Notes under the pieces: generated by a model | The model's database searches: none | Told to the model about the DNA's origin: nothing | What the model saw: the letters and a program-made list of their open reading frames with translations, nothing else | Assembly: GCA_905233245.1 (NCBI GenBank) | Contig: CAJODK010000002.1 | Coordinates: 50-64,049, forward strand | From: an uncultured Prevotella sp. | GTDB taxonomy: Bacteria; Bacteroidota; Bacteroidia; Bacteroidales; Bacteroidaceae | Reading direction: 5' to 3' | Length of the DNA stretch: 64,000 bases | Position numbers and translations under genes: made by a program | Part shown: in pieces, positions 1 through 64,000 of the stretch | Layout: every line of letters begins with the position of its first letter | Position numbering within the stretch: the first letter of the stretch is position 1

Positions 1-86
1 GCTTCTTGTACTACTACTGTCTCATGTAAATCTGTCAAAGAACTAGGCTCACACCCCATTTTTGAGCGAAAGCGAGTGCAAAGGTA
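1..86 (-). promoter_or_regulatory. Probable rRNA operon promoter and leader (-7 box TACCTTTG at 86-79; boxA-like AGTTCTTTGA at 44-35); 16S gene expected beyond the left edge
   Basis: The minus strand reads TACCTTTGCACTCGC...AGTTCTTTGACAGATTTACATGAGACAGTAGTAGTACAAGAAGC, matching the Bacteroidales rrn leader pattern as I recall it. No ORF is present. Confidence 0.7.
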
Positions 87-180
87 ATACTTTTCCTGAA
101 ACTGACAAAATGTTTTAAGGTTTTTTTTCAAAATATTTTTTTCTGCCTTTCTATACATTATTTATATATATAACTTTTAG

Positions 181-188
181 TACCTTTG
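181..188 (+). promoter_or_regulatory. Bacteroidetes -7 promoter element TACCTTTG for ispD-recG
   Basis: TAnnTTTG in an AT-rich intergenic region upstream of the ATG at 215. Confidence 0.7.
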
Positions 189-214
189 TAGTCAAAAAAA
201 AAGGACCACACGAT

Positions 215-877
215 ATGGACTACGTGATAATAGTGGCTGGCGGCAAGGGTCTGCGCATGGGCGGTGAGGTGCCTAAGCAGTTTTTACCGATAGGCGGCAG
301 GCCTGTATTGGTGCGCACCATGGAGAGATTCCGCGAGGCTCTGCCTGAGGTGCGTATTATCCTCGTGCTGCCCAAGAGTCAGCAGGAGTACTGGGAGGAG
401 TTGCAACAAAGGTGCAACATACGGGAAGGTGACTATATGCTGGCTGACGGCGGTGAGACACGGTTTCACTCGGTGCTCAACGGTCTGCGCCTCATCCCCG
501 ACACTGCCGAGGGCGTAGTGGGCGTGCATGACGGAGTGAGACCATTCGTGAGCACGGAGGTGATACGCCGCTGCTACGAGACGGCACGAGAGGAGAAGGC
601 CGTGATACCCGTGACATCGGTGGTGGAGACGCTGAGGGATATCTCTGAGGGCAGGAATGTCTTCAGGGACAACTACCGAGTGGTGCAGACGCCGCAGGTC
701 TTTAACATACAACTGCTGAAGCAGGCATACAGACAACCCTATACGGAGGCATTCACGGATGATGCCTCGGTGGTGGAGAGCTACGGCAGAAATATCGTGA
801 TGGTGGAGGGCAACCGCGAGAATGTGAAAATCACCACACCTTTTGACCTGAAAATCGCAGAAGCACTTCTAAGATGA
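215..877 (+). CDS. ispD: 2-C-methyl-D-erythritol 4-phosphate cytidylyltransferase
   Basis: [33 protein letters not shown] and KITTPFDL motifs. Confidence 0.95.
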
Positions 878-2982
878 ACCTGCTTGACCAAGACATAAAG
901 TACCTGACGGGGGTTGGACCACAACGTCAAGAGATACTCAGCAAGGAGCTGAATATCAAGTCGTTTCGCGACCTACTGGAGTACTACCCGTACAAGCATG
1001 TGGACAGGACGAAAGTGTACTGCATCAGGGAGCTGACACGGGAGATGCCCTTCGTACAGGTAAGGGGAGAGATACTGTCCTTTGAGACCTTTCCGATGGG
1101 GCCCCGCAAGAAGCGCATCGTAGCACACCTGGGAGACGGCACGGGGGTGATGGATCTGGTGTGGTTCTCAGGTGCGCAGTATGTCATGAAGAACTACAAG
1201 GTGGGCAAGGAATACATCGTGTTCGGCCGTCCGACGGTCTTCAACGGGCGCTTTCAGGTGAGCCATCCGGAGATGGAAGACCCCCACCCGACCGCTCTCC
1301 CTTCAGGGGATATGGTGAGAGGCAGGATGCAGCCCTACTACAACACGACGGAGAAGATGAAGAAGATGGGGATGTCGAGCAAGATGATAGAGAAGTTCAC
1401 CAAGACCCTGATATCGAAACTCCCTGCCCTACCCGAGACGCTGCCCGAATTTATCACCAGACCTCTGCACCTCATGAGCCGCGACCAGGCGATGAGGGCT
1501 ATACACTACCCGCAGGATCAGTACGAACTGCAGCATGCAAGGGAACGACTGAAATTTGAGGAGCTCTTCTACGTGCAACTCAACATCCTGCGCTACACCG
1601 CCAATAACCGCAGGAAATACAAGGGCTACCTACTGCCAAAGGTAGGTGAGGCATTCTATGACTTCTACAATAAGAATCTACCCTTCGAACTCACAGGCGC
1701 CCAGAAGAGGGTGATGCACGAGATACACAGGGACATGAACACCGGAAGGCAGATGAACCGTCTGATACAGGGCGATGTGGGTTCGGGAAAGACTCTCGTG
1801 GCGCTGATGGCGATGCTGATAGCCGTGGACAATGGTTTTCAGGCATGCATGATGGCTCCTACGGAGATACTCGCGGAGCAGCATCTGGAGACGATAAAAG
1901 AATTTCTGAAGGGACTGCCTGTCAGAGTGGAACTCCTCACGGGAATCGTGAAGGGCAAGCGCAGGGAGAGCGTGATGGAGGGGCTGAAGAACGGCGAGGT
2001 GAAGATACTCGTGGGCACACACGCCATCATAGAGGACAATGTGCAATTCAGCAACCTGGGACTTGCCGTCATCGATGAGCAGCACCGATTCGGCGTAGCG
2101 CAGAGGGCAAAACTGTGGAACAAGAACGACAATCCTCCCCACGTGCTCGTAATGACAGCCACACCAATACCGCGCACGCTGGCAATGACGATATACGGCG
2201 ACCTGGACGTGAGTGTCATCGACGAACTGCCACCAGGCAGAAAACCCATCGTGACGATTCATAAGTATGAGAATCAGATGGTCAGCCTCTACGAGGGCAT
2301 TCGCAAAGAGGTGGCAAAGGGCAGGCAGATATACGTGGTATATCCCCTCATCACGGAAAGCGAGAAGATGGACCTGCAGGACCTGGAGGCAGGATTCGCC
2401 CACCTGCAGGAAGTATTCCCCAACTACCGCCTGAGCAAGGTGCACGGCAAGATGAAGGCGGCAGAGAAGGAAGAGGAGATGCAGCGATTCGCCCGTGGCG
2501 AGACGCAGATGCTCGTGGCTACGACAGTCATCGAGGTAGGCGTCAACGTGCCCAATGCCAGCGTGATGATTATCATGGAGGCACAGCGATTCGGCCTGTC
2601 ACAACTGCATCAGCTCAGAGGACGCGTGGGACGCGGCGCAGACCAGTCGTACTGCATACTCGTGAGCGACTACGAACTCTCCAAGGAGACGAAAAAGAGA
2701 CTCGACATCATGTGTGAGACCAACGACGGTTTCCAGATAGCCGAAGCAGACCTGAAACTCCGCGGGCCCGGCGACCTGGAAGGCACCCAGCAGAGCGGTA
2801 TGGCATTCGACCTGAAGATAGCCAACATCGCTACCGACGGCCAACTGGTACAGATGGCGCGTGACGAGGCGCAGAAGATAATAGACCGCGACCCCGACTG
2901 CAACCTGCCTGAGCACTCGCTATTGTGGAACAGACTCCGTGAGCTACGCGACATCGTAGTGAACTGGGGAGCGATATCATAA
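874..2982 (+). CDS. recG: ATP-dependent DNA helicase RecG
   Basis: [35 protein letters not shown]. Confidence 0.97.
1281..1323 (+). repeat. Degenerate C/G-rich palindromic element, in-frame in recG ([14 protein letters not shown])
   Basis: CCCCCACCCGACCGCTCTCCCTTCAGGGGA; weak hairpin resembling six other copies. Confidence 0.45.
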
Positions 2983-3051
2983 GAATACACAGAAGGAAGC
3001 GATGTGTGCAAGGTGAACGTTAAAAGTTGTAAAAGATATAAAAGTTAAGGA

Positions 3052-3099
3052 AACTTTCAACCTTCAACTTTCAACTTTCAACTTTTATTACTATCTTTG
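3052..3099 (+). promoter_or_regulatory. (ACTTTCA)4 tract plus -7 box TATCTTTG (3092-3099), hflX promoter
   Basis: Read directly from the sequence; ATG follows 8 nt after the box. Confidence 0.8.
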
Positions 3100-3107
3100 C
3101 AAGATAT

Positions 3108-4427
3108 ATGCGTGAGTTTGTAATATCAGAAGCGAAAGCAGAAACTGCCGTGCTCGTGGGACTCATCACCCCACAGCAGGACGAGGCAAAGACCAAGGAA
3201 TACCTGGACGAACTGGAATTCCTTGCAGATACTGCCGGCGCCGTGACTATCAAGCGATTCACCCAGAGAGTGAACGGTCCTTCGAGCGTGACCTACGTGG
3301 GCAAAGGCAAACTGGAGGAGATACGCGACTATATCGAGGCTCAGGAGAAGGCCTATGACGAATGGCAGGAAGAACTGCACTACCCTGAGGAGGGCGACGG
3401 GCCACAGCCTGTTGGTATGGTCATCTTTGACGATGAACTCTCTGCCAAGCAGATACGCAACATAGAACAGGAACTGAAGGTGAAGATACTCGACCGTACA
3501 AGCCTCATCCTCGACATCTTCGCCATGAGAGCGCAGACGGCAAATGCCAAGACACAGGTGGAACTGGCGCAATACCGCTATATGCTCCCTCGCCTGCAGA
3601 GACTGTGGACGCACCTGGAGCGTCAGGGCGGCGGTTCAGGTAGTGGCGGCGGCAAGGGTTCGGTAGGACTGCGCGGTCCGGGTGAGACACAGTTGGAGAT
3701 GGACCGCCGTATCATCCTCAATCGCATGTCACTCCTGAAAGAGCGCCTCGCAGAGATAGACAAGCAAAAGACCACACAGAGAAAGAACCGTGGACGACTG
3801 ATACGCGTGGCACTCGTGGGATATACCAACGTAGGCAAATCGACCATCATGAATATGCTGGCCAAGAGTGAGGTGTTTGCAGAGAACAAACTCTTCGCCA
3901 CGCTCGACACTACGGTCAGGAAGGTAGTGATAGAAAATCTCCCCTTCCTGTTGGCAGATACGGTAGGATTCATCAGAAAACTGCCCACAGACCTTGTCGA
4001 TTCCTTCAAATCCACACTGGACGAGACTCGCGAGGCCGACCTGCTGGTGCATGTGGTGGATATCAGCCATCCTGACTTCGAAGAACAAATCAAGGTGGTG
4101 GAGAAGACACTCGGCGACCTGGGATGTGCCGACAAACCATACATGATAGTCTTCAACAAGATAGACGCCTATACATGGAACGAGAAGGAAGAGGACGACC
4201 TGACACCAGTGAAGAAAAACGAGATATCGCTCGAAGAACTGAAGCAGACGTGGATGGCGAAACTTAACGGGAACGATAACGGGAACGGGAACGTGGACTG
4301 CCTCTTCATCTCGGCAAGGGAGAAGGAGAATATCGACGAATTTAAAGATACACTATACAAAAAAGTAAGGGAACTGCATGTGCAGAAGTACCCCTATAAC
4401 GATTTTCTATGGACTAAACCAGAATAA
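3108..4427 (+). CDS. hflX: GTPase HflX
   Basis: LRGPGETQLEMDRR, GYTNVGKS, LFATLDTT, DTVGFI, NKID. Confidence 0.96.
   Translation: MREFVISEAKAETAVLVGLITPQQDEAKTKEYLDELEFLADTAGAVTIKRFTQRVNGPSSVTYVGKGKLEEIRDYIEAQEKAYDEWQEELHYPEEGDGPQPVGMVIFDDELSAKQIRNIEQELKVKILDRTSLILDIFAMRAQTANAKTQVELAQYRYMLPRLQRLWTHLERQGGGSGSGGGKGSVGLRGPGETQLEMDRRIILNRMSLLKERLAEIDKQKTTQRKNRGRLIRVALVGYTNVGKSTIMNMLAKSEVFAENKLFATLDTTVRKVVIENLPFLLADTVGFIRKLPTDLVDSFKSTLDETREADLLVHVVDISHPDFEEQIKVVEKTLGDLGCADKPYMIVFNKIDAYTWNEKEEDDLTPVKKNEISLEELKQTWMAKLNGNDNGNGNVDCLFISAREKENIDEFKDTLYKKVRELHVQKYPYNDFLWTKPE
4266..4295 (+). repeat. (AACGGG)-type hexamer tract, in-frame in hflX (NGNDNGNGNV)
   Basis: AACGGG AACGAT AACGGG AACGGG AACGTG. 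Confidence 0.8.
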
Positions 4428-4429
4428 CT

Positions 4430-6013
4430 ATGAGCTACAGAAACCTAACACTGAACGAGATTGAGATACTGGAAGAGCAGGGATGCAGAAGTACCTCATG
4501 GACTCAATTGATGGTAGATGACGACTTCGCAGCCAATGACCTGCGCAATGTCAGTTTCGACGGCGATGTGCGCATCGGCAGAGGAGTGAGAATGTGCAAC
4601 GTAGGCATCATACGCACCACTGACGGGGCAACCTTCGGCGAGAACAATCAGATAAGCGTAAAGAACGAAGCCGGAGACGGTAATGTAGTGATATACAGCG
4701 GACTGACATCGCAGATGGCAGCTCTGATGATTAGTACTGCAGAGAACGAGGATAACGAATTCTTTGCCAAACTGCGAGATATGGCATCCTCATACGCGCG
4801 CAAGGCAAAACCAGAATGCACGGTGATAGGCAATGACGTGACCATCATGGACTGCCGCGAACTGACCAACGTAAGCATTGGCGACGGCAGCGAACTGAGT
4901 GGCGCTTCCCGACTCATAGACTGTACGCTCTCCTCAACGCCAAATGCCGCAATATACGTGGGCGACGACGTCATAATGGAGAATACCATAGTACAGGCAG
5001 GTGCTACGATAGTGGATGGTGCGAAGCTGTACGACAGTTTCGTGGGCGAGGCGTGCCACATAGGAAGAGGCTTCACCAGTGAGGCATCGCTCTTCTTTGC
5101 CAATTCACACATGGACAACGGAGAAAGTTGTGCAGCACTCTGCGGTCCATTCTCCGTGAGCCACCACAAGTCCTCACTCCTCATAGGTGGTGAATACTCC
5201 TTCTATAATGCAGGTTCGGGCACCAACTTCTCCAACCACGCCTACAAGATGGGACCTATACACTACGGTCGCATGGAACGCGGTTCGAAGACTGCCAGCG
5301 GAGCACATATCCTGTGGCCGGCACATATCGGAGCATTCACAATGGTGATGGGCAAGGTGCAGACACACCCTGACACCACCTCCCTACCCTTCTCCTACAT
5401 CATAGCAGACGGAAAGCATACCTACGTGATGCCCGGCAAGAACCTATGCACCGTAGGTACATACCGAGACGTGATAAAATGGCCTAAGCGCGACAAGCGT
5501 GCTATGGATGCCCGCAGGTCGCTCATCACATACGACTGGCTGTCACCATATATCATAGAACAGGTGAAGGCAGGCATAGAATATCTCACCGACCTGCAGG
5601 ATGAGCAGGGCTACGACGCAAAGGAATACATGGGCAAGGGATTTCGTATCAAGGCTCCCGCCCTGCAGCACGGAATAGAATACTACCAACACGCTCTGCG
5701 CATGTATGGCAATGCCGCCAGCATCGGTGACTGGACTGACCTGCTCGGACTCCTGGCGCCAACGGAAGCGGTGGAACAGATAAAGGAAGACATCATGAAC
5801 GATGACATCACCAACATCGAAACCCTCGAAAGCCGTTTCCATGATATCTATGACAGCTACGACCAGTGGAAGGGCATCAGCGGTAATGACTCAGAAACGG
5901 ATATGGCACACGAGGAATGGCTCAACGCCATCAGAATGGATGCCGAACGGGAATACGACCTCGGAGATGTCAGCGAAGACCAGATAGCAGAATTCTTAAA
6001 CTCTATTAAATAG
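4430..6013 (+). CDS. DUF4954-family protein (beta-helix-like)
   Basis: CGPFSVSHHKSSLLIGG, NAGSGTNFSNHAYKMGPIHYG; usual position downstream of hflX in Bacteroidales. Confidence 0.8.
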   Translation: MSYRNLTLNEIEILEEQGCRSTSWTQLMVDDDFAANDLRNVSFDGDVRIGRGVRMCNVGIIRTTDGATFGENNQISVKNEAGDGNVVIYSGLTSQMAALMISTAENEDNEFFAKLRDMASSYARKAKPECTVIGNDVTIMDCRELTNVSIGDGSELSGASRLIDCTLSSTPNAAIYVGDDVIMENTIVQAGATIVDGAKLYDSFVGEACHIGRGFTSEASLFFANSHMDNGESCAALCGPFSVSHHKSSLLIGGEYSFYNAGSGTNFSNHAYKMGPIHYGRMERGSKTASGAHILWPAHIGAFTMVMGKVQTHPDTTSLPFSYIIADGKHTYVMPGKNLCTVGTYRDVIKWPKRDKRAMDARRSLITYDWLSPYIIEQVKAGIEYLTDLQDEQGYDAKEYMGKGFRIKAPALQHGIEYYQHALRMYGNAASIGDWTDLLGLLAPTEAVEQIKEDIMNDDITNIETLESRFHDIYDSYDQWKGISGNDSETDMAHEEWLNAIRMDAEREYDLGDVSEDQIAEFLNSIK

Positions 6014-6036
6014 GAATAAAACGTTAAAGATTTTAT

Positions 6037-8934
6037 ATGAGACTTCTTAGAATACTCACCGCAGCTATCATTGTCAATTGTCAATTGTCAATCGTCAATT
6101 TGGAAGCTGCCACCAACGATCCTATCGACCTCCAGACCTACACCCTAGACAACGGCCTGAAGGTATTCCTCTCCGTCAACAAGGAGAAACCACGCATCAC
6201 TGCCCACATAGCCGTCAATACAGGTTCGCGCAACGACCCTGCAGAGACAACGGGGCTGGCACATTATCTGGAGCACCTGATGTTTAAGGGTTCCAAGCAG
6301 TTTGGCACATCCAACTATGCCGCCGAGGAACCCCTGCTCAATAAAATCAGCGATTTGTATGAGGAATATCGCAAACTGACCGACCCTGCTGAACGTAAGG
6401 CTAAGTACCACGAGATAGACTCTGTGTCACAATTGGCAGCGAAGTACAATATCCCTAACGAATACGACAAGATGATGTCGGCCATAGGAAGTACGGGGAC
6501 GAATGCCTACACCTCTTATGACGTGACCTGCTACGTGGAGAATATCCCCGCCAACGAACTGGAACGCTGGTGCATGGTGCAGGGCGACAGATTCCAGAAT
6601 CTCGTCATGCGTGGTTTCCACACCGAACTGGAGGCTGTGTATGAGGAGAAGAATATCACCATGACGAAGGACGGCCGTAAGTCCAACGAGGCTATGCTGA
6701 AGAAACTCTTCCCAACTCACCCCTACGGCATGCAGACCACCATCGGTACACAGGAGCATCTGAAGAACCCTTCTCAGGTGAACATACGCAACTACTACAA
6801 CCGCTACTACGTGCCAAATAACATAGCTATCTGCATGGCTGGCGACCTTGACCCAGAGCAGACTGTAGCTATGATAAAGAAATACTTCGGCACTTGGAAG
6901 CCAGGCAATAACATCACCCCGCCATCGTACCCTGAGCTGCCTCGCATCACTGCACCACAGGATACTACCGTGATGGGACAGGAGACTGAGCACGTCATGC
7001 TGGGCTGGCGCCTCAAGGGAGCCTCTTCCCTGCAGAATGACACCATCTCTATGGTAGATATGCTGCTCTCTAATGGCAAGGTAGGTCTTCTGGATGTGGA
7101 CCTCGACCAAAAGATGAAGGTTATGGGTGTAGGTTCTGGCATATGGGACCTGAAGGACTACAGCATGTTTATTCTGAAGGGTACTCCCAATGAAGGACAG
7201 ACACTCGAGGAAGTGAAGCAGCTGATGCTCGACGAACTCAACAAACTCAAAAACGGCGAATGGGATGAGAGCCTCGTCCGCAGCATCGTCACCAACGAGC
7301 GTCTGGCTCAGCTGACAGCCTTCGACAGCAATGAATCACGCGTCAGCCAGATGGTGGACTGCTATATCACGGGCACTCCTTGGCAACAACACATAGAGCA
7401 ACTGGACCGCATCGACAAACTCACCAAGAGCGAGATTACGGCATGGGCAAAGGAGCATCTCAGCGATGGATACGTCTGTGTGTACAAGCGCAAGGGCGAG
7501 GATACCACTATCGTAAAGATTGAAAAACCTGCCATCACTGCCATACCAAGCAATCGCGATATGCAGAGTGACTTCCTCAAGAATTTCCTCAAAGTGGAGG
7601 TGGAGCCTATCCATCCGCAGTTTGTGGACTATGAGAAGGATATGACGATAGTGCCTATCTCAGGCTCTCAGAATAAGGAACTGCTCTACAAGCAGAACGA
7701 GAAGGACGACCGCTTCTCTCTGCAGTTCCGCTATGAGTTTGGCTCTAATGCCGACCGTCGCTACTCCGTAGCTAACAGCTATTTCGAACTCATCGGCACC
7801 AAGAAACAAACCCTCGACCAGATAAAGCGTAAATTCTATGACATCGCCTGCAACTACTCGTTTGCGGTAGGTGCCAAGAATATCACATTCTCACTCTCTG
7901 GTCTGCAGGAGAATATGCCTAAGGCACTCAAGATGCTCAATGAGGTCATCACGGGACTCCAGGCTGACACTGCCGTATATAATAAGTACATACAGCAAGT
8001 GCAGAAAAGCCGCAGGGAAGTACGCACAAATCAGAAAGCCTGCTACAGCGCTCTCGTGTCCTACGCAATGTATGGCGAGGACACCCCGCTGAAAGATGTG
8101 GCATCCATCAGTGAACTCAAGGCTACCAACCCTGAGGTATATACAAAACTAATCCAAGAGGTTTGGAGTATGCCTGCTACAGTGCTCTACTGGGGACCTG
8201 CTTCTGCAAAGGAAGTGCTCAAGGTCGTTAAAGACTATAAGAAACTTAAGAATCTTAAGGAGCCTGTCAACAAAGTGCGCACCCGACAACTCACCACTCA
8301 GGACGAGGTCATCATCGCTCCTTATGATGCCAAGAACCTCAACATGCGCATGATACACAATGAGAATCTGCCTCTCAATATCGATAATATGCCTCTCGTG
8401 GCACTCTTCAACGAGTATTTCGGAGGTTCGATGAATGCCATCGTATTCCAGGAACTGCGTGAGGCTCGCGGTCTGGCATACAATGCCTCGGCTACCTATG
8501 CAGTACCAAGCCGCAAGGATGAGACAGAGTACTATCAGGAGCATATCATCTCGCAGAATGACAAGTTGGCTGAATGCATCACAGTCTTCAAGCAAATCAC
8601 CGACACGCTGCCAGAATCTCCTAACCTCTTCAATACGGCACAGCAGAGCCTTATCAAGACTATCGCTGCCGCCCGCACTACCAAGATGGGTGTTCTTGCC
8701 AGTTACCTCGGCGCTAAGTATCTTGGTATAGACTATGACATCAATCGCCTGCTGTGGGAGAAGATTCCTACCCTCACGCTGCAGGATCTCGTGCGCTTCG
8801 AACAACAGTATATCAAGGGCAAGCCTCTGCGCTATGCCATACTTGGCAAGGAGGACGAAATCCTTCAGTCGGGTGCTCTCAGCGGGTTCCAGAATATCCG
8901 CCGCTTAACCCTCAATGACATCTTCCCAGAATGA
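6037..8934 (+). CDS. Secreted M16 (insulinase-family) zinc peptidase
   Basis: HYLEH (HxxEH), TNAYT, ELREARGLAY, N-terminal signal peptide. Confidence 0.92.
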   Translation: MRLLRILTAAIIVNCQLSIVNLEAATNDPIDLQTYTLDNGLKVFLSVNKEKPRITAHIAVNTGSRNDPAETTGLAHYLEHLMFKGSKQFGTSNYAAEEPLLNKISDLYEEYRKLTDPAERKAKYHEIDSVSQLAAKYNIPNEYDKMMSAIGSTGTNAYTSYDVTCYVENIPANELERWCMVQGDRFQNLVMRGFHTELEAVYEEKNITMTKDGRKSNEAMLKKLFPTHPYGMQTTIGTQEHLKNPSQVNIRNYYNRYYVPNNIAICMAGDLDPEQTVAMIKKYFGTWKPGNNITPPSYPELPRITAPQDTTVMGQETEHVMLGWRLKGASSLQNDTISMVDMLLSNGKVGLLDVDLDQKMKVMGVGSGIWDLKDYSMFILKGTPNEGQTLEEVKQLMLDELNKLKNGEWDESLVRSIVTNERLAQLTAFDSNESRVSQMVDCYITGTPWQQHIEQLDRIDKLTKSEITAWAKEHLSDGYVCVYKRKGEDTTIVKIEKPAITAIPSNRDMQSDFLKNFLKVEVEPIHPQFVDYEKDMTIVPISGSQNKELLYKQNEKDDRFSLQFRYEFGSNADRRYSVANSYFELIGTKKQTLDQIKRKFYDIACNYSFAVGAKNITFSLSGLQENMPKALKMLNEVITGLQADTAVYNKYIQQVQKSRREVRTNQKACYSALVSYAMYGEDTPLKDVASISELKATNPEVYTKLIQEVWSMPATVLYWGPASAKEVLKVVKDYKKLKNLKEPVNKVRTRQLTTQDEVIIAPYDAKNLNMRMIHNENLPLNIDNMPLVALFNEYFGGSMNAIVFQELREARGLAYNASATYAVPSRKDETEYYQEHIISQNDKLAECITVFKQITDTLPESPNLFNTAQQSLIKTIAAARTTKMGVLASYLGAKYLGIDYDINRLLWEKIPTLTLQDLVRFEQQYIKGKPLRYAILGKEDEILQSGALSGFQNIRRLTLNDIFPE
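6070..6100 (+). repeat. (TTGTCAA)4 heptamer in the signal-peptide coding region (IVNCQLSIVNL)
   Basis: Read directly from the sequence. Confidence 0.9.
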
Positions 8935-9698
8935 ACATTCTGATTTTAGAAGATGACATATTTGTGTATCACCAGTTGTGCGAAATGCTCGACACAATAG
9001 TGCCTGATGCCAACATCATAGGTCCATTGTCAACGGTAAAGCGTGGAAAAATATTCTTCACTGCCAGAAGGGAATGGATAGACCTCATCATAGCAGATAT
9101 ACAACTGAAGGACGGACTCTGCTTTGAGGCTCTCAATAAGGCACCTGACGACGTGCCTGTGATATTCATATCCGACACCGAAGACTATGCCATGCATGCC
9201 TTTGGCTATAATAGTCTTTCGTATCTGCTTAAACCTATAACAGAGGAAACACTGTGTGGGGCCATAAGAAAGTCCTGCACCAGACTGATAACTGACATAG
9301 ACCGACTGGAATGGAAATCACTGGTAAAAGAGCAGATGGGGTATCGCAAGCACTTCACCGTCAACACATTCAGCGGAGAAAGAGTGATAGCCATTGAGGA
9401 GGTGCGTTACTTTGTATCAGAAGGCAAGAATACCTATATGGTGCTACACGACAGCACTTCGTTTGAAATAGGCATGTCGCTTACAGATACTGCCAAGCAA
9501 TTGGACCCACATCGTTTTATGCGCGTGAACCGTAAATACATAGTACCGATAAGCGAAATAGACACTCTGGAGCGCGACATCAACGGCAAGGAGAAACTAC
9601 TACTGAAAGAAGGAGTAAGGAATCCCATAATAATAATAAGCCGCGACAAAAAGAACATTGTTCACAAATGGATAAATGGGGTGCACACAACACAATGA
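8931..9698 (+). CDS. LytTR-family response regulator
   Basis: Receiver domain ILEDD/DIQL/YLLKP plus LytTR LDPHRFMRVNRKYIV. Confidence 0.9.
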   Translation: MNILILEDDIFVYHQLCEMLDTIVPDANIIGPLSTVKRGKIFFTARREWIDLIIADIQLKDGLCFEALNKAPDDVPVIFISDTEDYAMHAFGYNSLSYLLKPITEETLCGAIRKSCTRLITDIDRLEWKSLVKEQMGYRKHFTVNTFSGERVIAIEEVRYFVSEGKNTYMVLHDSTSFEIGMSLTDTAKQLDPHRFMRVNRKYIVPISEIDTLERDINGKEKLLLKEGVRNPIIIISRDKKNIVHKWINGVHTTQ

Positions 9699-9736
9699 GA
9701 ATGTGCAAATGAGCGACGGTTCAATCCCCAAAAACT

Positions 9737-9766
9737 ACGTTTCGGCTTTTTGCCGAAACGTTTTTT
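9737..9766 (+). terminator. Intrinsic terminator
   Basis: ACGTTTCGGC-TTTTT-GCCGAAACGT followed by a T tract. Confidence 0.8.
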
Positions 9767-9789
9767 ATTGCTATTCTTGCAGCTATAAA

Positions 9790-9797
9790 TACCTTTG
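9790..9797 (+). promoter_or_regulatory. -7 element TACCTTTG for the thioesterase/acyl-CoA ligase genes
   Basis: TAnnTTTG consensus just downstream of the terminator. Confidence 0.65.
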
Positions 9798-9802
9798 CAA
9801 GT

Positions 9803-10228
9803 GTGATTTACGAAGAGCAACATATATATCGCCACAGAATGCCGGCACAGTTGAGATTTTCAGACGTTGACAGATTCGGTCACGTCAACAACTCAGTGTA
9901 TTTCTCTCTCTTTGATATGTGCAAGACGCGTTATTTCCATGACGTAGTGGGCACTGATATATTCGACAGAATGGCACCTGTGGTAGTTCACATTGAAGCA
10001 AACTTCATGTCACCAGTTCTCTTTCCTGATGAGATAGTAATCGACACATCTATAGTAAAGATAGGCACAAAAAGCTTCACACTTATGCAGAGAGCAGTCA
10101 ACGAACGTACGGAGCAAGTAAAATGCGTTTGTAAAACCGTAATGGTTATGATGGACACCAATACAAACGTCTCTGTCGAGATAGACTCCGAATTCAGGAG
10201 AAAAGTAGAGGAGTTTGAGAAAGATTAG
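9803..10228 (+). CDS. Acyl-CoA thioesterase (hotdog fold)
   Basis: LRFSDVDRFGHVNNSVY motif; GTG start uncertain. Confidence 0.88.
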   Translation: MIYEEQHIYRHRMPAQLRFSDVDRFGHVNNSVYFSLFDMCKTRYFHDVVGTDIFDRMAPVVVHIEANFMSPVLFPDEIVIDTSIVKIGTKSFTLMQRAVNERTEQVKCVCKTVMVMMDTNTNVSVEIDSEFRRKVEEFEKD

Positions 10229-10268
10229 ATTAATGTTTAAACAATACAAAGTATAAAGAGATTTCATT

Positions 10269-11897
10269 ATGGCAAACTTCAAGGAAATATTCGAAAGTCG
10301 CTACACATGGATAGAGGGTTTTATGCGCAACGTAAGACGTCTTTCTGGCAAGCAGGCAATGGTAGACCCTGAGTCAGGGCGTAAGTGGACCTACTCCGAG
10401 GTAAACAAGGAGGTAAACCGTCTGTGCAACGCTCTCAAGAAAGATGGCGTAGCGAAGGGCGATGTAGTGATGCTGCAAATGCTTAACTGTCCAGAGTTTG
10501 TCTTTGCCTATGTGGCTTGTCACAAGATGCAGTGCGTATGCTGTCCTGTGAGCTATCGTATAAGTACAGGCGAGATGGCATATAATATAGAAGATTCGAA
10601 GCCCTTTGCCGTAATAGTGTGCGAATCAAAGGTACAGAGCGTGCTCGATGCCGTTAAGCGCTCCCAGCACAAGCCTAGACGCATAATCACTACAAGCGAC
10701 AATGAGGTGGATGGAGTACTGCGCTACAGCGACTACGTAATTAATGGCTCAGACACAGAGCCCGTCATCAATACGCCTTATAACATCTATGACGAAACGG
10801 TACGTCTCTATACCAGTGGCACCACTGGCAGACCCAAAGGCGTGGGCATAACCAGCATCAACGAGGTGCTCTCCGCCCATGACATCATAATGCACTTCCC
10901 TATGAGCAGTCGCGACATCACCATGAACACTACGCCTTGGTTTCACCGTGGCGGACTGCACTGCGCTGGTCCCTGCCCTGCCCTCTATGCAGGAGCATCG
11001 ATGGTGGTGATGGGCAAGTTTGACCCTCTGCGCGCCCTGAAATATGTTTATCGCTACGGCATCACCTTTATCGTGGGTGTGCCAACAGTGCTTGAGGAAC
11101 TGGCTGACAAGCAGGAGCAGGGCGGCTATGACCTTTCTACACTGAAAGGCATCGTCACTATGGGTAGTCCGCTGGAGCGTGCAGCATGCATACGTTATCA
11201 GAGAGTGCTCACGCCAAACATCTATAACGGCTATGGCACTACCGAGACACTTTGGAATACCTTCCTCCGTCCATTCGACCTGCCAGATAATGCAGGTAGC
11301 GCTGGCCGCTCTTGCGTGGATGATGACGTGAGGGTCGTGAAGATTTATGACGACCATAAGGCAGAACCAGATGACATGGTGAAGCAAGACAGTATGGAGG
11401 TGGGCGAGGTAATAATCTGCTCGCCAGCTAAGTCGCCATACATGTACCACAATAAGCCAGAAGAGACGGAGAACAAGTATTACAAGGACTTCATCTATAC
11501 CAATGACCTTGCCACCTGGGACGAGTATGGCTACATCACCATCGTAAGCCGAAAGGACGATATGATTATATCCTCTGGCGAAAATATCTATCCAACGGAG
11601 ATAGAGGCTGTGCTCAGCCAGAATCCAAAGGTGAAGGACTGCATCGTGACCTCAGTACCCGACAAGATTCGCGGACAGCTCGTAACAGCATACATAGTGC
11701 CCGCAGACGATAGCATCACTCCCGAGGAGCTCGATGAATACTGCAAGCAGAGTCCTGACATTGCCAACTTCAAGCGTCCACGCTTCTATCGCATCGTGAA
11801 ACAGATACCACGCAACGCAACCGGTAAGAAACTGCATGTAAAAATTAAGGAAACTGCTCTCTACGACTGGAAGAACGGTTTGCTTGATAAAGTGTAA
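10269..11897 (+). CDS. Class I adenylate-forming enzyme (acyl-CoA ligase)
   Basis: YTSGTTGRPKG, YGTTE, RKDDMIISSGENIYPTEIE, PRNATGK. Confidence 0.92.
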   Translation: MANFKEIFESRYTWIEGFMRNVRRLSGKQAMVDPESGRKWTYSEVNKEVNRLCNALKKDGVAKGDVVMLQMLNCPEFVFAYVACHKMQCVCCPVSYRISTGEMAYNIEDSKPFAVIVCESKVQSVLDAVKRSQHKPRRIITTSDNEVDGVLRYSDYVINGSDTEPVINTPYNIYDETVRLYTSGTTGRPKGVGITSINEVLSAHDIIMHFPMSSRDITMNTTPWFHRGGLHCAGPCPALYAGASMVVMGKFDPLRALKYVYRYGITFIVGVPTVLEELADKQEQGGYDLSTLKGIVTMGSPLERAACIRYQRVLTPNIYNGYGTTETLWNTFLRPFDLPDNAGSAGRSCVDDDVRVVKIYDDHKAEPDDMVKQDSMEVGEVIICSPAKSPYMYHNKPEETENKYYKDFIYTNDLATWDEYGYITIVSRKDDMIISSGENIYPTEIEAVLSQNPKVKDCIVTSVPDKIRGQLVTAYIVPADDSITPEELDEYCKQSPDIANFKRPRFYRIVKQIPRNATGKKLHVKIKETALYDWKNGLLDKV

Positions 11898-11953
11898 TCG
11901 AAGTTTTTTACAAAATTATTCGCACTTAATTCTTGGTTATACATTTTTTTTAC

Positions 11954-11961
11954 TACCTTTG
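11954..11961 (+). promoter_or_regulatory. -7 element TACCTTTG for the fumarase operon
   Basis: Consensus match; ATG 8 nt downstream. Confidence 0.75.
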
Positions 11962-11969
11962 CATCTTGT

Positions 11970-13592
11970 ATGGCAAACGTAGAATTCAAATATGCGCCAA
12001 TGTTCCAGCTTGGCGAGGATAAGACAGAATATCGTCTTATTTCCAAAGAAGGTATAACCCTTGGTGATTTTGAGGGCACACCAGTGTTGAAAGTTTCAAA
12101 GGAAGCGCTTGAGTTGCTTGCTACTCAGGCGTTCCACGATGTCAACTTCATGCTCCGTCGTGAGCATAATGAGAAGGTAGCCTCTATCCTCTCATCTCCC
12201 GAAGCTTCTGACAACGATAAATACGTGGCACTCACTATGCTACGCAATGCTGAAGTGGCTTGCAAGGGACAGTTGCCTTTCTGTCAGGATACGGGTACAG
12301 CCATCATACATGGTGAGAAAGGTCAGCAGGTGTGGACAGGTTTTGAGGATGAGGAAGCACTCGCCAAGGGTGTCTATAACACCTATACAGAGGACAATCT
12401 GCGCTATTCGCAGAATGCTCCTTTGGATATGTACAACGAGGTGAACACCCGCTGCAACCTGCCTGCACAGATTGACATCGAGGCGACTCTGGGTATGGAG
12501 TACCGTTTCCTCTGCGTAGTAAAGGGCGGAGGTTCTGCAAATAAGACATACCTCTATCAGGAGACCAAGGCCAGAATACAGAATCCAGGCACGCTGGTAC
12601 CTTTCCTCGTAGAGAAGATGAAGTCACTCGGTACTGCAGCCTGTCCTCCTTACCACATCGCTTTCGTAATTGGTGGCACATCAGCGGAGAAAAACCTGCT
12701 GACCGTCAAACTGGCTTCTACTAAGTTCTACGACACCCTCCCTACCACGGGAGATGAGACGGGACGCGCTTTCCGCGATATAGAACTGGAGAAACAACTC
12801 CTGGAAGAGGCTAAGAAGATAGGCTTCGGAGCACAGTTTGGAGGCACTGCTTTCGCACACGATATACGTGTCGTTCGTCTGCCTCGTCATGGTGCCTCTT
12901 GCCCTATCGGTCTTGGTGTATCATGCTCTGCCGACCGCAATATCAAGGCTAAGATAACCAAGGACGGCGTCTTTGTGGAGAAGATGGACGACAAACCATA
13001 CGAACTCATCCCAGAGGCACTGCGTCAGGCTGGTGAGGGTGATGCCATACAGATAAACCTGGATCAGCCTATCAGCGAGGTGTGCAAGGAACTCTCAAAG
13101 TACCCTGTCTCTACCCGCGTAAGTCTCAATGGCACTATCATCGTGGCTCGTGACATCGCTCATGCCAAGATTAAGGCACGTCTCGATGCCGGTGAGGGAA
13201 TGCCTGACTACTTCAAGAATCATCCTATCCTCTATGCCGGACCTGCCAAGACGCCACAGGGTATGCCTTGCGGTTCTATGGGACCAACTACAGCCAACCG
13301 CATGGACCCATATACTGATGAGTTTCAGGACAATGGCGGTTCGCTTGTGATGATTGCCAAGGGCAACCGCACACAGGTCGTTACCGATGCCTGCAAGAAG
13401 CATGGCGGATTCTATCTGGGCTCTATCGGCGGCCCTGCTGCTTACCTTTCGTCCAGCAATATCAAGAGTATCGAGTGTGTGGAGTATCCTGAACTCGGTA
13501 TGGAGGCTATCTGGAAAATCCGTGTTGAGAACTTCCCCGCCTTCATCCTCGTTGATGATAAGGGCAACGATTTCTTTGCGAAGTTTAAGTAA
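11970..13592 (+). CDS. fumA: Class I (Fe-S) fumarate hydratase
   Basis: [36 protein letters not shown]. Confidence 0.95.
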
Positions 13593-13597
13593 CCGCC

Positions 13598-14566
13598 ATG
13601 CCAATTCTACTTGATATACTTCTCTTTCTCGCTGGTTTGGTGGTAATCATCAAGGGAGCCGACTGGCTTACTGATGGTGCATCCAAAATGGCGTCTCACT
13701 TTGGCGTGTCCTCTCTTATGATAGGTCTTACCGTTGTGGCATTTGGTAGTAGCGCACCTGAATTTGTGGTCAGTGTGGTATCAGCCGTTCATGGCAACTG
13801 TGATATGGCACTTGGCAATATTGTAGGTAGTAATATCTTTAATATCCTGGGTATCATGGGTATTACGGCGGTAATCTATCCCATAAAGGTAGAGAGAAGT
13901 AACGTAAGGTATGACGTACCCTTCGTAATACTTTCGAGTGTAGTCATAGCCATCACGGCTCTCGACCCCATACTCAATTCAAGTGGCGAGGGCGTCATAA
14001 GTCGTAATGAAGGTTTGCTCATGCTCTGCATGTTTGCTATCTTCATGTCTTACACTTTTTCTATAACCAACACGTCCTCTGTTCCTACCAAAGAAGAAGG
14101 GGCTTCCTACTCTCTCCTCAAGTCTTCTCTACTTTTCATCGCAGGACTTGCCGGTCTTATCTTTGGAGCCGACTGGATTGTTGACGGAGCAACGGGCATG
14201 GCTAGAGCCATCGGAATAAGTGATGCCGTCATAGCCCTCACCGTTGTCAGCATAGGCACTTCAACGCCTGAGTTAGCAGCATCAATAATGGCAGCAAAGA
14301 AGGGTGACACTGGCCTTGCCTTGGGCAATCTCGTTGGCAGTGCCGTCTTCAACGTGTTCTTTGTCCTGGGCACCTGCTCCACCATACTGCCTCTTGGTAT
14401 TGGTGGTGTATCTCATATTGACATCGCCTTCCTTCTCTTTGGTTCTGTGCTATTCTATATGCTCTGCTCTTTTGGCAAAGAGAAACTCACACTCACACGC
14501 AGTGAAGGAGCGTTTATGGTGCTTTGCATCACCGCTTACTATTCATGGCTGATATATAATGCATAA
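13598..14566 (+). CDS. Calcium/sodium antiporter (YrbG/CaCA family)
   Basis: Two alpha repeats, GSSAPE..GNIVGSN and GTSTPE..GNLVGS. Confidence 0.9.
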   Translation: MPILLDILLFLAGLVVIIKGADWLTDGASKMASHFGVSSLMIGLTVVAFGSSAPEFVVSVVSAVHGNCDMALGNIVGSNIFNILGIMGITAVIYPIKVERSNVRYDVPFVILSSVVIAITALDPILNSSGEGVISRNEGLLMLCMFAIFMSYTFSITNTSSVPTKEEGASYSLLKSSLLFIAGLAGLIFGADWIVDGATGMARAIGISDAVIALTVVSIGTSTPELAASIMAAKKGDTGLALGNLVGSAVFNVFFVLGTCSTILPLGIGGVSHIDIAFLLFGSVLFYMLCSFGKEKLTLTRSEGAFMVLCITAYYSWLIYNA

Positions 14567-14569
14567 ACT

Positions 14570-16975
14570 ATGACCATCCAGTTCAACATACACTACGGGG
14601 CTCAGCAGGGCGAAAACCTGTTTGTGAACATCGAGCAGGAAGATGGCTCTGTGCGTTCTCTGCGCATGGATAATGTGGACTACGAACTGTGGCAGTGCAG
14701 TTCACAATTCATAGTTCACAGTTCACAGTTACGCTACTACTACTCAGTTAAGAATGGGGACTGTGAGATAAACAAAGAATGGACTACACAGGCTCACATG
14801 ATACAGGTGGGCAGAAATGGCGTCAACCGCTACACCACCTGGGACACATGGATTTTCATTCCCCATGACTCCTATCTCTACTCATCGGCCTTCACCGAGT
14901 GTATCAATCGCAGAGAGAGGCGCGAGGGCTATCTCAGGGATAATCCCTGCTCCATACGCCTCAAGGTCAGGGCTCCGCAGTTGCGTAGCTACGAGAGATT
15001 GGTCATGATAGGAGGTCATCCTGTGTTGGGTGAATGGGACCTGGGGCGTGCCATTCCCTGTACCGAACAGGCTCCTAATGAGTGGGTCTGTGAAGTCAGT
15101 GCCGAATACCTAGCTGACCAGGACATTGACTTTAAATTTGTCGCAGTAGGCGGTGAGGACTTGTGGGAAACCGAGGACAACCGACGTCTCCACGTTCCAA
15201 GACTCAAGCAAGGTGAGGTGGTGGAATATGAACTGTCACAAGCATTCTTCAAGATATGGAACGTGAAGGTAGCTGGCACTCTCATTCCCGTCTTCTCCCT
15301 GAGAACAGAGGGCAGTTTCGGAGTAGGCGACTTCGGTGACCTCAAGCGTATGATAGACTGGGTAGCCGACACCAATCAGCGTGTGCTTCAGGTGCTGCCT
15401 ATCAACGACACTACGGTATATCATACGTGGAAGGATTCCTACCCCTACTCCTGCATCTCCATTTTCGCATTGCATCCGCAGTATGTAGATTTCCGCCAAT
15501 TACCTCCCCTTAAAGACAAGAAGAAGGCAAAGGAACTGGAGACAGTACGTCGTCAGCTCAACCAACTCCAGAGCATCGATTATGAACGTATGATACAGGC
15601 CAAGGAGGAGTATCTGGAACTACTCTTCAAGCAGGAAGGTAAGGAAGTTCTCGCTTCTGAGGATTTCCGACAGTGGTTCAATGAGGAGGAACGATGGCTC
15701 GTGCCTTACGCAGAGTTCTGCGTAAATCGCGACAAAAAACTCTCACCTCTCACCTCTCCGCTCGGCTCTGCCGCTTTGCACAGCAAAGACCTCTCACCTC
15801 AGAAATACTACTACATCCAATACGTGCTGGCTTGCCAGATGAAGAGTGCACACGAGTATGCGCGTTCTAAGAATATCATCCTCAAGGGCGACATACCCAT
15901 AGGCGTGCAGCGCAACGGTTGTGATGTGTGGCAGGAACCCCAATACTTCAATCTCAACGGACAGGCAGGAGCACCACCAGATGACTTCTCTACAGAAGGT
16001 CAGAACTGGGGCTTCCCTACCTACAACTGGGACAACATCCTCAAGGACGACTGCCAGTGGTGGGTGCGCCGTTTCCAGAATATGCAGAAGTATTTTGATG
16101 CCTACCGCATTGACCACGTCTTAGGTTTCTTCCGCATCTGGGAGGTTCCAATGCCCGATACGAGTGGCATCCGCGGACAGTTCCAGCCAGCCCTCGCTCT
16201 CTCCAAAGAAGAGATTGCTGGCTATGGTGTAGAACTGAGGGAAGAGCTCTTCCTTAGGGACCACAAGAATCCAGAACTCTACCATCCCTTCATCGCTGCG
16301 CATCGCACCCCTTGCTATCAGTCACTTTCGGAAGACGAGAAACAGCGTTTCAACCGTCTGTATGATGATTTCTTCTATCACCGCAACGACCACTTCTGGC
16401 AGGAGCAGGCTATGAAGAAACTCCCTCGTCTCATTGAGGCCACTCGTATGCTCGTCTGTGCTGAGGACCTCGGTATGATACCTCAGTGCGTGCCTACCGT
16501 CCTCAATGACCTTCGCATTCTCTCCCTTGAGGTGCAGAGTATGCCTAAGGAGTACGGCCAGCGCTTCGGTCATCCTGAGCGCTATCCTTACCGCAGTGTA
16601 TGTACCATAGACAGCCATGACATGCCTACCCTGCGTATGTGGTGGGATGAAGACTATGACAGAGCACAGGAGTACTACTCTACTATACTCGGTCGTCGTG
16701 ACGAAGCCCCTCACCCACTCCCTGCATGGCTGGCGCGCGACATTATGCTGCGAAATCTACAGTCAGAGTCCATGCTCTGCATTCTATCGCTGCAGGACTG
16801 GTTGGCTATCAGCGACGAACTCCGCCTCGCTGATGCCTCAGCCGAGCGCATCAATATCCCTGCCAACCCTAATCACTACTGGCGCTATCGCATGCATATC
16901 ACAATCGATGAGATGCTCGCTAACCACCGTTTCTGTGATGATGTGGCAGAGATGATCAAACAGAGCGGGAGATAA
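14570..16975 (+). CDS. malQ: 4-alpha-glucanotransferase (GH77 with N-terminal CBM20 domains)
   Basis: GVGDFGDL, KGDIPIG, GAPPDDF..GQNWGFP, RIDHVLGF, AEDLG, HDMPT. Confidence 0.93.
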   Translation: MTIQFNIHYGAQQGENLFVNIEQEDGSVRSLRMDNVDYELWQCSSQFIVHSSQLRYYYSVKNGDCEINKEWTTQAHMIQVGRNGVNRYTTWDTWIFIPHDSYLYSSAFTECINRRERREGYLRDNPCSIRLKVRAPQLRSYERLVMIGGHPVLGEWDLGRAIPCTEQAPNEWVCEVSAEYLADQDIDFKFVAVGGEDLWETEDNRRLHVPRLKQGEVVEYELSQAFFKIWNVKVAGTLIPVFSLRTEGSFGVGDFGDLKRMIDWVADTNQRVLQVLPINDTTVYHTWKDSYPYSCISIFALHPQYVDFRQLPPLKDKKKAKELETVRRQLNQLQSIDYERMIQAKEEYLELLFKQEGKEVLASEDFRQWFNEEERWLVPYAEFCVNRDKKLSPLTSPLGSAALHSKDLSPQKYYYIQYVLACQMKSAHEYARSKNIILKGDIPIGVQRNGCDVWQEPQYFNLNGQAGAPPDDFSTEGQNWGFPTYNWDNILKDDCQWWVRRFQNMQKYFDAYRIDHVLGFFRIWEVPMPDTSGIRGQFQPALALSKEEIAGYGVELREELFLRDHKNPELYHPFIAAHRTPCYQSLSEDEKQRFNRLYDDFFYHRNDHFWQEQAMKKLPRLIEATRMLVCAEDLGMIPQCVPTVLNDLRILSLEVQSMPKEYGQRFGHPERYPYRSVCTIDSHDMPTLRMWWDEDYDRAQEYYSTILGRRDEAPHPLPAWLARDIMLRNLQSESMLCILSLQDWLAISDELRLADASAERINIPANPNHYWRYRMHITIDEMLANHRFCDDVAEMIKQSGR
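14698..14730 (+). repeat. (TTCACAG)4 heptamer, in-frame in malQ (SSQFIVHSSQL)
   Basis: TTCACAA TTCATAG TTCACAG TTCACAG. Confidence 0.85.
15740..15800 (+). repeat. Twin-hairpin cassette in (TCTCACC)n, copy 1, in-frame in malQ
   Basis: 60/61 identical to 57563-57623; encodes LSPLTSPLGSAALHSKDLSP. Confidence 0.95.
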
Positions 16976-17699
16976 CCTCGTAACTCTCTTTCATAAGGTA
17001 TTCGATATTTTCCCGACCCTTACCTATCGGATAGATAGGCTCATGTATTGTGAGGGTCAGCGGGTGCCACGTGATAAACTTTCCGTCCCTATGGCGTGGC
17101 AATACCTCATAGGAACCTTTGATGGTCAGTGGTACAACGGGCAACTGCAGTTCGTCGGCCAGAGTGAAGGCACCCCTTTTGAAGGGTTGCATCTTGCCAT
17201 CTCTGGTCCTCGCGCCCTCTGGGAATACCATCAGCGACGCACCACCTTCCAGAGCCTTCTCTGCCTGTTGGTAGGTGTGCTTCACTGCAGCCCTTGAACT
17301 CTTATCCACGTAGATATATCCTGCCCTCTTGCAACCGATGCCGAGGAAGGGAACTTTCTCCAATTCTTTCTTCAGCATCCACCTTATCTCAGCGCCCAGA
17401 TATCCACACACCAAGAATATATCGTACGCCCCTTGGTGGTTGGCAACGTAGATACAACCTCCCCCCAACCCCCTCCCAAAGAGGGGGAGTTTTCCTTCGA
17501 CCTTTACTGGCAACAGCGAGGCTCGCATGATTATCTTCGCCCACCAGCGGGAGGCAAAGGAGCCCCACCAATCAGGATTGGGCATATAGCGGCACATCAC
17601 TGCCATAGTGGTGCCAGCCCATGCCGACGCCAATACCACGACGGGTGCCAGCACGATGCACTGATATATCTTATATGCGAAATTTAATAGGCTGGCCAT
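16956..17699 (-). CDS. plsC: Lysophospholipid/1-acyl-sn-glycerol-3-phosphate acyltransferase
   Basis: NHQGAYD (HX4D), FPEGART, FKRGAF. Confidence 0.88.
   Translation of the reverse strand: MASLLNFAYKIYQCIVLAPVVVLASAWAGTTMAVMCRYMPNPDWWGSFASRWWAKIIMRASLLPVKVEGKLPLFGRGLGGGCIYVANHQGAYDIFLVCGYLGAEIRWMLKKELEKVPFLGIGCKRAGYIYVDKSSRAAVKHTYQQAEKALEGGASLMVFPEGARTRDGKMQPFKRGAFTLADELQLPVVPLTIKGSYEVLPRHRDGKFITWHPLTLTIHEPIYPIGKGRENIEYLMKESYEVISRSV
17458..17489 (-). repeat. C/G-rich palindromic element, in-frame in plsC (LPLFGRGLGG)
   Basis: CCCCTC-CCAAA-GAGGGG hairpin plus G-rich tail on the - strand. Confidence 0.8.
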
Positions 17700-19014
17700 A
17701 TATAGAGGTCAGAGGTGAGAGGTCAGAGGTGAGAGAATTGCTATAAGCTATTTGACCGTTGACTAAAGTCTTTTCAACCTTCCAGTTAAAGGTTTTGCCC
17801 TCCAGCGGACTCCATCCACACTTACTCTGTATAATATCCTTGGTCACGGTCCAAGCCTCTCCTTTCCTTACAATAGCAATATCCGCCTTATACCCTGGAC
17901 GCAGGAAACCGCGCTCGCTGACTCCGAAAAGTCGCGCTGGATTGTGGCACATCAGTTCCACAAGGCGCTCTATCGTCAGCACCTCCTTGTCCACTAGGCT
18001 AAGCATGCTGACCAGCGAGAACTGCACCATCGGCATACCCGACATTGCCTTCGCTGCTCCACCCTGCTTCTCTTCCAACGTATGTGGGGCGTGGTCGGTG
18101 CTGATAGTTGATAGTTGATAGTTGAAAGTTGAAAGAGCGTTGCGCAAGGCATCCCTATCATTCAGCGTCTTGACAGCGGGATTACACTTGATGAAGGCAC
18201 CGAGTGTATCGTAGTCCTCACGGGAGAAAAGCAGGTGAGCTACTGTAGCCTCACCAGTGATATTGTCACCAAGGAGTTCGAGTTCTCTCGCTGTAGTGAT
18301 GTGGGCAATATGGAATCGTGTACCGTGCTTCTTAGCCAGTCGCACACCCAGCAGCGAACTGCGATAGCAGGCTTCCTCCGAACGAATGAAGGGGTGATAC
18401 TGAATGGGTGGGTCGTCCATGCCCAGTTCCTCCTTTACGCGTGCCATATTGTGATTGATAATCTCTGTATCCTCACAGTGCGCCATCAGAGGCAGATCGA
18501 GTTCCTTGACCAAAGCAAAGATGCCGTCCAGTGCCTCCTCCCTATCCACCAGCATATTGCCCGTGGAGGAACCCATAAAGAGTTTTATACCAGGCACCTC
18601 ATGGACGTCCAGTTTGCGGAGTTCGTCGAGGTTGTCATTCGTAGCACCAGGGAAGAAGGCATAGTTCACGTGCATGCGGCCCTTCGCCAATTCCTGTTTC
18701 TCGCGAAGCGCCTCGATAGTCGTCGTCTGCGGTTTGGTGTTAGGCATCTCAAAGACGCTCGTCACCCCACCCCAAGCAGCAGCCCTGCTCTCCGTCTCCA
18801 TATCAGCCTTGTGCATCAGACCAGGCTCACGGAAGTGCACGTGGGAGTCGATGACGCCAGGTAGGACGTAGCAACCCTCTGCGTCGATGACGGTCTCTCC
18901 CCCTTGGGGGGAGACGGAGGGGGGTATCTCCCTTATCCTATCCCCATCAACAACAAGGTCGGCCTTCATCTGCCGACCCTCGTTAACTATTATTCCACCT
19001 TTTATTAATAGCAT
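17671..19014 (-). CDS. pyrC: Dihydroorotase
   Basis: DSHVHFREPG, EMPNT, KLFMGSSTG, KCNP, TDHAPH. Confidence 0.93.
   Translation of the reverse strand: MLLIKGGIIVNEGRQMKADLVVDGDRIREIPPSVSPQGGETVIDAEGCYVLPGVIDSHVHFREPGLMHKADMETESRAAAWGGVTSVFEMPNTKPQTTTIEALREKQELAKGRMHVNYAFFPGATNDNLDELRKLDVHEVPGIKLFMGSSTGNMLVDREEALDGIFALVKELDLPLMAHCEDTEIINHNMARVKEELGMDDPPIQYHPFIRSEEACYRSSLLGVRLAKKHGTRFHIAHITTARELELLGDNITGEATVAHLLFSREDYDTLGAFIKCNPAVKTLNDRDALRNALSTFNYQLSTISTDHAPHTLEEKQGGAAKAMSGMPMVQFSLVSMLSLVDKEVLTIERLVELMCHNPARLFGVSERGFLRPGYKADIAIVRKGEAWTVTKDIIQSKCGWSPLEGKTFNWKVEKTLVNGQIAYSNSLTSDLSPLTSIYGQPIKFRI
17704..17735 (-). repeat. (TCTCACC/TCTGACC)4.5 heptamer near the PyrC C-terminus (LTSDLSPLTS)
   Basis: AGAGGTC AGAGGTG AGAGGTC AGAGGTG AGAG on the + strand. 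Confidence 0.9.
18102..18135 (-). repeat. (TGATAGT)3(TGAAAGT)2 heptamer, in-frame in pyrC (LSTFNYQLSTIS)
   Basis: Read directly from the sequence. Confidence 0.9.
18897..18924 (+). repeat. C/G-rich palindromic element, in-frame in pyrC (PPSVSPQGGE)
   Basis: CTCCCCC-TTG-GGGGGAG followed by ACGGAGGGGGG. Confidence 0.85.
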
Positions 19015-19017
19015 CCC

Positions 19018-19725
19018 TTAGTTCTTCACCCCCACCATTATATCACGATTATGATTCGCTGCTTCCATATACTCCTTCACGTATGGGTCATTCTTGAAGC
19101 GCTCCGTAGCCTTGGTCATCAGCACCTCAATCCAGGTGGTGAGTATAGGAAATTCGTAGGAGCTCGTAGCTATCTTGAAAATATACGGACCCAGACAGTT
19201 GTCGAAATTCTCCGTTATGAAGGTCGATACCAGCTTGTCCTCCTCCATCATCAGTTGCGCCTCTCGCTCCGCCAGACGGCGGTTTACCTCATCCACATCC
19301 TCGCCATTCATGATAGCCTGACTCTGCTGATGCGCCAAGTCCTCCAGCTGCTCCGTTATCTTGCGGTAGCGCATTGTAAAGACATTCAGCGTATCATTCA
19401 TTGGAGTGCCCGTGCACGTCTGCTTCTGCAGGTTGAGCGCTACCTGTATATCACCGTCCTCCAGTACTACAGGCAGGATAGGCTGCTCATCAATGCAGAG
19501 CGTCACGATGCGCACCGAGTCAAGCGACCCCTTGAATGAGAACTTGCCGTGCACCATATCGCATGAGTCCAGATTCACTATCTTGTCGTCCACCATATCC
19601 TTCAGGTACAACATGCGGCCGTCAGCATTCTGCAGGTCTGACGAACCCTGAATGTTGTAGTTGGTGCAGGCTGTAAACACCGTTCCCAGCATGACCGCTG
19701 ATATGGTCTTTAGAAGTGAGCGCAT
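19018..19725 (-). CDS. DUF4369-domain lipoprotein
   Basis: Lipobox VFTAC; LDSCDMVHGKFSFKG; GTPMNDTL. Confidence 0.75.
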   Translation of the reverse strand: MRSLLKTISAVMLGTVFTACTNYNIQGSSDLQNADGRMLYLKDMVDDKIVNLDSCDMVHGKFSFKGSLDSVRIVTLCIDEQPILPVVLEDGDIQVALNLQKQTCTGTPMNDTLNVFTMRYRKITEQLEDLAHQQSQAIMNGEDVDEVNRRLAEREAQLMMEEDKLVSTFITENFDNCLGPYIFKIATSSYEFPILTTWIEVLMTKATERFKNDPYVKEYMEAANHNRDIMVGVKN

Positions 19726-19745
19726 AGCTTTTTCCGTAACTCATG

Positions 19746-19753
19746 CAAAAGTA
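19746..19753 (-). promoter_or_regulatory. -7 element TACTTTTG for the lipoprotein-pyrC-plsC operon
   Basis: CAAAAGTA on the + strand, divergent from purU. Confidence 0.65.
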
Positions 19754-19787
19754 GAGAGAATTATTGAGATAGAAAAAGAAATTTTTA

Positions 19788-19835
19788 AACTTTAACCTTT
19801 CAACTTTCAACTTTCAACTTTTTTTAGTACCTTTG
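19788..19835 (+). promoter_or_regulatory. (ACTTTCA)4 tract plus -7 box TACCTTTG (19828-19835), purU promoter
   Basis: Read directly from the sequence. Confidence 0.8.
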
Positions 19836-19851
19836 CAAAAATTTACGGATA

Positions 19852-20715
19852 ATGGACAAAACAGCAATACTACTACTACACTGCCCCGACAAGCAGGGCA
19901 TCATAACGGAGATGACACGATTCATCACCGCCAACAACGGTAACATCGTCTATCTCGACCAGTATGTGGACACCGTGGACCACCGCTTCTTCATGCGAGT
20001 GGAATGGACCACCGAGAGCTTCGCCATCCCCGACGAGAAGATAGAGGAATATATCGAGACACTCTACGGCCAGCGCTATGATATGGAGTTCAAACTCTAC
20101 TTCAGTGACAAGCGCCCACGCATGGCACTCTTCGTCAGCAAGATGAGCCACTGCCTCTACGACCTCCTTGCACGATACAAGGCAGGCGAACTGGAGTGCG
20201 ACATCCCCTGCATCGTCAGCAACCACGAAGACCTGCGCTACGTGGCAGAGCAGTTTGACATACCTTATTACGTGTGGTCCATCAAGAAGGACTGGTCGAA
20301 CAAGCAGGAAGTGGAACAGGCAGAGATGCAGCTCATGAAGGAGAAGCAAATCAACTTCATCGTCCTGGCGCGCTACATGCAGATAATCTCCGAGGATATG
20401 ATTAAGGCGTTCCCAAACCGCATCATCAATATCCACCACTCCTTCCTGCCAGCCTTCATCGGCGCCAAGCCATATCATCAGGCATACCAGCGAGGCGTGA
20501 AGATTATCGGTGCCACCAGTCACTACGTGACCACCGAACTGGATGCAGGCCCCATCATCGAACAGGACGTGGTACGCATCACCCACAAGGACACCCCCGA
20601 GACCCTCGTTCTCAAGGGCAAGGACCTGGAGAAGATAGTCCTCTCCCGTGCAGTCAAGAAGCACATCGAGCGCAAGGTGCTCGCCTACCACAACAAGACT
20701 ATCATCTTCAGTTAA
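19852..20715 (+). CDS. purU: Formyltetrahydrofolate deformylase
   Basis: ACT domain CPDKQGI; LARYMQI; INIHHSFLPAFIGAKPY; LDAGPIIEQ. Confidence 0.96.
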   Translation: MDKTAILLLHCPDKQGIITEMTRFITANNGNIVYLDQYVDTVDHRFFMRVEWTTESFAIPDEKIEEYIETLYGQRYDMEFKLYFSDKRPRMALFVSKMSHCLYDLLARYKAGELECDIPCIVSNHEDLRYVAEQFDIPYYVWSIKKDWSNKQEVEQAEMQLMKEKQINFIVLARYMQIISEDMIKAFPNRIINIHHSFLPAFIGAKPYHQAYQRGVKIIGATSHYVTTELDAGPIIEQDVVRITHKDTPETLVLKGKDLEKIVLSRAVKKHIERKVLAYHNKTIIFS

Positions 20716-20755
20716 ACAGTAAGCAACAAAGTCTAGCAGCATAGCAACAACTTTG

Positions 20756-20813
20756 AATTAACTAGCTAATTCTCGAAATTAGCTAGTTAATTTTTTAAAT
20801 TTGCTAGTTAATT
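20756..20813. repeat. Perfect 16-bp inverted repeat plus a third direct copy at 21-nt period
   Basis: AATTAACTAGCTAATT-CTCGA-AATTAGCTAGTTAATT, then AATTTGCTAGTTAATT. Confidence 0.85.
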
Positions 20814-20956
20814 TGAAACAGGAGCTAAGAGTTTATAGTTCGAAGCCAAGCGCTATGAGTTCTATACTCAGCTTTTAGGAACGAATAGGCTGTTAAAGTT
20901 GCTTAAAAGATAGGTAAAAATGGTGAAAGGGGGATTTTTCTATGAAAAATATTAGT

Positions 20957-20964
20957 TAACTTTG
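20957..20964 (+). promoter_or_regulatory. -7 element TAACTTTG for the RND operon
   Basis: Consensus match upstream of the MFP gene. Confidence 0.7.
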
Positions 20965-21030
20965 CACGCTCAAATCGCTCACTGATGGTGGGGATAATGC
21001 AAAGATAAATAATAAATAAGGTATATAAGA

Positions 21031-22224
21031 ATGAAGAAACTGATGACATTCGTGGCGCTGGCCACGTTGCTGGTATCGTGTGGCGGAAAGCAGGAGCGTC
21101 CTAATTTCGGCGACAATGAGTATGTCGTAGCCACTATCGGTGCTCAGAATGCTGCTATGGAGACGACATTCCCTGCTACATTCAAGGGTGTGCAGGATGT
21201 GGAGATACGTCCGAAGGTGGCTGGTTTTATTACGAAAATCTACGTGAAGGAGGGTCAGACGGTGAGTGCCGGCCAGTTGCTCTTCGAGGTGGATAACGTA
21301 ACGTATAGGGCAGCGGTAAATCAGGCTCAGGCTGCTGTGACATCGGCTATCAGCCAGCTGAATACTGCAAAACTGACTTACGAGAATAATCAGAAGTTGT
21401 ATGCTGCCAATGTGATTGGTGACTTCGAACTGCAGTCCAGCAAGAATCAATACGAGAATGCGCAGGCTGCACTGGGACAGGCAAGGGCTAACCTGATGTC
21501 TGCCAAAGATCAGCTGAGCTTCTGTTCAGTGAAGAGTCCCGCTAATGGCGTGGTGGGCGTTCTGCCTTACAAGGTAGGTGCTCTGGTGAGTGCCTCCATC
21601 CAAGACCCATTCACGGTTATCTCCAACGGCAGTCAGGTGGAGGTGTACTTCTCTCTGACTGAGAAGGACGTGATAGAATATACCCGCAAATTTGGTTCGC
21701 TGACGGCTGCTATCGCCCAGATGCCTGCGCTGAAGCTGAAACTGGCTGACGGCACGGAGTATGGCAGCATGGGCAAGGTGACAAAGGCATCGGGCGTCAT
21801 AGACCCTGTGACGGGTGCTACGACGATGATTGCTGCATTCCCTAACCCTCAGCATATACTGAAGAGCGGCGGTTCGGGCACGATACTGGTGCCTTACGTA
21901 GCTAAAGGGGCTATCATCATACCTCAGAAGGCTACCATCGAACTGCAGGATAAGCACTTCGTATATGTAGTAGGTAAGGATAACAAGGTGAAATACACCG
22001 AGATAGGTATTGAGGCTGTAGATGATGGTGAGAACTACATCGTGACCTCTGGCCTGAAGAAGGGCGACCGCATCGTAATGGATGGCGTGAACTCACTGAC
22101 GGAGGGCATGGAGATAAAGCCTATCACCGAAGCTGAGTACCAGAAGAAACTGAAGAAGTCTGAGGAACTGGGCAAAGTACAGGACCAGGGTGTGTTTGCT
22201 GTAGCTAAAGCATTGAAATCATGA
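21031..22224 (+). CDS. RND efflux periplasmic adaptor (lipoprotein)
   Basis: Lipobox LLVSC; EIRPKVAGFI..VKEGQ; SPANGVVG. Confidence 0.92.
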   Translation: MKKLMTFVALATLLVSCGGKQERPNFGDNEYVVATIGAQNAAMETTFPATFKGVQDVEIRPKVAGFITKIYVKEGQTVSAGQLLFEVDNVTYRAAVNQAQAAVTSAISQLNTAKLTYENNQKLYAANVIGDFELQSSKNQYENAQAALGQARANLMSAKDQLSFCSVKSPANGVVGVLPYKVGALVSASIQDPFTVISNGSQVEVYFSLTEKDVIEYTRKFGSLTAAIAQMPALKLKLADGTEYGSMGKVTKASGVIDPVTGATTMIAAFPNPQHILKSGGSGTILVPYVAKGAIIIPQKATIELQDKHFVYVVGKDNKVKYTEIGIEAVDDGENYIVTSGLKKGDRIVMDGVNSLTEGMEIKPITEAEYQKKLKKSEELGKVQDQGVFAVAKALKS

Positions 22225-25200
22225 AACTAGATAAATTTATAAACAGACCGGTACTCTCGACCGTGATCTCCATCTTTGTGGTGCTTCTCGGTCTGATAGG
22301 ATTGGTTTCCCTGCCTATCGAGCAGTACCCGGACATTGCGCCTCCTACTATCGTGGTGCGCACTAACTATCCTGGTGCTGATGCCAATACGGTGCAGAAC
22401 TCCGTTCTGGCTCCGCTGGAGGAGAGTATCAACGGTGTGGAGGGCATGACATACATGACCTCTAACGCCACTAACGACGGTTCGGCTAGCATCACCGTGT
22501 ATTTTGAGCAGGGTTCGAATGCCGATATGGCTCAGGTGAACGTACAGAACCGTGTGTCACAGGCATCAGCACTGCTGCCTGCCGAGGTGACTCGTGCCGG
22601 TGTGACGGTGCAGAAGCGTCAGACCTCTAACGTGCTCATCATGTCGCTGACATCGAGCGACGGCCGCTTCGACGAGAAGTTCCTCTCCAACTATGCTGAT
22701 ATCAACATCATCCCTGAGATGAAGCGTATCGAGGGTATCGGCGACTGTGAATCCATAGGTCTGAAGACCTACACGATGCGTCTGTGGCTGGACCCAGTGA
22801 AGATGCACGACCTGAAACTGATACCTACGGACATCACAGCAGCACTGTCGGAGCAGAATATCGAGGCAGCACCTGGTAAGTTTGGCGAGCAGTCAAGCCA
22901 CCAGTATGAGTATGCCCTGAAATATACTGGCCGTCTGAAGACTCCTGAGGAGTTTGGCAACATGATTATCAAGACTGATGACATGGGCCGTGTGCTCAGG
23001 GTGAAGGACGTGGCAAACGTGGAGATGGGTGCTCTGTACTACTCTGTATCGTCGCAGATGAACGGCAAGCCGGGCGTGGTGATGATGGTATCGCAGCGTG
23101 CTGGCTCCAACGCTACGCAGTTGGTACACGACGTAAAGAAGACGGTTGAACGTCTGGAGAAGTCGTTCCCTCCAGGCATGGAGATTAAATACACGATGGA
23201 CGTAACACAGTTTATCGAGGCATCGCAGGAGGAGGTTGTAAAGACGCTCTTCGAGGCTCTGGTGCTGGTGTTCATCGTGGTGTTCATATTCCTGCAAGAC
23301 TTCCGTTCCACCATCATCCCTATGGTAGCAGTACCTGTATCACTGGTGGGTACAATGTTCTTCCTGAACCTCTTCGGATTCTCTCTGAACCTGCTGACGC
23401 TGGCGGCTCTGGTGCTTGCTATCGCCATCGTGGTGGATGACGCCATCGTGGTGGTAGAGGCGGTGCACGCCAAACTGGACATGGGCTACAAGAGTGCCCA
23501 CAAGGCAGCTATCGATGCCATGGAGGAGATAGGCGGTGCCATCGTGTCAATCACACTGGTGATGTCAGCGGTGTTCATCCCTGTATCGTTCATGAGCGGC
23601 ACGACGGGTACGTTCTATCGTGAGTTTGGTCTGACAATGGCCATGTCTATCATCATCTCGGCAGTCAACGCGCTGACCCTCTCCCCTGCCCTGTGTGCCA
23701 TACTGCTGAAGCCACACGACAAGGAGGGCGAGCATAAGTCATCCTTCACGGAGAGATTCTTCAAGGGTTTCAATACCTCTTATGATAAGTTGCAGAACAA
23801 GTACCAGAAGGCGGTGACGTCGATAGTGCACAAACCCGTGATAGCCATCATAGCCGTCGTAATAGGTGCAGCAGCACTCGTAGCAGAGGCTATGATGACG
23901 AAGTCGGGTCTGGTACCTGACGAGGATACTGGTTCTGTCTTCGTATCTGTATCTATGCCTCCTGCTACATCACTGGAGAAGACTGACTCGATGATGCATA
24001 CCGTGCAGAAGATGCTGCAGACCAACCCTGCCATAGAGAACTGTATGGCGGTGACGGGCTACAGCCTGATAGCCGGTCAGGGTTCGAACCAGGGTTCGTT
24101 CTTCGTAAAACTGAAGCCATTCGCGGAGCGTAACCGTTCGGAGTACTCTACCATGGTGCTGGGCATGATATACAAGCAGACGGGCATTATCAAGGGTGCG
24201 CAGATACTGGCTTTCCAGCCACCTATGGTATCTGGTTTCTCCATGACGAACAATATGACCTTCGCCATGCAGGATCGTACGGGTGGTTCGCTGGATAAGT
24301 TCTTTGGCGTGACGAAGGACTTCATCGCCGAACTGCAGAAGCGTCCTGAATTCTCCAACGTGATGACAGCCTTCAACTCTTCATATCCTCAGTACATGAT
24401 AGACGTGGATGTGGCAAAGTGTAAGCAGTCTGGCATAGCGCCTTCTACCGTACTGGCCACCATGCAGGGCTACTACGGCGGCCTGTATGCCTCAAACTTC
24501 AACGCATACGGTAAATTGTACCGCGTGTATGTACAGGCAGACCCAAAGATGCGTGAGGACAAGGCATCGCTGAAGAATATCTTCGTGCGCACGCCAAGCG
24601 GCGATATGGCTCCCATAAGCGAATTTGTAAACCTGAAGAAGGTATATGGTCCGCAGGTAATCGAGCGCTTCAACCTCTTCACCTCTATTAATGTGAATGC
24701 CGCTCCTGCTGACGGTTACTCTACGGGTGACTGTATCAAGGCAATGGACGAGGTGGCTAACAACACGCTGCCTGCGGGATACACATACGAATTCTCCGGT
24801 CTGACGAGAAACGAGGCTGAGTCAAGCAGTTCGACAGCAGTAATCCTGGGCCTGTGCTTGGTATTCGTATATCTCATTCTGTCAGCACAGTACGAGTCAT
24901 ACCTGCTGCCTCTGTCAGTAATTCTGTCTATACCATTCGGTCTGGCTGGTGCATTCCTATTCACCAACCTCTTTGGCAAGAACAATGATATCTACATGCA
25001 GATTGCGCTCATCATGCTCGTGGGTCTGCTGGCGAAGAACGCCATCCTTATCGTACAGTTTGCATTGGAGCGTCGCAAACTGGGTATGGCGATATCATGG
25101 TCGGGCATCCTGGGTGCCGCAGCACGTCTGCGTCCTATTCTGATGACGGCACTGGCAATGATTATCGGCCTCTTCCCCCTGATTATCACTGGCATACCAG

Positions 25201-25466
25201 GTCTGAACCTCGTCATGTCGCCCGCCGTAGGTGAGAACGGTTATATCACTCTGGGTGCAGCCGCTATCGGCGGTATGCTCGTGGGTACCTTCTGTCAGGT
25301 GCTCGTGGTGCCAGCACTGTTTGTGATATTCCAGTACCTGCAGGAGAAGGTGAAACCTCTGACCTTCGACGATGAGGGAAACTCATCCATCGAGGCTGAA
25401 CTGGCACAGTATGCTGCGCCAAAGGACATAAAGATTTCGGACTTTAAAGAAGGGTACGTGAAATGA
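22221..25466 (+). CDS. RND efflux permease (HAE1/AcrB-like)
   Basis: EQYPDIAPP, IVVDDAIVVVE, KNAILIV, RLRPILMT. Confidence 0.95.
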   Translation: MKLDKFINRPVLSTVISIFVVLLGLIGLVSLPIEQYPDIAPPTIVVRTNYPGADANTVQNSVLAPLEESINGVEGMTYMTSNATNDGSASITVYFEQGSNADMAQVNVQNRVSQASALLPAEVTRAGVTVQKRQTSNVLIMSLTSSDGRFDEKFLSNYADINIIPEMKRIEGIGDCESIGLKTYTMRLWLDPVKMHDLKLIPTDITAALSEQNIEAAPGKFGEQSSHQYEYALKYTGRLKTPEEFGNMIIKTDDMGRVLRVKDVANVEMGALYYSVSSQMNGKPGVVMMVSQRAGSNATQLVHDVKKTVERLEKSFPPGMEIKYTMDVTQFIEASQEEVVKTLFEALVLVFIVVFIFLQDFRSTIIPMVAVPVSLVGTMFFLNLFGFSLNLLTLAALVLAIAIVVDDAIVVVEAVHAKLDMGYKSAHKAAIDAMEEIGGAIVSITLVMSAVFIPVSFMSGTTGTFYREFGLTMAMSIIISAVNALTLSPALCAILLKPHDKEGEHKSSFTERFFKGFNTSYDKLQNKYQKAVTSIVHKPVIAIIAVVIGAAALVAEAMMTKSGLVPDEDTGSVFVSVSMPPATSLEKTDSMMHTVQKMLQTNPAIENCMAVTGYSLIAGQGSNQGSFFVKLKPFAERNRSEYSTMVLGMIYKQTGIIKGAQILAFQPPMVSGFSMTNNMTFAMQDRTGGSLDKFFGVTKDFIAELQKRPEFSNVMTAFNSSYPQYMIDVDVAKCKQSGIAPSTVLATMQGYYGGLYASNFNAYGKLYRVYVQADPKMREDKASLKNIFVRTPSGDMAPISEFVNLKKVYGPQVIERFNLFTSINVNAAPADGYSTGDCIKAMDEVANNTLPAGYTYEFSGLTRNEAESSSSTAVILGLCLVFVYLILSAQYESYLLPLSVILSIPFGLAGAFLFTNLFGKNNDIYMQIALIMLVGLLAKNAILIVQFALERRKLGMAISWSGILGAAARLRPILMTALAMIIGLFPLIITGIPGLNLVMSPAVGENGYITLGAAAIGGMLVGTFCQVLVVPALFVIFQYLQEKVKPLTFDDEGNSSIEAELAQYAAPKDIKISDFKEGYVK

Positions 25467-26854
25467 GAAAAATCATAATGCATAATGCAAAATTCATAAT
25501 TGGCATAGTGGCAATGTCACTACTCTCCAGTTGCGGACTATACAAGAAGTACGAGCGTCCGGCAGACGTGGAGGTTAAGGGCATCATGCGTGGTGCGGAG
25601 ACGGCTGACAGCCTCACATTCGGCGATGTCGATTGGCACGAGGTATTCACCGACCCACAGCTACAGAGCCTCATACAGCAGGGACTGGACAATAACGACG
25701 ACATGTTTGCCGCCGCTGCCAATGTAAAGAAACTGGAAGCCGCTCTGCATGCAGCACGACTGGCATTCCTGCCCACGGTGAACTTCAACCCATCGGGTAC
25801 GCTGAGCAAAGTACTCACAGGTAATCGCAAGGGCGACTGGTCAAAGTCGTACGCCCTGCCAGTGTCAGCAAGTTGGACCTTCGACCTCTTTGGCAATATC
25901 CTCTCGCAGAAACGTAGTGCGCAGATGAGTCTGGAGATGGCAAAGGACAACGAGCAGGCTGTGCGCTCAAGACTTATCTGTTCGATAGCCAACAGCTACT
26001 ACACCCTGCTGATGCTCGACCGCCAGTTGGAGATACTCACCGAAATGGAGGGTATCGGCAGTAATACACTGGAGATGATGAAGTTGCAGAAAGAACTGCG
26101 CGGAGCTAAGGAGACGAGCGTAATGTCAGCAAAGTCGGCACTGCTCAATATACAGGCAAACAAGGTGGATATGCGTCGCCAGATAAGCGAAGTGGAGGCA
26201 TCACTGTCACTGCTCGTAGATCAGCCCGCACAGCACATAGAGCGTGGCAAACTGGCTGACCAGTCACTACCCACACGGTTTGCTACCGGCACCGAACTGT
26301 CACTGCTGCGCAACCGTCCTGACGTACACGCAGCAGAGATGAATTTGGCAGCCTGCTTCTACGATGTAGAGAATGCCCGCAGTAAAATGTACCCCACTAT
26401 CACCATCTCTGGCACAGGCTCCTTCACCAATGACATAGGTACCATAGCCAATCCTGGACAGTGGCTCGCAAGATTCGTAGGAGGACTGACGCAACCTATC
26501 TTCCAGAATGGTCGTCTGCGCGCCCAACTCAAGGTGGCGAAACTCAGCTACGAGGTGGCTTTCCGCGAGTGGGAACATCAGATACTCCATGCTGGAGCTG
26601 AGGTAAGCAATGCCCTCGTAGAGTATAACAGCAGCAACGAGCAGAGCCTGATAGACCGCGAGAACGTGGAGGTGCTCACCAAAGCAGTAGATTACACTCA
26701 GCAACTCTACCGCATGAGGTCAAGCACATATCTGGAAGTGCTCACTGCACAACAGCAACTCCTCAATGCGCAAATCGATCAGGTAAGCGATGACTTCAAC
26801 AAGATGCAGGCCGTAGTAAGCCTCTACAGCGCTCTGGGAGGAGGAAGGAAGTAA
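25463..26854 (+). CDS. TolC/NodT-family outer membrane factor (lipoprotein)
   Basis: Lipobox LLSSC; RPDVHAAE; C-terminal LYSALGGG. Confidence 0.92.
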   Translation: MRKIIMHNAKFIIGIVAMSLLSSCGLYKKYERPADVEVKGIMRGAETADSLTFGDVDWHEVFTDPQLQSLIQQGLDNNDDMFAAAANVKKLEAALHAARLAFLPTVNFNPSGTLSKVLTGNRKGDWSKSYALPVSASWTFDLFGNILSQKRSAQMSLEMAKDNEQAVRSRLICSIANSYYTLLMLDRQLEILTEMEGIGSNTLEMMKLQKELRGAKETSVMSAKSALLNIQANKVDMRRQISEVEASLSLLVDQPAQHIERGKLADQSLPTRFATGTELSLLRNRPDVHAAEMNLAACFYDVENARSKMYPTITISGTGSFTNDIGTIANPGQWLARFVGGLTQPIFQNGRLRAQLKVAKLSYEVAFREWEHQILHAGAEVSNALVEYNSSNEQSLIDRENVEVLTKAVDYTQQLYRMRSSTYLEVLTAQQQLLNAQIDQVSDDFNKMQAVVSLYSALGGGRK

Positions 26855-26880
26855 AAGTTGAATGTTGAATGTTGAAAGTT
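26852..26880 (+). repeat. Heptamer tract TAAAAGT TGAATGT TGAATGT TGAAAGT, starting at the OMF stop codon
   Basis: Read directly from the sequence. Confidence 0.8.
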
Positions 26881-26889
26881 TAAAGCTTT

Positions 26890-27669
26890 ATGATTTCTGA
26901 CAAAGCATATATAGACCCAAAAGCGAAGATAGGCAAGAACGTGACCATCATGCCATTCGCATACATAGAGGGAGACGTGGAGATAGGCGACGGATGCGTC
27001 ATCTACCCCTTCACAAGCATCATGAATGGTACACGCATGGGTAAGAATAACCGGGTGCATCAGGGTGCCGTCATCAGTGCTATACCGCAGGACTTCAACT
27101 ACCGAGGCGGTAACACCCTCACCATCATCGGTGATGACAATATCATACGCGAAAACGTAGTCATAGCACGCTCATCAAAAGAGGGCGATGAACACGCTAC
27201 GTGGATAGGCAACCGCAACTTCTTCATGGAGGGCGTACACCTGTGCCACGACGTGCGCGTAGGCTACGACAACGTGCTGGGATACGGCTCGAAGGTGGCT
27301 GGAGAGGTGCACATGGAGGATGACATCATCCTCTCTACTAACGTGGTAATCAACGAGAAGGCACGCATAGGACGTACCTCAATGATAGGTGCCAACTCAT
27401 TCGTGACGAAGGACGTACCGCCATACATCATCGCTACTGGCAGTCCTATAGAATTTGCAGGCGCCAACAAGACCATACTGACAAAGTTGGGCAAGGACGA
27501 GAAAGTAATCGCCCACATAGCAAACGCATATCGACTGGTATTCAACGGTCAGAACGACATACTGGACGTCTGCCGACAGATAGAGCAGCAGATACCAGAT
27601 GGCAAGGAGATTCAGAATATCGTGAAGTTCCTCCGAGCATCCGAACTGGGTCTCATAACAAAAATGTAA
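26890..27669 (+). CDS. lpxA: Acyl-ACP--UDP-GlcNAc O-acyltransferase-like protein (LpxA family)
   Basis: Hexapeptide repeats, PQD, IRENV, HLCHD, KDVPPY. Confidence 0.8.
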   Translation: MISDKAYIDPKAKIGKNVTIMPFAYIEGDVEIGDGCVIYPFTSIMNGTRMGKNNRVHQGAVISAIPQDFNYRGGNTLTIIGDDNIIRENVVIARSSKEGDEHATWIGNRNFFMEGVHLCHDVRVGYDNVLGYGSKVAGEVHMEDDIILSTNVVINEKARIGRTSMIGANSFVTKDVPPYIIATGSPIEFAGANKTILTKLGKDEKVIAHIANAYRLVFNGQNDILDVCRQIEQQIPDGKEIQNIVKFLRASELGLITKM

Positions 27670-27707
27670 ACAACAATATCTTTGCACTTTTTGATAATAT
27701 TAGATTG

Positions 27708-27737
27708 GGCTGTCGTTGTGAAACGCCAGCCTTTTTT
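27708..27737 (+). terminator. Probable intrinsic terminator
   Basis: GGCTG..CGTT-GTGA-AACG..CAGCC followed by T6. Confidence 0.6.
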
Positions 27738-27764
27738 ATTAAAAAACTTTAAAAACATTCTCCT

Positions 27765-27810
27765 CTTTCAACTTTCAACTTTCAACTTTCAACTTTTCTT
27801 TGTACCTTTG
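27765..27810 (+). promoter_or_regulatory. (CTTTCAA)4 tract plus -7 box TACCTTTG (27803-27810), rplS promoter
   Basis: Read directly from the sequence. Confidence 0.8.
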
Positions 27811-27897
27811 CATCCGCTTTTTAGCAGAAACCGTAACCGCTGGCCTCGACCAAGTTGCGTATAACAACAACATTCACACTAAAAGATCTACAAGAAA

Positions 27898-28263
27898 ATG
27901 GATTTGATGAAAGTTGCCGAAGAGGCATTTGCAACTGGTAAGAAGTTCCCTGAGTTCAAGGCAGGCGATACAGTAACCGTTGCTTACAAGATTATCGAGG
28001 GTTCAAAGGAGCGTATCCAGCTCTATCGTGGCGTAGTAATCAAAATCTCTGGCCACGGAGACAAAAAGCGCTTCACTGTACGTAAGATGTCAGGCACTGT
28101 AGGTGTAGAGCGTATCTTCCCTATCGAGTCACCTAACATCGACTCTATCGAGGTAAACAAAGTAGGTAAGGTACGTCGCGCTAAGCTCTACTACCTGCGC
28201 AACCTCACTGGTAAGAAAGCACGCATTCAGGAGAAGCGCGTGGTGAATACCAATAAGGATTAA
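27898..28263 (+). CDS. rplS: 50S ribosomal protein L19
   Basis: [37 protein letters not shown]. Confidence 0.98.
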
Positions 28264-28270
28264 GAAATTA

Positions 28271-28297
28271 AGTCTGGCTTCGGCCAGATTTTTTTTT
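28271..28297 (+). terminator. Intrinsic terminator of rplS
   Basis: AGTCTGGC-TTCG-GCCAGATT followed by a T run. Confidence 0.9.
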
Positions 28298-28321
28298 ACA
28301 ATTATAAAAAAAATTGCAGAC

Positions 28322-29239
28322 ATGATAGTAATGCTCTCACTGGTAATAATTGTTGTTGTAGGCTATATAGCTGGCAAGACGGGATATATGGATGAGGCGT
28401 TCGGCAAGAAACTCTCTGCCCTCATCGTCAATATCACTTGTCCTGCTCTCATCATATCATCCACGATGGGTGAGAAACTGCCTGAGCGCGACATGATACT
28501 GCCACTGCTGCTCATCAGCACGATAACATACGCCGTGCTTGCTGTGGCGGCATTCTTCGTACCACGTCTGCTCACAAAGAAGCCAAGCGATGAGGGAGTG
28601 ATAGGCTTTGCACTGATGTTTGGTAATGTGGGATTCATAGGCTACCCTATAGTAGCCAGCATCTTCGGTCACGAGGCGGTCTTCTATGCCGCCATACTGA
28701 ATGTGCCCAACACATTCTTCGTATTCACCATTGGCACCATGCTGATAGCTGACGAGAGAGTGCCTGGACAGCATCGCAAACTGCACTTCAACCATCGTCT
28801 GCTCTACTCTACCCCAATGCTCGCCGCATACCTCTCTATCATCATCGTAGCACTGGGCATTAAAGGTGTACCAGAAGCTATCAGCCGACCTTTGACCATG
28901 ATAGGTAATATCACCGTGCCAGGAGCACTGATGATTATCGGCTCGATGATGGCGCAACTCTCCAAACGTGCCATGCTAGGTAATAAGACAGTATATGCCA
29001 CCAGTCTGTGCAGACTAGTGGCAATACCTTTGGTGTTCTATCTTTTATTTATCTTTACTCCGTTCTCCCAACTTGTGGTGGAACTGAATACTGTCATCAT
29101 AGCCATGCCTGTAGCGACCTACGGCACAATGCTATGTCTGGCATACAATCGAGATACCACGCTCATCACAGAGGTAACATTTGTCACCACAGTGCTCTCA
29201 ATGATTACCATACCACTGCTGACGCAGTTATTCGGTTAG
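28322..29239 (+). CDS. AEC-family (malate/auxin efflux carrier-like) transporter
   Basis: [14 protein letters not shown], multiple TM segments. Confidence 0.85.
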
Positions 29240-31404
29240 TCTTCATCCAGCAGGATATTCATCATTTCGATAGCAGACTTGGCAACAGGAGTACCAGGGC
29301 CAAAAATGGCAGCCACACCAGCCTTGTAGAGGAAGTCATAGTCCTGTGCAGGAATGACTCCGCCTGCAATAACCATAATATCCTCACGACCAAGTTTCTT
29401 GAGTTCTTCGAAGAGTTGAGGGATGAGAGTCTTGTGACCTGCAGCAAGAGAAGATACTCCTATAATATTGACGTCATTCTCCACAGCCTCACGAGCAGCC
29501 TCGGCAGGAGTCTGGAAGAGTGGTCCCATGTCTACGTCATAACCACAATCGGCATAGCCCGTTGCTACCACCTTGGCACCGCGGTCGTGACCGTCCTGTC
29601 CCATCTTAGCCACGAAGATACGTGGGCGACGTCCATACTTGTCTGCAAACTTCTGTGTGAGCTCGCAGGCCTTCTCAAATTCCTTGTCTTGATTTGCCAC
29701 TGCTTTATACACGCCTGAAATAGTTCTGATTACTGCCTTATAACGTCCTACAACCTTCTCGCAGGCATCTGAGATTTCTCCCAAAGTACAACGCACTTGC
29801 GCTGCCTTAACCGCAAGGTCGAGGAGGTTTTGGTCTGACTTCTTGCCATCAGCAAACTCCTGAACGCAAGCGGTAATCGCATCCAGAGCTGCCTTGCACG
29901 CTGCTTCATCACGACCTGCCTTGAGCTGAGCCAGACTTTCCTCCTGCTGCTTACGCACGGTAGTGTTATCTACCTCGAGGATATCAATTGGATCTTCGTG
30001 GTCAAGACGATACTTATTGGTACCTACGATGGTCTGCTGACCAGAGTCGATGCGAGCTTGAGTACGGGCTGCTGCCTCCTCGATACGCATCTTTGGCACA
30101 CCTGTCTCGATAGCTTTCGCCATACCACCCAGTTCCTCAATCTCCTGTATGAGAGCCCATGCTTTATGAACTAACTCGTTAGTGAGATATTCCACGTAGT
30201 AAGAACCAGCCCAAGGATCTATCTCCTTGCACACCTTGGTTTCGTTTTGTATGTATATCTGAGTGTTACGAGCTATACGAGCGGAGAAGTCGGTAGGCAG
30301 AGCGATAGCCTCATCGAGGGAGTTTGTATGGAGTGACTGAGTGTGACCCAGCACAGCAGCCATCGCCTCGATAGCGGTACGACCTACGTTATTGAATGGG
30401 TCCTGCTCTGTGAGCGACCAACCAGAAGTCTGTGAGTGGGTACGCAGAGCCATAGACTTAGGATTCTTTGCTCCAAAACTCTTCACTATCTTAGCCCACA
30501 ACAAACGACCCGCACGCATCTTGGCAATCTCCATAAAATGATTGGTGCCAATAGCCCAGAAGAAGGATAGACGCGGAGCAAAAGCATCAATGTCGATACC
30601 AGCATTAACACCAGCACGGAGATACTCCAGTCCGTCAGCAAGGGTGTAGGCAAGTTCGATGTCTGCCGTAGCACCAGCCTCTTGCATATGATAGCCAGAT
30701 ATGGAGATAGAATTGAACTTAGGCATCTTCTGTGATGTGTATTCGAAGATGTCGGCGATAATCTTCATGGAGAAAGCAGGTGGGTAGATGTAGGTATTAC
30801 GCACCATGAACTCCTTGAGGATGTCGTTCTGTATTGTGCCAGCCATCTCCTCGAGCTTTGCTCCCTGCTCCAGTCCAGCCACGATGTAGAACGCCATGAT
30901 AGGCAGTACGGCACCGTTCATGGTCATAGAAACAGACATTTTATTAAGGGGTATTCCGTCAAAAAGCACCTTCATGTTTTCCACAGAACATATACTAACG
31001 CCGGCCTTACCAACATCGCCTACAACTCGCATATTATCAGGGTCGTAACCACGATGTGTAGGAAGGTCAAAGGCTACGGACAGGCCTTTCTGACCAGAGG
31101 CTAGATTACGACGATAGAATGCATTAGATTCCTCTGCAGTAGAGAAACCAGCATACTGACGGATAGTCCAAGGACGGAAAGGATACATCATAGAGTAAGG
31201 ACCACGCAGATAAGGTGGTATGCCTGCTACGAAGTCAAGATGCTCCATACCCTCGAGGTCTTCCTTAGTGTAAGCAGGCTTCACCTCAATGTGTTCAGGA
31301 GTCTTCCATACATACTGTATGTTATTCTCACGCTGCCACTGGGCACCATCTTTCTTCTCTATACCTGAGAAAATATCTATATTCTTAAAGTCTTTACGTT
31401 CCAT
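29236..31404 (-). CDS. scpA: Methylmalonyl-CoA mutase, large B12-binding subunit (ATG at 31404)
   Basis: [31 protein letters not shown] (DxHxxG). Confidence 0.96.
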
Positions 31405-31406
31405 AT

Positions 31407-33215
31407 TCAATCTCCTATTTTCAATATTTTATTGAACTCTCTCAGAGTCTCCAACTGATTCACCTTCACGTGGATAAAATGCTCTATGCCCTGAGCCTTA
31501 AGGTCTTCAGCACAAGCTGGAGCACCAGCAACAACGAACATTGTACGGCCATCCAAGTACTTGAAGGCAGCAGGAGCATATTCCGCATATTCATCATCAG
31601 AAGAACAGATGACCACAATGTCGGCACCTGCCTTGAGAGCCTCATCTATACCATCCTCCACTGTTGGGAAACCTAGGTTGTCTATAACCTTGTAACCTGC
31701 GCAGGCAAGGAAATTAGTAGAGAATTGTGCACGAGCCTGACGCCAAACGAGGTTGCCTATGGTAAGCATAAAGGCAACTGGTTGCTTATCTGCCTTTTCT
31801 GTTTCAAGGCGCAACTGCTCAAACTCTGACGCCAAACGAGTGGTGTTGAGAGGGTGCTTGCCATCAGACTTCTCATTGAAATTAGGGAACTGATTAGTGC
31901 CGAGGATGAACTCCCTGCGCTGAGCAGCTAAGGTATGACGTTTTTCATTGGTAGCATCTATATCTGCCTGCACCGTGCCTGCCTTGATGGCAGCAAGGAA
32001 ACCTCCCTCATCCTCCACCTTCAAGAATATCTTCCAGGCCTCCTGAGCAATAGAGGTGGTAAGTTCCTCTATATAATAAGAACCTGCACCTGGGTCAACT
32101 ACAGTATTGAAGTGACACTCTTCCTTGAGCAGCAATTGCTGATTACGAGCTATACGCTCAGAGAAGTCATCCGGAGTCTCATACGCTGCATCAAAAGGAG
32201 TAACAACAATAGAATGTACACCACCAAGAGCTGCGGACATTGTCTCTGTCTGGGAACGAAGCAAATTAACGTGAGCATCGAAAATTGTCATGTTATACTC
32301 TGTAGTAGTGGCATTGATGCACATCTGGCATGCCTCATTTTGTGCCCCATACTGCTTTACGATCTGTGCCCAAAGCAGACGAGCGGCACGGAATTTGGCT
32401 ATCTCCATAAAATAATTCTCAGAAATACCCATATTAAACTTCATCTTGCTGGCAACCAACTCTGGGGCAATGCCCATGCTGGTAAGCTGTTGCATGTATT
32501 CGTTACCCCAAGCCAAGGCATAACCCAGTTCTTGAGTAATATAGGCACCCTTATTCATTAGGGAAGCAGAGTTGACAGTAACAAAACGGAAGTTAGGATA
32601 ATCCTTCAGTATATTGGTGATGACAGGAGCGAAGTTCTGCATAATCATCTCCGCATGCTCCTTACCATTCATCACTTTCTCTAGAGGATCCCAGTCAAGA
32701 GAACCTACCACTTTCTCCTTGTTGTAACCTTTCTTTTCGAAATAATCAACTAGAATCTGTGCCAGTTCCACACTCTTGCGCTTACAAGTAGAGAAATTCA
32801 CCTCTACGATGTCGCAGTATATGCCATCGAGAAGTTGCTCGATGTACTCAGGACTGACTTTCTCCTTTGGTACGTTAAAAGACAACGAGTCAATTCCCTT
32901 GTTAAGAATATCAAGAGCCTTCTTGTTGGCCTCCACAGCATCTTCCGCGTCTATTTCCTGACGGATATACCATGTATTGTCGTCCTTCTTGTTACCACGA
33001 ACGAAAGGGAATTCTCCAGGAAGGGCATTAGGCGTTGCAAGTTGCTCAACATTCTCCTTGCGGTAGAAAGGCTGCACGGCAAAACCTTCTGGTGTGCGCC
33101 ACACGAGGCGCTTTTGGAAGTCTGCACCCTTCAGATCTACTTCTATCTTATCGAGCCACTCCTGAGTAGTAGGAATCTGAAACTCGCCAAATAGTTTTTC
33201 TTTTGTTTCTGACAT
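31407..33215 (-). CDS. mutA: Methylmalonyl-CoA mutase small subunit
   Basis: [28 protein letters not shown]. Confidence 0.93.
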
Positions 33216-33247
33216 ATTGTTTGGGTATTAATTTCTTTTATGGTGGA

Positions 33248-33295
33248 CAAAGATAATAATAAAAAATGAAAGTTGAAAGTTGAAAGTTGAAAGTT
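33248..33295 (-). promoter_or_regulatory. (ACTTTCA)4 tract plus -7 box TATCTTTG (33255-33248), mutase promoter
   Basis: Read on the - strand. Confidence 0.8.
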
Positions 33296-33360
33296 TTTGA
33301 GAAAAGATAGTTTTTTTGAAATATTTCCTTATTTATATATGTTATTTTCATTTTTTTTTG

Positions 33361-33368
33361 TAACTTTG
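33361..33368 (+). promoter_or_regulatory. -7 element TAACTTTG for the transporter-decarboxylase operon
   Basis: Consensus match, divergent from the mutase promoter. Confidence 0.7.
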
Positions 33369-33392
33369 CGCTTCGTATATTAAAAAAAATAA

Positions 33393-35081
33393 ATGGACTG
33401 GTTAATTAATCTCTTTACAAACACAGAGAGTATGGCACATATTGCTATGCTTTATGCTGTGGTGATTGCTGTCGGTGTTTACCTCGGCAAGATTAAGATT
33501 GGTGGTATCTCTCTTGGGGTCACCTTCGTTCTCTTTGCCGGTATTTTGGCTGGACACCTCGGATTCACTGCTCCCACACCTACCATTTCATTCGTACAAG
33601 ACTTCGGACTTATACTTTTTGTCTTCATGATAGGCTTGCAAGTAGGTCCTGGCTTCTTTTCATCGTTTAAGGAGGGGGGGCTAACCCTTAATCTTCTGGC
33701 GACCTCACTCATAATACTTAACATTGCTGTGATGTTTGGATGTTACTTCGCCTTCTTTGACACCAGCAATCCACAGAATCTACCTATGATGGTAGGCACG
33801 CTATATGGTGCTGTAACTAACACCCCAGGTCTAGGTGCTGCGCAAGAGGCCCTGCTTTCTATCATGGGCGACAATACTCCCGCTATCGCCAATGGCTATG
33901 CCTGCGCATATCCTCTTGGTGTGGTCGGCATTATTGGTGCAACAATCTTGGTAAGGTATATCTGTCGCATAAAAATGGCAGAAGAGGAGAAAGAACTGGA
34001 GAGCCATGAGAGCGACCTCAAACAAATACCACATTTGATGCATCTTTTGGTACAAAATCAGTTCCTTGCCGGTCACACCATACTAGAACTGCACGACTTT
34101 ATGCGTCGAGACTTTGTTTGCTCACGAATACTACGAAACGGCGAACTTATCTTCCCTAAAAGTTCCACAACTCTCGAACTAGGCGACAAACTTTTTGTCG
34201 TATGTTCTGAGGCTGATAAGGATGCTGTACAAGCATTCATAGGAATAGAGACCATCGTGCCTGAATTTGCTGAACAAGAGAAAAACAAACAACTGGTAAG
34301 TCGCCGTATCGTAATCACCAAACCTGAGATTAACGGAAAGACACCCGCTAAACTACATTTTGCCAGCATTTATGGTGTCAACCTCACTCGTGTGACCCGT
34401 CAAGGTATGGAGATCTTCGCTCGTCAGGACTTACCATTACAGGTAGGTGACCGCGTTATGGTAGTCGGCGACGAGGTTTCGGTTAATCGTGTATCTTCTG
34501 TTCTGGGTAATGCTGTTAAGCGTCTTGACAATCCTAATATAGCAACAATATTTATCGGAATTATCCTTGGCATCATCCTAGGAAGCATACCATTTGCATT
34601 CGACTGGATACCAGTACCGCTGAAACTCGGTCTCGCCGGCGGTCCACTGATTGTCGCCATCCTCATAGGGCGCTATGGCTATAAAGTACATCTTGTGACA
34701 TACACCACCACCTCTGCCAATTTTATGCTACGTGAAATAGGTTTGGTATTATTCCTTGCCAGCGTAGGCATAAAGGCTGGTGCCAACTTCGTAGATACCG
34801 TCATTAATGGAGACGGACTGCTCTATGTCGGTACTGGCTTCCTTATTACTACACTGCCTATACTCATAGTAGGTACAATAGCCCGCAAAAAATACAACTT
34901 CAATTACTTCAGCATAATGGGTATGCTTGCAGGTGCTACTACTGACCCACCAGCACTGGCTTTTGCCAATGCCAGTTGTAGCAAGGATGCCCCATCTATC
35001 GGCTACTCTACGGTATATCCGTTGAGCATGTTCCTACGTATCTTCACTGCACAGATGATAGTGCTATTCTTCTGTTCTTAG
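33393..35081 (+). CDS. AspT/YidE/YbjL-family antiporter with TrkA-C domains
   Basis: [43 protein letters not shown]. Confidence 0.9.
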
Positions 35082-35085
35082 AAAT

Positions 35086-35583
35086 ATGAAAACAAAACGT
35101 TACTTAACACTACTTGCATTTTTTGCTCTACCGAGCATTGTTGCTTGGGGGCAGATGAAAGAATTATCTGATAACCTACAGCAGGTGGATCCTCATGGTT
35201 TTGGCCTCACAGCTATGTGTATGGGGGTAGTATTCCTATGCCTCGCACTGCTCTATGTATTCTTTCTCATCTTTGGATGGTTTGCAGATCGCAGTCGTCG
35301 CATCGCTGTGACACAGCCCATCAAACCTATGGTACGCACTGCAAAGAAGATAGAAAAGGTACGTCAAATTACAACTAATATCCTGCAAGAGGGCATCGAA
35401 CTCAAGGGACGTGACAAGGAAGTTTATGTAGCTGTCATCTCCTTGGCGCTCAATCAGTACTTTGACGATGTACATGACGTAGAATCTGGTGTACTGACCA
35501 TCAAACCAGCGCGTACTTCGTGGAATGAGCACAATACTTTCAACAACCAACTCACACTCCACAATTTTATCAACAATGTATAA
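35086..35583 (+). CDS. OadG/MmdD-family decarboxylase subunit
   Basis: TM segment MGVVFLCLALLY; AVISLAL..VHDVESG.LTI; operon context. Confidence 0.8.
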   Translation: MKTKRYLTLLAFFALPSIVAWGQMKELSDNLQQVDPHGFGLTAMCMGVVFLCLALLYVFFLIFGWFADRSRRIAVTQPIKPMVRTAKKIEKVRQITTNILQEGIELKGRDKEVYVAVISLALNQYFDDVHDVESGVLTIKPARTSWNEHNTFNNQLTLHNFINNV

Positions 35584-35611
35584 TCCAATCATTTCAAAAT
35601 AAACAAACAAA

Positions 35612-36061
35612 GTGAAAAAGTACGAATATACTATACAAGGTGTAGATTACGAGGTAGAGATCGTAGAAGTAGAAGGCTCTCATGCCAAGGTCAATGTCAA
35701 CGGCGTGAATTTCGACGTAGAGATGAAGACTCCTATTTCTATAGGTAAGCAGGTGGTAAAACCTTCTGCCAAAAAGCCTACCCCCGTGCCAGTCAAGGGC
35801 GAAGCTCCTAAGAAAGACAGTAAAACCGAACCGGTACAAGCTGGAGAAGGCGCAAAGGTCATCTCTCCTTTACCAGGCATGATTACCAGCGTCAATGTTA
35901 AGGTGGGCGATGCAGTAGCAGTTGGCGATACTGTCGTAGTGCTCGAAGCTATGAAGATGCAGAATAATATAGAGACCGAGACAGCAGGCACCGTCACTAG
36001 TGTGATGGTAGGCGTCGGTGAATCTGTCATGGAGGGTACCGTATTGGTGACCGTAGCATAA
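35612..36061 (+). CDS. Biotin carboxyl carrier subunit (MmdC-like)
   Basis: SPLPG and EAMKM biotinylation motif. Confidence 0.93.
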   Translation: MKKYEYTIQGVDYEVEIVEVEGSHAKVNVNGVNFDVEMKTPISIGKQVVKPSAKKPTPVPVKGEAPKKDSKTEPVQAGEGAKVISPLPGMITSVNVKVGDAVAVGDTVVVLEAMKMQNNIETETAGTVTSVMVGVGESVMEGTVLVTVA

Positions 36062-36075
36062 AACCATAAAGAACA

Positions 36076-37236
36076 ATGAGCGTTAGTGAATTCATAACAC
36101 AGAACTTCAGCGAGTTCGTAAATTACACCAGCTTTGCTAATGCAGAGGCAGGCAATATCGTTATGATTGGTGTTGGTGCACTCTTCATCTGGCTAGCTAT
36201 AAAGAAAAATTTTGAACCTCTGTTGCTCGTTCCTATCGGATTGGGCATCATCTTGGGCAATATACCATTCAAGATGGATGCAGGGTTGGAGATTGGTCTC
36301 TATGAAGAAAATTCTGTGCTCAATATTTTCTATCAGGGTGTACGACAGGGATGGTATCCACCATTAGTATTCCTTGGCATTGGTGCCATGACAGACTTCT
36401 CCGCACTAATTGCCAATCCCAAACTTATACTCATCGGTGCAGCTGCACAGTTTGGTATTTTCGGAGCATATATGATAGCTCTCGCTCTGGGCTTTGATCC
36501 TGCTCAGGCTGCCAGCATCGCTATCATCGGCGGTGCTGATGGCCCTACGGCAATCTTCCTATCCAGCAAGGTATATCCAAACTTCCTCGGTGCAGTCGCT
36601 GTCTGCGCCTACTCCTACATGGCTCTTGTGCCAGTTATTCAGCCCGTTATCATGCGTCTGCTCACCACAAAAAAGGAACGTCTTATTCGCATGAAACCTG
36701 GTCGCAAGGTCTCCAAAACAGAGAAGATACTCTTCCCCATCATTGGCCTTCTCATGACCACTTTTATAGTACCATCCGGACTTCCACTGCTTGGCATGCT
36801 TTTCTTTGGCAATCTTCTCAAGGAGAGTGGCAAGACAGATCGTCTGGCTAAGACGGCATCTACATCACTTAACGATATTGTTGTGATACTCCTCGGTCTC
36901 ACTGTTGGTTGTTCTACACAGGCTAGCGAGTTTCTCACCTTTGACACCATCAAGATATTCCTCATCGGTGCCTTTGCCTTCATAATAGCAACTGCGAGTG
37001 GTGTCATTTTCGTTAAAATTATGAATCTCTTCTTGTCGAAAGACAACAAGATAAACCCACTCATAGGTAACGCAGGAGTAAGCGCTGTACCTATGGCTGC
37101 ACGTATATCCAACAATCTCGGCCTGGAGTACGATCGCCATAACTTCCTGCTTATGCACGCCATGGGACCTAATGTGGCAGGCGTCATAGGCAGCGCCGTA
37201 GCAGCAGGTACGCTGCTCAGTTTTTTCACGAACTAA
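36076..37236 (+). CDS. Na+-translocating decarboxylase beta subunit (MmdB/OadB)
   Basis: EPLLL, IIGGADGPT, AYSYMALVP, GVSAVPMAAR, HAMGPNVAGVIGS. Confidence 0.95.
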   Translation: MSVSEFITQNFSEFVNYTSFANAEAGNIVMIGVGALFIWLAIKKNFEPLLLVPIGLGIILGNIPFKMDAGLEIGLYEENSVLNIFYQGVRQGWYPPLVFLGIGAMTDFSALIANPKLILIGAAAQFGIFGAYMIALALGFDPAQAASIAIIGGADGPTAIFLSSKVYPNFLGAVAVCAYSYMALVPVIQPVIMRLLTTKKERLIRMKPGRKVSKTEKILFPIIGLLMTTFIVPSGLPLLGMLFFGNLLKESGKTDRLAKTASTSLNDIVVILLGLTVGCSTQASEFLTFDTIKIFLIGAFAFIIATASGVIFVKIMNLFLSKDNKINPLIGNAGVSAVPMAARISNNLGLEYDRHNFLLMHAMGPNVAGVIGSAVAAGTLLSFFTN

Positions 37237-37257
37237 ACGACAAAACAACTAAACAAT

Positions 37258-37668
37258 ATGAAAATTTCACGTATTGATCACCTTGGAATAGGTGTGGAGA
37301 GCATCGATGCCGTGCTCCCTTATTTTGAAAATGTACTCGGACTTAAGTGTTACGCTGTAGAAGAGGTAGCTGACCAGAAGGTGAAGACAGCTTTCCTGAA
37401 AGTTGGTGAAGTAAAGTTGGAACTCCTCGAGCCCACATCTCCTGACTCCGCTGTTGCTAAGTGGTTAGAGAAAGGTGGAAAAGGTGTTCACCACGTCGCT
37501 TTCGCTGTTGAAGATGGTGTAGCAGAGGCTCTCATAGAGTGTGAGAACAAAGATATCCGCCTCATTGACAAAACACCACGGCCAGGTGCGGAGAACATGA
37601 TTATTGGTTTTCTGCATCCTAAGTGTACCGCAGGCATCCTTACAGAACTCTGCGAGCCAAAGAAGTAA
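37258..37668 (+). CDS. mce: Methylmalonyl-CoA epimerase
   Basis: IDHLGI, ELLEP, GVHHVAF, FLHPK, ELCE. Confidence 0.95.
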   Translation: MKISRIDHLGIGVESIDAVLPYFENVLGLKCYAVEEVADQKVKTAFLKVGEVKLELLEPTSPDSAVAKWLEKGGKGVHHVAFAVEDGVAEALIECENKDIRLIDKTPRPGAENMIIGFLHPKCTAGILTELCEPKK

Positions 37669-37707
37669 TAACTAGTAACTTATAACTTTTTTACAACTGT
37701 AAAAATT

Positions 37708-39273
37708 ATGTCAGTACAAGCTGAAAAAATAAAGAAACTGATAGAAAACCGCGAGCAAGCTCGTCTCGGCGGTGGTGAAAAAGCTATCGACAAGCAACAT
37801 CAGCGAGGTAAATACACGGCACGTGAACGTATCAACATGTTACTCGATGAGGGTTCATTCGAAGAATATGATATGTTCAAGCTTCACCGTTGCACAAACT
37901 TCGGCATGGAAAAGAAACAGTATCTCGGTGATGGTGTGGTAGTCGGTTCTGGAACCATCGATGGTCGACTTGTATTCGTCTTCGCACAAGACTTCACCGT
38001 CAATGGTGGTTCATTATCCAAAACCATGTCAGAAAAGATCTGCAAGGTTATGGACATGGCAATGACAATGGGGGCTCCAGTCATAGGCATCAATGACTCT
38101 GGTGGTGCACGTATTCAGGAAGGTATCGATGCCCTTGCTGGCTACGGTGAAATCTTCGAGCGCAACATCCTCGCTTCTGGCGTTGTACCACAGATTTCCA
38201 TGATTTATGGTCCTTGTGCTGGTGGTGCCGTTTACTCCCCTGCTCTTACCGACTTTACCCTTATGATGGAGGGTACATCATATATGTTCCTCACGGGTCC
38301 TGCAGTAGTCAAAACCGTCACTGGCGAGGATGTTGATGCAGAGCACCTCGGTGGCGCTTCTATACACGGTTCTAAGTCTGGTGTGACACACTTCACCGCC
38401 AAAACCGAGGAGGAAGGCATACAAATGATTAAGACACTTATGTCTTACATACCATCCAACAATATGCAGGAAACGCCTCGTCGTGAGTGCACCGATCCTA
38501 TTGACCGCCTCGATGACTCCCTCAACGAAATTATCCCAGAGGATCCTAACCAAGCTTACGATATGTATCAGGTCATCTCTGCTATCGTTGATGATGGTGA
38601 GTTCCTTGAGGTTCAACCTAGGTTTGCTAAGAATATAATCATCGGTTTCGCACGCTTCAACGGCCAGTCTGTTGGTATCGTGGCCAATCAACCATCTGCC
38701 TATGCTGGCGTACTAGATGTTAATGCATCCCGTAAGGGTGCTCGCTTTGTACGCTTCTGCGACGCCTTCAACATTCCTATTGTCAGCCTTGTTGATGTAC
38801 CTGGGTTCCTACCTGGCACTGGTCAGGAATACAATGCTGTAATCTTGCATGGTGCTAAACTCCTATATGCTTATGGTGAGGCTACTGTGCCCAAGGTGAC
38901 TATCACCCTTCGTAAGTCTTATGGTGGCTCACACATCGTGATGGGTTGCAAACAACTCCGCGCAGATATCAACTATGCATGGCCCTCTGCTGAAATTGCC
39001 GTTATGGGCGCAGCTGGTGCCGTTGCAGTACTGCAGGCAAAAGGTGCTAAGCAAGTCAAAGAAGAAGGTGGTGATGTACAGGCATTTCTCGCTGAGAAGG
39101 AAGCTGAGTATTCCGAGCTCTTTGCCAATCCTTATCAGGCTGCAAAATATGGTTACATCGATGATGTAATTGAGCCTCGCAATACACGATTCCGCATCTG
39201 TCGCGCTTTGGCTCAACTAGCTACCAAGCGACAGGCTCTGCCAGCCAAGAAACACGGCTGTATCCCTATGTAA
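37708..39273 (+). CDS. mmdA: Acyl-CoA carboxyltransferase (methylmalonyl-CoA decarboxylase alpha / PccB-like)
   Basis: DSGGARIQEG, GPCAGGAVYSP, DVPGFLPG, KKHGCIPM. Confidence 0.9.
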   Translation: MSVQAEKIKKLIENREQARLGGGEKAIDKQHQRGKYTARERINMLLDEGSFEEYDMFKLHRCTNFGMEKKQYLGDGVVVGSGTIDGRLVFVFAQDFTVNGGSLSKTMSEKICKVMDMAMTMGAPVIGINDSGGARIQEGIDALAGYGEIFERNILASGVVPQISMIYGPCAGGAVYSPALTDFTLMMEGTSYMFLTGPAVVKTVTGEDVDAEHLGGASIHGSKSGVTHFTAKTEEEGIQMIKTLMSYIPSNNMQETPRRECTDPIDRLDDSLNEIIPEDPNQAYDMYQVISAIVDDGEFLEVQPRFAKNIIIGFARFNGQSVGIVANQPSAYAGVLDVNASRKGARFVRFCDAFNIPIVSLVDVPGFLPGTGQEYNAVILHGAKLLYAYGEATVPKVTITLRKSYGGSHIVMGCKQLRADINYAWPSAEIAVMGAAGAVAVLQAKGAKQVKEEGGDVQAFLAEKEAEYSELFANPYQAAKYGYIDDVIEPRNTRFRICRALAQLATKRQALPAKKHGCIPM

Positions 39274-39292
39274 CACCTAAACAAAAGTTAAC

Positions 39293-39339
39293 AATCCGTA
39301 AACTATAGGTCTGAACACCCGTAGTTTACGGATTTTTTT
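39293..39339 (+). terminator. Intrinsic terminator
   Basis: AATCCGTAAACTA...TAGTTTACGGATT followed by a T run; -7 box TAACTTTG follows at 39341-39348. Confidence 0.8.
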
Positions 39340-39370
39340 GTAACTTTGCACAGATAAATTGTGCAAAACA

Positions 39371-40165
39371 ATGAAGAAGATACTTTTTGTCAATCAGGAC
39401 ACCATTCCTTACGTAGATGAAACAGAGCAGGCAAGGCTCGGCATGCAGATTCCTAACAAGTTGCAGGACAACGATTGTGAGATACGTACTTTCATGCCAC
39501 TTTGGGGTAACATCAACGAACGTCGTGGACAACTTCACGAGGTGATACGCCTCTCTGGCCTCAATATTCCCATCTGCGATTATGACCATCAACTCATAAT
39601 CAAGGTAGCGAGCATACCTCAGACCAAGTTGCAGGTGTATTTCATTGATAATGATGACTTCTTCGCACGCAAAGCACAGACGGTTGATGCCGAAGGCAAA
39701 CCTTTCTCTGACAATGATGAGCGCGCAGCATTCTTTGCGCGTGGTGTCATTGAGACCATTAAGAAACTTCACTGGATACCTGACTACATAATCTGTAATG
39801 GATGGATGTCTGCCATGTTGCCTATCCTTGTAAGGGAAGCCTACAAGAGTGAACCTGCAATAGCAGAGGCAAAGATTATCACATGCATATACAACGAGAC
39901 ACCAGAGGCCGTCTTCAACAAAGTAAAGAAAGAAGCCCTCTATTTCAATAGTATTAATGCCGACCTGCTCCACGACTACTCCGATATCATGAACGAGACG
40001 GACATAGTCAAGATTGCCATAGACTACTCTGACGGCATCATAGCAGCACTCCCGGACAGTTATGAGCCTGCGCTATCTTACGCCCGCGAACAGGGAAAAC
40101 GCGTTATGGACTACATAGCTGACGACTCAGCAGCATCATACAACGCATTCATCGAGTCTCTCTAG
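39371..40165 (+). CDS. Glycogen/starch synthase N-terminal-domain-like protein (Bacteroidetes)
   Basis: EIRTFMP.WGNINERR.QLHEVIRLSG, DNDERAAFFARGV; ATG at 39371. Confidence 0.85.
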   Translation: MKKILFVNQDTIPYVDETEQARLGMQIPNKLQDNDCEIRTFMPLWGNINERRGQLHEVIRLSGLNIPICDYDHQLIIKVASIPQTKLQVYFIDNDDFFARKAQTVDAEGKPFSDNDERAAFFARGVIETIKKLHWIPDYIICNGWMSAMLPILVREAYKSEPAIAEAKIITCIYNETPEAVFNKVKKEALYFNSINADLLHDYSDIMNETDIVKIAIDYSDGIIAALPDSYEPALSYAREQGKRVMDYIADDSAASYNAFIESL

Positions 40166-40174
40166 CATACGATA

Positions 40175-41752
40175 ATGAAACGATTTCTCTTCTTAATATC
40201 AGCTATCTCACTATTGCTGGCATCATGCGATGACTCTACTGACACACTCGGTGGCTCAATCACTGATATCAGCGACAATATGGAGTTTGATACCAATGAG
40301 ATCTACATCGCCTCAGAGTCTGTCAAGGGCGACCCTGATGCCATCAATGCACGTTCAAGCTACGCATACCTCGGTCAGATGTATGATGATGAAACATTCT
40401 CCAATATCAAAGCCGATTTTATGACACAGGTAGTGCCATTGGTTAATCAGTACCTGCAGTCCTACAATCGCGTCAGTCTCTTCGCACACATTGACTCTAT
40501 CATGGTGTTTGATGACAACGGCACACTGCTACCCATAGGCAAAGATCTTGACGAAGAAACACGAGCAAAGAAGATGCAGTATCTCAAAGCGGACTCCTGT
40601 ATGCTAACTTTCTACGTATCATCCCATCAGGGTGATTCCCTGGCACAGATGTCGCTATGCGTACGCGAACTCAAAGAGCCGTACAGCGAAACTGAGGAAT
40701 ATCCTATCTCATTCGACCCTGAGGCTAAGGGACTACTGCGCACTGATGCTGGTTCGCTCAATGAGACACGCACCTATTCCATTAAAAATATGGTGGCAGA
40801 GGGTCTTAAAAAGACTTCTACTTCCAGTAGCCACTACATCAGCATACCGCTTAACCGCGAGTACAAATCGCGTGACGGCGAGACATACTCCAACTACGGC
40901 ACATATCTCATGAAACAGTACCTCGATGAGAATGCCAACTACCACTACGGTTATAACAACCAGACAACATTTCTTGAACAACTGTCTCCTGGTTTCTTCC
41001 TTAAGCATATTGGAGGTGAAGGTGCTATGAGCAAGATTACTGCCACCACACTTACCACATATTATAGGGCTAAGTTTCCTAATTCTGCAAAACCTGATTC
41101 CATACATCGTCTCACTGCTGTATTCAGCGGCACAGAGGAGAGCATACAGCACTCTACCATCAACGATGACGGCATCGATAATCTTATAGAAAGGAGCAAG
41201 GTCAATGATTTCACGTACGTCAAGAGTCCTAATGCTATCTATACACAGCTCACACTCAACATTCTTGACATCATGGAAGGTCACGAGAGTGACTCCCTCA
41301 GCACTGTCCGCATCTTTGTACCACGACTCAATAAAGAGAGTGACAGCGAATATACATTCTCCGCGCCCTCCACACTCCTCCTTCTCCCCACTGATTCTGT
41401 CAAGAATTTCTTTGAGAAGAAACAGGTGACCAATGGTCGCACATCGTACGTCGCTTCCTTCTCATCCTCTGTCAACGGTTACACTTTTGGCAATATCTCT
41501 TCACTCATCAGTACTCTGTGGAAAGCATATAAAGAGGGGAAGGCAGGTGATGATTGGAACAAGTTTATGTTGATTCCTGTAGAGATTAGCTACTCAACTA
41601 TGGGCTCTGCCAAATTGCTTAATAAGGTCAGCCATTCTATGGCATTAGAAAGTTCACGACTCAGAAAGAGTTACAACTCTGGCGACAAGTCTTCTGACAA
41701 GAACTACGGAGCCATCAGGGCCAGCATTATCTACACTAGATACAAGGAATAA
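40175..41752 (+). CDS. DUF4270-family lipoprotein
   Basis: Lipobox LLASC followed by DDSTDTLG; usual pairing with the upstream gene. Confidence 0.75.
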   Translation: MKRFLFLISAISLLLASCDDSTDTLGGSITDISDNMEFDTNEIYIASESVKGDPDAINARSSYAYLGQMYDDETFSNIKADFMTQVVPLVNQYLQSYNRVSLFAHIDSIMVFDDNGTLLPIGKDLDEETRAKKMQYLKADSCMLTFYVSSHQGDSLAQMSLCVRELKEPYSETEEYPISFDPEAKGLLRTDAGSLNETRTYSIKNMVAEGLKKTSTSSSHYISIPLNREYKSRDGETYSNYGTYLMKQYLDENANYHYGYNNQTTFLEQLSPGFFLKHIGGEGAMSKITATTLTTYYRAKFPNSAKPDSIHRLTAVFSGTEESIQHSTINDDGIDNLIERSKVNDFTYVKSPNAIYTQLTLNILDIMEGHESDSLSTVRIFVPRLNKESDSEYTFSAPSTLLLLPTDSVKNFFEKKQVTNGRTSYVASFSSSVNGYTFGNISSLISTLWKAYKEGKAGDDWNKFMLIPVEISYSTMGSAKLLNKVSHSMALESSRLRKSYNSGDKSSDKNYGAIRASIIYTRYKE

Positions 41753-41865
41753 TGGCAGACAACTATCTCGAAAACCACTATGAGGAATATCTCAAGCGTA
41801 AGGCAGAGTGGGAGAAGAAAAAGAAGTTAAAGAAGTTAAAGAAGTTAAGAAATTCAAGAATATGA
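41752..41865 (+). CDS. 37-aa small protein [37 protein letters not shown] (not in the ORF track)
   Basis: TAATG overlap with the upstream stop and ATGA overlap with the thrS start. Confidence 0.7.
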
Positions 41866-43832
41866 TAAAAATCACTTTCCCAGATGGTTCAGTTCGCGAA
41901 TATGAAAGCGGTATAACTGGCCTACAGATAGCAGAGAGCATCTCTCCTGCATTAGCACGTAGTGTAGTAGCGTGTGGTGTCAATGGTGAGACTACCGAAC
42001 TCAATCGTCCTATCACTACCGATGCCACTATTGCGCTCTATCGTTTTGAGGATGAAGAAGGCAAGCATGCCTTCTGGCACACCTCTGCCCACCTTCTCGC
42101 AGAAGCTCTGCAGGAACTATATCCTGGCATACAGTTTGGATTCGGTCCCGCTACGGAGAATGGTTTCTTCTATGACGTTCAGTTGCCTGATGGCGAGATG
42201 ATCAAAGAGGGTGACTTCAAGAAGATAGAAGACAAGATGCTCGAACTGGCTCGCAAGGATGAGGCTGTTGTTCGCAAGGAAGTTGCTAAGGCCGATGCCA
42301 TAGCACAGTTCTCTGCACAGGGTCAGGAGTATAAGGTAGAACATATCGACCAAGACCTTGAAGATGGTACAATCACAACCTATACACAGGGTGCATTCAC
42401 TGACCTATGTCGCGGTCCGCACATTGTTTCCACTGGTATCATCAAAGCCATCAAACTTACCAGCATAGCAGGTGCTTTCTGGCGTGGCGATGCTTCCAAG
42501 GCACAGCTACAGCGTCTCTATGGCATCACCTTCCCTAAGAAGAAGATGCTTGACGAATACCTCGTAATGCTCGAAGAGGCCAAGAAGCGTGACCACCGCA
42601 AGATTGGCAAGGAGATGGAACTCTTTATGTTCTCTGAACGTGTAGGTAAAGGATTGCCAATATGGTTGCCAAAGGGCACTGACCTGCGTCTGCGCTTGCA
42701 GGAGATGCTTCGCACCATACAGAAGCGTTTCGGCTATCAGGAGGTTATCACTCCACATATCGGTTCTAAGAACCTCTATGTCACCTCTGGTCACTGGGCT
42801 CACTACGGCAAGGACTCCTTCCAGCCTATCCACACCCCTGAGGAGGATGAGGAATATATGCTCAAACCTATGAACTGTCCTCATCACTGCGAGATATTCG
42901 CCTCTAAGCCACGCTCTTATCGCGAACTCCCATTCCGCTGTGCAGAGTTTGGTACTGTATATCGCTACGAGCAGTCTGGCGAGCTTCACGGACTTACACG
43001 CGTGCGCTCTTTCACTCAGGACGATGCTCACATCTTCTGCCGTCAGGATCAGGTGAAGAGCGAGTTCCTTCGCGTGCTCGACATAATACAGGCTGTATTC
43101 TCCATCTTCGGTTTCAAGGATGAGCAGGTAGAGTTCCAGATTTCTCTGCGCGATCCTAATGACAAGGAGAAGTATATCGGTACTGATGAACAATGGGAAT
43201 CCGCAGAACAGGCTATTATCGATGCTTGCGCAGAACGCGGTCTTAATGCTCGCACCGAGACTGGCGAAGCTGCTTTCTACGGTCCTAAACTTGACTGCAT
43301 GGTGAAAGATGCTATCGGTCGTCGTTGGCAGTTGGGTACTATTCAGGTTGATTATCAGCTTCCAAACCGTTTCGAACTAGAATACACCGCAGAAGACAAT
43401 ACCAAGCAGCGTCCTGTAATGATACACCGTGCTCCATTCGGTTCTATGGAGCGCTTTACTGCCGTACTCATTGAGCACACCGCAGGTCACTTCCCACTAT
43501 GGCTCACCCCAGAGCAGGTGGCTATCCTGCCTATCTCCGAGAAGTACAATGATTACGCTGAGCAGGTACAGGAGTACCTCGCTACTGTTGGCGTACGCGC
43601 TGTGGTGGACAATCGTAATGAAAAGATAGGCCGTAAGGTGCGTGATAATGAAATCAAGCGCATCCCTTACATGATAATTGTAGGAGAGAAGGAAGCAGCC
43701 GAAGGTACTGTCGCTATGCGTCAGCAGGGCGGTGGCGAACAAGCTGTTATGTCCATGCAGGAGTTTGGCCAGCGCATCAACAGCGAGGTTGCTGAACAGC
43801 TTCAGGCTATGAACATCCGTCCGAAAGACTAA
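41862..43832 (+). CDS. thrS: Threonine--tRNA ligase (ATG at 41862)
   Basis: TGS domain [42 protein letters not shown]. Confidence 0.97.
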
Positions 43833-43868
43833 GCACCCGCATGTGGAAGCTAAGCACCCATAAAAAGT

Positions 43869-45725
43869 TTAAATTCGTGTGATGGTATGAACGCCCTTAA
43901 CGCCTTTCAGTTTCTTTATGAGGGAGTTAAGTCTTGTGGTATCGCTGGCAGTAATGGTGAGAACCCCACGGAAGAGGCCATCATCAGAATCGATATTGAT
44001 AGAGCGAAGGAGGATATTTTCTTCCTTCGCTATTATTGATGTCATATTGTTAACGATGGCAATATCATCCCTACCTGTCACTCTGATGGAGATATCATAC
44101 TGTCCTGTACCCTTACCACTCCACTGAGCCTTCACTATACGATAACCGAAACGTCTGCGCAATTCTGCAGCATTAGGACAATCCATACGATGTATCTTAA
44201 TACCACCACTAACAGTGACAAATCCAAAGACATCGTCGCCATAAATAGGCCGACAACATTTCGCCAATGAGAAGTCTATACCCTTCACATTACGGTCGAT
44301 GATGAGTACGTCCTCACCATCATATCTCCTCACGCCAGGAGTTTTTTCGTGAAGTACAAACTCTGACGCAGACACATGCTCCTTATGTTCTTCCTCTACC
44401 CTCTCCTCCTTCTTCTCTATCCTCTCATCTTCCTCTTCCCTTCTAAGTTCCGAGAGAGCCTTCCTAATCTTAGACCTGGCATGTGGTGATGTAGCGATGT
44501 TGAGCCATTCGCGCTTGGGGGTCTGCTGATTGCTTGTCATTATCTCCACCGTATCACCAGAGCGCAGGCGACGGCGGATGGGCACTGCCTTACCATTGAT
44601 TTTTGCTCCTATGCAGGTGTTTCCTATGCGTGAATGAATATTGTATGCAAAGTCAAGGACAGTAGCGCCAGCTGCAAACTTCTTGATATCGCCCTTAGGG
44701 GTGAATACGAAGACCTCATCATCGTAAAGGTCACGACGAAACTGATCCATCGCCTGCATATCGTCACCAGCTTCGAGAGCCGAACGTATGGCAGCAAGCC
44801 ACTGGTCAATTCCTCCACCCGACTGTTTGACGCCCTTGTAGCGCCAGTGCGCAGCGAGACCATGTTCTGCGATGTCGTCCATTCGCTCTGTACGTATTTG
44901 CACCTCTACCCATCGCTGTTCTGGCCCCAACACAGTGGTATGGAGAGATTCATAGCCATTGCTCTTAGGCACACTGAGCCAGTCGCGCAGTCGTTTGGGA
45001 TTAGGCTGATACATGGAAGTGACGAGGGCGTAGGTTTGCCAACATGCTACCTTCTCATTCTCCTCCTTTGCATCGAGGATTATTCTAATGGCAAAGAGGT
45101 CATATATGCCCTCAAACGGACATCTCTGTTTCTTCATCTTCTGCCAGATGGAATATATGGATTTTGTGCGTCCCTTGATATGGAAATGCAGTCCTGCCGC
45201 TTCGAGGCGCTCGCTGACAGGAGTGATAAAGTCTTGTATGTATTTTTCACGAGCCTCCTTCGTCTCGGAGAGCTTGCCTTTAATATGGTTGTAAGCCTCA
45301 GGTTCGAGATATTTGAGCGACAGATCCTCCAGTTCGCTCTTTAGTTTATAGAGTCCTAGTTTATGTGCGAGCGGTGCGTAGAGATAACTCGCTTCTTCGC
45401 TCACTCTGCGTTGCGTTTCTTGGTTGCTGACTTTCCCCAGATGTCTCATCTGATATACACGATCTGCTATCATGATGAGTATGACGCGCATATCCTCTGC
45501 AAAGGACAGCAGGAGATTGCGAAAGTTTTCAGACTCTATAGCAGGTGATTTCTTATACAGTTCCTGTACCTTATTGAGTCCTCTCAGTATCTTGGTGACA
45601 CTCTCACCATAGCTACCATCATCCTCCTTGCCGTCACTGTATAGTTTGGCAGCCGTGACGGCATCCTGCCCCAATCCTATCTCATCGGAGCATATTCGAG
45701 CTATTTCTTCCGTACGAAGGCTCAC
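43869..45725 (-). CDS. relA: RelA/SpoT-family (p)ppGpp synthetase with degenerate hydrolase domain
   Basis: YAPLAHKLG, GRTKSIYSI, PKSNGYESLHT, EVQIRT, TGS FTPKG, AKCC, ACT domain; no HD motif. Confidence 0.9.
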   Translation of the reverse strand: MSLRTEEIARICSDEIGLGQDAVTAAKLYSDGKEDDGSYGESVTKILRGLNKVQELYKKSPAIESENFRNLLLSFAEDMRVILIMIADRVYQMRHLGKVSNQETQRRVSEEASYLYAPLAHKLGLYKLKSELEDLSLKYLEPEAYNHIKGKLSETKEAREKYIQDFITPVSERLEAAGLHFHIKGRTKSIYSIWQKMKKQRCPFEGIYDLFAIRIILDAKEENEKVACWQTYALVTSMYQPNPKRLRDWLSVPKSNGYESLHTTVLGPEQRWVEVQIRTERMDDIAEHGLAAHWRYKGVKQSGGGIDQWLAAIRSALEAGDDMQAMDQFRRDLYDDEVFVFTPKGDIKKFAAGATVLDFAYNIHSRIGNTCIGAKINGKAVPIRRRLRSGDTVEIMTSNQQTPKREWLNIATSPHARSKIRKALSELRREEEDERIEKKEERVEEEHKEHVSASEFVLHEKTPGVRRYDGEDVLIIDRNVKGIDFSLAKCCRPIYGDDVFGFVTVSGGIKIHRMDCPNAAELRRRFGYRIVKAQWSGKGTGQYDISIRVTGRDDIAIVNNMTSIIAKEENILLRSINIDSDDGLFRGVLTITASDTTRLNSLIKKLKGVKGVHTITRI

Positions 45726-46102
45726 TTTGCTTCTTCCATATCACCCTCAATATAGAGTCTTACCATCTCTGGCGTACCGTTAGTGCGCACGGTGATGGTC
45801 TTTTTGAAGTGTCCAGGGAATTTTCCCTTGCCGTTATAAGTCACATTGATGGTGCCTGTTTCGCCTGGTTTGATTGGCGATTTTGTATATTTTGGCACTG
45901 TGCATCCGCATGATGCTACAGCAGAGTTAATGACAAGAGGCTGGTCACCCGTATTAGTAAAGGTGAATACACATTTCTGTATAGGTTGACTCTCAGAGAA
46001 TGTGCCATAGTTGTGCACATTCTTGTCAAATTCTATTTTTGCCTGCGAAAACAATGGTAACACCAACGTTAACGTTAACATTATTGAGAATAGTCTTTTC
46101 AT
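45722..46102 (-). CDS. DUF1573-domain secreted protein
   Basis: FTNTGDQPLVI, ASCGCT, PIKPGE; signal peptide. Confidence 0.88.
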   Translation of the reverse strand: MKRLFSIMLTLTLVLPLFSQAKIEFDKNVHNYGTFSESQPIQKCVFTFTNTGDQPLVINSAVASCGCTVPKYTKSPIKPGETGTINVTYNGKGKFPGHFKKTITVRTNGTPEMVRLYIEGDMEEAK

Positions 46103-46109
46103 ATCACAT

Positions 46110-46150
46110 TATACTCTATACTTTATACTTTATACTCTATACTCTATACT
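46110..46150 (-). repeat. (TATACTY)6 heptamer spanning the MBL stop codon and intergenic gap
   Basis: Read directly from the sequence. Confidence 0.9.
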
Positions 46151-46950
46151 AATTCAAACAATTGCGACGGTGATTTCCTCTTGAGGTCTTCTACCATGAA
46201 GTCCTTACCTGCTATGAGCCCGTAGGAACGCAGTATCTGCTCCACGGTCTTAAGTGCGAGTACGGGGTGATTATTCTCCTCACTGAGGTGACACAGCCAG
46301 ACATGCTTGAGTTCCTGTGTGGCGTAGTTGGCGATGGCCTCAGCACATTCCTGATTAGAGAGGTGTCCCGTAGGTCCGTCTATGCGTGTCTTAAGATGCT
46401 GTGGGTAGTTGCCTCCCCATAACATTTCCTTATCGTAGTTAGCCTCGAGCACCAGATAGTTGGCCTCGCCGATATACTTCTGCATCTCCTCAGTAACATG
46501 CCCTACGTCGGTCATCAGACAGAAGGTAATATCCTCTGTCTCAATGCGGTAGCCCACATTACCAGCACTATCATGCGGCACAGCGAATGGAGTGATATAG
46601 AAATCACCAAGTTTTACGCGTGCATCCTTTTCTACATACTTACACAGATTGCTGGGCACCTTCTTTGGTACGCAGTAATTACGTTCTATGCCACCATGCA
46701 CATCACGGGTGGCATAGACGGGTATATTATACTCGTTGCTAATCACTCCGACTGCCTTGATATGGTCGGCATGATCGTGAGTTATAAGTATGCGGTTTAC
46801 GTTACTGAGACTTAGTCCGTATTCGTGCAGATATTTCTTTATCGTACGTATCCCCACGCCTGCATCTATCAGCATTGCATCGCCGCTGGCAGTCTGTAGA
46901 AAATAGCAATTCCCGCTACTCCCACTGCCGATGGAGAGAAATTTCAACAT
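46144..46950 (-). CDS. MBL-fold metallo-hydrolase (YycJ/WalJ-like), ATG at 46950
   Basis: SGSSGN, THDHADH, PHD, EANYD, GHLSN, HLSEENN; -7 box at 46980-46973. Confidence 0.9.
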   Translation of the reverse strand: MLKFLSIGSGSSGNCYFLQTASGDAMLIDAGVGIRTIKKYLHEYGLSLSNVNRILITHDHADHIKAVGVISNEYNIPVYATRDVHGGIERNYCVPKKVPSNLCKYVEKDARVKLGDFYITPFAVPHDSAGNVGYRIETEDITFCLMTDVGHVTEEMQKYIGEANYLVLEANYDKEMLWGGNYPQHLKTRIDGPTGHLSNQECAEAIANYATQELKHVWLCHLSEENNHPVLALKTVEQILRSYGLIAGKDFMVEDLKRKSPSQLFELV

Positions 46951-47069
46951 TTTTAGGTTAATATTTTGAATACAAAGGTAGCAAAAAAAAATTGTATACT
47001 CTCTTTTTTTTACATTATTTAGTAGAAAACGACGAAAAATCAAAAATAATTCGTATCTTTGCAGAAGCG

Positions 47070-50000
47070 ATGAAGACACTGACAGTATATAAGGCGAGTG
47101 CGGGGAGTGGAAAGACTTTCACTCTTGCAGTAGAGTATATCCGTCTGCTGATAGAAAATCCGGAGTCTTTCCGTGGCATTCTGGCCGTAACCTTCACCAA
47201 CAAGGCTACAGAGGAGATGAAGATGCGTATTCTCTCGCAACTCTATGGCATCGCCAATAATTTCCCTTCTTCTCAAGTTTACGTCAAGGCTCTAAAGGAG
47301 AGGCTTGGCAGCAATTATACCGACAGGTTGATTGCTGAACGAGCGGGAAAGTCGCTTCACCTGCTACTACACAACTACCACTTTTTTCGCGTGCAAACCA
47401 TCGACACGTTCTTTCAGTCAGTGCTGAGGAATCTGGCTCGCGAACTGCAACTGAATGCTAATCTGCGCGTGGAACTCAATACCAAGCAGGTAGTGGAACA
47501 GGCTATAGACAATCTCATCGACTCCATCGCAGATGACGGTAAACTGCGCAACGTCGTAATGGGCTATATCCACGAGAGAATGGCAGGTGGCGAGTCATGG
47601 AACTTTATCCGAGGCATCAAGGACTTTGGTGGCAATATCTTCAAGGACTTCTACAAAGAGCACCGCAAGAGACTCAACGAGGTCGCACAAGACCCTAACT
47701 TCTTCAACAAGTACAAGTCCAAGATGAATGCCATTATGGAGAGTCTGGACACGAAATACCGCGAGATAGGTGAAGAGGCGATGCGCATAGTGGAGGAGCA
47801 CGAGCTATCGTTCACTGACTTCAGTTATGGGGCAACGGGTGCTTTGGGCTATTTCATCAAGATGGCCAATGGCAAATTCAGCGAGATAGACATGACGAAG
47901 GGGCGCATGAAGCAGGGTTTGGATGACCCCGAGACATGGGTAGCGAAGAAGACGGAAAATCGCGAGGATATCATCGCTTTCGTAATGAGTACCCTGCACC
48001 CACTGATGCGACGCACTGAGAGCCAACGAAAAATTGACGTGAGGCAGTATATGTCTGCCAAGCGTACAATGGAGCATATCAACAATGTGTGGTTATTGCG
48101 CTATGTGGAGTCCTTTGCAAAAGACCTCAACGATGCGGAACAGCGTTTCATGCTGAGCGACACCCCCACCCTGCTGAGCGAGATGGTCAAGGACGAGGAC
48201 TCGCCATTCATCTTTGAGAAGATAGGAGCACATCTGGAGCACATCATGATAGACGAATTTCAGGATACGAGTATAGTACAGTGGCGCAATTTCAAGAGCC
48301 TACTCCGTGAATGCATGGACAATGGCCATAGCAACCTACTCGTGGGCGATGTAAAACAAAGCATATATCGCTGGCGCTCAGGTGATTGGAGATTGCTAAA
48401 TGGCGATATCGAAAAGGATTTCCAAAATGGAGCAATTGACTACCGTCCCTTAAGCAAGAACTTCCGTTCTGAGCCTAATGTGATTCATTTCAACAACATT
48501 TTTCTGCGCGCTACTGCTGACATAGAGGTAGGAGCAATAGCCGAGGAGACACTACCACTGGCAGAGCAACTACGCAAGGCTTATAGCGATGTGGAGCAAA
48601 TGCTACCCTCTAACTCCCCCCTCCAGGGGGAGGATTCTGGCGGCTTCGTGCACATCGAACTGATTGGCAAGGAGACTGAGCGTTCTATGGAGGAACGCAC
48701 GCTCGACATCATAAACACACTAAAGAACTCCCCCTCGGGGGAGAATCAGGAGAGGCACATAGCCATCCTCGTGCGTGGCAACAAGGAAGCCATTGCGATG
48801 GCGACATTCCTCAAGAGCCAGGGCATCAACGTAGTATCAGCAGAGGCCTTCCGACTGGATGCTTCCAAGGCGGTGCGCAAGATTATCGAGGAGATGGAGA
48901 ATCGTCGCACCCAACTCACCTCTATGTCGCTGCACGACCTCGCAGAGGAGATAGTACGCGAGAATATGGAGGGCGAGGATAGTAAAGTCTGGAGAGAAGA
49001 GGGAGCCTACATCACCACCTTCTTTGACCGTCTGAGCGACTTCACACGCAATACATCCACTGTGCTTGAGGACTTTCTCAGAGCATGGGAGGACGACATA
49101 TGCAGCAAGACCATCGAGACGCCTGACACTGACGGTATACGCATCATGACAATACATAAGAGTAAGGGATTGGAATTCAAGCATGTCATACTGCCCTACT
49201 GCAACTGGCGCTTGGAACAGCGACAGGTGATATGGTGCGAACCCCAAGATGCGCCTTTCAACGAACTCCCCATCGTGCCTCTTAACTACTCTTCGGTGAA
49301 CGCCTTCCGTGACACCATCTACTACGACGATATACAAAAGGAACACGTGCAGAATATGGTTGACAACCTCAATCTGCTCTACGTTGCAATGACACGTGCT
49401 TGCCAATCGCTCTTCGTGATTGGGGAACGAGGAGAGAAGACCAACTCCCGACGCTCCTTCACCATCGAACAGGCCATACGCCAACTTCCGCCAGAGATAG
49501 AGGGTTTGCCAGTGCATATCAGCATCCCTGAGGATGAGACAGAGGATATCGAGGTGAACTATGGCAACCTTAACCCTAACAAACCCTCATCCCTCATCCC
49601 TCATCCCTCATCAATAAACCCCTTCTCTCCCACCATCACTCCACTCACTATCCCCGTTACTTCTTTGGAGAGTGAGGCGATATTTCGACAGAGTAATAAG
49701 AGTAGGGTATTTGCTGAGGACTGCATCAACGAGACCGACCGTCAGCGATACATCCGCATGGGTACGGTGATGCACCAGATATTCTCCGAGATACGCACCC
49801 TGGACGACGTGCAGTCAGTGCTTCAGAGGATGGAGTTTGATGGTACGCTGTACGATGAAGACGTCACTCGAGAGTCACTCATTGCAGAGTTAAAGGAAAG
49901 ATTCCAAAACCAGCAGATAAGAGACTGGTTTTCTGAACGTTGGACATTATACAATGAATGTGCAATCCTCACTATTGATGGTGAACAACGCCCTGACCGA

Positions 50001-50177
50001 GTGATGACGAATGGCACTGAAACCATCGTTATCGATTTCAAATTTGGCAAGCCATTGGCAGAGCACCGAGAACAAGTATCTCGCTACATGTGTTTGCTCA
50101 AAGATATGGGTATGCCAAACATAAAAGGCTATCTATGGTACGTAACGCTGAACAAGGTTGAAGAATTAAAAGATTGA
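47070..50177 (+). CDS. UvrD/AddA-like helicase-nuclease (ATG at 47070)
   Basis: ASAGSGKT, TFTNKA, DEFQD, GDVKQSIYRWR, TIHKSKGLEF, C-terminal RPDR..IDFK; -7 box at 47054-47061. Confidence 0.92.
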   Translation: MKTLTVYKASAGSGKTFTLAVEYIRLLIENPESFRGILAVTFTNKATEEMKMRILSQLYGIANNFPSSQVYVKALKERLGSNYTDRLIAERAGKSLHLLLHNYHFFRVQTIDTFFQSVLRNLARELQLNANLRVELNTKQVVEQAIDNLIDSIADDGKLRNVVMGYIHERMAGGESWNFIRGIKDFGGNIFKDFYKEHRKRLNEVAQDPNFFNKYKSKMNAIMESLDTKYREIGEEAMRIVEEHELSFTDFSYGATGALGYFIKMANGKFSEIDMTKGRMKQGLDDPETWVAKKTENREDIIAFVMSTLHPLMRRTESQRKIDVRQYMSAKRTMEHINNVWLLRYVESFAKDLNDAEQRFMLSDTPTLLSEMVKDEDSPFIFEKIGAHLEHIMIDEFQDTSIVQWRNFKSLLRECMDNGHSNLLVGDVKQSIYRWRSGDWRLLNGDIEKDFQNGAIDYRPLSKNFRSEPNVIHFNNIFLRATADIEVGAIAEETLPLAEQLRKAYSDVEQMLPSNSPLQGEDSGGFVHIELIGKETERSMEERTLDIINTLKNSPSGENQERHIAILVRGNKEAIAMATFLKSQGINVVSAEAFRLDASKAVRKIIEEMENRRTQLTSMSLHDLAEEIVRENMEGEDSKVWREEGAYITTFFDRLSDFTRNTSTVLEDFLRAWEDDICSKTIETPDTDGIRIMTIHKSKGLEFKHVILPYCNWRLEQRQVIWCEPQDAPFNELPIVPLNYSSVNAFRDTIYYDDIQKEHVQNMVDNLNLLYVAMTRACQSLFVIGERGEKTNSRRSFTIEQAIRQLPPEIEGLPVHISIPEDETEDIEVNYGNLNPNKPSSLIPHPSSINPFSPTITPLTIPVTSLESEAIFRQSNKSRVFAEDCINETDRQRYIRMGTVMHQIFSEIRTLDDVQSVLQRMEFDGTLYDEDVTRESLIAELKERFQNQQIRDWFSERWTLYNECAILTIDGEQRPDRVMTNGTETIVIDFKFGKPLAEHREQVSRYMCLLKDMGMPNIKGYLWYVTLNKVEELKD
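48603..48756. repeat. Two oppositely oriented C/G-rich palindromic elements (48603-48632 and 48728-48756), in-frame in the AddA-like gene
   Basis: CTCCCCC-CTCCA-GGGGGAG and CTCCCCC-TC-GGGGGAG. Confidence 0.85.
49566..49612 (+). repeat. Hexamer plus (CCCTCAT)4 tract, in-frame (NLNPNKPSSLIPHPSS)
   Basis: Read directly from the sequence. Confidence 0.9.
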
Positions 50178-52933
50178 TGAAGTTCCTAGAGGCCATTGCC
50201 AAAGACATATTGGAGAAGTACGGAACAGACCTTCACGAGGTGACGGTTGTGTTCCCCAACAAGCGTGCTGCACTGTTTCTCAATAAGGCGCTGACGGAAT
50301 TGTGCGACCACCCCATTTGGAGTCCGCGATACACCACCATCAGCGAACTCTTCCAGTCGTTGTCTGAACTCCGACTGGCTGACCGCATCAAACTCATCTG
50401 CGAACTCCACAAATCCTATTGCCATGTGACTGGCAAGGACGAGACATTGGAGCAGTTCTATGGCTGGGGCGAGGTGATGCTGAGCGATTTTGATGATATC
50501 GACAAGCATCTGGGCGATGCCAAGAAGATTTTCACCCTGCTCAGCGACATCCATGAACTAGATTCCATCGATTATCTCACGCCGGAGAAGGTAGAGATTC
50601 TGAAAGGATTCTTCCGCAATTTCTCTGCTGACCACTCTACGGTGCTCAAAGAGCGCTTCCTCGAACTTTGGAATCGTTTCTATGACATCTACGAGCACTA
50701 TCGCCAGTCTTTACTATCACAAGGCATAGCATACGAAGGTATGCTCTACCGAAAGACAATAGAAATCTCTAACCTCTCCGCTCCAGCTCTGCTGGCTTGC
50801 AAGGCAAGACCTCTCACCTCTCACCTCTTTATCGGCTTCAATCTCCTCACTCCCGTTGAGCAGTTGCTCATAACAAAATTGGGAGGCAAGATATACAACG
50901 ATGACGATACGTCATGCCCACCAGAGGAAGTGTCCATCATCTCCTCACCCACCGACGACCTGCAAGCCCGCTACGTCACCCAGTGGCTCACCCCTGAGCG
51001 CATCCAGGCTGGCAGACGAACTGCCATAGTACTCGCTGACGAGGGATTGCTGGAGACAGTGCTCCACTGCCTACCATCTGGCATCAGTCTCAATATCACT
51101 ACGGGTTATCCACTATCGCAGGCCTCCATCACTTCGCTGGTGAAGGTGGTGACTACCTTGTTGCAAAGGGGTAGTTACACACTCCACAACATCAACGCCG
51201 TGCTCCGTCACCCCCTGACTCGCTACCTCTCACTCGAGGTGACGACATTACACGACCGCCTCAACCGCGATATGATATACTACCTCACGCCAGAGGACGT
51301 GTCTGTGGACGATAATCTGCGCCAACTCTTTGCCCCACTCCAAGACAAAGAGAGTCCCCTCGAACTCACCAATCGTCTCATATGGCTCACACGCACCATC
51401 GCTAAAAGGGTTCAAGAAGTTCAAGGGGTTCAAGAGGAGTCTCAATTGGATAGTGAAGCCCTCTACCGTATGTTCACCATCCTCAATCGCATCAAGTCGC
51501 TGATAGAGGATGACGACATCAGTATAAGCGCTACGCTCTACGCCAAACTCCTCAATCAGGTAATACAAACGACCACGATACCTTTCCACGGTGAACCCAT
51601 TGAGGGCATACAGGTGATGGGTGTTTTGGAGACGCGCAATCTGGACTTCGACCACGTGCTATTGCTCTCATGCAACGAGGGCAACCTGCCTGCACGCATC
51701 AACGACACCTCTTTCCTGCCCCACTCCATTCGTCAGGGTTACGACCTCACCACCATCGAGAATAAGGTGAGCATCTACCATTACTACTTCGACCGCCTTC
51801 TACAGAGAACAAAGGACGTCACCATCCTCTACAACAACTCCACCAACGATGGCAAGACTGGTGAGATGTCCCGGTTCATGCTCCAACTCATAGCAGAGAG
51901 CCCTATACCTATCAAGCGCTACGCCCTGCAAGCTACAACGGGAACGCCAACGGAAACGGGAACTGAGTCTGTTGACAAAACTCCTGAGATGGTGCAGCAG
52001 ATGCTAGGTCGTGCATTCCTTTCGCCCTCGGCATTAGGGAAATACTTGAGATGTCAGATGGAGTTCTACTACCAATATATCGAGAATCTCGATGAGGATG
52101 AAGACAGTGACCAGGAAGAGATGGACAGCCGTGCCTTTGGCACCATCTTCCATCGTGCTGCCGAACTCCTCTATCAGGACTTTGTGGGCAAGGTAGTGCC
52201 TCGTGACTACATGGAACGTCTGCTTCGTGAGAAGGGACATATTTCCCTCCGACGCTTCACCGAACAAGCTTTTCGCGAGAAGCTCTTCAACCTTGAGGGA
52301 AACGCACGTAAAACTCCGAAACTCAACGGTTTACAGGTCATAAATTTTGAGATAGTGGTGCAATTTCTCATCAATCTCCTGCGCTACGACCTCTCCCTCA
52401 CCCGTCTGGAAATAGTGGCACTTGAGAAGACGGTCAAGGGAACAATTTCTGTTCCAATTTCAGTTCCCGTCAACGTTAATATCGGTGGCAACATCGACCG
52501 CCTCGATATCGTCACCGACACTGACGGAGTGCGCCGCATGCGAGTGATAGACTACAAGACAGGCCGTCTCACACGTCGCCTCAATCTCAATAACGTCGAT
52601 GAAATCTTCATGCCCTCGAAACTCGCCGCTCACGCCAATTACTTCCTCCAAGCCCTCCTCTACGCCAGCATCCTCAACGACCAAACGACCAAACAACCAG
52701 ACAACCAGATATCCACTGGCCTTCTCTACGTCCAGCACGCTCATCAGGAGGACTACGACCCGCTGCTATCCATTGATGGCCACCCCATAAAGGATGCTTC
52801 CATCTACATGGAACAGTTCCGTGAGGGACTCACACGTCTCATCTCAGAGATACTCGACACCAATGTGCCATTCCGTCGCACCGACAACGACACTTTCTGC
52901 ACCGACTGCCCATTCCATCACCTCTGCTATTAG
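50177..52933 (+). CDS. AddB-like PD-(D/E)XK nuclease-family protein
   Basis: VFPNKRA, PFHGEP..GIQVMGVLETR, SPSAL..C, GNIDRLD, IDYKTG, C-terminal CxxC Fe-S ligands. Confidence 0.9.
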   Translation: MKFLEAIAKDILEKYGTDLHEVTVVFPNKRAALFLNKALTELCDHPIWSPRYTTISELFQSLSELRLADRIKLICELHKSYCHVTGKDETLEQFYGWGEVMLSDFDDIDKHLGDAKKIFTLLSDIHELDSIDYLTPEKVEILKGFFRNFSADHSTVLKERFLELWNRFYDIYEHYRQSLLSQGIAYEGMLYRKTIEISNLSAPALLACKARPLTSHLFIGFNLLTPVEQLLITKLGGKIYNDDDTSCPPEEVSIISSPTDDLQARYVTQWLTPERIQAGRRTAIVLADEGLLETVLHCLPSGISLNITTGYPLSQASITSLVKVVTTLLQRGSYTLHNINAVLRHPLTRYLSLEVTTLHDRLNRDMIYYLTPEDVSVDDNLRQLFAPLQDKESPLELTNRLIWLTRTIAKRVQEVQGVQEESQLDSEALYRMFTILNRIKSLIEDDDISISATLYAKLLNQVIQTTTIPFHGEPIEGIQVMGVLETRNLDFDHVLLLSCNEGNLPARINDTSFLPHSIRQGYDLTTIENKVSIYHYYFDRLLQRTKDVTILYNNSTNDGKTGEMSRFMLQLIAESPIPIKRYALQATTGTPTETGTESVDKTPEMVQQMLGRAFLSPSALGKYLRCQMEFYYQYIENLDEDEDSDQEEMDSRAFGTIFHRAAELLYQDFVGKVVPRDYMERLLREKGHISLRRFTEQAFREKLFNLEGNARKTPKLNGLQVINFEIVVQFLINLLRYDLSLTRLEIVALEKTVKGTISVPISVPVNVNIGGNIDRLDIVTDTDGVRRMRVIDYKTGRLTRRLNLNNVDEIFMPSKLAAHANYFLQALLYASILNDQTTKQPDNQISTGLLYVQHAHQEDYDPLLSIDGHPIKDASIYMEQFREGLTRLISEILDTNVPFRRTDNDTFCTDCPFHHLCY
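50767..50827 (+). repeat. Twin-hairpin cassette, copy 2 (covariant), in-frame in the AddB-like gene
   Basis: TCTAACC TCTCCGCT CCAGC-TCT-GCTGG CTTGC-AAG-GCAAG ACC TCTCACC TCTCACC. Confidence 0.9.
52676..52707 (+). repeat. (AACGACCA)4 octamer, in-frame (NDQTTKQPDNQ)
   Basis: Read directly from the sequence. Confidence 0.85.
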
Positions 52934-52970
52934 TCCCCCGCTTCTTATTAAAAAAACTTAAAGGCACCAC

Positions 52971-53018
52971 AACTTTCAACCTTCAACTTTCAACTCTCAA
53001 CTAAAATCAGTACCTTTG
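52971..53018 (+). promoter_or_regulatory. (ACTTTCA)4 tract plus -7 box TACCTTTG (53011-53018), rarA promoter
   Basis: Read directly from the sequence; ATG follows 8 nt after the box. Confidence 0.8.
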
Positions 53019-53026
53019 CAGGTTGT

Positions 53027-54298
53027 ATGGCGCCATTGGCAGAACGTTTGCGTCCTAAGACGCTCGATGAATACATAGGACAGAAGCACCTCGTAGGGGA
53101 AGGAGCGGTGTTGCGACGAATGATTGATTCGGGGCACATCAATTCGTTTATCCTATGGGGGCCTCCGGGAGTGGGCAAGACCACGCTGGCGCAAATTATC
53201 GCCAACAAACTCGACACCCCTTTCTATACTCTCTCCGCCGTCACCAGTGGTGTCAAGGACGTTCGTGATGTCATCGACAAAGCCAAGAACAATCGTTTCT
53301 TCTCACAGACTTCCCCCATTCTCTTCATCGACGAGATACACCGTTTCTCCAAGTCTCAGCAGGACTCCCTGCTCGGTGCCGTAGAGCGAGGTATCGTGAC
53401 CCTCATCGGTGCTACGACGGAGAATCCCTCCTTTGAGGTCATCCGTCCTCTGCTCTCCCGTTGCCAACTCTACATCCTTAAGTCCTTGGAGAAGGACGAC
53501 CTCATGGAACTCCTCAATCGCGCCGTCACTACCGACGAGGAACTCCGCAAACTCGACATACGCCTCACCGAGACCGAGGCCCTGATGCGCTACAGCGGTG
53601 GTGACGCCCGTAAGTTGCTCAATATCCTGCAACTCGTCGTCGAGTCAGAGTCAAGTAATACGATAGAGATTACCAACGACCTTGTGGTAAGTCGCCTGCA
53701 ACAGAATCCTATGGCGTACGACAAGCAGGGTGAAATGCACTACGACATCATCTCAGCCTTCATCAAGTCCATACGAGGCAGCGACCCCGATGCTGCACTC
53801 TATTGGATGGCACGCATGATAGAGGGTGGCGAAGACCCTGAGTTCATTGCCCGCCGCATGGTCATCAGTGCCTCCGAGGATATCGGCCTTGCCAACCCCA
53901 ATGCTCTCCTGCTCGCCAATGCCGCCTTTGACACGGTGATGAAGATAGGATGGCCAGAGGCACGCATCGCCCTTGCTGAGGCCTGCGTATATCTCGCCAC
54001 CTCACCCAAGTCCAACTCCGCCTATTGTGGCATAAACGACGCCCTTGCCCTGGTCAAGGAGACTGGCAATCTACCCGTGCCCTTGCATCTGCGCAATGCT
54101 CCTACTAAGCTCATGGCGGAACTAGGTTACAGCGACGGTTACAAGTACCCTCACGACTACCCCGACCACTTCACCCCACAACAGTATATGCCTGACCAAC
54201 TCCGTGACCACCGCATCTGGCATGCCCAGCATCAGCCTATCGAGGAACGTCAGTATCAGCAGATGATTCGTACATGGGGAGAGAGATTTAAGGATTAA
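53027..54298 (+). CDS. rarA: Replication-associated recombination protein A (MgsA/RarA)
   Basis: PLAERLRP, GPPGVGKT, DEIHRF, GATTENP, SAFIKSIRGSD, VPLHLRNAPT. Confidence 0.96.
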   Translation: MAPLAERLRPKTLDEYIGQKHLVGEGAVLRRMIDSGHINSFILWGPPGVGKTTLAQIIANKLDTPFYTLSAVTSGVKDVRDVIDKAKNNRFFSQTSPILFIDEIHRFSKSQQDSLLGAVERGIVTLIGATTENPSFEVIRPLLSRCQLYILKSLEKDDLMELLNRAVTTDEELRKLDIRLTETEALMRYSGGDARKLLNILQLVVESESSNTIEITNDLVVSRLQQNPMAYDKQGEMHYDIISAFIKSIRGSDPDAALYWMARMIEGGEDPEFIARRMVISASEDIGLANPNALLLANAAFDTVMKIGWPEARIALAEACVYLATSPKSNSAYCGINDALALVKETGNLPVPLHLRNAPTKLMAELGYSDGYKYPHDYPDHFTPQQYMPDQLRDHRIWHAQHQPIEERQYQQMIRTWGERFKD

Positions 54299-54314
54299 AG
54301 ATTATAGACTAAAG

Positions 54315-57086
54315 ATTAAGAAACTACTCTCCATAGCGCTACTCTTTCTTGCCATAACAATCGTTGGGGCAGGTGGTAATTCCTCCCCTCTCTCACAGAG
54401 AGGGGCTGGGGGTGAGTCCGATACCGACACTATCGCCCTCGACTCCCTTCATCAGGCCATCCTCGCCTACAATAAGGCTGTCGATGACTCCATCAAGGCC
54501 GACTCCCTCAATCGCACTAAGAAGAGCACCATCGAGGCGCCAGTGGATTACGTTGCCAAGGACTCCTTCGTCTATTACGCTGACACCAAGCGCGCCTTCC
54601 TCTATGGCACTTCCAATGTGAAGTACGAGAATATGGACCTCAAGGCGGAGAAAATCAATATGTCTCTCGACAGCAATATCGTACGTGCCACGGGTGCTAT
54701 GGATACCGTCAAGAAGCAGCGCTACGGCCTGCCTGTCTTCATGATGGGCAGCGACAAGTACGAGACCGACACTATGGCATTCAATTTCAAGTCCAAGCGT
54801 GGTCTCATACAGAATGCCTACACCCATCAGGAGGATGGTTTTCTGCTCTCAGAGCGCTCTAAGCGCGACAGTTCGGGCACCTTCTATCTCAAGCGCGGCC
54901 GCTACACCACCTGTGACGACCCTCACCCTGACTTCTACATCGCTCTCACCCGCGCCAAGGTGCGTCCTGGCAAGGATGTCATCTTCGGTCCTGCATATCT
55001 CGTAGTACAGGATGTACCTTTGCCACTTGCCATACCGTACGGTTTCTTCCCCTTCACGAAGAGTTACTCCAGCGGTTTCATCATGCCAACCTATGGTGAT
55101 GAGATGGACAGAGGCTTCTACCTGCGTGACGGTGGCTACTATTTCGCCATCAGTGACAAGATTGACCTCAAGCTCCTCGGCGAAATCTTCACCAAGGGTT
55201 CATGGGGCATCAGTGCCGCCTCCAACTACCGTGTGCGCTACAAGTACTCCGGACAGTTCTATGCCTCCTATCAGGACTCGCGCACTGGTGATGAGGGCAT
55301 CGACCAAACCAGAAACACCAGTTTCAAGATACAGTGGAGCCACACTCAAGACTCGAAGGCCAACCCCTACACCAGCCTGCGTGCCAGTGTCAATTTCGCC
55401 TCCATCAGTTACGAGCGCAACAACCTCACCTCCATGTACAATCCCACCACGCTGACGCAGTCCACTCGTACCTCGTCAATATCGTGGAGCACAGGATTCA
55501 GCAGTCTGGGCATGACCCTCAGCGGTGGTACCAATATCACACAGCAGATGCGTGACTCCACCATCGACCTCACTCTCCCTGACCTCAATATCTACATCTC
55601 GCAGTTCTATCCCTTCAAGCGCAAGAATGCAGTAGGCAAACAGCGTTGGTACGAGAAAATCAACATGTCCTACACAGGACGCATCACCAACACTATCCAC
55701 GCCAAGGAAGACCGTATCTTCAAGGCCAATCTCGCTCGCGAATGGCGCAACGGCTGGATGCACACCATACCTGTCAAGGCCACCTTCAATCTGGCCAAAT
55801 ACATCAATGTTACGCCGTCCTTCAATTTCACTGACCGCATGTACACCCAGCGCATCAAGCGTTCGTGGGATCAGGACACACAGAAGGAGGTACTCGACAC
55901 CGTACAGGGATTCTACAATGTCTATAACTGGAACATGGCGATTGACCTCAATACGAAAATATACGGATTCTTCGTCCCCAACCGTCGCATCTTTGGCGAC
56001 AAGGTGCAGGCCATACGTCATGTCTTCACCCCCAAGGTGGGTTTCACCTACGCCCCCGACTTCTCCACCTCCCGCTACGGCTACTACGACACCTATCAGA
56101 AGGTAGATGCCGATGGTGTGCCCTTCGGCGACCCTGTCAAGTATTCCTACTACGCCAACAATGTCTTTTCAGGACCTGGCTCAGGCAAGACAGGCCGTGT
56201 CACCTTCTCCATCGACAATAATATCGAGGCCAAGATACGCTCCGACAAGGACTCTACCGGCATACGCAAGATAAGTATCATCGACCAACTCGCCGCCACC
56301 ATGTCCTACAATATGGCTGCCAAGGAGAAACCCTGGAGTGACCTCAATGTCAATCTGCGCCTCAAGTGGTGGAAAAGCTACACCTTCAGTATGAATGCCG
56401 TCTTCGCCACCTATGCCTACGAACTCGATAAGAACGGCAATCCCTACGTGGGCAACCGCACCGAGTACAGCAAGGGACGCTTCGGCCGCTTCCAGGGTAT
56501 GTCGCAGAATATCCACTACACCATCACTCCTGAGAAGATACGCCGACTCTTCGGACGCAACAAGGACAAAGACAAGAAGGATGAAGGAAAGAAGGATGAG
56601 ACCGTCGATACTGGCGTAGAGACCAATATAGACCCCACCATGACGGCCGCTGCCAATGCCGCAGAGAAGAAGAATGCAGGCCTCGCTGAGACCGACGATG
56701 ACGGCTACCTCAAGTTCTCCATGCCTTGGAGCCTCACCATCAGTTATGGTATCACCATGCGTGAGAACACCGCAGGCACCTTCGACAAGGAGCGTATGCG
56801 CTATCCATACAAGTACACCCAGAATCTCAATTTCTATGGCAATATACGCCTTGCTGACGGTTGGAATATCTCCTTCAACAGCGGCTACGACTTCGACCAG
56901 CACAAACTCAGTATGACCACTGCCTCCCTGGCTCGTGACCTTCACTGTTTCTCCATGTCCTGCTACGTAGTTCTCGCCCCTTACACCTCCTACAATTTCT
57001 CCTTCCGCTGCAACGCCTCCACCCTCACCGATGCCCTCAAGTACGACAAGCGTTCCAGCTACAGCAACAGTGTGAAATGGTACTAA
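54315..57086 (+). CDS. lptD: Putative LPS-assembly outer-membrane protein LptD; N-terminus extended to a probable ATT start at 54315
   Basis: YTTCD..HP, PFTK..SSG.IMPTYG, RDLHC, C-terminal WY; the frame is open upstream of 54543 and encodes a signal peptide. Confidence 0.8.
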   Translation: MKKLLSIALLFLAITIVGAGGNSSPLSQRGAGGESDTDTIALDSLHQAILAYNKAVDDSIKADSLNRTKKSTIEAPVDYVAKDSFVYYADTKRAFLYGTSNVKYENMDLKAEKINMSLDSNIVRATGAMDTVKKQRYGLPVFMMGSDKYETDTMAFNFKSKRGLIQNAYTHQEDGFLLSERSKRDSSGTFYLKRGRYTTCDDPHPDFYIALTRAKVRPGKDVIFGPAYLVVQDVPLPLAIPYGFFPFTKSYSSGFIMPTYGDEMDRGFYLRDGGYYFAISDKIDLKLLGEIFTKGSWGISAASNYRVRYKYSGQFYASYQDSRTGDEGIDQTRNTSFKIQWSHTQDSKANPYTSLRASVNFASISYERNNLTSMYNPTTLTQSTRTSSISWSTGFSSLGMTLSGGTNITQQMRDSTIDLTLPDLNIYISQFYPFKRKNAVGKQRWYEKINMSYTGRITNTIHAKEDRIFKANLAREWRNGWMHTIPVKATFNLAKYINVTPSFNFTDRMYTQRIKRSWDQDTQKEVLDTVQGFYNVYNWNMAIDLNTKIYGFFVPNRRIFGDKVQAIRHVFTPKVGFTYAPDFSTSRYGYYDTYQKVDADGVPFGDPVKYSYYANNVFSGPGSGKTGRVTFSIDNNIEAKIRSDKDSTGIRKISIIDQLAATMSYNMAAKEKPWSDLNVNLRLKWWKSYTFSMNAVFATYAYELDKNGNPYVGNRTEYSKGRFGRFQGMSQNIHYTITPEKIRRLFGRNKDKDKKDEGKKDETVDTGVETNIDPTMTAAANAAEKKNAGLAETDDDGYLKFSMPWSLTISYGITMRENTAGTFDKERMRYPYKYTQNLNFYGNIRLADGWNISFNSGYDFDQHKLSMTTASLARDLHCFSMSCYVVLAPYTSYNFSFRCNASTLTDALKYDKRSSYSNSVKWY
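54381..54419 (+). repeat. C/G-rich palindromic element, in-frame just after the LptD signal peptide
   Basis: CCCCTCTCT-CAC-AGAGAGGGG followed by CTGGGGGTGAG. Confidence 0.85.
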
Positions 57087-58387
57087 GCGAGTTTATAGCC
57101 CTGCACAAGGACGACGACATCCGTACCCTCGCACTGCAGAAGATGCCTGAGGGCATAGATGCCAAGTGGGTACTCCAGCAGATAGAGGGCTACCAGATAG
57201 CCAAGAAGAAACTCCCAACATGGGTTCAAGGGTTCAAGAGTTCCAAAGTTCAAGGGGTTCTGTTCCCTCCCCGCCTCTCTCTCGAACAATGCTCCAGTGA
57301 GTCCACTGCCCGCTACAAAGCGCAGTTGGTTCTGCACTCCCCTTTTACTCCCCCTTCTACTCCCACTTTTACTCCCTCTTTTATAGATTTAACCGCTGGC
57401 TTCGGTGTTGACTTCTCCTATATGGCGCAAGGTTTTCAGCACGCCATCTACGTGGAGCCAAACGAAGAACTCTGCCACATCGCCCGTCACAATCTTCCCA
57501 TTCTCGGACTCCCCCATGCCCAGGTCATCAACACCACCTGTGAGCAATTTCTCTCCTCTGGACTCTCACCTCTAACCTCTCCGCTCGGCTCTGCCGCTTT
57601 GCACAGCAAAGACCTCTCACCTCTAACCATCTACCTCGACCCCTCCCGTCGTTCCTCCTCCGGTCATAAGGTTATGACCATCGAAGACTGCACCCCCAAT
57701 CTCCTCGACCTGCAGGACCGTCTCCTTGAGATAGCCGACACCGTCATCGTCAAACTCTCCCCCATGCTCGACATCACCGATGCCCTGCGCAAACTAAAGG
57801 GCGTCACTGAGGTGCATGTTGTGAGTGTAAAGAATGAGTGCAAGGAACTCCTGTTTGTGATGAAAGGAGAGGGAGGCGTCACCATCCACTGTGTGAATCT
57901 CGAGACGGATGAGCCAGACTTCATTGCCCCCCTTCAGCCCCAAGGGGCTACAAATGTAGCAATTGCAGAAGACGTATCAGCTGGTGGGCTTCTCTTTGTC
58001 CCTAACAGTTCCATCCTCAAGGCAGGTCTTCAGGATGTCTTCGCCCAGCGCTACGGACTACAGAAACTTGCACCCAATTCCCACTTGTATGTTCAAGAGT
58101 GCAAGGGGGCAAGGGTTCAAGAGGTTCCCGTTCCCGTTAACGTTCCCGTTGAACTCCCAGCCCGCCAGTTCCGCCTCCTCGGCATCAGCGATTTCAGCAA
58201 GGCAAGCCTCAAGACATTCCTCAGGGACATTCCGCAAGCCAATCTCGCAGTGCGCAATTTCCCCTCCGATGTGGCGACCTTACGCCGCCGCCTGAAAATC
58301 AAGGAAGGTGGCAGCGATTATCTCTTCGCCACCACCCTCGCCGACGGTACCCACGTCCTTCTCCGTTGTCAGAAGGTCACTTCATGA
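57077..58387 (+). CDS. Class I SAM-dependent methyltransferase with THUMP-like domain
   Basis: SLEQCSS, DLTAGFGVD, YLDPSRR, KLSPMLD, C-terminal VRNFP..LKIKEGG. Confidence 0.85.
   Translation: MVLSEFIALHKDDDIRTLALQKMPEGIDAKWVLQQIEGYQIAKKKLPTWVQGFKSSKVQGVLFPPRLSLEQCSSESTARYKAQLVLHSPFTPPSTPTFTPSFIDLTAGFGVDFSYMAQGFQHAIYVEPNEELCHIARHNLPILGLPHAQVINTTCEQFLSSGLSPLTSPLGSAALHSKDLSPLTIYLDPSRRSSSGHKVMTIEDCTPNLLDLQDRLLEIADTVIVKLSPMLDITDALRKLKGVTEVHVVSVKNECKELLFVMKGEGGVTIHCVNLETDEPDFIAPLQPQGATNVAIAEDVSAGGLLFVPNSSILKAGLQDVFAQRYGLQKLAPNSHLYVQECKGARVQEVPVPVNVPVELPARQFRLLGISDFSKASLKTFLRDIPQANLAVRNFPSDVATLRRRLKIKEGGSDYLFATTLADGTHVLLRCQKVTS
57563..57628 (+). repeat. Twin-hairpin cassette, copy 3, in-frame in the methyltransferase
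   Basis: 60/61 identical to 15740-15800 and encodes the same peptide. Confidence 0.95.
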
Positions 58388-59156
58388 GCGCCTCAAAGAG
58401 TTGGTCGAGAGCAGCATCAGCGTTGCCCTCGTTTTCGCCCAGCAGAGTAACGAATTTCGACCCTATGATAGCACCAGCGGCATTATCCTGCGCAGCCTTC
58501 AGTGTCTGGGCATTGCTGATGCCGAAACCTATCATACGGGGATTGCGCAACTGCATAGCGTTGATGCGACGGAAATACTCCTGTTTCTCCTCATCGAAAC
58601 TCTTCTGCGTACCCGTGATGGAAGCCGAACTGACCATATATATGAAGCCGTCGGTATTCTCATCTATGAATCGTATGCGCTCCTCGCTGGTCTCTGGTGT
58701 GATAAGCATGATGATGCGCAGGTCGTACTTGTCTGCTATGGGTTTCACTACGTGCAGATAGTCATCAAAAGGCAGGTCGGGGATGATGGCGCCACTGACG
58801 CCAGCCTCCACACAACTCTTGCAGAATTCCTCTATGCCGTAGTGCATGACAGGATTGAGATAACCCATCATCACAAGGGGTATCTCCACCTGGTCCTTTA
58901 TGGCCTGTAGTTGGGTGAAGAGCGTCTTGAGGTTCATGCCGTTCTTCAGTGCCTGCGTGGCAGCGCTCTGTATGACAGGTCCGTCAGCCAGCGGGTCGCT
59001 GAATGGAATACCCACTTCCACCATAGCGATGCCCTTATTCTGCATCGCCAGGATTACGTCCCCCGTGCCTTCCAGCGTAGGATATCCGGCACAGAAATAG
59101 AGTGACAGGAGTTTCTCATCCTTGCTACTCTCAAATAGTTTATTAATCTTGTTCAT
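58377..59156 (-). CDS. trpA: Tryptophan synthase alpha chain
   Basis: EVGIPFSDPLADGPVIQ, IIPDLP, GFGIS, IIGS. Confidence 0.97.
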   Translation of the reverse strand: MNKINKLFESSKDEKLLSLYFCAGYPTLEGTGDVILAMQNKGIAMVEVGIPFSDPLADGPVIQSAATQALKNGMNLKTLFTQLQAIKDQVEIPLVMMGYLNPVMHYGIEEFCKSCVEAGVSGAIIPDLPFDDYLHVVKPIADKYDLRIIMLITPETSEERIRFIDENTDGFIYMVSSASITGTQKSFDEEKQEYFRRINAMQLRNPRMIGFGISNAQTLKAAQDNAAGAIIGSKFVTLLGENEGNADAALDQLFEALMK

Positions 59157-59757
59157 TATATATCTGTTTTAAAAAATTACGAAGTACTTCTACATTCTTC
59201 AGTCCCGGCTCTGTCTCGAAACGTGAATTGAGGTCTATGCCTATGCACTTGGGATGACTGAATGTCCTTACCCTCTCTGCGTCGTCAGGACCTATGCCGC
59301 CACTGAGCAGAAACGGCGTCTCACCGTCGTAGGCATCGAGCACGCTCCAGTCAAATTTCTCCCCGTTGCCTCCCACACTCTTGCCTTTTGTGTCAAAGAG
59401 GAGGGCACCGACGAGCCCTCTGTAGTCCTCAGCCTTCTTCAGGTCGTCCGTTGTGGCTATATTGAGAGCCTTGATGATGCCACAGTCCACCTTCAGATTG
59501 CGGATGTATTCTGCACTCTCACGGCCGTGCAGCTGTACGTAGTCGAGAGCATACTCTCTGGCGATGCGCTCCACCCGCTCCATGCTCTCATCCACGAAGA
59601 CGCCTACACGCCTGCACTGCGTAGGCAGATACCCCGGACGCTCGCTGACACAGCGGCTTGACTTCGGCCAGAATATGAATCCCATCATATCCACGCCCAG
59701 CGCTTCTACCTCGCGTATGTTATCGGCATCGCGCATGCCACATACCTTTACTATCAT
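59143..59757 (-). CDS. trpF: Phosphoribosylanthranilate isomerase
   Basis: KVCG, QLHG, LFDT, GGNGEKFDW, LSGGI, DLNSRFE. Confidence 0.95.
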   Translation of the reverse strand: MIVKVCGMRDADNIREVEALGVDMMGFIFWPKSSRCVSERPGYLPTQCRRVGVFVDESMERVERIAREYALDYVQLHGRESAEYIRNLKVDCGIIKALNIATTDDLKKAEDYRGLVGALLFDTKGKSVGGNGEKFDWSVLDAYDGETPFLLSGGIGPDDAERVRTFSHPKCIGIDLNSRFETEPGLKNVEVLRNFLKQIYNEQD

Positions 59758-60524
59758 AGCCTTGAGATGAATTCTTTCAGTGCCTCACCAGGGGCGGTGG
59801 TCTTCATGAAATTCTCGCCTATGAGGAAACCCCTGAAACCAGCCTCTCGCAGTGCCTTCACCGTGTCGGGGTTCGAGATGCCGCTCTCGCTCACCTTCAC
59901 AGCGTCCTTTGGGAGCAGTTCGGCGAGACGGAAACTATTCTCCACATCCGTCACGAAGGAACCTAGATTGCGGTTGTTGATACCACAGAGATCGGGCTCC
60001 AGTTCGGCATACTCCAGTTCCCTCTCGTCGTGCATCTCCAGCAGCACCTCCATACCGAGTTCGTGCGCCTTGTCCATGAGCACCTTGCAGCGCTCCTTAG
60101 TCAGACAGGCGGCAATGAGCAGTACCGCAGAAGCACCGCAGAGCGCCGCAGCATACAGTTGTGCCTCGTCGATGACGAAGTTCTTGTACAGCACAGGCAG
60201 TGTGACACCCGACCTTTTCGCCATGCGGATGAAGTCGTCACATCCCCCGAAGTACTGTTCGTCGGTGAGGATGCTGAGCGCCGCAGCACCATTCTGCTGA
60301 TATGCCAGCGGTATGATGTCGGCACGTCCGTCCTCCTTTATCCATCCCTTCGATGGCGAGCGACGCTTAAATTCCGCTATGATGCCCGTCTCGCTCTGTA
60401 GGAGTGCCTCGCGCAGGGAAAGCCTCACCCCTACCCCCTCCCCCGCAGGGAGGGGAACTGTTGAACGGAGTTCTTCTACTTCTTTACGCTTGTAATCTAC
60501 GATTTCCTGTAGTATATCTTTCAT
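59754..60524 (-). CDS. trpC: Indole-3-glycerol phosphate synthase (ATG at 60524)
   Basis: IAEFKRRSPSKG, SILTD, GINNRNL, VSESGI. Confidence 0.95.
   Translation of the reverse strand: MKDILQEIVDYKRKEVEELRSTVPLPAGEGVGVRLSLREALLQSETGIIAEFKRRSPSKGWIKEDGRADIIPLAYQQNGAAALSILTDEQYFGGCDDFIRMAKRSGVTLPVLYKNFVIDEAQLYAAALCGASAVLLIAACLTKERCKVLMDKAHELGMEVLLEMHDERELEYAELEPDLCGINNRNLGSFVTDVENSFRLAELLPKDAVKVSESGISNPDTVKALREAGFRGFLIGENFMKTTAPGEALKEFISRL
60422..60456 (-). repeat. C/G-rich palindromic element, in-frame in trpC (PLPAGEGVGVR)
   Basis: CCCCTCCC-N5-GGGAGGGG plus GTAGGGGTGAGGC tail on the - strand. Confidence 0.85.
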
Positions 60525-60529
60525 CGTCT

Positions 60530-61540
60530 CTATGAGTTCAGTTCCACGAATTTCTTGAAGGTGCTGAGTGCCTTTCCGCTGTCTATGCTCTCGCGCGCTA
60601 TCTCTATGCACTCCTCTATGCTCTTCTCACCCTTCTCCAGCACCTGGATACCGAAGGCAGCATTCGCCAGCACAATATTCTTCTGGGCAGGCAGGGCGCG
60701 GTTTTCCAGTACGGCGTCGAATATCTCCGCTGCCTCCTCTTCCGTAGCGCCGCCCACGAGCTCCTCTGGTTTGGCGATGGCAAATCCCAGATCCTGCGGT
60801 TTGAAGATACGCTCGTAGTTGTTGGTCGTCACCTTGAAGTCGCCCGTCAGCGATATCTCGTCGTAGCCGTCTATCGAGTTCACAATGCCGTAGTCTATCC
60901 CCAACTTACGATACACATTGCTGTAGAGGCGCATCTGGTCGAGGTTGGCAACTCCCAGCAACTGGCACTTCGGCTGTGATGGATTCACGATAGGTCCGAG
61001 GAGGTTGAAGATGGTAGGAAACTGCAGCGCCTTGCGTATCGGTCCCACGAATTTCATCGCCTTGGCGAAGAGCTGTGCGTGCAGATACACTATGCCCGCC
61101 TCGTTGAGCGAACGGTTCAGTTTGTCGATGTCGTCCGTAAACTTTATCCCGTGATGCTGTATCACGTTAGAGGCCCCCGACACGCTCGTAGCGGCGTAGT
61201 TGCCGTGCTTTGCCACCTTGTAGCCCGCACCAGCTATCACGAAGCACGCCGTGGTCGAGATATTGAATGTATTCTTGCGGTCACCGCCTGTGCCCACTAC
61301 GTCGATATAGCGGTCAGCATTCAGTATGGCCGATACACCCGTCTCGAGGATGCCGTCGCGGAATCCCAGCAGTTCATCCACCGTCACGCCCCTCATCTGC
61401 AGGCATGTCAGCAGTGCTGTTATCTGTTCGTTGGGATACTCTGAGTGAGTGATTCCTATCAGTATTGTCTTCATCTCCTCGCGGGAGAGCTCTTCGTGGT
61501 TCAGCAGGCGGAAGAGGTAGCCTTTCATTGTCTGTTCCAT
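60530..61540 (-). CDS. trpD: Anthranilate phosphoribosyltransferase (ATG at 61540 or 61528)
   Basis: DVVGTGGD, FNIST, AKHGN, FNLLGP, DGYDE. Confidence 0.96.
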   Translation of the reverse strand: MEQTMKGYLFRLLNHEELSREEMKTILIGITHSEYPNEQITALLTCLQMRGVTVDELLGFRDGILETGVSAILNADRYIDVVGTGGDRKNTFNISTTACFVIAGAGYKVAKHGNYAATSVSGASNVIQHHGIKFTDDIDKLNRSLNEAGIVYLHAQLFAKAMKFVGPIRKALQFPTIFNLLGPIVNPSQPKCQLLGVANLDQMRLYSNVYRKLGIDYGIVNSIDGYDEISLTGDFKVTTNNYERIFKPQDLGFAIAKPEELVGGATEEEAAEIFDAVLENRALPAQKNIVLANAAFGIQVLEKGEKSIEECIEIARESIDSGKALSTFKKFVELNS

Positions 61541-61569
61541 TTCAATTATCAATTATCTATTTTCAATTT

Positions 61570-62133
61570 TCATAGAAAAAGCCAGTTCTGTATCATTCTC
61601 TTACCATCGGGCGTCAGCACGCTCTCTGGGTGAAACTGTATGCCCCTCACGTTGAGGTCCCTGTGGCGCATCGCCATTATCTGTCCCTCGTCGCTCTCGG
61701 CTATCACCTCCAGGCAGTCGGGCAGTCCCTCGCGTGACACCACCCACGAGTGGTAGCGCCCTACGGTGATGTCCTTTTCCACACGGCTGAATATGGGGTC
61801 TTCCTTTACTATGTGGCAAGGGCTCTCCACGCCGTGGAATACCTCAGAGAGGTTCTCCAGTCGTGCACCAAACACCTCACCTATGGCCTGATGTCCCAGA
61901 CAGACGCCCAGTATGGGTTTTCTGCCTGCATAGGTGCGTATGACGTCCATCAGCAGTCCCGCCTCAGAGGGGATGCCGGGACCTGGCGAGAGGAGTATCT
62001 TGCTGTAGGGCTTCAGGTCGGCGAGCTCAAACTGGTCGTTGCGCACCACATCGACCTCTGCACCCAGTTCCTTCACCAGATGACTCAGATTGTATGTAAA
62101 CGAGTCGTAATTGTCTATAATAACTATCTTCAT
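61570..62133 (-). CDS. trpG: Anthranilate synthase component II
   Basis: IDNYDSF, SPGPG, GVCLGHQ, RYHS, QFHPES. Confidence 0.96.
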   Translation of the reverse strand: MKIVIIDNYDSFTYNLSHLVKELGAEVDVVRNDQFELADLKPYSKILLSPGPGIPSEAGLLMDVIRTYAGRKPILGVCLGHQAIGEVFGARLENLSEVFHGVESPCHIVKEDPIFSRVEKDITVGRYHSWVVSREGLPDCLEVIAESDEGQIMAMRHRDLNVRGIQFHPESVLTPDGKRMIQNWLFL

Positions 62134-63512
62134 AACTTTTCCGCTTTTTCGATGGCCTTACGCAGGGCACCCAGTTTATTATTCACTTCCTGTAATTCGT
62201 ATTCCACGTCGCTCTTGGCTACTATGCCGCCGCCAGCCTGAAACCACAGTTCGCCGTTTCTTGATACAAAGGTGCGGATGGTGATGGCCTGGTTCAGCGC
62301 TCCGTCGAGTCCTATGATGCCGATGCATCCTCCGTAGGCACCGCGATTGTGAGGTTCGTACTCCGAGATGAGTTGCATGGCGCGCACCTTTGGCGCTCCT
62401 GACAGCGTACCGGCAGGGAATGTGTCGATAAACGCCTTGACGGGATCAGCACCCTTGTCCAGTTCGCCCGACACCCTCGATACCAGGTGTATCACGTGCG
62501 AGTAGTACTGCAGGTCCTTGTAGAAGTCCACCTTCACCCCGTGGCAGTTGCGGCTCAGGTCATTGCGCGCCAGGTCCACCAGCATCACGTGCTCGGCATT
62601 CTCCTTAGGGTCGTTTCTGAGATACTCCGCACCCCTGCGGTCAGCCTCAGCATCCCCCGTACGCTTCGTCGTGCCTGCTATAGGATCAATATATGCCTTC
62701 CCGCCCTCTATGCGGCAATGCGTCTCGGGTGAAGAACCAAAGATACGGAAACCTCCGAAGTCGAAATAGAAGAGGTATGGCGAAGGATTGATGCTGCGCA
62801 GCGCACGGTAGAGTTTGAAGTCATCACCCTCATACTTCTGTACGAAGCGTCGCGAGAGCACTATCTGGAATACGTCGCCACGCAGGCAGTGCTGTATGCC
62901 TCTGCGTATATTCTCCCTGTGCTCATCGTCAGTCAGCGTACTCCTCACGTCCCCCACCGGGTGGAAGTCGTAAGCCTGCACGTTGCCCTTGTTCATCGCC
63001 TTCAGCACATCATCCACGTCACCGTCCAGACTCACTATTTTCAGCAAACTATTATGATGGTCAAAGACTATCACCACCTTATATAGTATATAGAGCATGT
63101 CAGGAGCATCATTCTTCTCCTGCGTCTCGTCCTTCACCTGGATACCCTCGAAGTACCTCACGGCATTGAAGGAAGTGTAGCCGAAGAGACCGCAGACGCC
63201 CTTCTCCTCGCCCTCCACCTCTATGCTGTCGATGAGCGCGTGGATAGCCTTGTCACAACCATACTCCCCACTGACCTCGTGCTCTGTCACCCTGCCGTCA
63301 GGGAACGTCACGGTAGCCTTACCGTGGCCTATAGCCACACTGGCGATGGGATTCACTCCGATAAACGAACGCGAATTGTCCGCCTCATGATAGTCCGAAC
63401 ACTCCATCAGCGCACTCTGCGGATAGAGGTCCCTCAGTTTCATATAGACACCCACCGGCGTGTATGTATCCGCCAGTATTGTCTTCACCTGTGTTTTATA
63501 CTTATACATCAT
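62130..63512 (-). CDS. trpE: Anthranilate synthase component I
   Basis: NPSPY, GSSPE, PIAGT, EHVMLVDLARND, FPAGTLSGAPK. Confidence 0.96.
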   Translation of the reverse strand: MMYKYKTQVKTILADTYTPVGVYMKLRDLYPQSALMECSDYHEADNSRSFIGVNPIASVAIGHGKATVTFPDGRVTEHEVSGEYGCDKAIHALIDSIEVEGEEKGVCGLFGYTSFNAVRYFEGIQVKDETQEKNDAPDMLYILYKVVIVFDHHNSLLKIVSLDGDVDDVLKAMNKGNVQAYDFHPVGDVRSTLTDDEHRENIRRGIQHCLRGDVFQIVLSRRFVQKYEGDDFKLYRALRSINPSPYLFYFDFGGFRIFGSSPETHCRIEGGKAYIDPIAGTTKRTGDAEADRRGAEYLRNDPKENAEHVMLVDLARNDLSRNCHGVKVDFYKDLQYYSHVIHLVSRVSGELDKGADPVKAFIDTFPAGTLSGAPKVRAMQLISEYEPHNRGAYGGCIGIIGLDGALNQAITIRTFVSRNGELWFQAGGGIVAKSDVEYELQEVNNKLGALRKAIEKAEKL

Positions 63513-63535
63513 AATTCTCTTTTTAACCTTTGACC

Positions 63536-64000
63536 TTAGACCTTAGACCTTAAATACGTCTCAATATCCTTATCCCCACGTCCGCTGACCGTCAGCACCA
63601 CCACGTCGTCGGGCTTGAATGACAGTTTCTCCAGTGCAGCGATGGCGTGGGCACTCTCTATGGCAGGTATGATACCCTCCATGCGCGTCAGTTCGTATCC
63701 GCCCCTGATAGCCTCGTCGTCGTTGATGCTCAGCACCTCCGTGCGACCCTGCTTCGCCATGTTGCAGTGCATAGGTCCCACACCGGGGTAGTCCAGACCC
63801 GCAGAGATGGTGAACGCCTCCTGTATCTGTCCGTCCTCATCCTGCATCACCAGCATCTTCGCTCCGTGCAGTATGCCCGTCGTGCCACGATGTATCGTCG
63901 CCGCCGTGCGGTCGGTCATATAGCCCTGTCCGCCAGCCTCTGCCAGCACTATCTTTACCCTCTCGTCGTCCATATAGTGGTATATCGTGCCCGCAGCATT
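63536..64000 (-). CDS. trpB: Tryptophan synthase beta chain, 3' part (5' end outside the window)
   Basis: ISAGLDYPGVGP, EGIIPAIESAHA, SGRGDKD. Confidence 0.95.
   Translation of the reverse strand, partial: NAAGTIYHYMDDERVKIVLAEAGGQGYMTDRTAATIHRGTTGILHGAKMLVMQDEDGQIQEAFTISAGLDYPGVGPMHCNMAKQGRTEVLSINDDEAIRGGYELTRMEGIIPAIESAHAIAALEKLSFKPDDVVVLTVSGRGDKDIETYLRSKV

Follow-up and report, generated by a model that had tools for sequence, protein, structure and literature searches.

Repeats of this kind are already known in bacteria, as heptanucleotide long simple sequence repeats (LSSR/STRR) and as in-frame elements like the Rickettsia palindromic elements (RPEs). Cyanobacterial STRR heptamers were reportedly described by Mazel in 1990, and Elhai et al. 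are said to have reported, in 2008, small dispersed repeats (SDR) of 21-27 nt in Nostoc. In Neisseria opa, a contingency locus, CTCTT repeats lie in the leader-peptide coding region. The S23p family (PF05635) bears the name '23S rRNA intervening-sequence protein', in reference to ORF-bearing intervening sequences of 23S rRNA. PF05635 also resembles Avd, an accessory protein of diversity-generating retroelements (DGRs) (PMC10053308). Slippage on ~7-nt registers has been proposed for heptanucleotide LSSRs (Mrazek, Guo and Shah 2007, as cited in PMC4679880), and TAACTGA direct repeats occur in Beggiatoaceae, Cyanobacteria and five Bacteroidetes (MacGregor 2015, PMC4679880). RPEs, as reviewed in PMC10969869, are in-frame selfish palindromic DNA in unrelated metabolic genes, at fold-compatible positions (Ogata et al. 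2000, 2002).

We analysed a window of 64,000 nt (G000:C2) from genome G000, a rumen Prevotella MAG of 1.93 Mb (82%-complete, 49 contigs). Within the window, repeat patches of ~30 bases overwrite parts of ~12 working genes, which remain unbroken. As is said of STRR and SDR, heptamer arrays here contain a hairpin-forming mini-element of <35 nt, and, as reportedly in SDR, the mini-element lies in ORFs without breaking them and is mobile by presence/absence between close relatives. The host phylum (Bacteroidota) and the sequences differ, but the analogy with cyanobacterial STRR drawn in an earlier note on this DNA was apt. Like LSSR and TAACTGA repeats, the Prevotella repeats consist of two to six tandem 7-nt units; they are scattered over hundreds of sites, the majority between genes and many immediately upstream of one, and their phylogenetic distribution is patchy (PMC4679880). 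Unlike them, they comprise many coexisting unit families, with a sharp peak of array length near 32 nt. A sizeable minority lie in frame in housekeeping genes and replace native sequence there, and their families correspond to those of PF05635 cassette arms. They share with RPEs an in-frame position in unrelated genes at fold-compatible sites, whereas RPEs are ~150 bp with a conserved peptide and the Prevotella elements are 20-60 nt, read in any frame and mostly tandem arrays.

Repeats were in excess over the controls. TRF returned 1805 arrays across the genome, compared with 224, 310 and 366 in order-1, order-3 and order-5 Markov genomes, and 470 rows of period 7 compared with 30-40; 56 rows lay in the window. 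Coding sequences alone contained 737 arrays, compared with 299-390 under codon or 20-codon-block shuffling, so tract frequency does exceed codon-shuffled expectation and the pattern described in the earlier note is real. The corresponding counts were 101 versus 9-18 at a score of at least 50, 124 versus 16-21 for period 7, 115 versus 30-48 for period 6 and 172 versus 91-123 for period 9. Period 9 arrays are thus largely attributable to chance.

Host genes were aligned with orthologs from five relatives, and conspecific alleles were compared through protein collection records (NCBI, ENA, some also Logan). Eleven weak TRF rows of period 9-21 were rejected as tracts because their sequence is native, conserved and free of indels (2370, 2381, 7235, 10812, 13843, 19966, 20275, 24668, 48225, 58207 and 60124), and a candidate at 41820 was rejected as in-gene because the gene's true start codon is downstream of it. 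The earlier note had listed in-frame tracts in a dozen intact genes; ~25 in the window were lineage-specific and in frame, with every host ORF open, but those in relA and lptD were weak low-complexity repeats. The names recG, hflX, M16 peptidase, malQ, plsC, pyrC, RelA/SpoT, LptD, TrpC and THUMP-like methyltransferase were confirmed, while addA and addB matched only below curated family cut-offs (RecB-like helicase and AddB-like nuclease); conspecific addB copies are annotated as PD-(D/E)XK nuclease family protein. The lineage-specific in-frame tracts, including the added recG insert near 1281, were:

1281..1325, + strand: recG C-rich insert, aa 136-150 (absent from 24 Prevotella RecG orthologs)
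4266..4293, + strand: hflX hexamer tract, family D, +8 aa (net +24 nt vs G021-G023)
6070..6100, + strand: M16 peptidase, signal-peptide core made up of a family-C heptamer array (net 0 nt vs orthologs)
14698..14730, + strand: malQ family-E heptamer array (net -3 nt vs four orthologs; native seed at left edge)
15740..15800, + strand: malQ family-B heptamer flanks around a 31-nt twin-hairpin core
17455..17487, - strand: plsC C/G-rich palindromic tract (ortholog alignment)
17704..17735, - strand: pyrC C-terminus family-B heptamer array (net +12 to +15 nt vs non-repeat orthologs)
18102..18132, - strand: pyrC aa 295-305 family-A-like heptamer array, closely followed by the catalytic DHAPH motif (net change +6 to +9 nt)
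18896..18914, - strand: pyrC aa 34-40 C5/G5 hairpin element (region 5 aa shorter than orthologs)
25474..25500, + strand: outer-membrane efflux protein, heptamer array in signal peptide (net 0 vs G022 and G003)
48614..48743, + strand: addA, a pair of C5/G5 hairpin elements, one at 48614-48632 and one at 48728-48743
49566..49612, + strand: addA hexamer tract adjoining a heptamer array (net +3 to +6 nt)
50809..50828, + strand: addB family-B heptamer tract (hexamer tract at the equivalent site in G023)
51410..51435, + strand: addB family-F 9-mer tract (ortholog alignment)
51937..51963, + strand: addB family-D hexamer tract in another reading frame (ortholog alignment)
52443..52467, + strand: addB 12-mer tract (net -3)
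52676..52707, + strand: addB family-G octamer tract (ortholog alignment)
57222..57256, + strand: methyltransferase family-F octamer tract (pLDDT dips to 63 at aa 51-60)
57339..57383, + strand: methyltransferase 12-mer tract (+18 nt vs G023; pLDDT <50 at aa 90-95)
57563..57628, + strand: methyltransferase twin-hairpin cassette with family-B flanks (pLDDT <50 at aa 169-172)
58091..58150, + strand: methyltransferase family-F octamer tract adjoining a reverse-orientation family-D hexamer tract (entries at 58091 and 58124; net +24 and +15 nt)
60423..60455, - strand: trpC C/G-rich hairpin tract (missing from a 94%-identical strain)

Judging from how their units recur, the tracts appear to be DNA-level elements from a small common repertoire rather than something that the codons of each host gene gave rise to. 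The commonest array spans ~30-35 nt in four to five tandem units, most frequently of 7 nt but also of 6, 8, 9 or 12 nt. Heptamer arrays have a modal length of 31-34 nt, in ORFs and between genes alike, and peak at 4.6-4.9 units with no decay; by eye, rather than from tabulation, members of a family apparently start and end in a common phase. Single units form 71, 29, 20 and 18 arrays in the genome, and two-unit seeds from five families occur 5-64 times compared with none in the Markov control, which bears out the earlier claim that units recur in unrelated genes and in gaps. The families are also shared with sister species at non-orthologous places (as are matching units in G021-G023) and are patchy across the genus, family B being present in 15 of 81 genomes, with 17-58 hits in eight of those. 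A 31-nt twin-hairpin core is nested inside arrays; with its family-B flanks it has seven genomic copies, all in ORFs and in three frames plus reverse, and the core is identical across the seven genes. C5/G5 hairpin elements number 17 genome-wide, 16 of them in ORFs, and 0 in controls.

The reading frame and orientation of ORF tracts are sorted by what the protein tolerates. One hexamer superfamily is read as Asn-x in loops, as Leu-Thr in signal peptides and as Val-Pro in reverse, and antisense heptamer arrays use unit variants that avoid stops. As the earlier note had anticipated, only frame-preserving, stop-free copies persist. Most array copies are intergenic, with a minority in ORFs. Family A forms the upstream half of ~50 promoters, and its module with a -7 box has dozens of copies in G021-G023. 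The intergenic arrays in the window, found by TRF, were:

3052..3102, + strand: family-A heptamer array with -7 promoter box upstream of hflX (one of the ~50 module copies)
19784..19842, + strand: family-A array with -7 box, promoter module
26854..26885, - strand: family-A-like array
27765..27796, + strand: family-A array with -7 box
33267..33295, - strand: family-A array, minus-strand promoter module
52970..53022, + strand: family-A array with -7 box

In the ortholog alignments, ORF tracts stand where orthologs have native sequence of about equal length, at positions that tolerate change, among them loops, signal peptides and termini. Eight in-ORF heptamer tracts (20-33-nt arrays) had net length changes between -6 and +18 nt, with neither 21 nor 42 among them, which we interpret as native sequence being overlaid rather than simply expanded. 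Two further tracts, the hflX hexamer at 4266 and the octamer at 58091, each showed a net gain of +24 nt, a whole multiple of the unit, and are consistent with plain local expansion, as is the copy-number variation between strains of the hflX hexamer, a methyltransferase hexamer and the 12-mer. Replacement of native sequence rather than pure insertion, as proposed in the earlier note, is supported by the heptamers and by segments swapped between strains and weakened by the tracts that fit expansion. Additionally, about one third of tracts begin at a native seed resembling one unit, and native strand residues are encoded by the last two units of the pyrC aa 295-305 array, so local birth is possible for some tracts. 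Tracts coincide with low-confidence coil in structure models of the methyltransferase (pLDDT <50 at aa 344-353, the 58091..58150 tracts) and pyrC (pLDDT <50 at aa 428-433, the C-terminal array; mean pLDDT 73 for the block at aa 31-40; coil at aa 295-300 and strand at aa 301-305). The expected placement in loops was only partly correct, as several tracts were located in signal peptides or termini.

Established tracts gain and lose units, gain and lose a hairpin cassette and swap families, both between species and between conspecific strains. Across lineages, unlike families occupy equivalent sites in addB, at methyltransferase aa 88 and 163, at pyrC aa 295 (families B, E and G in other lineages) and at the pyrC C-terminus (a hexamer array in G021 and another repeat in G022). 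The methyltransferase 12-mer site holds heptamer arrays of equal length in G021 and G022, and recG of the closest relatives carries other inserts at the site of the C-rich insert (aa 136-150) and at another site. The malQ family-E unit recurs elsewhere in G021 and G023. Within the species (98-100% identity), we observed replacement in the methyltransferase and in plsC, where a family-B heptamer peptide occupies the site in conspecific alleles, as well as a 51-nt presence/absence polymorphism of the malQ twin-hairpin cassette. Copy number also changed, with one unit fewer in a conspecific copy of the hflX hexamer tract and in one of the methyltransferase family-D hexamer tract, and one unit more or fewer in the methyltransferase 12-mer. 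There were two -7-nt frameshift alleles: a one-unit deletion in the pyrC aa 295-305 array (P0152), and a one-unit loss in the methyltransferase twin-hairpin cassette of a conspecific contig, which splits the gene into P0008 and P0009.

The window tract families and their size of ~32 nt match the arms of PF05635 cassettes, which are mostly inverted. About 21 of the 22 PF05635 (Avd-like four-helix-bundle) genes examined had tandem-repeat arrays on both sides; arms measured by TRF mostly had 4-6 units (a few were longer), and ~20 pairs were inverted. Among the arm units are A-like ones and members of families B, C, D, F and G, with family G forming the arms of a PF05635 gene in G000. These cassettes resemble 23S rRNA intervening sequences in having a long stem around a small four-helix-bundle gene, but differ in having stems built of tandem short repeats, hundreds of solo arm look-alikes and, in the stretches read, protein-coding or intergenic flanks. 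The earlier note had suggested correlating repeat load with gene families, and for PF05635 copy number the relation with array density was positive (rho 0.56-0.73, raw, with kinship ignored); across 31 genomes, with 29-63 kb each, rho was 0.73, or 0.58 for heptamers alone, again ignoring kinship. There was no dose relation among the five closest genomes, and G000 has a high array load yet just 2 PF05635 genes. Cassettes for the three largest G000 families were absent from the 82%-complete assembly and seen in relatives only.

We give even chances to the explanation that the tracts are copies of very small, genome-wide repeat elements that match PF05635 arms and reach new sites through non-local copying. 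A short patch would be templated by, or recombine with, an array or cassette arm at an ectopic position, starting from a few homologous bases or from an array already present at the target, and selection would then purge copies that shift the frame, add a stop codon or strike a structured part.

It seems unlikely that purely local microsatellite dynamics produced these patterns, with the replicative polymerase slipping preferentially on ~7-nt registers, proto-repeats in native sequence expanding, nearby deletions restoring the frame and unit recurrence reflecting mutational and codon bias. Unit gain and loss is seen directly, native seeds occur at the pyrC, malQ and hexamer sites, the gains at 4266 and 58091 are whole unit multiples, and among long simple repeats heptanucleotides rank first in many bacteria, with slippage the proposed cause (PMC4679880). 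However, slippage leaves unexplained the 71 arrays of one unit, the peak at 4.6-4.9 units and the apparent common end phase, unrelated families at one site when sister lineages or strains are compared, a 31-nt core that is identical across seven genes and the match to PF05635 arms. In-frame expansion would also be expected to add +21 nt, which heptamer tracts never show, and mismatch repair is intact (MutS and MutL in all five genomes).

Selection for a function, whether as contingency switches in which one unit turns a gene off or as useful peptide modules (signal-peptide cores or linkers), is distinctly improbable. This idea draws on the 13 of 19 coding family-C arrays that lie in signal peptides immediately before the Ala-x-Ala/Gln site, the M16 array among them, on the one-unit frameshift alleles and on intergenic family-A arrays as phased promoter parts. 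As in Neisseria opa, a unit that is not a multiple of three lies in signal-peptide coding sequence, where a one-unit change shifts the frame. Unlike opa, there was no on/off variation at the signal-peptide arrays examined, with the M16 array unchanged across eight conspecific copies, and the frameshift alleles are in housekeeping genes (pyrC and a methyltransferase). Tract hosts are mostly cytoplasmic enzymes, the tracts model as disordered coil and identical DNA turns up in any reading frame.

A dedicated reverse transcriptase or HUH/RAYT-type enzyme that writes or transposes the repeats, as the earlier note had envisaged, is very improbable. The proposal rests on analogy with REP/RAYT and retroelement-templated insertion and on the likeness of PF05635 to Avd (PMC10053308), but RVT_1 and Y1_Tnp had 0 matches in the repeat-rich G000, G021, G022, G023 and G024, while control genomes matched; the five are incomplete MAGs, from which mobile elements are often missed in binning. 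In this respect the Prevotella genomes differ from DGRs with Avd. An assembly or binning artefact, conceivable for a 49-contig MAG, is refuted for practical purposes by exactly identical tract-bearing proteins on several independent contigs (NCBI, ENA, some Logan), by ORFs that stay open and by homologous tracts in sister species. The match to PF05635 arms offers a testable clue to how such repeats, so far unexplained, originate.

In G000, the rumen Prevotella genome bin that holds the window on its contig 2 (1.93 Mb in 49 contigs, 82% complete), tandem direct repeats with a 5–11-nt unit were longer and more numerous than composition predicts. Tandem Repeats Finder (TRF) returned 56 rows in the window and 1805 genome-wide, compared with 224, 310, and 366 in genomes simulated with Markov order 1, 3, and 5, and period-7 rows numbered 470 genome-wide against 30–40 in the simulations. 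The excess was also present in coding sequences (CDS) relative to controls with codons shuffled within genes or 20-codon blocks, with 737 arrays versus 299–390 overall, 101 versus 9–18 at a score of at least 50, and 124 versus 16–21 for period 7. Enrichment within CDS was 6–7-fold for heptamers, about 3-fold for hexamers, and only 1.5-fold for period 9. This last value agrees with the ortholog alignments, in which eleven weak rows of period 9–21 were conserved native sequence without an indel (for example, recG 2370–2422). About 25 tracts in the window are lineage-specific and in frame, residing in unrelated housekeeping ORFs, and every host ORF is open; at 41820, the tract precedes the real start codon. 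The earlier note on this DNA had proposed a tract frequency above that of controls and in-frame tracts in the intact ORFs of the genes it named, and both proposals were borne out, with addA and addB named from matches below curated cut-offs.

The tracts are DNA-level elements drawn from a small common repertoire. We labeled units by family: A (ACTTTCA), B (ACCTCTC), C (ATTGTCA), D (AACGGG-type hexamers, AAC plus three variable bases), E (CAGTTCA), F (GTTCAAG plus one or two extra bases), and G (AAACGACC-type octamers). In an 11-mer copy-number mask, a threshold of 10 was too permissive, and families were marked only by segments with at least 25 copies. Once overlaps were collapsed, 1501 arrays were left genome-wide, and single units recurred far beyond expectation (A in 71 arrays, B in 29, C in 20, and D in 18). 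Two-unit seeds of five families had 5–64 genomic occurrences each and none in the control, which upholds the claim that units recur across unrelated sites. Heptamer density was about 20-fold higher outside ORFs, with units reused at many dispersed, mostly intergenic loci, and identical units occurred at non-orthologous places in sister species. Family B was patchy across the genus (15 of 81 genomes, eight of them with 17–58 hits), and other genomes bloomed with other units. Heptamer array length showed a non-decaying distribution with a mode of 31–34 nt (4.6–4.9 units), inside and outside ORFs alike, and start and end phase, judged by eye, looks common to members of one family. The hexamer superfamily is read as Asn-x in loops, Leu-Thr in signal peptides, and Val-Pro in reverse, and antisense family-B arrays carry exactly those unit variants that lack in-frame stops. 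Adjoining pairs of different arrays in ORFs (11 versus about 1 expected, a count inflated by overlapping TRF calls) are suggestive of an excess. An intergenic 21-nt repeat (2.8 copies, with a 16-bp perfect stem) at window 20756–20814 is unlike the other families.

In about 50 family-A arrays, of four full units plus a partial one, a constant 8-nt spacer separates the array from a downstream TAcCTTTG box, which we take to match the Bacteroidota −7 promoter element. Many copies of this module precede tRNA genes, and it is conserved in sister species, with five to six copies in the window.

Family-A promoter modules in the window
3052–3102, family-A promoter module
19784–19842, family-A promoter module
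27765–27815, family-A promoter module
33248–33298, family-A promoter module
52970–53022, family-A promoter module

The gap upstream of the lptD frame (window 54288–54545) holds the rarA stop and a heptamer tract, and lptD has no canonical start where orthologs continue about 15 residues upstream.

Comparison with orthologs, made gene by gene against five relatives (G021, G022, G023, G024, and G003), bears on how the tracts entered their host genes. The closest relatives of G000 are rumen Prevotella MAGs, with a RecG identity of 83–84%. Eight in-ORF heptamer tracts of 20–33 nt had a net length change of −6 to +18 nt, never the 21 or 42 nt that in-frame expansion of a 7-nt unit requires, and we therefore interpret these heptamer tracts as taking the place of native sequence. 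The earlier reading of tracts as replacements rather than insertions stands for these eight, but the hflX hexamer tract and one methyltransferase octamer tract each added 24 nt and fit plain expansion. A native stretch resembling one unit was found at the start of about one third of the tracts, and a native-seed test showed weak enrichment (6 of 16 tracts with a minimum p <0.06). At pyrC aa 295–305, the native strand residues that precede the catalytic Asp-His-Ala-Pro-His motif are still encoded, by the final two units of the array.

The same site often carries different families in different genomes. At pyrC aa 295, the array is A-like in G000 and of family B in a 79%-identical relative, and two other relatives carry E plus G, with 31 residues added; the pyrC C-terminus carries B in G000, D in G021, and another repeat in G022. 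At methyltransferase aa 88–103, G000 has a 12-mer array, G021 and G022 have C-plus-A-like heptamer arrays of equal length, and G023 has no repeat. Across 119 homologs, PyrC inserts cluster at four permissive positions.

Tracts had been expected in protein loops, and this was true of only some. The methyltransferase model (mean pLDDT 84.9) shows low-confidence coil only at aa 49–60, 88–103, 163–181, and 339–358, which are exactly the tracts. The PyrC model (mean pLDDT 91.7) dips at two tracts, aa 31–40 and 421–440, and also at tract-free aa 61–70; the dip at aa 295–300 is mild, and aa 301–305 form the native strand. Coding family-C arrays depart from the loop expectation, as 13 of 19 form the signal-peptide core at aa 8–25, just before an Ala-x-Ala/Gln site.

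Differences among conspecific copies show several kinds of change. These copies were taken from protein clusters at 90% identity, are 98–100% identical, and were compared as proteins (variant alleles P0006, P0007, P0010, and P0008/9 of the methyltransferase, P0060 of plsC, P0042/43/45 of malQ, and P0152 of pyrC). Nine of about 11 internal indels within the species fell at repeat tracts, including gains or losses of one unit in 12-mer and hexamer tracts. Exactly one heptamer unit was lost, with a frameshift, from pyrC in P0152 and from the methyltransferase split into P0008 and P0009, and no frameshift allele of the M16 signal-peptide array was found in eight conspecific copies. Local slippage certainly acts on the arrays and may create some of them. 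In a methyltransferase allele, an 8-residue native segment was replaced by a 13-residue family-D peptide, and the sole difference between two plsC alleles was a C/G-palindrome tract versus a family-B tract at one site. Whole-patch replacement between such close strains indicates that the process is active now. A frame-shifted reading of the same DNA as the cause of these replaced alleles was not supported, as the other two forward frames of the window's methyltransferase and plsC segments did not contain the variant peptides.

Other differences were noted. RelA/SpoT (window 43869–45725) starts later than its orthologs, and its Glu/Lys-rich repeat near aa 434 varies by one 9-nt unit among conspecific copies. 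An outer-membrane efflux gene (window 25463–26854) is split near aa 125 by a frameshift on one conspecific contig (P0094, P0096), at a break outside repeat tracts. A query of metagenomes with the methyltransferase gave no match above 55% identity.

Some arrays carry hairpin elements. A 31-nt twin-hairpin core within family-B flanks has seven copies in G000, all in ORFs, in three frames and once in reverse; it was found in 9 of 81 genus genomes, with conserved stems and variable loops. Like small dispersed repeats (SDRs), it stays under 100 nt, keeps its hairpin, recurs many times, and encodes nothing itself. One of its sites is in malQ, where conspecific alleles of 98–100% identity have or lack a 51-nt cassette bounded by a direct repeat. 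This presence or absence is what a mobile element would produce, and the difference could equally have arisen in the other direction, by deletion between the flanking direct repeats. The malQ gene (window 14570–16975) encodes 801 aa, about 100 residues fewer than its counterparts in four relatives (890–918 aa), and at the cassette site it lacks a 34-residue stretch of native sequence. A general hairpin excess was rejected, as the window had 33 stems of at least 7 bp versus 13–31 in shuffles, and only the C5/G5 family (TCCCCC, 2–7 nt, GGGGGA) stood out. That family has 17 copies in G000 (16 within ORFs) and was absent from controls.

C5/G5 hairpins in the window
17469, C5/G5 hairpin
18896, C5/G5 hairpin
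48614, C5/G5 hairpin
48728, C5/G5 hairpin

One candidate source of the repeats is linked to PF05635, the 23S rRNA intervening-sequence protein, which resembles the diversity-generating retroelement (DGR) protein Avd (PMC10053308). PF05635 genes were present in all five repeat-rich genomes (G000 and G021–G024), with 2, 10, 1, 1, and 8 copies and none in the window. Among 22 such genes from G000, G021, G022, G024, G030, G048, and G084, about 21 were flanked on each side by an array of short tandem repeats, and the two arrays were inverted in about 20 cases. Where TRF measured them, the arms mostly had 4–6 units and a few were longer; several were 29–37 nt long. Arm families included B (G048 and G084, 29–33 nt), C, D, and F (G021), G (G000), and A-like (G024). 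The earlier note had proposed correlating repeat load with several gene families, four-helix-bundle proteins among them. With kinship ignored, array density rose with PF05635 copy number among 31 genus genomes sampled over 29–63 kb each (Spearman rho 0.73; 0.58 for heptamers alone; 0.56 in 28 genomes with regions not chosen from pattern hits), but the five closest genomes showed no dose relation. No PF05635 cassette with arms of the top three families (A, B, and C) was found in the incomplete G000 assembly. The G000 PF05635 genes lie at C26:3007–3507 and C34:2100–2800 (L252 and L247), one with octamer arrays that are direct, not inverted. G000 also has ten intergenic inverted array pairs, of one family each and 29–220 nt apart, with no ORF between (for example, C1:196625–196774 and C16:8909–9049), which may be gene-less remnants of stem-bracketed cassettes.

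The suggestion of a reverse transcriptase or HUH/RAYT gene as the writer was not supported, as neither RVT_1 (PF00078) nor the Y1 (HUH) transposase PF01797 was found in the five repeat-rich MAGs (completeness unstated or about 80%); REP/RAYT elements need the latter enzyme, and DGRs and retrons the former. A mismatch-repair-deficient mutator was rejected because all five genomes retain intact mutS (MutS1) and mutL.

The nearest analogues are the STRR and SDR of Nostoc. Dispersed heptamer repeats have been known since 1990 and were surveyed across bacteria in 2007, and their origin is still unexplained. STRRs in the strict sense belong to heterocyst-forming cyanobacteria, whereas the host here is a rumen Prevotella. 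MITEs and Rickettsia palindromic elements measure 100–400 bp, with terminal inverted repeats and target-site duplication, compared with 20–60 nt here and short flanking direct repeats in some copies only. In phase-variable contingency loci, strains differ in unit number and surface-protein genes are switched as a result; the frameshift alleles here affect pyrC and the methyltransferase. Long simple repeats of heptanucleotides have been described with cause unknown, as have TAACTGA repeats, and some of these occur in Bacteroidetes (PMC4679880). Rickettsia is known to carry selfish palindromes in frame (PMC10969869). Our literature search found nothing specific on Prevotella heptamer repeats.

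The evidence best supports a population of arm-length repeat elements. Such elements would spread non-locally and, where a site is tolerant, insert into a short stretch or take its place; resident arrays could then slip, host hairpin cassettes, and undergo exchange, and purifying selection would determine which in-gene copies stay. The copying step and any PF05635 role are what we infer. We think it rather improbable that a mobile cassette family supplies the arrays of about 32 nt as its solo arms, with its PF05635 protein promoting patch copying or exchange. In that case, the protein may be pentameric like Avd, fitting "about five units," and would bind tandem units, and arm-length patches would be copied or exchanged into other DNA without a reverse transcriptase.

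The window contributes the arithmetic of replacement, intraspecific cases of allelic replacement and of frameshift alleles, a signal-peptide family, and an independent test of the PF05635 link. The Avd-like PF05635 cassettes, with arms matching dispersed arrays, are a concrete and testable candidate source; if the solo-arm origin were true, it would be a previously unrecognised patch-writing system, which could also account for cyanobacterial STRRs and the heptamer repeats of other phyla. For rumen Prevotella, the tracts give annotation and protein modeling an explanation for many split genes and odd loops of low confidence. In G000, large-scale overwriting by such repeats can reach into essential enzymes and signal peptides, and it leaves the affected genes prone to frameshifts.

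Follow-up and report, generated by a model that had tools for sequence, protein, structure and literature searches.

The window, that is, the whole 64,000-nucleotide stretch of an uncultured Prevotella sp. contig analyzed here, contains five sites where four ACTTTCA-type heptamers (some with one mismatch) are followed by exactly 11 nt and then by TAnnTTTG, as read directly from the sequence. They lie upstream of genes for HflX, PurU, ribosomal protein L19, the methylmalonyl-CoA mutase small subunit, and a RarA-like ATPase; both this arrangement and these gene names had been given in the original prediction and were upheld. The five promoters and two heptamer arrays at non-promoter sites are listed below.

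3053–3099, + strand: hflX promoter; array 3053–3080 (units ACTTTCA, ACCTTCA, ACTTTCA, and ACTTTCA in order), 11-nt spacer 3081–3091 (ACTTTTATTAC), -7 box 3092–3099 (TATCTTTG), ATG at 3108.
18102–18136, - strand: non-promoter array; ACTTTCA/ACTATCA heptamers within the pyrC (dihydroorotase) reading frame.
19789–19835, + strand: purU promoter; array 19789–19816 (four units, the first and second degenerate), spacer 19817–19827 (ACTTTTTTTAG), box 19828–19835 (TACCTTTG), ATG at 19852.
26854–26885, - strand: non-promoter array; ACTTTCA/ACATTCA-type heptamers from the stop of an efflux outer-membrane gene to the start of lpxA.
27764–27810, + strand: rplS (L19) promoter; array 27764–27791 (TCTTTCA followed by three ACTTTCA), spacer 27792–27802 (ACTTTTCTTTG), box 27803–27810 (TACCTTTG).
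33248–33294, - strand: mutA (methylmalonyl-CoA mutase small subunit) promoter; array 33294–33267, (ACTTTCA)4, spacer 33266–33256 (TTTTTTATTAT), box 33255–33248 (TATCTTTG).
52972–53018, + strand: rarA-like promoter; array 52972–52999 (units ACTTTCA, ACCTTCA, ACTTTCA, and ACTCTCA in order), spacer 53000–53010 (ACTAAAATCAG), box 53011–53018 (TACCTTTG), ATG at 53027.

The window has 18 double units with at most one mismatch, compared to 0.01 expected from shuffled sequences. About 14 further plausible -7 boxes are present in the window, and none of them carries an array, in line with the earlier statement that the array is absent from the other promoters. The array at 26854–26885 fills the whole gap between its neighboring genes, is oriented opposite to transcription, and lacks a -7 box.

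The original prediction would have been abandoned had the spacing proved random genome-wide. We scanned the whole genome to which the window belongs (G000, an uncultured Prevotellaceae, 1.93 Mb) and found exact N11 spacing in 40 of its 53 ACTTTCA tracts: a box follows after 11 nt in 32 tracts and after 4 nt in eight, the latter being equal to 11 if a degenerate fifth unit, ACTTTTA, is taken as spacer. Among the remaining tracts, the distance is 9 in two, 12 in two, and 3 in one, while eight have no box. Phased four-unit heptamer arrays occur at 72–78 -7 boxes genome-wide (~12%), and the -7 element at all of these, as at the five window promoters, is TAnnTTTG, mostly TACCTTTGCA. ACTTTCA dominates, and the same register is also taken by ATTCTTA, ATTATGA, ACTGTGA, and ACTCTCA; over all unit types at promoters, A1, T3, T5, and A7 are near-invariant (pattern A.T.T.A). 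A 47-nt core consisting of array, spacer, and box is common to ~50 loci, with flanks that are alike at some loci only (e.g., tRNA-Pro and tRNA-Asp). Among 81 metagenome sites, N11 spacing was found in 46, and the number with four units was likewise 46.

These promoters are enriched at tRNA transcription units and translation genes. The array is present at 20 of the 35 tRNA transcription units (odds ratio 17, p = 3e-12), and the mature 5' end lies 18–48 nt past the box in 16 of these 20. Array promoters also precede genes for L19, L25, S15, L31, L21, IF3, GltX, PheS, and TrmD, as well as PNPase, HflX, and PEPCK. They are probably active and would drive strong expression of housekeeping genes.

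Heptamer arrays are not confined to promoters. Exact arrays of at least three units number 92 at period 7, compared to 0–18 for any one of the remaining periods between 4 and 12; Tandem Repeats Finder (TRF) reports 353–359 period-7 arrays in G000, and period 7 dominates throughout the genus. Arrays of ~32 nt also occur at non-promoter sites across the genome and genus, some of them at start codons. In the sister species G016, the pyrC ortholog has two different arrays in the position that corresponds to 18102–18136, and the junction of the efflux outer-membrane gene and lpxA (26854–26885) also has other heptamer arrays. This background raises the question of whether the promoter arrays are a tolerated mutational by-product, expanded in negatively supercoiled DNA upstream of highly active promoters, filtered solely by the requirement that the promoter keep working, and adding nothing to transcription. 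Same-size arrays at junctions, in 5' regions, and within reading frames across the genome and genus fit such an origin, as does the enrichment at the most transcribed genes. However, promoter arrays are far tighter in length (31–35 nt, 10th to 90th percentile, vs. 22–42 nt elsewhere) and in register than the others, and between species both properties are kept while the sequence turns over. Further, the canonical -33 element is removed at 20 tRNA promoters, where the arrays must at least substitute for it, and we therefore regard a pure by-product as quite improbable.

The arrays overlie the position of the -33 TTTG of array-less promoters, which confirms the earlier claim that the tract spans this region. 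In array-less boxes, TTTG is found at -24 or -23 (spacing N19 or N20), but a TTTG 19–21 nt upstream of the box was not encountered in the arrays. Instead, ACTTTCA arrays place CTTT (N20) or TTTC (N19) there, and the other unit types match less. Units at the -33 position are conserved no better than the rest, and units 2 and 3 in fact show weaker conservation of T3; a role as a -33 surrogate is therefore unsupported. We looked for a clade-specific change in sigma-A region 4 and found none. Farther upstream, only ~40% of the array promoters have an A-rich element, TTAAnAA-N4-TAAAR, positioned at -63 and -52 relative to the box. The description of the tract as a "co-opted promoter module" thus stands insofar as a recurrent architecture covers the -33 region, except that ACTTTCA is merely the commonest of several units.

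The phase matches a native motif. In five array-free congeners, all 99% complete, TTTCA-N11-TAnnTTTGC has 144 matches, compared to 16 at N10 and 46 at N12. Likewise, array-less G000 promoters show a TTTCA peak at -16 (27 matches vs. a mean of 1.8 per position), together with a CAAC peak at -13 and an ACTT peak at -11. The last array unit coincides with this native TTTCA motif, for which no description was found in the literature searched. Four single-unit promoters have ACTTTCA, an 11-nt spacer starting with ACTTTT, and the box, and in at least one of them an ordinary TTTG lies immediately upstream of ACTTTCA. The 11-nt phasing is thus real genome-wide but not new, and because it equals the native TTTCA position, neither a new factor nor targeting by the open complex is needed to explain it; our data speak neither for nor against repeat deposition targeted by the open complex. 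The ATTCTTA and ATTATGA units do not contain TTTCA, which suggests that the native motif is dispensable once an array is present.

To see what is kept between species, we compared 18 orthologous promoter pairs of G000 and G016. Eight have arrays in both, always with four units and 11 nt, whereas the units differ (at rplS, purU, and others); the other G016 orthologs are degenerate in three cases and ordinary promoters in seven. For instance, purU in G016 has (ACTTTAT)4 and rplS has (ACTGTGA)4, both in the same frame as in G000. No array was found at the rplS promoter of the other relatives that were read (22 congeners and six genomes of other genera). At tRNA-Asp, a non-repeat 28-nt core in G000 and an ATTCTTC array in G016 occupy the same frame, while G091 and G246 have ordinary TTTG-N20 promoters. 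When spacings of N9–13 were permitted, N was 11 in all but one of the matches listed, which came from G000, G016, G091, G317, G246, G276, and G165. The comparison of orthologs called for in the original prediction therefore favors conservation of geometry and not of unit sequence.

This pattern bears directly on the idea of a binding array for an unknown factor, in which a protein reading A.T.T.A units (an activator or nucleoid protein) would recruit RNA polymerase to promoters lacking a -33 element. Consistent with this, the A1, T3, T5, and A7 positions are near-invariant at promoters while arrays elsewhere use quite different units, conservation is equal over all four units, essential tRNA promoters have lost their -33, and units change in concert across loci within one species; in G016, for example, the three promoters with the ACTAAATTTA[CG] spacer all have ACTCTCA-type units. 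The last point needs either inter-locus conversion or selection by a trans-acting factor, neither of which is supplied by simple local slippage. On the other hand, a single genome has several unit types in one register, adjoining sites of 7 bp point to different faces of the helix, and the N11 phase is already accounted for by the native motif. Since orthologous promoters in sister species keep the geometry and swap the unit (the tRNA-Asp core of G000 being not even a repeat), a sequence-specific array is weakened, and we consider it rather unlikely.

Alternatively, the modules may be a dispersed homologous cassette, a "mobile promoter" placed before many genes by copying or conversion, whose identical phase would reflect shared ancestry. 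Over the 25 nt that precede the core, the tRNA-Pro and tRNA-Asp modules differ at a single position, ACCTTCA recurs as unit 2 or 3 at many loci, and tRNA-Asp has the module in G000 and G016 as opposed to the ordinary promoters of G091 and G246. Spacer and unit types also co-vary in G016. Yet many arrays share nothing upstream (e.g., hflX, purU, and mutA in the window), an unsystematic look noticed no terminal repeats or target duplications, and the single-unit promoters with an ordinary -33, along with the native motif in array-free species, favor growth in place. A cassette origin is improbable in our estimation.

Tandem heptamers in a promoter could also act as a phase-variable switch in which gain or loss of units alters expression, as with the ATCTTTC repeats of Haemophilus influenzae hmw1A/hmw2A, of which the variant TCTTTCA is a rotation. 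We think this very improbable, given that there are only four units, that four are kept in the sister species, and that the genes encode tRNAs, ribosomal proteins, and central metabolism instead of surface antigens. Moreover, the near-identical metagenome loci form six clusters, a small sample, each with a single copy number.

The explanation that we prefer, and to which we give about an even chance, is that a lineage-specific class of sigma-A promoters has the tract as its upstream half, formed by reiteration of a native element in place. Prevotella promoters have a native TTTCA exactly 11 nt before TAnnTTTG, often as TTTG-N4-TTTCA-N11-box. Within Prevotellaceae of the rumen and gut, the element may, in a small clade, have taken the heptamer form ACTTTCA and been copied upstream to four units, likely by the slippage or conversion process that also scatters ~32-nt heptamer arrays through these genomes. 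Reiteration would have overwritten the -33 TTTG, and the last unit, by remaining in place over the native element, would keep the phase constant. Thereafter the array would have been kept at 28 bp, with the coarse A.T.T.A pattern alone under constraint while the unit drifts and is re-homogenized. It may serve as an AT-rich, homogeneous stretch of constant length, in which TTTC at N19 would be a weak -33 surrogate at most, and which sets the distance between the upstream TTAAnAA-N4-TAAAR element and the -7 box. The three added units make 21 bp, or two helical turns, and this would be the sole account of the preference for four units.

In a bolder version, the -33 half would be a self-homogenizing repeat read in register by the transcription machinery or a heptad-reading factor, with helical phase restricting the copy number to 1, 4, or 7 and the unit co-evolving over dozens of promoters per species. 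We consider this unlikely; if true, both the promoter architecture and the way in which promoters evolve in concert would be new.

About one-eighth of the genome's presumably strong promoters, including most tRNA promoters, lack a canonical -33, a natural experiment that bears on what a Bacteroidetes promoter requires. The arrays also expose the positional TTTCA element of Prevotella, and connect the evolution of promoters with the prokaryotic excess of heptanucleotide repeats, which is poorly understood. The modules are ready-made candidate strong constitutive promoters for genetic tools in Prevotella, a genus of major importance in rumen and gut and difficult to engineer.

The primary-sigma promoter of Bacteroidetes, as reportedly described by Bayley et al. 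in 2000, consists of -7 TAnnTTTG and -33 TTTG, 19–21 nt apart. Our promoters share the perfect -7 consensus and its suitable distance to tRNA 5' ends and start codons, but differ in having a repeat in place of the -33 TTTG and an extra upstream A-rich element. The UP elements of E. coli rRNA and tRNA promoters, which are read by alpha-CTD, are similar as AT-rich DNA above the core at stable-RNA and translation-gene promoters, although they are not tandem repeats and do not replace the -35. Near-identical promoter sequences before unrelated genes are said to have been reported by Matus-Garcia et al. in 2012 as putative mobile promoters.

The direct repeats bound by SARP activators are spaced on one helix face. 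Like the TTTTGAT heptads upstream of ctxAB in Vibrio cholerae, they resemble our arrays as heptamer direct repeats at or above the -35 region in a set register to the core promoter; unlike our contiguous units, which vary between promoters, both are binding sites of known regulators, at a single promoter or a small number of them. The SARP repeats stand in place of the -35 (PMC5930380) and those of ctxAB involve ToxR/ToxT/H-NS (bioRxiv 10.1101/2021.05.14.444153). Closer in sequence are the hmw1A/hmw2A promoter repeats, also tandem 7-nt units in a promoter/5' region, which are described as long variable arrays forming a contingency switch at two adhesin genes (PMC8262952, PMC12721329), as opposed to the four fixed units of our ~75 housekeeping promoters, where length polymorphism was not seen. 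Heptanucleotide repeats in prokaryotes include LSSRs (Mrazek, 2007, as summarized in PMC4679880), and TAACTGA repeats, found in Beggiatoaceae, Cyanobacteria, and five Bacteroidetes, lie directly upstream of start codons, with a proposed role in translation (MacGregor, 2015, PMC4679880). These share with our arrays a genome-wide excess of tandem heptamers, mostly intergenic, in 2–6 copies, and patchy across lineages, whereas the promoter arrays end 11 nt before a -7 box in fixed register and replace the -33.

The original prediction placed about four ACTTTCA units exactly 11 nt upstream of a TAnnTTTG -7 box at five promoters of the window, and a direct reading of the sequence confirmed this at all five (5/5): four ACTTTCA-type units, exactly 11 nt, and the box follow one another in the transcribed orientation ahead of the genes encoding HflX, PurU, ribosomal protein L19, the methylmalonyl-CoA mutase small subunit, and a RarA-like ATPase. 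Allowing at most one mismatch, we counted 18 copies of the double unit in the window, where 0.01 would be expected. Other promoters had been said to lack the repeat, and indeed none of about 14 further plausible -7 boxes carries an array. At hflX and rarA (window 3092-3110 and 53011-53029), the start codon lies just 16 nt past the first T of the box, and therefore their mRNAs would be leaderless or nearly leaderless; similar short distances were seen at several other array promoters of the genome. ACTTTCA-like tracts are also present outside promoters:

Non-promoter ACTTTCA-like tracts of the window
18102-18136, minus strand: within the dihydroorotase (pyrC) reading frame
26854-26885: in the gap separating lpxA from an efflux outer-membrane gene

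The phase seen in the window extends to the whole assembly of this genome (G000; 1.93 Mb, 49 contigs, 49% G+C, 82% completeness), in which the window corresponds to C2:50-64049. Measured from the last CA of tracts with at least three ACTTTCA units to TAnnTTTG, a distance of 11 nt (N11, with Nx denoting x nt between an element and the box) predominated, occurring in 32/53 tracts. The distance was 4 in 8/53, which equals 11 when the degenerate fifth unit ACTTTTA is taken as spacer, and otherwise 9 (2/53), 12 (2/53), or 3 (1/53); 8/53 tracts have no box (e.g., C4:8563, C30:5160, and C34:4652). Some of these boxless tracts apparently lie in coding sequence. Nearly every tract contains four units, and the module of array, spacer, and box has the consensus of an A-rich stretch, (ACTTTCA)4, ACT[TTTT/AAAA]nTTnG, and TACCTTTGCA. 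With positions counted from the first T of the box, 72 of the 590 TA[ACT][CT]TTTGC boxes show strong 7-nt periodicity between -39 and -8 (77-78 array-bearing boxes under a slightly looser box definition). ACTTTCA or TCTTTCA make up the majority of these phased arrays, and arrays of ATTCTTA, ATTATGA, ATGCATA, and ACTGTGA share the same register of four units, spacer, and box, the spacer in non-ACTTTCA arrays repeating unit bases 1-3 at its start. Unit positions 1, 3, 5, and 7 (A.T.T.A) are near-invariant across promoter arrays.

Upstream of tRNA-Met on contig C42, there is an array with its 11-nt spacer but no -7 box, the spacer leading directly into GCACTCGC as though TACCTTT had been deleted. 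On contig C11 (approximately 31245-31299), a single heptamer array is common to a pair of divergent -7 boxes separated by 54 nt, in opposite orientations for the two and 11 nt from each.

In array-less G000 promoters, the canonical -33 TTTG is positioned at -24 or -23 (N20 or N19). The array spans -39 to -12, within which this position falls, and therefore overwrites the -33 TTTG; an ACTTTCA array places TTTC at N19. A role of unit 3 as a conserved surrogate for -33 is unsupported, as conservation is flat and the four units are about equal. Farther upstream, TTAAnAA at -63/-64 and TAAAR at -52/-53 are found in about 40% of array promoters.

The array-less promoters also contain an element at the position of the last unit. 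TTTCA peaks sharply at -16 (27 matches; mean per position, 1.8), with CAAC at -13 and ACTT at -11, exactly where the last unit of an array sits and the spacer begins. We scanned five congeners that lack the module, each 99% complete, for the same motif:

TTTCA upstream of TAnnTTTGC in five module-free congeners
N10: 16 matches
N11: 144 matches
N12: 46 matches

Because of this N11 excess and the -16 peak in G000, TTTCA at N11 is a native positional promoter element of the genus. In about half of its G000 occurrences it is accompanied by a -33 TTTG, typically as TTTGGTnnTTTCA. The array had originally been suggested to bind an unknown factor; its fixed 11 nt requires no new factor, since the native TTTCA element sits there. 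A protein that reads the heptads stays a live alternative. Four G000 promoters have a single ACTTTCA, an 11-nt spacer opening with ACTTTT, and the box, with no upstream array, and likely represent the starting state.

Among short tandem repeats of G000, period 7 is by far the commonest: exact arrays of three or more units number 92, and those of any other period between 4 and 12 number 0-18. TRF detected 353-359 period-7 arrays (median 4.6 copies, 32 nt), which lie within and outside promoters:

Period-7 arrays of G000 by location (crude longest-ORF calls; counts approximate)
Promoter-phased: 73
Straddling ORF ends: 96
Intergenic: 71
ORF 5' portion (first 90 nt): 42
No more than 60 nt from an ORF 3' end: 5
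Deep in ORFs: 66

At promoters the arrays measure 31-35 nt, a much tighter range than the 22-42 nt elsewhere. The host is an uncultured Prevotellaceae member whose nearest species among the genomes compared is G016, Prevotellaceae bacterium UBA4332, and non-promoter junctions in both genomes contain arrays that differ in unit and number. At the site of the pyrC array, the orthologous gene of G016 carries two distinct arrays, (TTGGTCG) about 5x followed by (AACTGTG) about 4x, spanning about 70 nt vs. 31 nt in G000. In the efflux outer-membrane lipoprotein gene, a CATAATG array (window 25474-25500) directly follows the start codon, in the signal-peptide n-region; in G016 the leader has no array, and the upstream intergenic region has three others. 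Further heptamer arrays of about 4-6 copies, with units unrelated to ACTTTCA, are found at junctions between genes or close to gene starts (window 6070, 14698, 17704, 46110, 49584, 54288, 61542, and 63526), at least one of them (49584) within a long ORF. Period 7 is likewise dominant at the purU loci of 80 Prevotella-like species (46 arrays in 305 kb), and for this reason the general repeat process is genus-wide, with the promoter module restricted to a small clade.

In the 846 kb of G016 examined, 21/249 boxes carry a phased array, with a greater variety of units than in G000. We compared orthologous promoters, as the original prediction had proposed. For 18 array promoters of G000, an ortholog could be identified in G016: the geometry is kept in 8/18, the G016 promoter is degenerate in 3/18, and it is an ordinary one in 7/18. 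The eight pairs with arrays in both species invariably have four units and 11 nt, usually with a different unit in every copy:

Units at orthologous array promoters
rplS: ACTTTCA in G000, ACTGTGA in G016
purU: ACTTTCA in G000, ACTTTAT in G016
Third example pair: ACTTTCA/ACCTTCA in G000, ACTCTCA/ACCCTCA in G016

At the tRNA-Asp promoter, the module frame is complete in G000 but encloses a 28-nt core without repeats; in G016 that frame holds an ATTCTTC array, and the congeners G091 and G246 have an ordinary TTTG-N20. Together, these comparisons show that length and register are conserved, and that the 28-nt core turns over in a fast and concerted manner. A second live alternative is that the module spread as a cassette. 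The G000 tRNA-Asp and tRNA-Pro modules show one difference in the 25 nt upstream of the core; between orthologous promoters, the flanks are too diverged (70-83% DNA identity) to distinguish insertion from replacement of sequence.

We found (ACTTTCA)3-N9-13-box in 7/401 congeners sampled; 16 other genera from the order gave no match. With many rumen and gut metagenome contigs, this rules out a feature of two species only.

Exact module matches per genome
G000: 19
G091: 13
G317: 9
G016: 8
G246: 4
G276: 1
G165: 1

Although N9-13 was allowed, N is 11 in all but one among the matches listed. A metagenome scan allowing two units and then 4-34 nt to the box gave 81 sites, mostly rumen or gut judging from contig names, with four units in 46/81 and N11 in 46/81. 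Phase variation or a contingency switch is argued against by six sets of near-identical metagenome loci, each with one copy number per set.

Array promoters precede 20/35 tRNA transcription units in G000 vs. about 58/560 other boxes (odds ratio 17, p = 3e-12). Searching 45 downstream proteins against family libraries gave clear families that include L19, L25, S15, L31, L21, IF3, GltX, PheS, TrmD, PNPase, and HflX, along with PEPCK, methylmalonyl-CoA mutase, a CoA transferase, UvrB, ArgR, peptidases, kinases, and unknowns. These genes are no regulon; the promoters with arrays seem to form a strong housekeeping class. A change in sigma-A region 4, the reader of -33, was ruled out: sigma-A is 98% identical within the array-bearing clade, and that of G000, G091, G317, and G246 has one fixed difference from 13 array-poor congeners, at residue 50, with no clade-specific change in region 4. 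One sigma-A probably reads array and ordinary promoters alike.

In the account that the evidence supports best, upstream reiteration of a native spacer element produced what now serves strong sigma-A promoters as their upstream half. The genus-wide heptamer process would copy the element upstream, the reiterated element would overwrite -33, and the array would then be held at four units in its new role. The three added units amount to 21 bp, or two helical turns, which may keep upstream elements on the same face of the helix.

The double-unit string, in the rotations and strands tried, had no match in the literature searched, and work on Bacteroidetes or Prevotella promoter repeats yielded analogues only. 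The nearest are the TAACTGA repeats (PMC4679880), the ctxAB heptads, SARP heptamers, and hmw1A ATCTTTC repeats. In some Prevotella-like species, arrays lie directly past the purU stop codon; in several others, (AAATTGT) repeated about 4.6x lies immediately 5' of the purU start codon, reminiscent of the TAACTGA repeats, for which a translational role was proposed.

Follow-up and report, generated by a model that had tools for sequence, protein, structure and literature searches.

Heptanucleotide tandem arrays are abundant in this rumen Prevotellaceae genome, and they are probably simple-sequence arrays that have been generated and remodelled by slippage in 7-nt steps and kept where the genic context tolerates or uses them. 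The host is a metagenome-assembled genome (MAG) of 1.93 Mb in 49 contigs, 82% complete. Nineteen arrays were detected by TRF within the window, the whole 64,000-nt stretch of DNA that was analysed, and 470 period-7 rows were found genome-wide, as compared with 40-46 in Markov-simulated genomes of order 2 and order 5. Exact runs of at least three copies number 92 at a period of 7, compared with 11 and 16 at periods of 6 and 8, respectively. Most of the 470 arrays contain 4-5 copies; their length of about 32 nt is uniform across all contexts, and the lengths of perfect arrays peak sharply at 32-35 nt, with none longer. They represent 121 different unit classes, the abundant units being TGAAAGT, TGAGAGG, AATTATG, TAAAGTA and TGACAAT, and the same ten or so units recur at tens of unrelated loci, the top family at up to 71. 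Genome-wide gene coordinates come from approximate ORF and codon-usage calling, which within the window agrees with other gene calls.

About one third of the arrays lie in coding sequence and are translated, as parts of signal peptides and loops. The arrays translated inside genes of the window, together with one located in a divergent spacer, are the following.

6070..6100, plus strand: (ATTGTCA)x4.4, read as IVNCQLSIVNL, within the signal peptide encoded by an M16 peptidase gene (6037-8934)
14698..14730, plus strand: (CAGTTCA)x4.7, read as SSQFIVHSSQ, close to the N-terminal end of a GH77 4-alpha-glucanotransferase (14570-16975)
15740..15758, plus strand: (CTCTCAC)x2.7, read as LSPLTSP inside the same GH77 gene (14570-16975)
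17704..17735, minus strand: sense (GACCTCT)x4.6, read as SLTSDLSPLTS, 10 residues from the C-terminal end of the product of an amidohydrolase/dihydroorotase-like gene (17671-19014, minus)
18102..18132, minus strand: sense (ACTATCA)x4.4, in the same amidohydrolase/dihydroorotase-like gene (17671-19014)
19784..19821, unstranded: (TTTCAAC/TTTAAAC)x5.4, in the divergent spacer between genes 19018-19725 (minus) and 19852-20715 (plus)
25474..25500, plus strand: (CATAATG)x3.9, directly after the stop of an RND pump gene and translated at the N-terminus of OMF (25463-26854)
49584..49612, plus strand: (CCCTCAT)x4.1, read as PSSLIPHPSS, within an AddA/UvrD-like helicase, where it occupies a variable loop
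50809..50828, plus strand: (ACCTCTC)x2.9, read as RPLTSHL in a PD-(D/E)XK AddB-like nuclease
57563..57581, plus strand: (CTCTCAC)x2.7, read as LSPLTSP in gene 57077-58387

The helicase loop is occupied by unrelated sequence in the nearest relative. For the nuclease gene the sequence-only reading had recognised a tract but placed it at 50767, where just two or so loose copies lie; the real tract is at 50809-50828. Genome-wide, the pattern I[IV]N[CF]Q[LF]SI[IV]N followed by xxAQ is shared by about 25 signal peptides.

Other arrays of the window are found at the ends of genes whose identities (OMF, MBL, MgsA/rarA, trpG and trpB), as proposed from the sequence, were confirmed by Pfam.

26854..26885, plus strand: (AAAGTTG)x4.6, filling the spacer from the OMF stop TAA (26852-26854), which straddles the 5' edge of the array, to an ATG at 26890
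46110..46150, minus strand: sense (TAGAGTA/TAAAGTA)x5.9, holding the MBL stop TAG (46144-46146) in copy 1, with an ATG directly at its 3' end on the gene strand; the next called gene starts at 46102
54288..54319, plus strand: (TTAAAGA)x4.6, with the native rarA codons AAG GAT as copy 1 and the rarA stop TAA (54296-54298) in copy 2, extending into the leader region of lptD
61542..61572, minus strand: sense (TGAAAAT/TGATAAT)x4.4, whose first triplet is the trpG stop TGA (61570-61572), with the trpD ATG 1 nt after the array
63526..63552, minus strand: sense (TAAGGTC)x3.9, with the trpB stop TAA (63536-63538) in copy 3, the trpB residues LRSKV array-coded and the trpE ATG at 63512

The remaining arrays of the window lie upstream of promoters.

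3052..3085, plus strand: (AACTTTC)x4.9, 6 nt upstream of a -7 box (TATCTTTG) for gene 3108-4427; its stop-bearing strand is antisense
27765..27796, plus strand: (CTTTCAA)x4.6, 6 nt before TACCTTTG; the next gene encodes ribosomal protein L19 (27898-28263)
33267..33295, minus strand: (AACTTTC)x4.1 on that strand, upstream of the -7 box of a methylmalonyl-CoA mutase gene (31407-33215, minus)
52970..53002, plus strand: (CAACTTT)x4.7, 8 nt before TACCTTTG of rarA

ACTTTCA is the commonest family, with 71 arrays, of which 50 are phased to the Bacteroidetes -7 box; 48 arrays of the family are in register with TAnnTTTG, 4-8 nt upstream of it. Around 19 of the 42 tRNA genes have a promoter of this type. 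The orientation of ACTTTCA arrays is set by the -7 promoter box and not by gene ends. An internal variant, AACCTTC, occurs at a fixed copy position and is common to ACTTTCA arrays, which suggests their common descent or a function. A mobile-element signature, with conserved termini or flanks and target-site duplications at dispersed copies, is not seen: the flanks of the 71 arrays share promoter motifs only. Arrays of this family are present in the nearest relative and in few other genomes of the genus; at rarA, the upstream region in the 80 relatives examined is ordinary T-rich sequence in place of the array at 52970..53002.

Comparison of strains that are 98.7-99.98% identical, considering indels of at least 4 nt, revealed four arrays differing by exactly 7, 7, 7 and 14 nt. 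One 7-nt change alters the C-terminus of trpB: strain L124 has one unit fewer, and its protein ends in ...LRSKVKG. Another frameshifts the dihydroorotase-like gene, which in a 99.98% identical strain has lost one unit of the array at 18102..18132 and is called as two ORFs (322 and 124 aa); the genes that host the arrays are housekeeping genes. The array upstream of the methylmalonyl-CoA mutase gene carries a 7-nt deletion in one strain and a 14-nt deletion in another. Between species, a heptamer array begins at the stop codon of rarA in at least 12 of 80 Prevotellaceae, and in each of them its unit is different and resembles the last codons plus stop of the host's own gene. The nearest relative, with about 75% nucleotide identity, has arrays at the trpB/trpE, trpG/trpD, rarA/lptD and MBL junctions, made of other units and of other lengths. 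The proposal of new gene termini is supported at trpB, the end of which is altered in a strain, but not at rarA, the C-terminus of which is ancestral, the array having grown from the native last codons and stop. Polymorphism in 7-nt steps and turnover between species are direct observations, as are the arrays, their excess and their contexts; slippage would be the enzymatic mechanism, and any benefit of the arrays may be as an unstructured spacer or a promoter element.

The relation of orientation to genic context was claimed from the sequence alone and is largely upheld genome-wide. The open strand is coding in 132 of 158 CDS arrays, and the stop strand is sense in 118 of the 122 stop-overlapping arrays, the stops of OMF, MBL, rarA, trpG and trpB being located as described. 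Much of this sorting is selection, as the sequence-only reading had said of a part of it. Although genuine, the sorting is a tautology within genes and among stop-overlapping arrays, the latter showing a sense stop because they contain it by construction. The stop codon falls in copy 1 of gene-end arrays in 47 cases, in copy 2 in 26 and in copy 3 in 15, and about half of these arrays encode the last 2-6 residues of the protein.

It could be argued that the stops themselves are the selected function, gene-end arrays serving as all-frame translational insulators between cistrons whatever their copy number, although this appears improbable. In its favour, arrays in promoter-less co-directional spacers are sense-stop in 74 cases and sense-open in 15 (p = 1.5e-10); a larger count gives 119 of 134 sense-stop, with 85 overlapping the upstream stop. 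Among distinct sense units in spacers, 44 of 52 contain a stop against 36.1±2.6 expected (P = 0.0025). The loss of one unit in L124 shifts the trpB stop by just two codons, with no read-through, whereas the gene is frameshifted when a CDS array that lacks stops loses one unit. However, the whole excess resides in the stop-overlapping spacer arrays (82 of 85 sense-stop, 67.5 expected), while arrays wholly downstream of the stop are at expectation (37 of 49 versus 34.1±2.5; P = 0.17), so that the orientation bias claimed for gene ends holds for the spacers as a whole but not for arrays that do not touch a stop. Moreover, the bias corresponds to the ordinary A-rich leader composition of the host genome, array leaders being 45% A and 8% C and ordinary leaders also 42% A. 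Co-directional spacers have a median length of 12 nt, and the median distance from the end of a spacer array to the following ATG is 12-13 nt; predicted structure is weaker in array leaders than in ordinary spacers (mean MFE -2.4 versus -4.1 kcal/mol, p = 0.014). Orientation is set by ORF integrity, by A-rich operon spacers and by phasing to the -7 promoter box.

The stop-codon content of the units was examined against composition. TRF recovered all tracts named in the sequence-only reading and matched all ten units said to begin with TGA, TAA or TAG on one strand, and the arithmetic by which three heptamer copies close all three frames is correct. A stop triplet is present on at least one strand in 98% of arrays scoring at least 40, but about 86% is already expected from composition-matched 7-mers. 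Only 7 of 330 arrays with such scores are without a stop on either strand, against 43-46 expected from composition-matched genomic heptamers. The corresponding figures for a stop on at least one strand are 49% for random genomic 7-mers, 83% for letter-permuted units and 92% for all 470 arrays. Array units are 70% A+T and strand-skewed, and since stop codons consist of T followed by purines, purine-rich strands carry stops and their complements cannot; stop content is therefore mostly composition. Per distinct unit, 6 of 58 are stop-free versus 11.5±2.3 expected (one-sided p ~0.04), fewer than composition predicts, which counts somewhat against this account. What goes beyond composition is a TGA/TCA motif rather than stops in general: 200 arrays contain TGA/TCA versus 105-124 expected (twofold enriched), 24 contain TAG versus about 90 (fourfold depleted), and 146 contain TAA versus 142-161 (neutral), though TAA is the stop codon of 59% of genes in the host genome. 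With TAG depleted, TAA neutral and no excess away from stop codons, a role of stops as an organising principle is not supported. The stop content of the arrays reflects mainly composition, strand skew and growth from native stops rather than selection for stops.

Equally doubtful is a single dispersed, self-copying family, in which ready-made arrays of about 32 nt with a TCA[A/C] core would spread by ectopic conversion, templated insertion or an enzyme, with selection keeping the tolerated orientation; this corresponds to the earlier proposal of one family with two fates. Nine of 29 recurrent families do occur in both CDS and gene-end contexts in opposite orientation, translated in genes and stop-bearing at gene ends, but ten are confined to one context, and ACTTTCA is oriented by the -7 box, so the proposal that one family yields either loops or termini holds in part. 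Units found at up to 71 loci, the uniform length with its sharp mode, the shared internal variant of ACTTTCA arrays, the occurrence of that family in related genomes, and the presence of TCA in 71 of 83 CDS arrays, where 26.6±4.2 would be expected (2.7-fold), also agree with dispersal. Against it, flanks are not conserved beyond functional motifs (the -7 box, an upstream TTAAtAAAnnCTAAAA and the signal-peptidase site), as many as 121 unit classes exist, the rarA units differ among species, each resembling the local last codons, and units of junction arrays differ between near relatives. Strain changes are in-place gains or losses of units, not new insertions. Least credible of all is chance or an artefact of metagenome assembly: the genome is an incomplete MAG, but the arrays are in tenfold excess over simulated genomes, recur in independent assemblies from other samples and k-mer sizes with differences of whole units alone, occur in relatives including the cultured-strain records of Segatella copri and Xylanibacter brevis, and at about 32 nt are far shorter than reads.

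The heptamer arrays belong to the known class of heptanucleotide simple repeats. LSSRs, as far as the available accounts describe them, are tandem 7-nt units in excess, mostly intergenic and sporadic in phylogenetic distribution, with polymerase slippage as the proposed cause and non-multiple-of-three units rare in coding sequence (Mrazek, Guo & Shah 2007; PMC4679880, PMC4692102). The present arrays resemble them in consisting of head-to-tail copies of a unit within 5-11 nt (470 arrays), in exceeding composition expectation (470 versus 40-46), in changing by whole units (7, 7, 7 and 14 nt in four arrays) and in the proposed cause. In contrast to the LSSRs with one or few units in those accounts, they have a Prevotellaceae host and more than 100 unit types, one third are translated, families are split by context, and there is a sharp mode near 32 nt.

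TAACTGA intergenic direct repeats occur in marine Beggiatoaceae, some Cyanobacteria and five Bacteroidetes (MacGregor 2015, PMC4679880). The all-frame-stop point has already been made for them: forward repeats have stops in all three frames and hence lie at ORF ends, while the reverse encodes a heptapeptide repeat; the system is built on one unit, and repetition of related heptamers is rare (PMC4679880). Forward arrays are likewise located here a few nt upstream of starts, often overlapping the upstream stop, but the host has many units as well as promoter-phased and signal-peptide arrays, and TAACTGA is absent among the listed abundant families of the 121 unit classes. The heptamers GGGAATC of Xanthomonas and GGGGA(C/T)T of Nostoc are rich in G and capable of quadruplex formation (Rehm et al. 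2015, PMC4692102). The present units, unlike these, are A+T-rich and predicted to be unstructured. Cyanobacterial STRR heptamers, with units CCCCAGT, TTGGTCA and CAACAGT, are found in heterocystous cyanobacteria; membership in this group was rejected, as the host is a Prevotellaceae and the units differ. Phase-variable 7-bp promoter repeats of strain-variable copy number at Haemophilus influenzae hmw1A/hmw2A (PMC8262952) and TTTTGAT heptads of strain-variable number in the Vibrio cholerae ctxAB promoter (10.1101/2021.05.14.444153) are described, in the available parts of these sources, at few contingency or virulence loci. Promoter location and strain-variable copy number are common to these repeats and the present arrays, which, compared with those accounts, are at housekeeping promoters (tRNA genes, rplS, rarA) and at hundreds of loci.

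In the preferred explanation, slippage arrays filtered by context, heptamer arrays would be a clade-wide habit of rumen Prevotellaceae. A spacer array would usually be seeded in the last codons and native stop of a gene, so that the stop joins the unit, and units would be drawn preferentially from a TCA[A/C]NNN motif family. Within genes only the stop-free strand can be sense, and signal peptides and variable loops are where arrays survive. The sense strand of operon spacers is the A-rich one, as in the ordinary leaders of this Shine-Dalgarno-poor lineage, and upstream of promoters ACTTTCA and AATTCTT arrays stand in fixed register to the -7 box. Recurrence of about ten units at unrelated loci, with nine families spanning CDS and gene ends, is not predicted by pure local seeding; the 32-35 nt mode is not the broad distribution expected from a free random walk of slippage; and the preference for the TCA[A/C] core is not accounted for by slippage and context.

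It is conceivable, if rather unlikely, that arrays of a fixed size, about 32 nt (4.6 copies), are written by a process that is specific to the clade and prefers sequences with a TCA[A/C]NNN core, and that they have since been domesticated as standard parts. If so, the arrays would serve as the stretch from -12 to -45 in roughly half of the tRNA promoters and in many promoters of housekeeping genes, as the hydrophobic core in some 25 signal peptides, and as all-frame-stop, structure-free cistron spacers in a lineage where translation initiates without Shine-Dalgarno pairing.

The window occupies positions 50-64049 of contig C2 in a genome that spans 1.93 Mb in 49 contigs and is 82% complete; by rarA its nearest relatives are rumen Prevotellaceae MAGs, the closest being UBA4332 (94% amino-acid and ~75% nucleotide identity). 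TRF detected 19 period-7 arrays in the window, and these include the tracts and units listed by the sequence-only reading, except that the tract placed at 50767 is weak, the true one lying at 50809-50828. The gene names OMF, MBL, MgsA/rarA, trpG and trpB, and also trpE, were borne out by Pfam. What had been observed of arrays, units, stops and genes is confirmed. On the genome scale, 470 period-7 TRF rows were found, compared with 40-46 in order-2 and order-5 Markov genomes. Of exact runs with at least three copies, 92 have a period of 7, 11 a period of 6 and 16 a period of 8. Periods 6, 8, 9 and 12 are also over-represented genome-wide (4-16 times), more weakly than period 7. The gene at 57077-58387 contains other tandem arrays of 8, 12 and 6 nt, at 57339-57383, 57222-57256 and 58091-58150. 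Among long simple-sequence repeats, those of seven nucleotides are the most frequent kind in many bacteria, and they have been proposed to arise by polymerase slippage (Mrazek et al., 2007, as cited in PMC4679880 and PMC4692102); no literature on heptamer arrays in Prevotella was found.

The sequence-only reading had pointed out that the units carry a stop codon on one strand. The A+T content of the units is 70%. The share of sequences with a stop triplet on one or both strands is 49% for random genomic 7-mers, 83% for letter-permuted units and 92% for all arrays. Letter permutation alone ignores the rarity of TAG throughout the genome, and the comparison was therefore redone with composition-matched genomic and intergenic heptamers. 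Against these, stop-bearing arrays are in excess: 7 of the 330 arrays scoring at least 40 are stop-free, while 43-46 were predicted. Since arrays are not independent, distinct units were counted too, of which 6 of 58 are stop-free versus 11.5±2.3 expected (one-sided p ~0.04). This excess does not concern stops as such. TGA/TCA occurs in 200 arrays (105-124 expected), TAA, which ends 59% of the genes in the genome, in 146 (142-161 expected), and TAG in 24 (~90 expected). Inside genes, TCA lies on the sense strand of 71 of 83 arrays versus 26.6±4.2 expected, or 17 of 24 distinct units versus 7.6±2.1, and TTA and CTA are rarer there than expected; TCA[A/C]NNN units are also the majority in other genomes of the genus. 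There is therefore a genuine preference for a TCA motif, of which the stop codon is the incidental complement.

It had further been proposed that the orientation of the units sorts by genic context, the open strand being coding inside genes and the stop strand being sense at gene ends. A comparable duality was described by MacGregor (PMC4679880) for TAACTGA arrays, which lie directly upstream of start codons; the forward repeats have stops in all three frames and hence end ORFs, and the reverse strand is translatable. In the present genome sorting by context holds as a description, and in promoter-less co-directional spacers the raw bias is 74 sense-stop to 15 sense-open arrays (p = 1.5e-10). 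Inside genes a stop-free sense strand is required, which makes that part a tautology, and arrays overlapping a stop codon hold a stop by construction (82 of 85 have a stop triplet on the gene strand, 67.5 expected). When only arrays wholly downstream of the stop codon in promoter-less co-directional spacers were considered, 37 of 49 carried a stop on the sense strand versus 34.1±2.5 expected from the arrays' own strand composition (P = 0.17); the raw bias therefore comes down to strand composition. The sense strand of these spacer arrays is 45% A and 8% C, similar to ordinary leaders of the genome (42% A), and such an A-rich strand bears stops because stop codons consist of T followed by purines. 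Array leaders are also predicted to fold more weakly than ordinary ones (mean MFE -2.4 versus -4.1 kcal/mol, p = 0.014). Thus the orientation sorting is in part tautological, the remainder being governed by leader composition and promoter phasing.

At the gene ends of the window, the stop codons are where the sequence-only reading had placed them: the trpG array opens with the stop TGA, the stops of MBL (TAG), rarA (TAA) and trpB (TAA) lie in copies 1, 2 and 3 of their respective arrays, and the OMF TAA straddles the 5' edge of its array. Genome-wide, for units with a single stop, the gene stop is skewed toward copy 1 (47 in copy 1, 26 in copy 2 and 15 in copy 3; chi-square p = 1e-4). The median co-directional spacer is only 12 nt long, and an array growing in so short a spacer tends to begin in the last codons and the stop. 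Intergenic DNA, which is 7.7% of the genome, contains or adjoins two thirds of the arrays. Spacer type did not discriminate between arrays seeded at stops and arrays associated with starts, as arrays are present in 12.5% of convergent, 13% of co-directional and 26% of divergent spacers. In nearly half of these gene ends the array encodes 2-6 C-terminal residues, as in trpB with its ending LRSKV. At rarA, by contrast, the C-terminus WGERFKD is ancestral and array copy 1 is the native AAG GAT T. Stop codons in the arrays are mainly a by-product of composition, gene-end seeding and motif preference, and the interpretation offered by the sequence-only reading is supported in part.

In the region 54267-54545, the rarA-end array does not interrupt the lptD frame, and this frame codes for a typical signal peptide (KKLLSIALLF...), which is kept at the protein level in the nearest relative. 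The 5' end of lptD lies inside heptamer arrays in both genomes, in neither of which was an ATG, GTG or TTG found upstream of the signal peptide; gene callers place the start 230-320 nt farther downstream, at a GTG or ATG. Translation of lptD may start at a non-canonical codon (ATT or ATA).

The most frequent family, ACTTTCA, comprises 71 arrays, with the following examples in the window.

ACTTTCA promoter arrays in the window
3052-3085, ACTTTCA promoter array
27765-27796, ACTTTCA promoter array
33267-33295, ACTTTCA promoter array
52970-53002, ACTTTCA promoter array

Fifty of the 71 are located 4-8 nt upstream of a Bacteroidetes -7 box (TAnnTTTG), and in these ACTTTCA reads along the direction of transcription without exception. 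Aligned on the -7 box, 48 of them are in perfect register; a conserved TTAAtAAAnnCTAAAA element is found 6-10 nt upstream of the promoter arrays, in which the copy at one fixed position relative to the box has a common T-to-C variant, AACCTTC. AATTCTT arrays behave likewise (10 of 13). Of the 42 tRNA genes, ~19 have a heptamer-array promoter, and so do rplS and rarA.

Other families are translated. ATTGTCA and ATTTTCA arrays encode parts of about 25 signal peptides, all in one peptide register, I[IV]N[CF]Q[LF]SI[IV]N followed by xxAQ, and in the M16 peptidase (6037-8934) the array replaces the ordinary h/c-region of the orthologues. The closest orthologue of this peptidase (L082) has at the equivalent position a degenerate 8-nt array, ATTCTTCA ATTTTTCA ATCCTTCA ..., and therefore repeat-built leaders recur with other periods. 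CCTCTCA arrays (SPLTSHL) occupy loops, and the segment corresponding to the AddA loop array is unrelated in the nearest relative. Families are specific to contexts such as promoters, signal peptides or loops. The proposal that one family yields either loops or termini fits 9 of 29 recurrent families, found both in genes and over stops in opposite orientation; 10 are largely confined to a single context.

Arrays turn over between species and strains. In at least 12 of 80 Prevotellaceae a heptamer array starts at the stop codon of rarA, with a unit that differs in each and resembles that genome's own last codons; some of these arrays lengthen or alter the C-terminus. The nearest relative carries arrays at the same four window junctions, with different units and lengths, and 20-kb samples of 13 same-genus genomes contained 0-5 arrays each (~0.45 expected) with species-specific units. 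In the pattern search, the reversed-pattern control was a rotation of the same repeat and hence uninformative. Among strains 98.7-99.98% identical, a 7-nt difference in the trpB-end array changes ...LRSKV-stop to ...LRSKVKG-stop, the promoter array at 33267 differs by 7 and 14 nt, and the translated array at 18102 by 7 nt, the gene there being called as two ORFs; arrays account for 4 of 6 internal indels of at least 4 nt. In two Xanthomonas species, arrays lie between the same genes and vary strongly in length and sequence (Rehm et al., PMC4692102). At the addA-addB junction of the nearest relative (G041), TAACTTG/TAACTGG arrays flank two copies of a ~40-nt element (GGGACTCCGAGCTTTGCTCGCCTGAGCACCTACGGAGCGCAA), unlike in the window, where addA and addB overlap. 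A 72-nt insertion at ~10346 of a strain contig matching the window at ~57.4 kb (L146) contains the Illumina adapter core AGATCGGAAGAG and is an assembly artefact of the public record.

An origin of the arrays by copy-and-paste or from a template appears unlikely, though several features speak for it: the preference for a TCA[A/C] core, the recurrence of a few units at tens of loci, the internal variant common to ACTTTCA arrays, and a sharp length mode. Exact period-7 runs show this second mode at 32-35 nt (15, 5, 8 and 3 runs of 32, 33, 34 and 35 nt), no perfect array longer than 35 nt was found among them genome-wide, and lengths are equal across promoters, signal peptides, loops and spacers. 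The window arrays at 27765-27796 and 52970-53002 are examples; arrays reaching 10-15 copies occur in same-genus genomes. A mobile element was rejected, because the flanking sequences of the 71 ACTTTCA arrays, compared over 30-90 nt, have only promoter motifs in common. Loss of mismatch repair was rejected as a cause on the evidence of MutS, a family with two genes in this genome.

The arrays illustrate that a striking regularity can stem from base composition and seeding sites, and that stops in all frames need not be selected. For the annotation of rumen Prevotellaceae, they mean that gene ends, gene starts and signal peptides are frequently built of 7-nt arrays, in a host clade abundant in gut and rumen. 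A slip of one unit alters a C-terminus or breaks a gene, and strain-to-strain 'frameshifts' are therefore to be expected at array sites.
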